NCBI GenBank assembly: GCA_043228905.1
Contig: JBHGNT010000017.1
Span: forward strand, 17,236,001-17,300,000
From: Azolla caroliniana
Lineage: Eukaryota > Plantae > Polypodiophyta
Reading direction: 5' to 3'
DNA: 64,000 nucleotides
How positions within the stretch are numbered: position 1 is the stretch's first letter; every line of letters begins with the position of its first letter. The translations under genes and the position numbers were made by a program. The notes beneath the pieces are model-generated. The model searched no databases. It was not told the DNA's origin and saw nothing but the letters and a program-made list of their open reading frames with translations. Shown here in pieces: positions 1 to 64,000 of this stretch.

Positions 1-1195
1 GTGAAGGTGTCAAGATCCTTCCTTTTGGTCGCCTTGGAGGGGTTTTGTAGACTATCTTGAATCTTGTTGGCGAACGCATCGAACTTGGATGCATCAGTGA
101 TTTGTTGGAGTAAAGAATCATCCTGCAACATACAAGTGGCAAAAAGATGCAATTGGTCGGGTTTCAACAAACGTCTAGATTGTTGAGCATAAGCAGCATC
201 CCCAGGGCGTAGTGCAAGGTCAGCTCGGCGAGAAAGGGCATCAGCATTCCCATGTTGGCCACCAGGTCGAAATACGATCTCAAAATCGTAGTCGGCAAGA
301 AATGTCGACCAACGGGCCTGCCTTCGATTCAAAGTACGAGTGGTGGAAAAATAAACTAAATTTTTATGATCAGTCACTACCTGGACAAGATGTTGTGCGC
401 CGGCCAAGTAGGGTCGCCATTCTTCAAAGGTAGCAATGATAGCAGCAAGCTCCATGTCGTAAATGGGATAATTGATTTCGGATGCCGTAAATTTTCGGGA
501 ATAGTAAGCCACTGGGTGCATTAGGTTGTTGTCGTCTGCCTGGGATAAGATGGCGCCAATGGCAAAGTCAGAGGCATTGGTTTCGACTTGGAAGGGTTTT
601 GTGGGGTCGGCATGTAGCAGCACCGGGGCAGTGATGAATGCGTGTTTGAGTGAGTCGAACGCATTTTGTGCCTCCGAGGTCCATAAAAATGGAGTGCCTT
701 TATGGGTGAGAGCGATAAGAGGTTGTGCTAGGGTGGAAAACCCCTTGATGAAGCGACGGTAAAAATTCGCGAAGCCGAGGAAGGATTGCACATCTTTAAG
801 TCGCCTTGGAGTCGCCCACGCCTGAATGACAGAGACCTTCTTCATATCCATGGTGATGCCAGTGGGCGAAATGATGTAGCCTAGAAATTCGATCGAGGTA
901 TGGTCGAACTTGCATTTCTCGCCTTTGGCATAAAGGCCATGCTCGCGAAGTTTGGCAAGAACTAATCGGACTTGGCGAGTGTGCTCCTCCATGTTTGGCG
1001 AGAAAATGAGAATATCATCGAGGTAAATGACAACAAAAAGATCAAGATATTCTCGGAAAATATCGTTCATCATATGTTGAAAAACTGCGGGAGCGTTAGT
1101 AAGACCAAAAGGCATTACCTTGTATTCGAAATGCCCATACCGTGTTCGAAATGCGGTTTTCCATTCATCCCCCGGCTTGATGTGTACTAGATTGC
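1..1195 (-). mobile_element. Ty3/Gypsy (chromovirus-like) pol fragment, RT plus RNase H; frame open to the window edge
   Basis: Manual minus-strand translation gives NLVHIKPGDEWKTAFRTRYGHFEYKVMPFGLTNAP...VIYLDDILIFS...QSFLGFANFYRRFI...ETNASDFAIGAILSQ...VTDHKNL. The RNase H catalytic D is changed to N (ETNASD). Confidence 0.93.
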
Positions 1196-1501
1196 ACTCC
1201 TCACCGGGTCTGCACCATCCGGCTCTCTGTAGTCGGGTACTCCTCATCCGGTTCTCACCGGGTCTGCGCCATCCGGCTCTCCATAGCCGGGTACTCCTCA
1301 TCCGATTCTCACCGGGTCTGCGCCATCCGGCTCTCCGTAGCTGGGTACTCCTCATCCGGTTCTCATCGAGTCTGCACCATCCGGCTCTCTGTAGCCGGGT
1401 ACTCGTCATACGGTTTCAGCCTCGGCCTATCGGCCTTGGCCGACTTTGTTCATCAACACTGTTCTTCTCCCTTCCCATCTGGAGGGACCTGTCTCCCAAC
1501 A
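1196..1501 (-). repeat. 3' LTR fragment of Copia A with ~57-bp CCGG-rich tandem units
   Basis: Starts TGTTGGGAGACAGGTCCCTCC directly after the PPT GAAGGGGGAGTT; about four 57-bp units. Confidence 0.85.
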
Positions 1502-2655
1502 AACTCCCCCTTCACTCCGGCATGGGGTGTCTTACTAGTCCGATCCTCTTCCGGCATGCATCCAACTTGTCGGGTATCAGCACTTTGGTCAGCATATCTG
1601 ACCCGTTCTCGGCCGTGTGGATCTTCGTCAGTGCGAACTCCTGGTCATCTACTCTTTCCCGGATCCAGTGATATCTTCGCTGGATATGCTTCGTCCGGGA
1701 ATGGTAGGCCGCATTCTTAGCAAGATGGATGGCACTTTGACTGTCGCAATAGAGTCGGTATTCATCTTGCCGGATACCGAGCTCTCCGATGAAGTCCTTC
1801 ATCCATAATATTTCCTTGCTGGCTTCCACAACCGCCATGTACTCCGCTTCCGTGGTTGACAATGCAACCGTCTTCTACAGCCTCGACTGCCACGAGACAG
1901 CTCCCCCTGCATATGTCATTACATACCCGGATGTAGACCGGCTGGTATCCACATCAGCCGACATGTCCGAATCGGTGAAACCGTCAAGTTGAGGTTTTCC
2001 GGAGCCGAATCGGAGACACATATTTGAAGTGCCCTTCAAATACCGGAGTATCCATTTGACCGCGTTCCAGTGCTCCTTGCCGGGATTGCTCATGAACCGG
2101 CTCACCACTCCGACTGCGTATCCTATATCCGGTCGGGTACACACCATTGCGTACATCAAGCTCCCGACGACAACAGAGGCATATGGAATCTTCATCATAT
2201 CCGCCTTCTCTGCTTTCGTCTTCGGGCTTTGCTTACCGGATAGCCTGCAGTTTGCCAGAAGTGTCGATCCGACCGGTTTCGCATCTGACATGTTGAACCG
2301 GTGAAGCACCTTTGTCACGTACTTCTCCTGTGACAGCCATAATTGCTTCACTGACCGGTTCCGGATAATATGCATCCCCAGCATCTGTTCTGCCGGACCC
2401 AAGTCTTTCATTGAGAAGGTGAGGGCCTTCTTCAGCATCCGTATTTTGACTTGGTCCCGTCCGACGATCAACATGTCATCCACGTACAGAAGGAGATTCA
2501 GGAAGTCGCCTCCTTCAAACTTCTTCACAAACACGCAGTGATCGGCCTGCGTCTTGTGGTACCCTTGATCGGCCATGAAGGAGTCGAACTTCCGGTACCA
2601 TTGACGGGGAGCCTGCTTCAACCCGTAGAGGCTCTTCTTCAACCGGCAAACCAGG

Positions 2656-3164
2656 TGTCATGAAAACAACATTTTGGTTATCAAGAATCGAACCCACGAC
2701 TTCTTGGTCTATGTGTTGAACCCTTAACCATTGTAATAACATATATGTTGTGTGATTATAATAATTATGTTTCTAGTTATTACAAGATATTAGAATATTC
2801 TAGAACATTCTAGAACATTCTAGATTATTCTAGAACATCCTTTAATATTTCATGATTATATTTCTTATCATAAAATCTAAAATATTCTAGAACATTCTAG
2901 ATTACTCCATAAGGACCTATAAATAATTGTCTATACATTCGTTTCAACTCATTCGGTTCAGTTATCATAAAATATTAAAGGATGTTCTAGAATAATCTAG
3001 AATGTTCTAGAATGTTCTAGAATATTCTAATATCTTGTAATAACTAGAAACATAATTATTATAATCACACAACATATATGTTATTACAATGGTTAAGGGT
3101 TCAACACATAGACCAAGAAGTCGTGGGTTCGATTCTTAATAACCAAAATGTTGTCTTCATGACA
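2656..3164. mobile_element. 509-bp foldback LTR-like insertion with 201-bp terminal inverted arms
   Basis: Ends TGTCATGA...TCATGACA. TSD CCAGG at 2651-2655 and 3165-3169. Arms 2656-2856 and 2964-3164 differ at 3 positions. It interrupts the Copia A RT region. Confidence 0.95.
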
Positions 3165-6049
3165 CCAGGTGCTCCTTCCCTTTCTCCACAAATCCCTCCG
3201 ACTGCTGCATGTAGATCTCCTCTTCGAGGTCGCCGTGAAGGAATGCCGTCTTCACGTCTAGCTATTCTACCTTGAGGTCCATGCTTGCCGCCATACTCAG
3301 CACCGTCCGGATGGAGGTCATCTTTACTACCGGGGCAAATATCTCGTCGAAGTCCACACCCTTCTTCTGCTGGAACCCCTTCACCACGATCCTGGCTTTG
3401 TATCTCAGGGGGTTGACGGCATCTCCCGGTTTCAACTTGTACACCCACTTGTTTCGGAGTGCCCGCTTTCCTTTCGGCAACTCCACCAATTCGTACGTAT
3501 GGTTCACATGCAGGGAATCCATCTCATCCTACATGGCACTTAACCATTTGTGGTTGTGGGTGTCATCCTTTGCTTCTTCGAAGCTTTCCGGCTCCCCCTC
3601 ATCGGTCAGCAGAACATGCTCTGCATCCGGAAATCTCCGGGGCGCCCTTCTCTCTCTGAGAGGATATCTCCATCTTCGGGCTTCGGTAACCGGCTCCTCC
3701 ATTTTCTCTTCATCTGAATCTGATTCGGGGTCTTGGCCGGTTCCGGTTTCAGCTTCCTCTACTTCTTCTTCAGCCTGTTCGGTATCCTCACCGTAACCGG
3801 CTGGTCCCTCAAGTGCTAACTGGTCTCTTGCCGGTTGGATCTGCTCATCGTAGAGTCGATCCTTACCGGTCGACTCGGAGTTCATTATCTTCTTCTCCGA
3901 CTCCCAGTCGGCGAGCGTCTTGTCCTCCATGAAGATAATATCTCGACTCCGGAATACCTTCTTGTCGACCGGGTCCCACACTCGGTAGCCGAACTCATCG
4001 TCACCGTAACCGAGGAATATGCATGGCCGGGTCTTTGGATCTAACTATCCTCTCCGGTCCTTAGCTACATGCACGTACGCGAGACACCCGAATACCTTCA
4101 GATGCCGGTAGGATACTTCCTTACCGGTCCATACTCTATGTGGCGTGTCTCCGTCCAAGGGTACTGAGGGTGATCTATTTATCACATATGTCGCCGTCGA
4201 CAATGCCTCAGCCCAAAACTTCTTGGGTAGTTTTGCATGCGCTAGCATGCTCCGAACCCTCTCCATTATAGTCCGGTTCATCCTCTCGGCCAGTCCGTTT
4301 AGTTCCGGTGTCTTCGACACGGTAAATTCTCCTCCGGTATTCTCCTCCGTTATCTGCTCGAACAACCTTCAGCTTCCGACCGGTTTCTCTTTCCACTCTC
4401 GCGTGGAGCTCTTTGAAGACGGATAGCACCTGATCCTTCGTCTTCAACGGCGTGGCCCACAACTTCCGGCTGTGGTCATCTATGAACGTCACGAAGTACT
4501 GTGATCCTGCATGTGACTTCATGTCCACTTGACACACATCAGTATGCACCAACTCCAGTGGTGCGTTACGTCTCATCGGTGGCCTTGGTCGGAAGGAGGT
4601 CTGGTTTTGCTTATCGGCCAGACAATCAGTGCACTTCTCCAAGTGCACGTTCTTCACTGGAATGAGGTTGTCGTCTGCAAGCCTCTTCATCCCCTTCTCG
4701 CTCATATGACACAACCTCTTGTGCCACAGCTCACCGGTAGTGTCGGATGCCACGTTCACTTCTTCTTCCGGACATAACCGGGCATTCATCAGGTACAGTG
4801 TGTTGACGTTCCAGGCCCGAGCCACAATCAGGCTCCCTTTACTGAACTTCATGACACCGTTCGAGATGCTACCCGTGTAGCCTTCATCATCTAGCCGACC
4901 GACTGATATCAGGTTCAGACGAACCTCCGGAACGTGTCGGACATCCTTCAGTAGCAACTTGCATCCGGTTAGTGTTATCAACCACACGTCTCCTATGCCG
5001 ACAATTCGGCATGTTCCTTCATTCCCCATCCGGACACAGCCGTGATCACCGGCTGAGTAGGATGAGAAGCATTTCCGGTCCGGGGTAAGGTGGAACGACG
5101 CTCCGGAGTCGACCACCCAGGTCATCTCGTCGCCTGCAAGGTTTATCTCACTCTCCTCGATGATGAGCATCAACTCTTCGTCACTTGCCGCGATTGCCGT
5201 CGTCCCCTTCCGGTCCGTTCCCCTCCGGTCTTTACCGTTCCGGTCCGGTATCCGCTTCGAATCGGTACCATCGGTTTCCTTGTCCTTTCGGAAATGCCGA
5301 CAGTTCTTCTGGAAGTGTCCCGGCTTGCCGCAATAGAAGCAAGTAGGTCTCCCCCTTGACTTTGACCGTGTCCTCGACTTTTCCCGGTTCTGGGGACTAT
5401 GGTTTCTTTGTCTTCCATGTTCCGATTCGGTAAGGAGCGCTTTGGAGTCGGAGCTTGTATCTTTATCTTTCCGACGCGCCTCCTCATCTAGCAAGCTCGA
5501 CTTTACTCTTGCTAGGGATAACCGCTTTCCTTCCGGCCCGGCGTTGCCCAAAGTGACAACCAACGTCTCCCAGCTATTCGAGAGGGAACCTAGCAGGAGT
5601 AGCGGTAGTACCTCGTCGGCGAGAGGTACTTCCAATGATGTTGCCTGGTGTATCAGCCCCTGGAAGGCATTCATGTGCTCCGCCATGCTGGAGCCATCTT
5701 GGTACCGGAGTCTTACTAGCTTCCGGAATACCGAAACCTGATTAACAACATTTTTGTTTTGAAACATTATGCCGATCTTCTCCCAGAGCTCATGAGCCTT
5801 GCTCTCTTCATTGAAGTTGTTGTACATGCTCATGTCGATGAAGCACCGTATGTACGCCGTTGTCTTCATGTGCATCACCTCCCATATCGCGGCGTCGATT
5901 TTGTCCGGTCTCTTGTCCCCGAACTGAACCGGCAGCCAGAGGTCTTTAACCAGGAACATGTCCCTCATCTTCGACTTCCACACCGAATAGTTGGAGCCGG
6001 TGAGCTTGAACATGCCTCCCAACGAATCGTCCATTTTCTATGTCGTTTC

Positions 6050-6061
6050 GCTTTGATACCA
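6050..6061 (-). promoter_or_regulatory. Primer binding site (tRNA-iMet type) of Copia A
   Basis: TGGTATCAAAGC on the minus strand, 3 nt from the LTR end and just upstream of the gag ATG at 6034. Confidence 0.85.
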
Positions 6062-6064
6062 CTT

Positions 6065-6335
6065 TCCAGGAACTGCACGCTCCCTATACGCAACGCTCGG
6101 CCACAACCGAGCTTAGAATCATACACAAGAAACGGGAAATAAATGCACGACACAAAGAAGAGAAGAGTACACAGGATGTTTACGTGGAAAACCCCAAACT
6201 AGGGAAAAAACCACGGCAGCCCACATGCTGCAAACTATCAGTATGTTAGAATGTACAACAGTGAGTTCACGGAGGCAACGACCTCGTGCTCACGATCTTC
6301 GCCACAGGCGGCGGTTTCAACAGAGGCAACGACCA

Positions 6336-6372
<37 letters not shown>

Positions 6373-6487
6373 CACGGTTACGCGCTCTCTTCCTTCTTGC
6401 ACCAACAAGAATAATAAGAACACTAAAAGTTTGCCCTAAGTCATATTTATACTAATATGACTTTTCGGCTATTTACAAATATAGCCA
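6065..6487 (-). repeat. 5' LTR fragment (TATA-R-U5) of Copia A
   Basis: Homologous to 8227-8849 and 15268-15893 (GTATAAATATGACTTAGGGCAAAC, GA microsatellite, GTGGTTTTT...GGGTTTTCCACGT). Confidence 0.88.
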
Positions 6488-7259
6488 TGATGGACGAATC
6501 AGAGACAATTGATTCGAACAAGAGCTGGAATGAATCAGAGACAATCGATTCAGTTCAACAGACAGATTCGGAAGAATAGGATCAATTCAAGGCCAAGAGG
6601 ACGAGAAGGCAGCAAAAGTCGACACCAACACGAAGGAATCGGTGAACCTGCACGCGTCGAAGTCACAACAGCGAGGGAGTTGAATTGGGCCTGTTGAGCA
6701 GACAAGCCGACCAAGGAGGTCGAGGTGTGCAGAACAAGAGGGTTCACGGCAAACAGAACCGGACTGGACGAGGAGTGTGAGCAAGGCGGAGTGACGCCAG
6801 AAGGAGCTGAGCAGAAGGACCGGTTGCCACAGACGTTGACACTACGACCGGACCTCAAGTTGAGCTTGAGGGGGAGTGTTGAGCGGCAAGCTCAATTGGA
6901 GCCGGATCGGCTGGATAAGCCTGAGCCAGTGAGCAAAAGAGCCGGTGAGCTGGGGAGCCGGTTAGCCGAATCCATCAGTAACCGGAAGCCTAGTAGCAGC
7001 TAGACTACTAGGGAGTTATTACTCTCGTAGTTAGTGTCAGATGCTCGAGTGAGCATTGATGTACACCGTACTTTTGTCAGTCAGTATGGACCTATATAAA
7101 AGTGTTCGCTGAACACATATGATGTACAGAGCGTTGATATAATTTTTGAATAGAGATTCTTGTTCTCTCTCTCTCTCTCCCGCTTATTGTTAAGCTCTCC
7201 ATTAAACCTGTTCTCTGTTTTTTGTTTTTTATTGCTTACGCACGCTATTTGCTTTTACA
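6488..7259 (+). mobile_element. 3' end and LTR (6877-7259) of a Copia family-B element
   Basis: Homologous to about 12580-13393; PPT TTGAGGGGGAG followed by TGTTGAG...TTTTACA. Confidence 0.85.
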
Positions 7260-8226
7260 ATCCGGCAAAGAGACATGTCGATTACGGATTACACCACCAA
7301 AATAAAGGAGATTTGTGATGCACTCGGGTCCATCAACGTGACTGTGGACGAAGACGAGATGGTACAAATCTGCCTTGGTGGTCTAGCGCAAAGGTATGAG
7401 CCAATCCAGACAATGATATGCACCCGGGAGAAGCCACCGTCCTTCTTCGACTTACAACCAATGTTGATGGTCGAAGAAAACCACGCGAGCGGGTCGAGGA
7501 CCACTCAATCGGACAACCGAATGCTGTACACAGAGTCGGATTGGCCCCGTGGACGTAGAGGACGAGGTGGGTCGGCACGCAATGGAGACGGCTGGCAAGA
7601 GTAGGACCGAAGGCACAGAGACAGTGCCGACAGTAGTTCTGGATCCCTCCACAAGCAGGGGGAGTCAAAGCGGCACCGGAAGCCGACAAGGAAAAGCCGA
7701 CACGGAATGCTGGTATTGTGGCAAAAAGGGCCACAGGGAAAGCGAGTGTTGGAAGAAGCGTGTTGATTCGGACAAATCCGGATCTGGCAAGGCCGGTCAG
7801 GAGGATCCATAATCGGGAAGACTGGTAAAGGGCCAACCTTCGTGATAAAGCACAAGCCTAACTCGATGAAGAAGACCACTTCCAAATCAAAGGAAGTATG
7901 GTATGTTGATTCTGGAGCGTCCAACCACATGACGAGCCATGAAGAGTGGTTCTCCTTTTTGGAAAAACTGGAATAACCGGGAATCGTTGAAACCGGAGAC
8001 AACACCCCTCACCCGATTGTGCATGTCGGAGAAGTCCGTTTGAGCCATGTCAGACAGAAGGGGAAGCTGATGAATGTACTACATGTTCCGACTATGACAA
8101 AGAACCTGGTGTCGGTTGGATAAATCGTCGACTAGGGGATGCAGGTGCGGTTTACGCACCTTGGGTGCTTCATCGAGGAAGAAGGCCGGATAATTGCGCA
8201 AGGGCGTAGAGAAGGGAGGATGTTCA

Positions 8227-8849
8227 TGTTAGTAAACAGGTCCCTCCGGATGGGAAGTGAGAAGAACAGTGTTGATGAGCAAACTCGGCCGAGGCCTAAA
8301 CCGGATGTGGAGTACCCGACAACGGAAGGCCCGGTGAGAACCGGATGACGAGTGCCTGGCAAGAGTTGGATGGTGAAGGCCCGATGAGAAGTGCTCACCG
8401 GATGAAGGGACATATTCATAAATATGTTTATGAGAGTCCATCGGGGCTATATTTGTAGATAACCGAAAAGTCATATTAGTATAAATATGACTTAGGGCAA
8501 ACTTAATAGATAATGTTGATATTCTTGTTGGTGCAAGATTAGAGTGCGTAACTGTGCATAGAGGGAGAGAGAGAGGAAGAGGTCGTTGCCTTTGTTGTAA
8601 ACGCCGCCTGTGGCGAAGATAGCAAGGTCGAGGTCGTTGCCTCGGTGCTTTACTATTGTACATTGTGATATAGTGATAGTTTGCAGTCTGTGGGCTGCCG
8701 TGGTTTTTTCCCTAGTTTGGGTTTTTCCACGTTAACATCCTCTGTACTCTTCTCTTCACTGTGTCGTGCGTACCTTACCCGTTTTCTGTGTTTGATCCTA
8801 GACTCGGTTGTGGCCGAGCGTCGCGCTTAGGGAGCATGTATTCTTGTCA
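8227..8849 (+). mobile_element. Solo LTR (Copia A-type), 623 bp
   Basis: TGTTAG...TGTCA, TSD GTTCA at 8222-8226 and 8850-8854. Removing it restores the host reading RMFILNTN. Confidence 0.95.
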
Positions 8850-11589
8850 GTTCATCCTCAACACAAATGACGTCGGCACCGCCATGTTTGCCACATGACA
8901 AAAGATTGAATCGGACATCGATCTCTGGCACAAACGGATCGGCCACGTCAATTACCGGAGGCTTCAAGACCTGCAATGAAACATGTTGTGTTCGGATTGC
9001 CGAAATTCAGTGGCCGGAAGGCCCAAATATGTGAAGCCTACCAACTCAGGAAGCAACACCGGCTTCCATTTCCCACTGAACGAAACCGGAGCCGTAACAA
9101 GCTTGACCTAATCGATTTGGATGTATGGGGACTGGCACAGAACGTTAGTCTTGACGGGAGTCGATACTTCGTCTCCTTCATCAACGACTACAGCTGACAC
9201 ACGTGGATCTACCTCATCGAGAAGAAAAGTGAAGTCTTCGACTGTTTCCGGAACCTTCAAAGTTTAGTCGAAAGGGAAACGAAGAGGAAGATCAAGTGCC
9301 TACGGCCGGATGGCGGAAAAAAATACTTTTCTGGCTAATTCAACAGTTATCTGCAGCATAACGGAATTCGGAGAGAATTTAGCTGCAGATACACACCGGA
9401 GCAAAATGGTGTGGCCAAAAGGAAGAACTGGCCAATTGTTGACGCGGCAAGGGCAATGTTGGAGGAGAAAAGCATGCCCCAAACCTACTGGGCTGAGGCG
9501 GTCCGAACGGCCGTCTACATCCAAAACCGGATTGGAGACAAGGTGTCAGCACATGAGTTGTATTTCAGGTGGAAGCCGAATTTGAGACACCTAAAAAAAT
9601 ATTCGGTAGCATAACATATATGCATGTACAGGATGAGAAGCGGAAGAAGCTAGATCCGAAGTTGGATAAGTGCATCCTAGTCGGTTACTCGTATGAGCAA
9701 AAGGGGTATAAGTGTTATAACCCCTGGACGAAGTAGGTCCGAGTAAGCAGAGATGTTGAGTTCGACGAGATGACATCGTGGTACTCTCTACCGACTTCGA
9801 CTTTCGACTCCGGCCCAATCCCAGAGGATGAGGCCAGTGAGCCTGAACCGGTCCAGACAAAAGATGACAAGCTTGAGACTCTAGAAGAGAGTATGGAATC
9901 GTTTTGGTTGAGCGGACCGAACAAGCGACTAGGTCAAAGTGACCAATCGGATGAGGAACCGACGAGTAGTGGAGACTCTACCGTGCTCTCCCCGAGCAAG
10001 TAACCGAGGAGACGGTTCATGCGTAAAGAGAAAGGGAAGAAGAAGATGTCGGAATATGAAACCGGCAACGTTGAGTCGGATTGGAGCGAATACGACTCCA
10101 GAAAGGATGAAGGTGGATCTTCGGGAACGAAGTCCGAACCGGCCAAGAAGGGCCCCAAACCGGGTGATGACAAGTTACGTCGGTCTTCCCGCCAGAAGAA
10201 CCCCGTTACGCGGTACAGGTACAATGAGTACATGGCGCATCACTATGCGTACGTGACTAAGGTGGCGGAAGTGAGTGAGCCAGAGAGCTACGCAGAAGCG
10301 GCAAAGGACACAAATTGGTGTGCCGCTATGGAAGAAGAAATGTGGGCACTCGATGCCAACGACACATGGGACCTCGTTGACCCTCCCCGACACTGTAAAC
10401 AGATCGGTTGCAAATGGGTGTACAAGGTAAAGTACAGTGCCGACGGTTCGGTTAACCAATACAAGGCCCAGTTAGTGGCGAAGGGATATGCACAGACCCA
10501 CGAAATCGACTATGACGAGACCTTTGCTCCGATAGCAAAGATGACGACGGTTCGTGTGGTACTGGTGGTTGTTGCGGCAAGGGGATGGCATCTTCACTAG
10601 ATGGACGTGAAGAATGCGTTTCTTCAAGGTGACCTTGAAGAACGGGTCTATATGATCCAACCTCCCGGTTTTCAGTCGAAGATGAACAAGTCGACGGTGT
10701 GCTGGCTTAAGAAGTCGCTTTACGGTCTGAAATAAGCCCCCGAAGCTTGAAATGCACCGGTTGCGTAAGATGGGGTTTGTAACTTCTAAATCTGACTTAT
10801 CGTTGTTCATCCGGCAAGGTTCAGACGGTCCAGTTTGCATCTTGATTTATGTAGATGATTTAGTCATCACCGGACCCGAACTCAATGAAATCGACTGAGT
10901 GAAGTCCTAGCTGTTGGACGCATTTGAGATGAAGGACGTAGGGGACCTTCATTATTTCCTTGGGATCGAGGTGATCCAAACCCCCGATGGCATATTGCTC
11001 TCACAACGCCATTATGTGTTGAATATGTTGTACAAGTTCGGCATGATGGAATGCCGACCGATCTCCACACCCCTGGACCGGAACTAGAAGCTCCATCCTG
11101 GCTCCAGACTGCCCTGCGATGAGTAACGCTTCTGACAAATAGTCGGAAGCCTGATATACTTGACTATCACCTGACCCGACATCAGTTATCCGGTCGGAGT
11201 GATCAACCAATTGATGTAGAAGCCGATCGTCGAGCACCTTCAGTGCGCACACCGGATACTCTGGTATGTTAGCGGCACGAAGGCTTGGGGACTGTTATAC
11301 CGGCATGGTATAACTGAAGAGCTAGTCGGATACACATATGCCGACTGGGCTAATGATGCATCGGACCACCGATCCACCTCTAGTTACATGTTTTCTCTTC
11401 GTAGCGTGATTGTTGCGTGGAGCAGCAAGAAGCAGACAACATTGGATATGTCGAGTACTGAGGCTGAGTACTAGGGCGCTACCAATGCCACCTGTGAAGC
11501 CATCTGGCTTCGGCGACTATTGCGAAATCTTCGGATTGAGGTGCCGACCTCGATCTTGATCCACTGTGACAACATGAGCAACATACAAC

Positions 11590-12097
11590 TGTTACCCCAT
11601 ACGAGATGTACGGAGAGTCAATGTGATGAGCGAGGGTCAAATGTTATCATGATGATTGTTGTGTGTGTGTGTAGGGGGCATAAATGTAATTGTGAGTTGA
11701 TACGTATGTGAACACATGCACACGTGTGTGCATGTGGATGGATACGAGGAGGTGTGAGTGAGTGTCCAGTATGAATGCTCTAGGGGGCTTACACCCCTTT
11801 GTATCTACCCCCTCTTGTACTATTTAACCCCTTTATGGGGAATGAATGAAACATATAATCATTTTCTCTCTCTCTCTCTCTCTCTCTCTTGTCATCTCTC
11901 TTTCTCTCTCTCTCCCCCTCAACGTTGAATCCCCCACCCCGCAATGCTTCTCAAATGCACATGATCTCTCTCGCCATCAATCTCATACTCATCATCATTT
12001 TTACCATTACATTATGTCTATCTTCATTATCAATCTACCATCATTGCTAGCCCTATTCTTATCATTATCATTAACCCTAACCCTAAAACCTACAACA
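11590..12097 (+). mobile_element. Solo LTR of an unrelated family, 508 bp
   Basis: TGTTACC...CAACA, TSD ACAAC at 11585-11589 and 12098-12102. Removing it restores IQLAKNPVFHAR. Confidence 0.92.
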
Positions 12098-13393
12098 ACA
12101 ACTTGCCAAGAACCCTGTATTCCATGCTCGAACAAAGCACATAGAAGTGCATTATGACTTTGTTCGTGAGCAAGTCCTGAGCAGTATGTTCAGACGAATC
12201 GGCAAGTTGTCGACATCTTCACCAAACCTCTCGAATTGGACAAGTTGCAACACTTCACCGAAATGCTTGGTGTTCAACATCTCGATGTGCCGCACTTGAG
12301 GGGGAGAACGGGCAAAGGCAAAGAAACCGGTGCCATAATGAGCAAAGGCAAAGAAACTGCTGACAGCACCAGACAAGGAACCGGAAAGGGAAGAACCAAC
12401 AAAGGGGGAGACAAGAGAAAAAAGGAAGCCGAGTCGATGAAGGAAGTCGGCACATCCGAACAAGTCAGAACGAGCGGCAGTGGCGGCAAAGTCAAGAAGG
12501 ACAGAGCCGACCGGAAGGAGAAGGCCAAGACCGGACATGGTTTGATGTGGTGAAGGGCCTGAAACCAGAAGACGAGTTGGAGAACACCGACTCGGACAAG
12601 AGCCGGAATGAATCGGGAGCGACTGATTTAGACAAGGACTGGAAAGAATCGGAGATAGCCGATTCTCTTCAACAGTTGGATTCGGAGGAGCCGGATCAAC
12701 TAAAGGCCAAGCGGACACAGACGCAACGGAAGTCGACGCCAACACGAAGGAACCGACAGGTCGACAAGCGTCGGAGTCGTAACAGCAAGGGAGCTGAAAT
12801 GGGCCTGGTGAGCAGACAAGCCGACCGAGGAGGTCAAGGTGCGCAGAACTAGAAGGGTCGTGGCAAACAGGACCGGACGGTACGAGGAGCGCGAGCAAGG
12901 CGGAGCAATGCCAGAAGGCTGTTGGGGACACTAACACCACAATTCGACCTCCAGTTGAGCTTGAGGGGGAGTGTTGAGTGAGCAAGCTTAATGGGATACG
13001 GATCAGCATCTGGATCGGTATCCGGAAACAACCGGCCGTATCGAGGAGACGGATCGGAGAGCCGGATTCGAGCGGGAACCGAAAGCCTAGTAGTAGCCTA
13101 GAATACTAGGTAATCATTGTCTTGTAGTTAGTGTCAGTTGCTCATATGAGCATTGAAGTACTTGTCAGTACTTCTGTCAGTCCTTTATGGACTTGTATAA
13201 ATAGTGTTGTTATAGCACATTGTATGTACAGAGTTTTAGAGTTATTTTGAATCTACGTTTACGTTCTGCTCTCTTTGTCTCTCTCGTGTATACTCTTTGT
13301 ATATTAAGCTTCTCCATTAAACCTTCATCTTATTCTCTGTTGCTATCCGGTTGAGCCGGTTCTGTCTAACGCTTCCGCACGTTAACTTTTACA

Positions 13394-13950
13394 ACCACTA
13401 AGATAAAGGAGATTTGTGACGCGCTCGGGTCCATCAATGTGACGGTGGACGAAGAGGAGATGGTCCAAATCAGTCTCTGTGGTCTAGCACAATGGTATGG
13501 GCCAATCCGGATGGCAATTTGCACCCGGGAGAAACCATAGTCCTTCTTCGACTTACAATCAATGTTGATGGTCAAAGAAAACCACACGAGTGGGTTGAGG
13601 ACCACTCAATCGAACAACCAGATGTTGTACACGGAGGCGGATCGGCCCCATGGGCGTGGGGACGAGGTGGGTCGGCATGCAATGGAGATGGCCGACAAGA
13701 GCAGAACCGAAGGCACAGAGACAATGCCGACAACAATTCCAAACCCTCCACAAGCAGGGGGAGTGAAGCTGTGCCGGAAACCGACAGGGAAAGGCCGGCA
13801 TGGAATGTTGGTACTGTGGCAAGAAAGGCCACAAAGAAAGCGAGTGCTGGAAGAAGCGCGTCGATTCGGATAAATCCGGATTCGGCAAGGCCGGATAGGG
13901 AAACCGACAAAGCTCGCACTACGTAGAAGGATCAGAAGGATCCGGATTAC
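13394..13950 (+). mobile_element. Second Copia family-B gag fragment
   Basis: TTKIKEICDALGSINVTVDEEEM...CWYCGKKGHKESECWKK, paralogous to about 7290-7800. Confidence 0.88.
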
Positions 13951-14088
13951 TTGAGAAATATCTCTAGAATATACCGTACAATATTTCTTGAATATACTAA
14001 TGACTAGAATATTCTGATTCTGAAATGTACTATATGCTAGACTATAGAATATTAAACTATTATATAGAAATGCATGCTCATATCAAAA

Positions 14089-14672
14089 TGTTTGTGCGTA
14101 TGCGGGTGCAAAGAATGAGAATGACAATACAGAAACACAAAGATATGATATTTTAACGTGGAAAACCCGAATTGGGAAAAACCACGGGAGCCTACAAACC
14201 TTGAACCAAATCACTAACTTTAAGAGGAATACAATAAGAACCTTCAAGGCACCGATCTAGAGTTCTTCTTTGTCTAAACAGATGGTTATAGAGTTACAAC
14301 TCTCTCACACTCTCTCTCTTTCACTCTAGTTACAGAGGCAACAACAATAGTAACTATACACAACTACAATTAATATCATTACCTACATTATAATGATTGC
14401 CCTAGGTGAATTTATGCTAATACAACATTCAGGGCTATTTACAAATATAGCCCACAAGGGCCCATTAACACTATTTACAGATATGGCCCTGAGTCTGCTT
14501 TGACTAATTTGACTATGAGCCGAATCGATTCGGATTCGATTTTCTGGCCACGACCGAATCGAACAATTAGTTTGATTTTTCGGCCTCGGCCGAGTTTCTG
14601 TCAACCGATTCGGTTCTCCCTTTCCTTCGATTCGTGCTCCTCTTCCCATCCGGAGGGACCTGTTACCTAACA
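14089..14672 (-). mobile_element. Copia A-related LTR; left boundary uncertain
   Basis: Minus-strand start TGTTAGGTAACAGGTCCCTCCGGATGGGAAG and the U5 motif GTGGTTTTTCCC...GGGTTTTCCACGT. No matching TSD found. Confidence 0.75.
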
Positions 14673-15267
14673 GATACACCCAGTTCGGAGTCGATCGAGG
14701 AGTGGTGGAATTAAGGGCAAGGGATAGTGATTACACATTGTTGAGACCTTGATAATCCACACATAGTCGTAATGAGTTGTCCTTCTTCTTGACAAATAAG
14801 ATTGGGGCCCCAATCGATGATTTGAAGGGTTGAATGAAGACCTGAGCGAGGTTTTCATCCAGATATGTGCGAAGAGCCTCAAGTTCGGGTTCAAATATCC
14901 CATTGATGGGCCCAAATGGTGGATGCGCGCCATCTTGGAGTTCGATTGGACAATCATAGGGGCGATGTGCCAGTAACCAATCTGCATTTTGCTTTTCAAA
15001 CACATCCAAAAAGTCACGATATCTTGTGGGCAAATTGGTGACAGAAATAGAGACGTCTCGTGACACAATGGGCATTGAAGTGACCAAGCGGGAACCTGCC
15101 ACAACGGAATCAGCAGTGTGGGAGACTGAGTTGAAATTGGAAGAATGTGTAGCCAAGCTGAAGGCAACACCCACACAATTAATGTTTCCAACCAGGATAG
15201 CCCTAAAAGTGATGGGGCGGTTGCACCAATCCACTATCGGATTGTGTGTTTCCAACCAGGATAGTCC

Positions 15268-18200
15268 TGTTGGGATTACGGTCCCTCCGGATGGGATGTC
15301 CGGAGATGAATGACGGCAAGCCCGGTTGCGGTTACGGAACCGGATGATGAAGAGTACCCGGCATGAAGCCGGATGAAGAGTACCCGGATACGGATCCGGA
15401 TGATGAAGACCCCGGCTACGGAGCCGGATGACGAATGTACCCGGAGAGAGATCCGGATGCAGGGACATATTTGTGAATATGTTTGCTAAGAGCCCTTGAG
15501 GCTATATTTGTAAATATCCCGAAAGTCATATATGTATAAATATGACTTAGGGCAAACAGTTTTATGAGGTTGTTGCTTATTCTTCATGAGAAGTGAGAGC
15601 AGCCGAGAGAGAGAGAGAGAGAGAGACGAAGAGGTCGTTGCCTCTGTGTATTACCGCCGCCTGTGGCGAGGACAGTGAGCTCAAGGTTGTTGCCTTGTAG
15701 CTTCACCATTGTACATCCCTGTTCATAGTGATAGTTGGAGGTTGAGGACTCCCGTGGTTTTTTTTATTTAGGGTTTTCCACGTAAAACATCCAGTGTACC
15801 TTTCTCTCAGTTGTCTTCGTGCATATTGTATTTCCCGTTTTCTGTGAGTTGATCGATCCAGTTCCTCGGTTGTGGCCGAGCACTGGTTCAATAAAGTGGT
15901 ATCAGAGCGACGGTAACACAGAAAATGGAAGGCGGCAGCAGCGGGCAGCCGGGAATGATGGTGCTGAATGCGCAGAATTACGCCGACTGGAAGATCAAGA
16001 TGGAGGATCTTCTGATTGTTCGGGACCTGTACGAACCGATTGACAGGTCGGAAATACCGAAGGGAGTACTTGAGTCGGAGTGGAAGCTCCTGAACCGGAA
16101 AGCAGTAGCGACGATCCGGCAATATGTCGATGTAAGTGTCCTGCAACATGTGGCGAACGATACGAACGCCTATGAGATGTGGAAGAAGCTGTCAGGCCTC
16201 TATGAGAGGAAGAATGCGTTGAACCGGACCTCCCTGATGAGAAAGATAGTGAACCTCAAGTACCGGGACGGCGAGAGTATGGTGGAACACGTAAGCACGT
16301 TCATGGGATTCGTGAACCAGCTTGCGGCGATCAAGTTCCCGTTGGAGGATGCAATGCAAGCCATCATCCTGATGTGTACATTGCCGGACAGCTGGGAGAA
16401 CTTGGTGGTGACTCTCAGCACCTCCTGCACGGAAGACAACTTGTCCCTACAAACGGTAAAGACAAGTATTCTAAATGAAGAAGCGCGTCGGAGAGATAAA
16501 GAACCGGCCTCCGACTCGAAGGCGCTGCTTACCGAATCGGAACGGGGAAGACACTGGAACCGGAGTCCGCAAAGACGGGAGAAGTCGGGGACCCGGTCGC
16601 AGTCAAGAGGAAGACCCATCTGCTTCCACTGTGGGAAGCCGGGGCACTTCCGGAAGAATTGTCGGCATTACCGAAAGGACAACGGAGCCGACGACACCGA
16701 TTCGAAGAAGTCACCGGAGAGAAACGGTGCATACCGGGGAGGCACGGACCGGAGAGGTCCGGATCGGCGAGGGCAGGACCGGAAAGGAACGACGGCACTC
16801 GCGGCAAGTGAAGAAGAGATAATGCTCATTACCGAAGAGAGGGAGCTGAACCTTGCCGGCGTAGAGATGACCTGGGTGGTCGATTCCGGAGCGTCGTTCC
16901 ACCTGACCCCGGAGAAGAAATACTTCTCATCCTACACAGCCGGTGAGCACGGCTTTGTCCGGATGGGAAATGAAGGTACATGCCGAATTGCCGGTATAGG
17001 AGACGTGTGGCTGATGACATCAACCGGATGCAAGATGCTGTTGAAGGATGTGCGACACGTTCCGGAGGTCCGATTGAACCTGATCTCGGCCGGGAGGCTA
17101 GATGATGAAGGCTACACGGGTAGCATCCGGAACGGCGTAATGAAGTTCAGCAAGGGGAGCCTGATAGTGGCTCGGGCCCGGAAGGTCAACACTCTTTACC
17201 TGATGAATGCCCGGTTATGTCCGGAAGAGCTGAATGTGGCAGCCGACACTGCCGGTGAGCTGTGGCACAAAAGACTGTGCCACATGAGTGAGAAGGGGAT
17301 GAAGAGGCTTGCAGAAGACAACCTTATTCCAGTGAAGCATGTGCACCTGGAGAAGTGCACCGACTGCCTGGCCGGTAAGCAAAACCGGACCTCCTTCCAC
17401 TCAAGGCCACCGACGAGACGTAGCGCACCCTTGGAGCTGGTGCACACTGATGTGTGTCAGGTAGAAACGAAGTCACATGGCGGAGCCCAGTACTTCGTGA
17501 CATTCATTGATGATCACAGCCGGAAGCTCTGGACGGCACCGTTGAAGACAAAGGACCAAGTGTTGTCCGTCTTCAGAGAACTCCACGCGAGAGTGGAAAG
17601 AGAATCCGGCAAGAAGCTGAAAGCGATACGAGCGGATAACGGAGGGGAATACCGGGGGCAGTTCCAGGAGTACTGTCGCTCGAAGGGAATCCGGCTCGAG
17701 TTTACTGTGCCGAAGACGCCGGAACTGAACGGGCTGGCCGAGAGGATGAACCGGACCATAATGGAGAGGGTCCGGAGTATGCTGGCGCATGCGAAACTAC
17801 CCAAGGGATTTTGGGCTGAGGCAATGTCGACGGCGACGTATGTGATAAATAGATCACCCTCAGTACCTTTGGACGGAGACACGCCGCAGAAAGTGTGGAC
17901 CGGTAAGGAAGTGTCCTACCGGCATCTGAAGGTGTTCGGGTGTCTCACATACGTGCATGTGGCAAAGGACCGGAGAGGAAAGTTAGATCCAAAGACCCGG
18001 CCATGCATATTCCTTGGTTACGGCGACGACGAGTTCGGCTACCGAGTATGGGACCCGGTCGACAAGAAGATATTCAGGAGTCGCGATATCATCTTCATGG
18101 AGGACAAGACGCTCGCCGACTGGGAGTCGGAGAAGAAGATGAAGAGCTCCAAGTCGACCGGTGAGGATAAACTCTACGAGGAGCAGTCCCGACCGGCAAG

Positions 18201-20637
18201 GGACCGGTTAACACTCGAAGACCCGGCCGAAGACGGTGAAGAAACAGAACCGGCCGAAGAAGATGAAAATGATACCGGAACCGGCCCCGATCCCGAAATG
18301 GATTCGGATGAAGAAGAAGAATCGGAAGAACCGGTTACCGAAGCTCCCGAACGGAGATATCCTCTAAGAGAGAGAAGGGCCCCCCGGAGATTTCCGGAAC
18401 CAGAGCACGTGCTGCTAACCGATGAGGGGGAGCCGGAGAGCTTTGAAGAAGCAAAGCACGACACCCAGAGCCGCAGGTGGTTAAGTGCCATGCAGGAGGA
18501 GATGGATTCCCTGCATGAGAACCACACATATGAACTTGTGGAGTTGCCGAAAGGAAAGCGGGCACTTCGAAACAAGTGGGTGTTCAAGCTGAAACCGGGA
18601 GATGCCGGAAACCCCCCGAGATACAAAGCCAGGATCGTGGTGAAGGGGTTCCAGCAGAAGAAGGGCGTCGACTTCGACGAGATATTTGCCCCGGTAGTGA
18701 AGATGACCTCTATCCGGACGGTGCTGAGCATAGCGGCAAGCATGGACCTCGAGGTAGAACAGATGGACGTGAAGACGGCATTCCTTCACGGTGACCTCGA
18801 TGAAGAGATCTACATGCAGCAACCGGAAGGATTCGAGAAGAAAGGGAAGGAGCACCTGGTATGCCGGTTGAAGAAGAGCCTTTACGGATTGAAGCAGGCT
18901 CCCCGGCAATGGTACCGGAAGTTCGACTCCTTCATGACCGACGAAGGGTACCTCAAAACGCAGTCCGACCACTGCGTGTTTGTGAAGAAGTTCGAAGGAG
19001 GAGACTTTCTAATACTCCTCCTGTACGTGGACGACATGTTGATCGTCGGACGGGACCAGGTCAAGATACGGATGCTGAAGAAGGCTCTTCACCAAACCTT
19101 CTCAATGAAGGACCTGGGTCCGGCGAGGCAAATACTAGGGATGCACATCATCCGGGACCGGAAGAAGAAGCAGTTGTGGCTGTCACAGGAGAAGTACGTG
19201 ACGAAGGTGCTTCACCGGTTCAACATGTCGGAAGCAAGACCGGTCGGATCGACCCTCCCGGCAAACTGCAAGCTGTCCAGCAAGCAAAGTCCCAAGACAA
19301 AGGCTGAAAAGGAGGATATGATGAAAGTGCCGTATGCCTCAGCCGTCGGGAGCTTGATGTACGCCATGGTGTGTACGAGACCGGACATAGGATATGCAGT
19401 CGGAGTGGTGAGCCGGTACATGAGCAATCCTGGCAAAGAGCATTGGAACGCGGTCAAGTGGACACTCCGATACCTGAAGGGCACAGCAAACGTGTGCCTT
19501 CGATTCGGCTCCGGTAAGCCCCAACTCGACGGCTTCACCGATTCGGATATGTCGGCTGATGCAGATACCAGCCGGTCCACATCAGGGTATGTGATGACCT
19601 ATGCAGGGGGAGCCGTTTCGTGGCAGTCGAGGCTGCAGAAGACGGTTGCGTTGTCAACCACGGAGGCGGAGTACATGGCAGCTGTTGAAGCCGGCAAGGA
19701 AATAATATGGATGAAGGACTTCATTAGAGAGCTCGGTATCCAACAGGAGGAGTACCGACTCTACTGCGACAGTCAGAGTGCCATCCACCTTGCGAAGAAC
19801 GCGGCCTACCATTCCCGGACGAAACACATCCAGCGGAGATACCACTGGATCCGGGAGAGGATAGAAGACGAGGAGTTCGTGCTGACGAAGATCCACACTG
19901 ACGAGAACGGGTCGGATATGCTGACCAAGGTGCTCACACCCGACAAGCTGGAAGCATGCCGGAAGAGGATCGGATTGGAGAGACATCCCATGCCGAAGTG
20001 AAGGGGGAGTTTGTTGGGATTACGGTCCCTCCGGATGGGATGTCCGGAGATGAATGACGGCAAGCCCGGTTGCGGTTACGGAACCGGATGATGAAGAGTA
20101 CCCGGCATGAAGCCGGATGAAGAGTACCCGGATACGGATCCGGATGATGAAGACCCCGGCTACGGAGCCGGATGACGAATGTACCCGGAGAGAGATCCGG
20201 ATGCAGGGACATATTTGTGAATATGTTTGCTAAGAGCCCTTGAGGCTATATTTGTAAATATCCCGAAAGTCATATATGTATAAATATGACTTAGGGCAAA
20301 CAGTTTTATGAGGTTGTTGCTTATTCTTCATGAGAAGTGAGAGCAACCGAGAGAGAGAGAGAGAGAGAGACGAAGAGGTCGTTGCCTCTGTGTATTACCG
20401 CCGCCTATGGCGAGGACAGTGAGCTCAAGGTTGTTGCCTTGTAGCTTCACCATTGTACATCCCTGTTCATAGTGATAGTTGGAGGTTGAGGACTCCCGTG
20501 GTTTTTTTTATTTAGGGTTTTCCACGTAAAACATCCAGTGTACCTTTCTCTCAGTTGTCTTCGTGCATATTGTATTTCCCGTTTTCTGTGAGTTGATCGA
20601 TCCAGTTCCTCGGTTGTGGCCGAGCACTGGTTCAATA
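15268..20637 (+). mobile_element. Intact, very recent Ty1/Copia LTR retrotransposon
   Basis: LTRs 15268-15893 and 20012-20637 (626 bp each, 2 G/A differences seen). TSD AGTCC at 15263-15267 and 20638-20642. PBS TGGTATCAGAGC at 15897-15908, PPT at about 20000-20011, uninterrupted ORF. Confidence 0.98.
15925..20001 (+). CDS. Copia Gag-Pol polyprotein (1358 aa), Tnt1-like domain set
   Basis: CFHCGKPGHFRKNC zinc knuckle, VVDSGASFH protease, HKRLCH...CTDC / DDHSR / DNGGE / AERMNR integrase, LLYVDDML RT, FTDSD / AEY / CDSQSA RNase H. Confidence 0.98.
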   Translation: MEGGSSGQPGMMVLNAQNYADWKIKMEDLLIVRDLYEPIDRSEIPKGVLESEWKLLNRKAVATIRQYVDVSVLQHVANDTNAYEMWKKLSGLYERKNALNRTSLMRKIVNLKYRDGESMVEHVSTFMGFVNQLAAIKFPLEDAMQAIILMCTLPDSWENLVVTLSTSCTEDNLSLQTVKTSILNEEARRRDKEPASDSKALLTESERGRHWNRSPQRREKSGTRSQSRGRPICFHCGKPGHFRKNCRHYRKDNGADDTDSKKSPERNGAYRGGTDRRGPDRRGQDRKGTTALAASEEEIMLITEERELNLAGVEMTWVVDSGASFHLTPEKKYFSSYTAGEHGFVRMGNEGTCRIAGIGDVWLMTSTGCKMLLKDVRHVPEVRLNLISAGRLDDEGYTGSIRNGVMKFSKGSLIVARARKVNTLYLMNARLCPEELNVAADTAGELWHKRLCHMSEKGMKRLAEDNLIPVKHVHLEKCTDCLAGKQNRTSFHSRPPTRRSAPLELVHTDVCQVETKSHGGAQYFVTFIDDHSRKLWTAPLKTKDQVLSVFRELHARVERESGKKLKAIRADNGGEYRGQFQEYCRSKGIRLEFTVPKTPELNGLAERMNRTIMERVRSMLAHAKLPKGFWAEAMSTATYVINRSPSVPLDGDTPQKVWTGKEVSYRHLKVFGCLTYVHVAKDRRGKLDPKTRPCIFLGYGDDEFGYRVWDPVDKKIFRSRDIIFMEDKTLADWESEKKMKSSKSTGEDKLYEEQSRPARDRLTLEDPAEDGEETEPAEEDENDTGTGPDPEMDSDEEEESEEPVTEAPERRYPLRERRAPRRFPEPEHVLLTDEGEPESFEEAKHDTQSRRWLSAMQEEMDSLHENHTYELVELPKGKRALRNKWVFKLKPGDAGNPPRYKARIVVKGFQQKKGVDFDEIFAPVVKMTSIRTVLSIAASMDLEVEQMDVKTAFLHGDLDEEIYMQQPEGFEKKGKEHLVCRLKKSLYGLKQAPRQWYRKFDSFMTDEGYLKTQSDHCVFVKKFEGGDFLILLLYVDDMLIVGRDQVKIRMLKKALHQTFSMKDLGPARQILGMHIIRDRKKKQLWLSQEKYVTKVLHRFNMSEARPVGSTLPANCKLSSKQSPKTKAEKEDMMKVPYASAVGSLMYAMVCTRPDIGYAVGVVSRYMSNPGKEHWNAVKWTLRYLKGTANVCLRFGSGKPQLDGFTDSDMSADADTSRSTSGYVMTYAGGAVSWQSRLQKTVALSTTEAEYMAAVEAGKEIIWMKDFIRELGIQQEEYRLYCDSQSAIHLAKNAAYHSRTKHIQRRYHWIRERIEDEEFVLTKIHTDENGSDMLTKVLTPDKLEACRKRIGLERHPMPK

Positions 20638-21627
20638 AGTCCTAAAACAATCGAATGTCAAGGGGTTGCAATGAGGTAGAACATTAATACCTCCTAGTGG
20701 GGCCCAACTTGAAGTACCAACGGGATAGTGGCTTCAATAACTACCCCCAAAGAGAGAACTTGTCCATCGATAGCTTCAACGAATATGGGTTGTGTTGTGC
20801 CGATACTATGTGCTCGGACGAACGAGATATCGATAAAACAGGTAGATGCATTGGAATTGAGCAAGGCATGGGATTGTATTGAAGTAGACCCAAAACAAAG
20901 ACTTACTTGCAATGTAAAACCTCATGATGGCGTAACTGAATTGTAGGAGCACAGACAAGTTGGGTAACAAAAAGTGTCCAGCAGCATGGTTCCTACTACA
21001 GTCGGACTTTGTCATTTTCCTGTTGTCAAGAAAGCTCCACAAGATGTGCACTGTCACGGATACACCAAGCGCGAACTAGGACGGAGCACAGATAATGGGG
21101 CTACGAACAACGGATGAACTTGGAGCTAGATGTCATGAGGCTAGGAACTCTAGATGTTATGAGCGACATGAGGGCATGAAGATAGAAATAAAGATCAAGG
21201 AGACAAAGATGAGGCGAAACAAGAATACTAGATTGATGTGTCAATGATTGGTGTTGAATCCCTTGAAAGGGACCAAGGAGGTTACAAGTATTTATACTGT
21301 GAGTCAAAGTACATGCATTAGAATATTCTGTAGAGTATTCAGGAGAATATTCTAGAACCCTCTAGAACCTTCTAGTTCTAGAACTTTCTAAATACTCCTA
21401 GAACTTGAAATAGATAATTTACTAATAATCTACTAAAATATATATAACACCATATATCTAGATATGTTGGTTAGAACACAACACTTGACTATATACAAGA
21501 GGTCAAGAGTTCAAATATTGATATGACTGTTGTCATGTTTGTGACATTATCCTCCCCTTTACGACCGCCTTTTTGAAAGCGTGGTGTAGGGGTGAGCTGA
21601 AAGAGAAAACCAAAGTACGTTGAGGAG

Positions 21628-22262
21628 TGAGTGACCATGAGCAGTCCTCACCAGAAATAGGAGCACAGGTGAATGCGAGTGACCATGTGTGGTCCTCATA
21701 AGAGATTGGAACACTAATGGGCGTGAGCGACCATGTACGGTCCACACCAGAGACTGGAACACCAACGTGAGCGTGAGCAACCATGTTCGATCCTCACCGG
21801 AGACTTGAACACCAATGTGAGCGTGAGTGACCATGTCTGGTCATCATCGGAGACTGGAACACCAACGGACGTGAACGACCATGTACAGTCCTCACCGGAG
21901 ACTAGAACACCAACGGACGTGAGCGACCATGTACGGTCCTCACTGGAGATTGGAACACCAACGAACATGAGCGACCATGAGTGGTCCTCACTAGAGACAT
22001 GAACACCAACGGACGTGAGCGACTATGTGTGGTCCTCACCGGGAATTGGAACACCAACGAGTGTGAGCGACCATGTACAGTCCTCAATAGAGACACAAAC
22101 ACCAATGGGCGTGAGAGACCATGTACGGTCCTCACCTGAGACACGAACACCAACAGACGTGAGCGACCATGTGCAGTCCTCACCGGAGACACGAACACCA
22201 ATGGGCATGAGTGACCATGTACGGTCCTCATCGAAGACACGAACACCAACGGATGTGAGCGG
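21628..22262. repeat. 48-bp tandem array (about 13 copies) inside element C
   Basis: Unit GTGAGCGACCATGTACGGTCCTCACCGGAGACTGGAACACCAACGGAC; one more partial unit resumes at 24343 after a nested insertion. Confidence 0.92.
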
Positions 22263-24342
22263 TGTCGTGAAAATCCGTCACTATGTGCGGATCGTGAGGC
22301 GGAACCGCCGGGGTCCTGGACCGGAAGGATTCGAAGTTTGCAAGATAGATTGAAAGAGAGAGAGATTGAGATAAGATAGAACGCTTGACTTTAGATCGAG
22401 AGAGATTGAAATGGAGAGAGAGATTAAGATTGAACCCTTGACTTTAGATTTGAGGAACAAGATATATCATCAATTAGATAACGAATTGTCTTCTTATTAA
22501 AATCTTGATTAATACATAGCCCGTTTTTCTTCTCCATCCACTCTTTTATAGATGCCCCCATGCATATGATGCATGTGAGGGTGCAAGACATGCATGTAAT
22601 GCATAAAATGCATGAGATGCATGTTTGCCATTTGGCGCTCATGCAGTACATGTGTTGCATGATAACCATGTCACTCATTCAAGCTCTCATGCATGAGAAT
22701 TTACATGTGAAAGTATAATGATAAAAATATAACTTAAAGAAATGACTTGGCTTTTTTTCGTTTCACACCGAAAATCTTCAAGACACCGTTGTCGCAGTAT
22801 TCCGCGGGCACGTGTAGGATCTTAGGTGGGACTGCGGGGGTCTTGGACTAGGGAGACGGATGGTGAAGTCCTTAAGCTTTGTGGGCTTCGGTCCGGAATC
22901 GGCTTCCGGCTCCAACGAATGTAGGGTTTCACAAAAAGACGGTTCACCGCGAATATGGACCCGACTCAAATATGTTACAAGGAAGATAGATATACGCTAA
23001 CATGAATATATATTACAAGAGCTTTATAACAAGACGGTTACATGCCCCGAATCCGGTGGCTATTACATATCAATAGGCTAATACAACAAGTTAAGAATGG
23101 GAACCAACGAAGGCAAGTCAAGTGGGCCGTCGGAACCGCGACATCCACCATTGGTCACACCCCAAATACAGTGGAGTGTTCCTGTGCCACTTGGCCCTCC
23201 CTTCTCGAATCGGCCGCCACACGAAACGCTCTCCATCGAGGAGAGGAAGCCGAATCACCAAGTGCTGCCACCGGAATGCCTAAAGTCGTCGTTGTAGGAA
23301 CCCCCAAACCTAACCAAACTCTCACACGAAGAAGAGAGAGTAATACCCAAAACCCAAAACCGCATAAACTCTTACAAGAAGAATGACCTAAACGGAATAC
23401 TAACGTCCACTCAAAAGAATGGACCAAACCCACGAGACAATGAAGGAGAAGACTCAAAATGAAACCCTAAACGAAATAGGGAGAAAGACCAAAGTAGAAA
23501 CCTTAAGAATAAGGTGAAGAGGAAGAACACTACCAAACCCTAGACCTAACTGTTATACCCTTCCTAACTCAAAATGGGCAACCCTTTTACAAGGGACACT
23601 CTCTTCATTTTATACAATAAGGAGAGGGATGCGTAACAATGTGGGATAAATCCCTTATCACATGGGGTTCTTTGTCCCAATTTAACTCCTATTCGGCACC
23701 ATAAAGGCACCCCTATTATTCACACGTTTTTACAAGGGTAAGTGCACATGATACACTCCACCGATTCCTCCAATATCTCCCGATTTCTCATTGTAGCTCA
23801 GAATCATCATGACACCGTGCGTCGCGATCAACCTATCCGACTGACCTGATTGATTCGTCTGTTCGTTCCCGACCGGTTCGATTCACATCTAATCCCATCC
23901 GGGTCCAATTCCGGTTTCGTCGCCATCCGGTTTGGGTTCTCCAAGACAATTCTGTACAACTTAGCCACATCCATTCGTCCAAGTTATCCAACCCAACCTT
24001 TTTGTGCTCTTAACACATAGACAAAATATAGAGAGATATGGCTCTACTTATATACTCGTGAATCCTGATGGTGTCCTATCTATGTGGGATATCTCACAGT
24101 TTTGTTTTCCTCTTCTTCTTCTCAAACTTCACACTCACATAACTTGACACTAAGTTGTCTATTTCACATGTAGTAAAATGCATTCAAAAGCTCTTGAAGA
24201 CATCCATCTTTTCATACCAAGATATTAAACTAATATAAAATAATATCTTCACTATTATTGTTTCATATTGTGTGTGAAGAACCACACTCGATTTTGTACG
24301 TTCCATGCAATTTTCACACCGTTGCCGAAAATCTTCACGACA
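22263..24342 (-). mobile_element. Composite of D-type Gypsy LTR sequences inserted in the 48-bp array
   Basis: TGTCGTGAA...TTCACGACA ends, flanks GCGG/ACGG. Contains an LTR-like unit at 22263-22785 and a nested solo LTR. Shares a GGCGG(G/A)ACC...GGGG.C(C/T)TG.ACC motif with the LTR at 27398. Confidence 0.7.
22790..23814 (-). mobile_element. Solo LTR (D-related) with 4-bp TSD
   Basis: TGTCGCAG...CATGACA flanked by CCGT at 22786-22789 and 23815-23818. Confidence 0.7.
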
Positions 24343-24389
24343 ACGGTCCTGACCGGGAACTGGAACACTTGACGATGATGAAGGCTAGG

Positions 24390-25053
24390 CAAAGTAGTAT
24401 TGATGATGACAAGAAGAGGGTTGAAGATGAATCAATGAAGGCAATGATGTTGACGAAGTGACTTTGGAAGCAACGACTTTGACTATGGTAATGATGGAAG
24501 TGGAGAAAGAGATGAAGAGGATAAGAAACATAGAGATCAAGACATTGAGGTTCTAAAGAAACACAAAGACACAGATACAAACTATGATAGAAAACACAAA
24601 GACATGGATGAAGGTGATAGGAAACGTAGGGAAAGGGATGAAGATAATAAGAAACACAGATATAGAGATGAAAACGGTAGGAAACACAAGGAGAAGGATG
24701 ACAATGACAAAAAATACAAAGATAGGGATGTGGAAGATAATAAGAAACGTAGAGATAGAGATGATGATGAGAAGAAACTAGGAGATAGAGATGATGATGA
24801 GAAGAAACTAGGAGATAGAGATGTGAAGGATGAGAAGAATCTAAAAGACAAAGAAGGTGATGAAAAGAAACTACGAGATAGAGATGTGAAGGATGAGAAG
24901 AATCTAAAAGACAAAGAAGGTGATAAGAAGAAACTACGAGATAGAAATGGCGAGGAAGATAGAAAACGAAGAGATGTTGATGATGGTGACTTTAGAACCA
25001 ATGGCGGTGATGATGGTAACTCTAGAAGCAAGGGTGATGATGAAGACAGGTAA
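24390..25053 (+). repeat. Purine-rich low-complexity tandem region in the interior of element C
   Basis: Repeats of about 30 bp, (G/C)GAGATAGAGATG...GATGAGAAGAA, giving a D/K/R/E-rich 149-aa ORF antisense to the element. Confidence 0.75.
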
Positions 25054-25868
25054 TGATTCCAGTTGGAAGGGGTTCAAACTGTCACGAACACACCAAGTGT
25101 GAACTAGGATGGAGCATAGATGAACTTGGAGCTAGATGTGACGAGGCTAGGAACTCTAGATGTTGTGAGTGACATGAGGGCATGAAGATAGAAATAAACA
25201 TCAAGGAGACAAAAATGAGGCGAAACGAGAATACTAGATTGATGTGTCAATGACTAGTGTTGAATCCCTTGAAAGGGACCAAGGAGGTTACAAGTATTTA
25301 TACTGTGAGTCGAAGTACATGCATTAGAATGTTTTGTAGAATATTCGGGAAGAACCCTCTAGAACCTTCTAGTTCTAGAACTTTCTAAAAACTCCTAGAA
25401 CTTGAAATAGATAATCTACTAATAGTCTACTAGAATATATTTAACAACATATATTAGGATCTATTGGTTAGAACACACCACTTGACTATATACAAGAGGT
25501 CAAGAGCTCAAATCTTGACATGACAACAGTCATGTTCGTGACATGCACGGTGGCAACATGGTAGATGACATGGTCAAGGGTACCACAATAGAGGCAAAGG
25601 CCATTGTCACGTCTATGTTGTCGTTGCACATCAATTCAAGGTTGGGACCGAGCATGGTCGACCTCCATCTAGGTATGAGTATCATTGGAGGATGGCAACC
25701 TTGGCTTGGTTGGCGAAATTGATACATGTATGGCATTGCGGGATGAAGACTAAAATCCTTGAGTCCCACGTTCCTCCTGACGAAGCTCAAAAAGACGATG
25801 ATCACATTGAACAACTTGGGACATTACTTGAGGCAATGATGTGGGCTTCGGAAAGTTTTGACATCGTT

Positions 25869-26462
25869 TCAGAGGCCTCGACGAAAATGGTCACATAAGG
25901 CTTGGTCATCCCAGCTAACATCGCACGTGATTTGATGAAACTTTGAAGCATAGACGGAGGCTGAACGACAACCTTGTTGTAAGGAATAGAGCTTCGTGAG
26001 TGTTGTTCGTCGCCAGTCAGTCTCTCTAAACGTGGCTTCAACCTTTGCGAGGAAGGCAGGAAAGTTGTCTAAGAGTGGGGATGAGGCCTCGACCAATGGT
26101 GCAAACCACGCTTGCGCCAGTCCGGAGAGAAGGGTGCCAATGAGGCCGACTTGAGAAAAATTGCTAGCATAACATTGGGGTTGTAAACGAATGATAAGCC
26201 AAATTTGATTGATGAAGCCACGAAGATGTGCCCTCGAGCCGTTGAATTTGTTGGGTAGGCTAATGCTAGGTTCGAGGACATATGGATAAGAAGAGGAAGG
26301 GGTCGGGCTAGGTGTTGACGAGGGGTGTGGCTCAATGAGTGGGGGGTTGTTGAATGTGTCATTTTGAAGCTCTCGTGATGATTCACAAAGGATTTCAATT
26401 TCTAGTTGAAGTTGTTGGAAGGCTGCCATTACTTGGTTTAAGTTGTTGATAGAGTTGGACAT
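25869..26462 (-). pseudogene. Gypsy gag (Ty3 capsid-like) of element E
   Basis: LPNKFNGSRAHLRGFINQI...LLSGLAQAWF...LQQGCRSASVYASKF...WDDQALCDHFRRGL, then a premature stop. The ATG is 28 nt from the LTR end. Confidence 0.88.
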
Positions 26463-26490
26463 GGTAGCAAGAAGACGAAGGTGAACAAAT

Positions 26491-27096
26491 TGTCACAAAC
26501 GAGTAGACAAGGCTACATACACACACACACAAAGAGAGAGAGAGAGAGCATGGATGTAGCTCAGTTGGTAAAGTTGCCCAATGGAGACCAGGTGGTCATG
26601 GGTTCAACCCCTACATTCCACAATGGCATCTAGTGAATTAAGAGATATATAAGAAGTATATAACAGAGAGGTGAGGAAGTTGGGTTTCGAACCCACAACG
26701 CAATGCTTGTAATGCTAACAACTTACCACTAGGGTAAGGTAATTACAATAAATAAAAATAAAATAAAATAAAATAAAATAAAAAAGAAGAAGAGAGAGAG
26801 CATAGACAAGCGAACAAGAACTAAATTTATGTTTCCGTAATTAGTGTTGTTCACCTTGATTGTAATCAAGGTGCACCCGAGTATTTATACAAGGTGGAGG
26901 TATGCATGTAACCTAGGAATATTCTAGAGGATGCATGCAAGCTAGGAAACTTCTAGTGATTAACCTACAATGTAATAATTGAATCTTATACAACAATGCA
27001 CAGATGGATGTAGCTCAATTGGTAAGGTTGCTCAACAAGACCATGAGGTTATGGGTTCAACCCCCTACATTCCATCAGGGCATCATGGTTATGACA
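26491..27096 (-). repeat. 5' LTR of Gypsy E containing three tRNA-like modules
   Basis: TGTCAT...GTGACA on minus, TATAAATA at 26882-26889. A/B-box modules at 26551-26620 (+), about 26675-26740 (-) and 27005-27074 (+). Confidence 0.85.
26551..26790 (+). mobile_element. Possible tRNA-derived SINE inside the E LTR
   Basis: TAGCTCAGTTGG...GGTTCAACCC head, (AAAAT)n tail at about 26748-26785, flanked by the direct repeat AGAGAGAGAGCAT. Confidence 0.5.
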
Positions 27097-30000
27097 CATG
27101 GTTGGCTTGCCATGTCGTCAAGAATGTTGGTGTGTGTGCTTTAACATCAGGTTCGTAGTTGTATTTCGGGTCGTAAGGGTACGACATTATATCGTCCTCT
27201 TCGGTTCGTGGGTTTTCCGGTTCACTCTATGGACCGTCCGACAGTGGTTGTGCTAAGGCCTCTACTTCACTTGGGGGTGCTCTTATAAGGGTTTCTACCT
27301 CGGTCGACGGTGTTTGTATCAGGGTGCCTTATGCTCGTTCGTATGGAGGGTTGTTAATGAGATGGTGAGTTGACCAAACACTATTTGTATCGAACCTTGT
27401 CGCGAAGTTTCGCGCGTGCGTGTGGAAGGGCGGGACCACGGGGGCCTTGAACCGAGGAGCGAGAGAGAGAGAGAGAGAGAGAGAGGAGAGGAGGAGAAGA
27501 GATTTGCAAATACGCAGATGGGAGAAGGAAAGAGAAAGAAACGAGAAACTTAATTATAGTAACAGTTGATTACAAAATCAAGAGATTGCAAACTCTGACG
27601 ATTACAACCGACAAGGCGGCGATGGAGCCGACCCGGGGACCCTACTCACGCACACCGACAGAACACACTAGACCCCCCCTTAAAATAAAGAAGCGTAGAA
27701 GGGGGAGCCCTTGCTGGTAGCGCACGGGCTACCCACGAAGCAGAGGCGTCGAACTCCCCGCACCCATAGAGAATGACGATTCGAGGAGGAGGAGAGAGAG
27801 AGCTTGGCACTCGGTTCTACAACAGCCCTTTGTCCTCGCCAACGTGCAATCCCTTTTCTTCCCTCTCTCCCTCCTTAAATAGTTCGCAAAAAAAAAGGGG
27901 GGGTGTCCCTTTCTCCCTAGTCAAACCCGCTTTATTCTTTGTCCCTTTCGACAGAGATACGCACAATCCCTTAATAAATGTGTACTACCTAGTATTTACA
28001 TTAGCCGACCTAATTAGGAATCATGTACAAAATATAAATTCGCGCGTCCATCCGTGTAAGAGCTGGTTCATGCGCCCTTTTCCCCGATTCCGCCTATGTC
28101 CAGTTTTCTTCACGACATCCACCCCCACCAAACCCCGCATCCACGGGCATGCGCCAGAGACGGGTAGATACCGAAGAAAACCGGCTTCACTCGTTGCTCT
28201 CTGATTCTCCGCCAGGCCCGAACTGATCGTCGTCGTCGCTCCCGCTCGCCGGCTCCGACTCATCTTCGAACCGCTTCTTGAACGCTTTGATCCGCTTCCC
28301 GGCCACCAGCACCGCTAACCGTGTCCCGTCGAGTTCCGCGAGGTGGTACGTGCCGTTGTCGTTCGCACCTGTCACCATGTAGGGCCCGAACCACCTCCTA
28401 GCGAACTTCTGCACCGCCATGTGCTGATTGTCGAGGCTGCTATCGTACACCAAGACCCAGTCGCCTTCCTCGATTTTCTTTTGTCGCAAGCGGTGCGTCC
28501 GGATGAACCGGGTCTTGTTTCGCTCCCTTGCCGCCCGCAGCTTTTCCTTCGCTCATTTCACATCCTCCGGCCTCCGCTCGAGTTGCCGAATCCGCGCCGC
28601 TAGCAACTCATCTTGTCCTTCCGATCTACCGCCGCCCATGAAGAAACCGTCCGTTCCACCGGCGTGATCAGCTTCTGTCCGTACATCAGCTCTGTCGGCA
28701 TAAACCCTGTCACCGAATTGTGCGTAGTTCGGTCCGCCCATTGTGCGTAAGGAAGGAGTTGCGGCCAATTCCTGACCTGCCCTCTGCATGCACGCACCAA
28801 CGCCTTCACAATCGGCCCGTGCCCACGTTCTACCTTCCCATTCACCTCCGGATTGTACGCCGTAGTGAGGGAGAGTTTGATCCCTAGCCGGTCGAACAGC
28901 TCCTCAGCTTCCCACGCATCCAGCTCTCCCCGGTCCGCCACGATCCTCCCGACGCACCCGTACCGACACACTACCTCTTTGATCAGGAATCGGCATACCG
29001 TCGCGGTTGTCTTGTTCTGCAATGCACGGCCTTCCACCTAGTTCGTTAAGTCTTCCCGCGCAAGCACCAGGTATCGCATCTGTCCTACTCCCATCGGCAT
29101 CGTCACCAAGTCCACCATCCACTTGAAATGGACCGCAGGCGGGTAAGTCGGGTGTACCTCGTCCCGATGTCGGACTACGGAGTGCATCTGACAGCTTTCG
29201 CAAGTCGTCACGAACCGATGCACGTCCTAGTACAGCCTCGGCCACCAGTACCTTTCCTTTAGCTTCTTGAACGTGGCCCACGTCCCACGGTGCCCAGTCC
29301 TAGGGACTCTCGTGAAATGCCGCCAGTAGTTCCTCCTGTTCTTCTTTCTTTGCCACTACTCGGAGTGGGATGCCGTTTTTCTTCTTTGAGTGCCTCCATA
29401 TGCACCCGTCCCGCAGGAAGAATCGGTACGCCTTCTTCCGTACCCGGCTCGCCTCTTCTCTCGTCCACGTTGCATCCAGCGTTATCGCCCGTAGGAACCT
29501 CCCGATTTGGAGCCACTCCCCGTCGTACCTACTTTCGTCAAATTCGTTAAGAGCAGGAGTGTCCCCTTTCCTCATCGTTATGTTAGCCGACCCGAAGAAG
29601 TCCTCGTCGACTTCTTCGTCACCCGAAACCATGTCGTCTTCGTCGTTGAACCTCGCTCTCGAAAGCATGTCGGCCATGGTGTTATCTTTTCCGGAGATGT
29701 GTCATATCTCCGGGTTTAGGGACTTAATGTACGCTATCCACCGGAGCATTGCTAGGTCCGGCGTCGCGCATCCAGAAACCATGCCGAGTATTGGCAGGTA
29801 GTCTGTCTCGATTATCACCTCTGTCCCGATCAGATAGTCCTTGTCGGCCTTGACTGCCGAAACGATACCCCAAAGCTCGCGCTTAACTTGGGCGTATCCT
29901 CGCTACCGCTCGCTCAATACCTTCGCCCCGAACCGGATCGGGAATCGTACGTCGTCCTTGTCCTCCTGACTGATTACTCACCCGATCCCGGTCGGGCTCG

Positions 30001-33000
30001 TGTCCACCGTCACGCAAATGGGGACATCCTTGCCGTAAACCGCTTTACGGAGAGCCGGCGCTATCATAAGCGCCTCCTTTAGTCTCCGTACCGACTCTGT
30101 GTGCTCCGTCCTCCACTCAAAGCTTTTTCAATAGTTCGTAGAGGGGTTCCACGACATGTGCGTAGTGCGGGATCTAGATGTGGTAGAACGCGCATGCTCC
30201 CAAGAATCTGCGGACCTCCGTGACCGACCCGCAATCGTCCCTCATCGCGGAGATGGCCTCTACATTTGCCGGAGACGGTTTCCTACCGTAGGGCCCACAC
30301 AGGTGTACGACCACTAAGATCTCTGACTGCCCGGACGCCGATTTTTCTCCGGAGAAGGTGAATCGTGCGTTTTCGAGCCTCTGCAGCACCTTCTCGCAGT
30401 CGTTGATGTGGTTCACGACGAACCGCCAGCATCCGTCTGGCCCGACAGTCTCGTCCACATCATCCACCAGACACCCCTTTATCGGGATGTCGTCCAAGAA
30501 TGGCATGGTGATGTCCGGGATGCAATCCCTCAACACCTTGTTCATTGCGTTCACCATATGCGCCATCGAATTCGTCCCGCCTTGTGGTAGGGTACACATC
30601 TGCACTAGGCCGAGAGGGATTCGCATCGTCATGATATCCCTGCTCTCCACGGCTAGCTGGAACTGGTCGTACCCCGAGTATAAGTCACCGACCGAATAGA
30701 TCGACCTTCTAGCGAAGGCCTCCGCGAACTCGTCTATGGTCGGTCCGATTCCTGCATTACGAATGGTCACCCTGTTGACCGGTTGCAGGTCCTGAATGAA
30801 GCGCAACGTGTTGTTCTTCTTCGGCACCGTAAACCATCGATTCGAATACGGGGCACTCGACGGTTCGAGGATGCCCATCTCCACCTTTTGCTTCAAAAGC
30901 TCCATCAACTTCGGGATGTGAGCTCTTGGCACCGGAATCGGTTTGAGATTCCACGGTACATGCGGTATCGTGAAGATCACCATCGGTTCGACGATCGTCA
31001 AGTCTACGCACCCGATCTCCTCCGGCAAGAACGCGAAGGCTTTCCCATGCCTTCCGAGCATTCTTCGAAACCTGTTCTCCTCCGCCGGCAGTATGGTCAG
31101 TCCGATTCCTGCATTACGGATGGTCACCCTGTTGACCGATTGCAGGTCCTGAATGAAGCGCAGCGTGCCGTTCTTCTTCGGCACCGTAAACCACCAATTC
31201 GAATACGGGGCACTCGATGGTTCGAGGATGCCCATCTCCACCGTTTGCTTCAAAAGCTCCATCAACTTCGGGATGTGAGCTCTTGGCACCGGAATCAGTT
31301 TGAGATTCCACGGTACATGCGGTATCGTGAAGATCACCATCGGTTCGACGATCATCGGATCCACGCACCCGATCTCCTCCGGCGAGAACGCGAAGGCTTT
31401 CCCATGCCTTCTGAGCATTCTCCGAAACCTGTTCTCCTCTGTCGGCAATAGAAAGCCACCCCCACCAACCTTGAGCTCCCGTAGCATTATGTCGGTGAAC
31501 CGGTGCCCTATGCCAGCCGGATTCCGTAAACTTGGGTCTGACGCGACCCCTCTTATCCGCTCCTTGTTGCCCTCCGGCAAGGGTGCCGCGACTGGCCTCA
31601 CCTTCCGGTCCACAGTCTGTTACTTTGTATCCACGCGGGCCGTCCGATCCGACCCGATCCTTTCCCCGAAGTCCGCGATGACTTCGTACATTCCCATTGA
31701 ACTAAACAGAACGGTATGGTCTTCTCTAAGGTCTTCACCGATCACCTTTTGCAATTCGCCCAAGGTGTCGTCAAAAGAGACCGCCTCCACGACGCCGCTG
31801 ATGTCTTCATCGGGGGAGAGAACTCCGCATCCCCTGAGCCGCTCCTCCGCTCGCTTCCTCTCCCAGCCGCTGACGTCGGTTATAGTACAACCTCCGTTTT
31901 CGGAGAACCAAAACTTCCTACCTACTGCACATGTGTGGGGTTCTTCCAGTACATCCGGACTACCACAGCCCCACGCCTTGATAGCCCTCTCTAAAAATCC
32001 CCTCGGCTACCGCCGCCGAGGGTCTCACGATTCCTCTCATGCTTCGAACGTACGGTCATGAATTGGACGGAATGCCAACCGTCCTGGCTCTTGACGCGCG
32101 CGTACGCCTAACCGTTATCCAGCACTTTTGTCTCCATGCGTGCTGCCGTAATGTATGGTTCGCCGAGAATCACCGGGTGCGAGGATGTTTCCTACGCGAA
32201 GAAATGTTGATCTATCTCGACGTCACCGACCTTTACGCGTATATTCAGGCACGCACCATGCAGCTCCTTCATAGCACGTGTCGCCGCGCGTATCTTCTAC
32301 CCGTGCTTGGTGTTGATCGGCCATTTACCCCTCTTGTAGAAATCCATGGACATCAGGTTGATTTTGGATCCATGGTCTACCATGACCACCACCGGTTCCG
32401 GAATGTCGCCGATCCGCACAGGGGTTTCCGTAGTTGCCCTGGCCCAATGCGGCTTCGCGTAGTGGTTTTCCGCCAACTCGTCTTCTAGGGCCGCGTCTTC
32501 GAAGTGTGTAGTCCGCACCTCCACCGGCTTCTTCGGTTCTGGCTCCGTCGAGAGCCTCTTCCGCTTCACCAAGTCTACGATGGAGTCGTGGAACTCCCTC
32601 TTGGCGATTCCCAGCACCTCCCGCAACGACAGCTCCACTTTACTGTCGAGGATCCGCTCTTCAAGGACCTTCTGTAGGTCCGTTGCTCTCTCGATTTCGG
32701 TGCTCAACGCCAACGCGCGATCCCTTTTCTTCCCTCTCTCCCTCCTTAAATAGTTCGCAAAAAAAAAGGGGGGGTGCCCCTTTCTCCCTAGTCAAACCCG
32801 CTTTATTCTCTATCCCTTTCGACAGAGATACGCACAATCCCTTAATAAATGTGTACTACCTAGTATTTACATTAGCCGACCTAATTAGGAATCATGTACA
32901 AAATATCAATTCGCGCATCCATGCGTGTAAGAGCTGGTTCATGCGCCCTTTTCCCCGATTCCGCCTATGGCCGGTTTTCTTCACGACAACGTGTCTTCAT

Positions 33001-33947
33001 CCAACCCGGAACTGCTAGTGTTCTCCTCCAAGCCAAAGAACACCATTGAATCCTTTTCTCGAACCGTTAATGTGTGCAAGGTTGATTCAGTGTCTGCAAG
33101 GTTAGTCGTGCCACTCTCGCCTTCGTTGTTATTATTATTGTGGGAGTGGAACGCTTGTTTGACTATCCGTTGAATACTTCAGGAAAATGTTCGATCCCTC
33201 CAAACCTCCTCGATTGCTCTTCGATACTCCTCCCATTTTCGTGACCTCTTCTCCCATTCGGTTAGTGCATCATCAATTTGTCTAGACGACATCCATCCTC
33301 CTTTGTTCGTTGCCTCTCACAGACGAATTGTGGTTGCCAAATTGTGTTCCTACTCCCTAGAAAACAAGGGTCATATACTCAATCACTGTGTACCCTTCTC
33401 CAAAGGATTGTGGTTCGAGGAATGGATTTAACAGACTGCAATTAATTAACTAGCCGGGTCGGCTATGACAAATCAGCTCTAAGCACATATGGATTCAACT
33501 ACATGCGAATTAGCTTATGCACACAAATAGTTTGAATCGGCTAACACTCTCAATACACAATTAAGAAACTTAATCACAATTCAATACAAAGATAAAATGG
33601 ATACACAATGGCATTGTATACCAAAAACTTTCTATATTAAAACTCATAATACAATCGATAATAGTACAATGCACATGCCCCTTTTATAGGCAAGCATGCA
33701 AGGTTACATTGCCGAAATAGATCGGCACATCCTTCCGAATCCATCCATAGCTATTTGCATCTTAATTCAATTACATCGTTTCATATCTATTAATATTTGC
33801 TAATAATATTTCAACTCCTAATAATCTTTTGCTTCACATTGTTTGTCAGTTGTCTAATTCGACCTGTATACTTTAACCGACTTTACACTCTTTCGGACTT
33901 CGACCGTTTCAGCTACCCCTTGTCATCTTTCTTCTCTAAGGGTAACA
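27097..33947 (-). mobile_element. Old LTR element F (LTR about 33343-33947, degenerate 5' ORF), host of element D
   Basis: TGTTACCC start at 33947, TATA-like CCTATAAAAG, PBS-like TGGCAACCACA at 33329-33339 (resembles a tRNA-Arg PBS). The reading ...GLDEDT|FDTNS... is continuous across the D insertion. Confidence 0.55.
27398..32987 (-). mobile_element. Decayed non-chromovirus-like Ty3/Gypsy element D (3' LTR 27398-28117, partial 5' LTR 32708-32987)
   Basis: PR VMVDHGS, RT DLYSGYDQ...PFLDDIPI, RH, INT (TCESCQ, ADRGE, GKVERGH, GPY). PPT GGTGGGGGTGGA. LTR segments near-identical, flanks ACCT/ACGT. An internal deletion removes U5, PBS and the gag start. Confidence 0.92.
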
Positions 33948-35179
33948 ATTAGGTCAATGGTCAACAAGTTTGTTGAAGATTTTATTGGTCCATCCATCTA
34001 CTCAATTTGTGATTTATAGATGTTGTACACAAACTTAACAAATTGCAGGAGTTTGGGCCAGTTGGCTAGGTCATGGTACTCTACAAAGCAACACAAAAAC
34101 TACATCAAAACTTGGTTGAGGTGTTCCACTATATTGGCTAAGGCAACAAGGACACTCATCGTATCATACTTTGTAAGGTAACCAAATTTGATTGTTTAAT
34201 CGTTTAGTGATGCCAAGTTATATACAACTCTTAATACATAGCATTAGAGAGTGAATGACACAAAAATGTGCAAACAAGTTTATTTTAAAAGCAAATACAA
34301 ACAATGTAGTCATCTTCTCTATCTCCCTATCTCTATTTGTCTTTCTCTTTGTGGAAGGAGTCACATACAAGATTATTTGTTTATTTTAGTTCTATAGGTC
34401 GAAATTGGCCTCCTTGTAAATGATAAGAAATCTATTCTATTCTTTCTATTTTGGCTTATATAAATAGGAGGGTTGTGCTTGCTTCTAATGTCTCATCTCC
34501 CCCTTGTTACATACAACCACATTTGGATTGCTTTTATAGAGTTGGGTCACGGTCGAGATTCTCTCAATTGTCCTCCCTTAAAGTCAAAATTTAGCCTTCA
34601 ACATATAATGTACTTCTACACATCTTTTGACTCAATGTGCAAAAAATAAAAGTATCATAATTACGCTTGAATATTGTAACTTGGGGTACAATAAAATCTT
34701 GTATTCCCAATTTAGTAGAACATATTTTTATCATATATTGTTTCAATTCTGCACTATCTTTATCTCCTCTCTCCCCATGCCTCTCCCTTTTCTTTACGAA
34801 TTCTCCTCATTCATAACCTCAGTGGCTCGACTCACTGATTACAAACTCTACCACACCAATCCTTTTCTAATTACGCATGATTGGTAAAAATTACGAGAAA
34901 CAATGTTTGTTGGACGGCCAACAAATGCATTGTTTGCAAAGCTAAGACGAACTCTGTGTGGGGTACACATATGTACACAAGCCTAGAAAATGGAATGACC
35001 AATGTGGGTGGCATGGAATGCTTAGCTAGGCCTCGTGGTGGGGGACATGGAGTGGTGTTCAAGTTCATGCATAGGCATAGGCATATAGTGATGCGATTAT
35101 CGATTTTGTGCCGACAGGGGCCACCGGTTTAGCGTTTAGCGTTTAGGGTTTAGGGAGCGGTAGGCAAATGTACCGCTTG

Positions 35180-63785: not shown

Positions 63786-63897
63786 TGCTCTCTGTTCTGC
63801 TCTGCTCTGTTCTGCTCTGCTCTGCTCTGTTCTGTTCTGTTCTGTTCTGTTCTGCTCTGTTCTGTTCTGTTCTGTTCTGCTCTGTTCTGTTCTGTTC
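63786..63897. repeat. (CTGTT/CTGCT)n pentanucleotide microsatellite upstream of the LRR ATG
   Basis: About 22 units directly visible. Confidence 0.95.
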
Positions 63898-64000
63898 TCT
63901 CAACTTGCATAGTATGAAACATACGTGCATTCGCATTCGCAAAATTCGTGTTCGCCTAGCATAACATTCGGTCTCCTGCATTGGGAAACGAATGCGAATG

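Follow-up and report, generated by a model that had tools for sequence, protein, structure and literature searches.

Outward-facing tRNA-like A/B-box modules at the U3 tip of Tcn1-like chromovirus LTRs as candidate TFIIIC sites

The closest known counterpart of the LTR segment described here is found in the Helenus/TRIMp3 elements (Kojima, 2024, PMC10886601), which share with it a tRNA-like stretch carrying boxes A and B. In the sections of that paper on which we draw, Helenus elements are non-coding TRIMs of 311-1263 bp with a tRNA PBS, Pol III is proposed to transcribe the element, the orientation of the segment is not stated, and it is argued that autonomous partners should not share a Pol III LTR. 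Sections of other sources describe the Tcn1 clade, reported among plants from mosses and club-mosses (Novikova, 2010, PMC2864245; Neumann, 2019, PMC6317226), the pairing of initiator tRNA, through its T and D arms, with the U3 portion of the Ty3 primer site (PMC5371799), yeast barriers formed by TFIIIB/TFIIIC and animal insulators formed by tRNA genes (PMC9540200), and an upstream TATA plus CAA as the signature of plant type 2 Pol III promoters (PMC3082873).

The window analysed here is a stretch of 64,000 nucleotides from Azolla caroliniana, in which a sequence-only reading had pointed out a tRNA-like segment directed outward near the U3 terminus of three LTR families, here called E, C and the foldback. 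LTR ends were scored with A-box and B-box matrices built from 55 unrelated prokaryotic tRNA genes, against a null of 150 dinucleotide shuffles per end. The antisense box pair was significant in all five named LTR ends (each p<=0.013), 15-47 nt inside the U3 terminus and located where claimed, and in none of the six other LTR ends of the window; the sense strand of the module-bearing ends was likewise not significant. With the same matrices the two real tRNA genes of the window score 30.8 and 26.5. From the minus-strand gag and a PPT at 21547-21560 it follows that E and C have their U3 on the right-hand side, and that the boxes therefore face outward. No module has the cloverleaf and RF00005 score above 29 bits of a functional tRNA gene, and ARAGORN called only the window's two real tRNA genes, lowered thresholds giving numerous chance hits. 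The covariance check suggested with the original observation was silent on the modules in a window-wide RF00005 scan and on the foldback in a separate one; its only return was local, from the E-like head of a SINE-like insert (14.1 bits, E 7.6).

Element E is a Tcn1-like chromovirus on the minus strand, whose 5' LTR (26491-27096, about 365 bp without its insert) has a TATA at 26882-26889 and can be aligned to the LTRs of the related loci L005, L008 and L026. Its module occupies 27004-27074 on the plus strand, antisense to E, with the A box at 27011-27022 and the B box at 27054-27064 (score 29.2, p=0.007). The gag (PF03732; 25544-26465, minus strand) is interrupted by stops and a frameshift, and the protease region (20637-21046, minus strand) is frameshifted and resumes at 15267-14672, with the start of RT, past a Copia insertion; the matches of these two pieces, at 45-70%, are pols that bear a chromodomain, and E thus has a gag of Ty3/gypsy type and a Tf1-like pol. 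An RT-RNase H frame at 3-1193 was rejected as belonging to E, being 95% identical to P0001, for which the E protease and RT start give just 55-59%. The U5 of E holds a SINE-like insert (26550-26790, plus strand) with a tRNA-like head, an A-rich tail and a flanking duplication of 11-13 nt that sits in a GA repeat; its empty site can be seen in the LTRs of L008 and L026. The insert head is 83% identical to the E module, spacer and 3' extension included, and a second, facing A/B-box module lies within the insert (26683-26736, minus strand; score 23.1). A high summed contig depth suggests a high copy number, no second full copy having been read.

Element C (21052-25543, minus strand; about 2.4 kb after removing its nested insert) is an LTR element nested in E, with the TSD TGCAC and no detected pol. 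Its 3' LTR (21052-21546, minus strand) carries a plus-strand module at 21452-21518 (A box 21459-21470, AGGTC, B box 21508-21518; score 12.4, p=0.007), and its 5' LTR (25080-25543, minus strand) another at 25449-25515 (A box 25456-25467, AGGTC, B box 25505-25515; score 10.1, p=0.013). By itself the C module would be a weak case; what speaks for it is the exact AGGTC together with C's relatives. The foldback is a solo LTR at 2656-3164, without assigned strand and with the TSD CCAGG, which runs through U3, TATA and the start of R into an inverted copy of the U3 tip with 3 differences over 201 nt. The right-arm module lies at 3075-3136 on the plus strand (A box 3082-3092, B box 3126-3136; score 20.7, p=0.007), and the left-arm module at 2684-2745 on the minus strand is its mirror copy (boxes 2684-2738; score 20.7). 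Between module and TATA are six alternating GAA/TTC pentamers (2790-2845, plus strand), an array that we take to be heat-shock-element-like. Treating the foldback as a family of its own was rejected: contig depth drops at the junction and the loose ends run on into normal R region. It appears to be a single rearranged solo LTR, of an arrangement that is likely rare, as judged from records thinned by a filter. In one putative RNA run, coverage at the foldback was confined to the flanking Copia, which says nothing on expression. The count of three families has to be qualified, the foldback being apparently a rearranged solo LTR and C lacking a detectable pol.

The module-bearing elements are likely Tf1/Tcn1-like chromoviruses that prime themselves rather than being tRNA-primed, the Tcn1-like label having been assigned by features, as the RT tree contained no named reference elements. 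Just after the 5' LTR, the priming site corresponds to the start of the element's transcript and not to a tRNA, which supports the earlier impression of elements dispensing with tRNA priming. In E it lies at 26478-26490 (minus strand), 11/12 complementary to LTR positions 26846-26857, 33 nt past the TATA start, and in C at 25067-25079, 10/11 complementary to about 25260-25270. Such sites, with a complement of 10-12 nt 32-34 nt from the TATA start, were found in E, C, L003, L004, L014 and L018, and were not found in 17 other loci, several of them incomplete. A chromodomain is present at the integrase C-terminus in LTR-matched relatives of E (L005, L008, L026), of C (L001, L007) and of the foldback (L010, L018); E's own integrase falls outside the window.

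Among related metagenome loci having a readable LTR start, the antisense pair was significant in 13 of 25; on the sense strand none of 30 loci gave a significant pair. All 13 loci have their U3 boxes directed outward, as do the five window ends, confirming that position and orientation are kept despite strong divergence, and the module-bearing loci encode pol. A third clade was devoid of the module in seven of seven loci, as was L004, and L003 and L030 had a B-like match only. Automatic LTR finding failed for the most distant loci (L031-L080), which were scanned over at most 1.5 kb on both strands and gave a match in 2 of 50, neither in clear U3 context. In viral contigs the RT query returned nothing and the integrase alignment one distant locus.

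Conservation was compared in 13 families with integrases 50-79% identical. An unanchored alignment of 14 U3 tips confined invariant columns to the variable-loop/B-box block and the terminus. Within clade II (100% support), the B core has an identity of 1.0 and the variable loop one of 0.83, against which the anticodon-arm spacer reaches 0.41, the upstream flank 0.40 and the downstream flank 0.33; the corresponding values between clades are 0.97, 0.80, 0.32, 0.34 and 0.31. Inside clades the B core is 93-100% identical, with spacer and flanks saturated at background identity. The motif AGGTC, which is not part of the scoring matrix, stands beside the B box in 12 of 13 families (0.17 expected), and in 11 of the 13 the A and B boxes lie 31-33 nt apart, as in tRNA genes. 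This persistence of B-box core, AGGTC and spacing bears out the description of a conserved tRNA-derived LTR module. The A box is poorly kept in its 5' half and worn in C-type families, and position 61 is C in just 9 of the 13. The claim that boxes are better kept than neighbouring U3 holds across families; within one family, that of the foldback, the module is better kept than upstream U3, but the boxes are no better kept than the spacer (variable sites 3/22 versus 3/33). In the same family the B-box CpG cytosine varies at 3-12% of contig depth and a CpG cytosine 8 nt upstream at 48-75%.

A conserved RNA structure was rejected, since pairing is near the null in the anticodon stem (2.9 of 5; null 3.0, real tRNA 4.9), T stem (3.1; null 2.8, real tRNA 5.0) and acceptor stem (4.1 of 7; null 3.7, real tRNA 7.0), and folding z-scores are mostly about 0. 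Taking the AGGTC block for a WRKY W-box was rejected as well, position 49 being A in just 8 of 13 families. Upstream of the module the AT content is 0.81, against 0.56 window-wide, and the plant upstream signature (PMC3082873) is not significantly enriched (CAA 5/13 versus 2.9 expected; TATA-like 10/13 versus 6.5). Taken together, the module reads as a selected promoter-type DNA site, most probably for TFIIIC.

Considering that promoter boxes are kept while the tRNA fold is lost, the boxes likely bind Pol III machinery. Chromoviruses generally carry a chromodomain integrase that directs insertion to silenced chromatin. Our preferred reading, to which we give slightly less than an even chance, is that a conserved A/B-box site at the outer U3 tip of two Tcn1-like clades would bind TFIIIC and serve as barrier and opener for the Pol II promoter of the LTR. 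TFIIIC would occupy the B box and, given the outward orientation of the unit, TFIIIB would come to lie inside the LTR, on the AT-rich stretch about 100-150 nt in, beside the enhancer array and TATA. At the 5' LTR a Pol III-type complex would then stand between flanking chromatin and the promoter of the genomic RNA as a barrier against silencing, which would suit elements expected to insert in silenced chromatin; any outward transcript would be a by-product, and where the A box is worn, as in the C type, the site may be bound but not transcribed. Several observations weigh against this reading: the module is dispensable, as its loss in a whole clade and in L004 indicates; the strongly kept AGGTC falls outside the textbook B box; in a 3' LTR the module is turned toward the inside of the element itself, a position with no obvious use for a barrier; and box conservation in the foldback's family, the A-box 5' half and the upstream signature do not favour it. 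Plant tRNA genes acting as barriers are not among the cases described in the sections of PMC9540200 used here.

Transcription itself might be the selected function, an antisense Pol III promoter yielding a meaningful RNA that at the 3' LTR would span the U3 tip, PPT and end of pol, likely feeding self-limiting small RNA or blocking plus-strand priming. Both boxes are complete in E and clade II and score near those of real tRNA genes, C, L002 and L010 have T4-T6 about 10-25 nt after the LTR end, giving RNAs of 79-118 nt, and the existence of a SINE-like element with an E-type head suggests that such heads are transcribed. A conserved terminator was nevertheless rejected: the first T4 predicts RNAs of 59 to >400 nt, 3 of 11 loci lacking one over the first 400 nt, and this scatter argues for no conserved product. 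With near-zero z-scores and the worn C-type A boxes added, we consider this explanation unlikely. Rather improbable is a role in the genomic RNA, whose U3 complements tRNA D and T arms, so that a host tRNA might anneal as in Ty3 and aid dimerisation or strand transfer. Place and polarity do agree with the U3 portion of Ty3's primer site (PMC5371799), the kept blocks each correspond to an unbroken stretch of tRNA (about positions 16-21 and 44-58), and on the antisense strand most T-stem pairs are G-U, hence mismatched on the genomic strand. The elements nevertheless have no tRNA-complementary PBS, six having self-priming sites instead, and differences among families at positions 49, 50, 52, 57 and 59 would interrupt any extended pairing with a single tRNA. 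Position 54 is an invariant T in the modules but A in eukaryotic initiator tRNA.

SINE heads captured once or repeatedly into U3 and now decaying would account for the 83% identity between the E module and the SINE-like head in the same LTR and for the loss of the module in several families, and a SINE insertion has been proposed as the source of tRNA-like LTR segments (Kojima, 2024, PMC10886601). Neutral decay would not, however, spare the boxes amid saturated spacer and flanks, and if 13 families had captured heads repeatedly in the same place and direction, that too would call for selection or targeting; across families such passengers appear already largely refuted, and we regard them as improbable. 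The sequence-only reading had named independent SINE insertions with their own TSDs as an alternative: no U3 module has a TSD of its own, but the E module shares descent with a TSD-flanked SINE-like insert, so that this alternative is set aside only in part. That the boxes are landing pads or decoys, attracting Pol III-gene-targeting elements or the element's own integration complex, seems very improbable, as no insertion lies immediately upstream of the module in any of the five window LTR ends and E's one insert is in U5, collapsed metagenome contigs being unable to show such insertions. A wider scenario, which we find doubtful, combines a chromovirus lineage having its own TFIIIC barrier at the U3 edge with outward Pol III read-through that gave rise to an abundant SINE, reversing the SINE-to-LTR route proposed for Cassandra/Helenus.

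Pol III boxes in LTRs are known for tiny, non-autonomous, self-transcribing elements, whereas here outward boxes persist in coding elements with a Pol II promoter and must serve something else. If they are barriers, they would explain how an element inserting in silenced chromatin stays expressible, provide the first plant test case for TFIIIC barriers, and mean that retrotransposons supply many of the dispersed TFIIIC sites of such genomes. Sister families with and without the module constitute a natural experiment, and the E-type head ties LTRs directly to a SINE-like family. Searches of the openly accessible literature found no account of an outward-facing module in coding chromovirus LTRs. 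A tRNA-gene-like sequence has reportedly been described at the HIV-1 U3-R, which the literature search did not confirm.

The modules have the A and B boxes at gene-like spacing of a type 2 Pol III promoter (the A box worn in the C type). Their elements are neither short non-coding TRIMs nor provided with a tRNA PBS or a promoter placed to transcribe them, as Helenus/TRIMp3 are (PMC10886601); they are self-primed gag-pol-chromodomain elements in which the module faces away, beside a Pol II TATA. The earlier statement that no description was known must accordingly be narrowed, as that paper, in the sections used, describes the broader kind, albeit for a different element class. Cassandra TRIMs, as described in the sections used of PMC10886601 and PMC12786077, are 5S-derived, self-transcribing and non-autonomous, unlike the module here. 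The likeness to the Tcn1 clade (PMC2864245, PMC6317226) extends to a Tf1/Sushi-like pol, a C-terminal chromodomain, TG...CA LTRs, a 5-bp TSD, predicted self-priming and no tRNA PBS, and a tRNA-like LTR segment is not mentioned in the portions of those accounts considered. In Ty3 (PMC5371799), too, the genomic RNA has at its 3' end U3 sequence complementing the T and D arms of a tRNA, but there one primer tRNA pairs through both the 5' PBS and U3, whereas here there is no tRNA PBS and promoter-type positions and gene-like spacing are kept. The yeast and animal tRNA-gene/TFIIIC barriers (PMC9540200) resemble the module as B-box DNA bordering an active domain; they are host loci, whereas the candidate barrier suggested here by sequence is carried by a retrotransposon.

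Considering that the LTRs of E (a Tcn1-like chromovirus), C and a foldback element had been read as carrying tRNA-like A and B boxes that point outward at the U3 tip, we took the opening 140 nt of every LTR and compared its box score with those of 150 dinucleotide shuffles, allowing A-B spacings of 24-62 and using matrices derived from prokaryotic tRNA genes (55 of a set of 60). Scores for the antisense box pair were 29.2 for E, 20.7 for each foldback arm, and 12.4 and 10.1 for the two LTRs of C (each p≤0.013), bearing out that reading; under the same scoring the sense strand of these LTR ends gave no significant pair, nor did any of six other LTR ends in the window. As positive controls, the two real tRNA genes, tRNA-Gly(CCC) (45087-45157, minus) and tRNA-Val(AAC) (59494-59567, plus), scored 30.8 and 26.5. 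When the whole window was scanned, 17 sites passed the filter, where shuffled windows gave 3-7. Seven of them scored above 20: the two tRNA genes, E, each foldback arm and two sites within an insert in E. The modules themselves are not tRNA genes by tRNA-gene and RF00005 scans of the window. Apart from these elements, a Ser/Pro-rich open frame whose start at 38474 is signal-peptide-like has a lone AGGTC-like plus B-box match (38191-38210, minus) some 260 nt upstream.

The region consists of nested plant retrotransposons. The 5' LTR of E (26491-27096, minus) adjoins its gag (26465-25544, minus; PF03732), and frameshifted protease and RT pieces follow at 21046-20637 and 15267-14672 (minus). Nested within E is C (21052-25543, TSD TGCAC, PPT at 21547-21560), where a search for pol or gag gave no match; its interior contains tandem repeats of 48 bp as well as a charged-repeat open frame (21575-22260 and 24487-24984), the latter having no Pfam match. 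A Copia element (15267-20638) with an intact 1359-aa polyprotein frame inserted recently, since its LTRs are 99.7% identical. An RT-RNase H open frame at 3-1193 (minus) carries on the RT of E nearly in register but was rejected as part of it, being 95% identical to a related pol sequence (P0001) against 55-59% for the pieces of E; it represents a further Tcn1-like family (P0001/L002 type). The foldback (2656-3164, TSD CCAGG) is located within a Copia RT, and its two arms are identical but for 3 of 201 positions. Its left part comprises U3 and the TATA box as far as the beginning of R; contigs from the runs lose depth at the junction, and their loose ends run on into an R region of the usual kind. 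Most likely the foldback is a single solo LTR in which an inverted copy of U3 has taken the place of U5, presumably by template switching between terminal inverted repeats or by aberrant cDNA integration.

Given that pol ends at the PPT in these elements, relatives were sought with an alignment of twelve integrase-chromodomain C-termini, a query that reaches the U3 tips without presupposing the module. The loci comprised the best 80 of at least 576 confirmed metagenome matches, whose contigs are collapsed assemblies of repeats, and 13 from two other collections. The LTR start was readable in 25 of the best 30 loci (no start was seen in L006, L024 and L028, and L020 and L025 were of insufficient length), and a significant antisense pair was present in 13 of these, L002 reaching only p=0.046, and not significant in the other 12. 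On the integrase tree the module is confined to two clades with about 45-61% integrase identity between them: clade I, with the relatives of E and C (6/9 loci), and clade II, with those of the foldback (7/7); a third clade has it in none of seven. Within clade I, L003 and L030 show a B-like site only and L004 nothing. The weakly supported branching order of the three clades (55-64) is compatible, on these sequences, both with a single gain followed by losses and with two separate gains. In L030 (629-652) a perfect 8-bp hairpin takes in the LTR terminus and has the B-like site as its loop. In L001, L007, L002 and C of the window, the A region resembles the E type minus about 6 nt, which places an upstream TGG at positions 8-10; this deletion, with TGG in register, is possibly compensatory.

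Conservation was assessed over 13 families, after dropping the near-duplicates L005, L026 and L019 and the second LTR of C. When these families and L005 were aligned without anchoring, invariant columns occurred only in the variable-loop/B-box block and at the terminus. In an alignment anchored on the boxes, which makes box identity partly circular, identity in clade II was highest in the B core (1.0), followed by the variable loop (0.83) and the A box (0.63), with lower values in the anticodon-arm spacer (0.41) and in the upstream (0.40) and downstream (0.33) flanks. Clade I and cross-clade pairs gave the same pattern. Two features are not imposed by the procedure: AGGTC at tRNA positions 44-48 in 12/13 families (≤1 mismatch; 0.17 expected) and an A-B spacing of 31-33 nt in 11/13. 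Thus the view that the boxes are better kept than neighbouring U3 stands across families. Within the foldback's family it stands for the module as a whole, with 6 variable sites per 55 nt against 14 per 46 nt upstream in contigs of three DNA runs (Fisher p=0.023), but not for boxes against spacer (3/22 and 3/33 variable), a weak test because only contigs at 80% identity enter. The module is a real, conserved feature whose function we infer, and its boxes are very probably under selection.

The RNA-level features of a tRNA gene are largely missing. With the boxes fixed, stem pairing is near the null and far below that of real tRNAs, the D stem alone being modestly higher (2.9 vs 2.2; real 3.7); folding z-scores are mostly around 0, with L017 as an exception, and the predicted RNA extends from 59 to more than 400 nt before the first T4 run. 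Plant tRNA genes are described in PMC3082873 as having an upstream TATA and CAA signature, for which the modules show no significant enrichment. Because stems, folding, terminator position and this signature are not kept, what selection keeps appears to be a promoter-type site in the DNA rather than an RNA product, and a functional antisense RNA from the module is unlikely. A Ty3-like annealing of tRNA to U3 (PMC5371799) would give the boxes another role, and is quite unlikely. The bases that follow the 5' LTR in E and C complement a stretch located 33 nt past the TATA-box start. L003, L004, L014 and L018 share this geometry; among the 23 sequences examined, the remaining 17, of which several are truncated, showed no such site. 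By sequence, this site is of the Tf1 self-priming type, which PMC6317226 predicts for most Tcn1 elements; since it matches the element's own sequence, it supports the earlier proposal that tRNA priming is not used.

The question whether the module is a passenger SINE relic is bound up with a SINE-like insert in the U5 of E (26550-26790; 240 bp), which has a tRNA-like head, an A-rich tail and a second A/B module (26683-26736, minus) facing the head in an unusual convergent arrangement. It is flanked by an 11-13 nt duplication lying within a GA repeat and is absent from the L008 and L026 LTRs. Its summed contig depth, which is not a count, exceeded that of the LTR bin next to it about 6-fold in run X1, and about 2-6-fold over four runs, hinting at a high copy number. 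Identity of the head with E-clade modules is 73-83%, and with others it does not exceed 58%; the match spans the spacer and the 3' extension, which shows shared descent: either an older module was renewed in the E clade from the SINE, or the SINE was founded by outward transcription from an E-type LTR. The sequence-only reading had named independent SINE insertions with their own TSDs as the contrary case; no U3 module has such a TSD, and the kinship with the insert head is what remains of it. A passenger relic is quite unlikely, and a landing pad most improbable.

We tentatively favor a TFIIIC site that may serve as barrier and opener. The outward-facing module would load TFIIIB onto an AT-rich stretch beside an enhancer array, so that in a 5' LTR the complex would separate the Pol II promoter from flanking chromatin. 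The AT content upstream of the module is 0.81, compared with 0.56 for the window. Between module and TATA, 3-6 alternating GAA/TTC pentamers, which we take to be heat-shock-element-like, occur in 7 of 23 LTRs examined (window 2790-2900 and 21340-21400; L001, L005, L017, L018, L022), all module-bearing, and in none of the module-less LTRs among the 23. PMC9540200 cites barrier activity for TFIIIB/TFIIIC in yeast and for tRNA genes in animals, and the passages concerned include no plant case.

Two sense-orientation A/B modules (34.6 and 18.5) were observed in the U3 of a distant chromovirus LTR, presumably of seed-plant type (L081:4834-4893 and 5003-5060), and U3 segments with Pol III boxes may thus be more widespread in plant chromoviruses. 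Box pairs of tRNA-like type also lie near other chromovirus ends (L061:3035-3096, L085:3939-4009), one antisense before the PPT and one sense in the LTR. No prior description of the outward U3 arrangement was found in the literature searched, most subscription journals being outside its scope. The closest known system is Helenus/TRIMp3 (PMC10886601), a source that describes "not a few" Repbase LTRs as having tRNA-like parts and does not expect Pol III LTRs to be shared by autonomous elements. Compared with the defining features given there, the present elements are coding or long, lack a tRNA PBS and carry their boxes facing outward.
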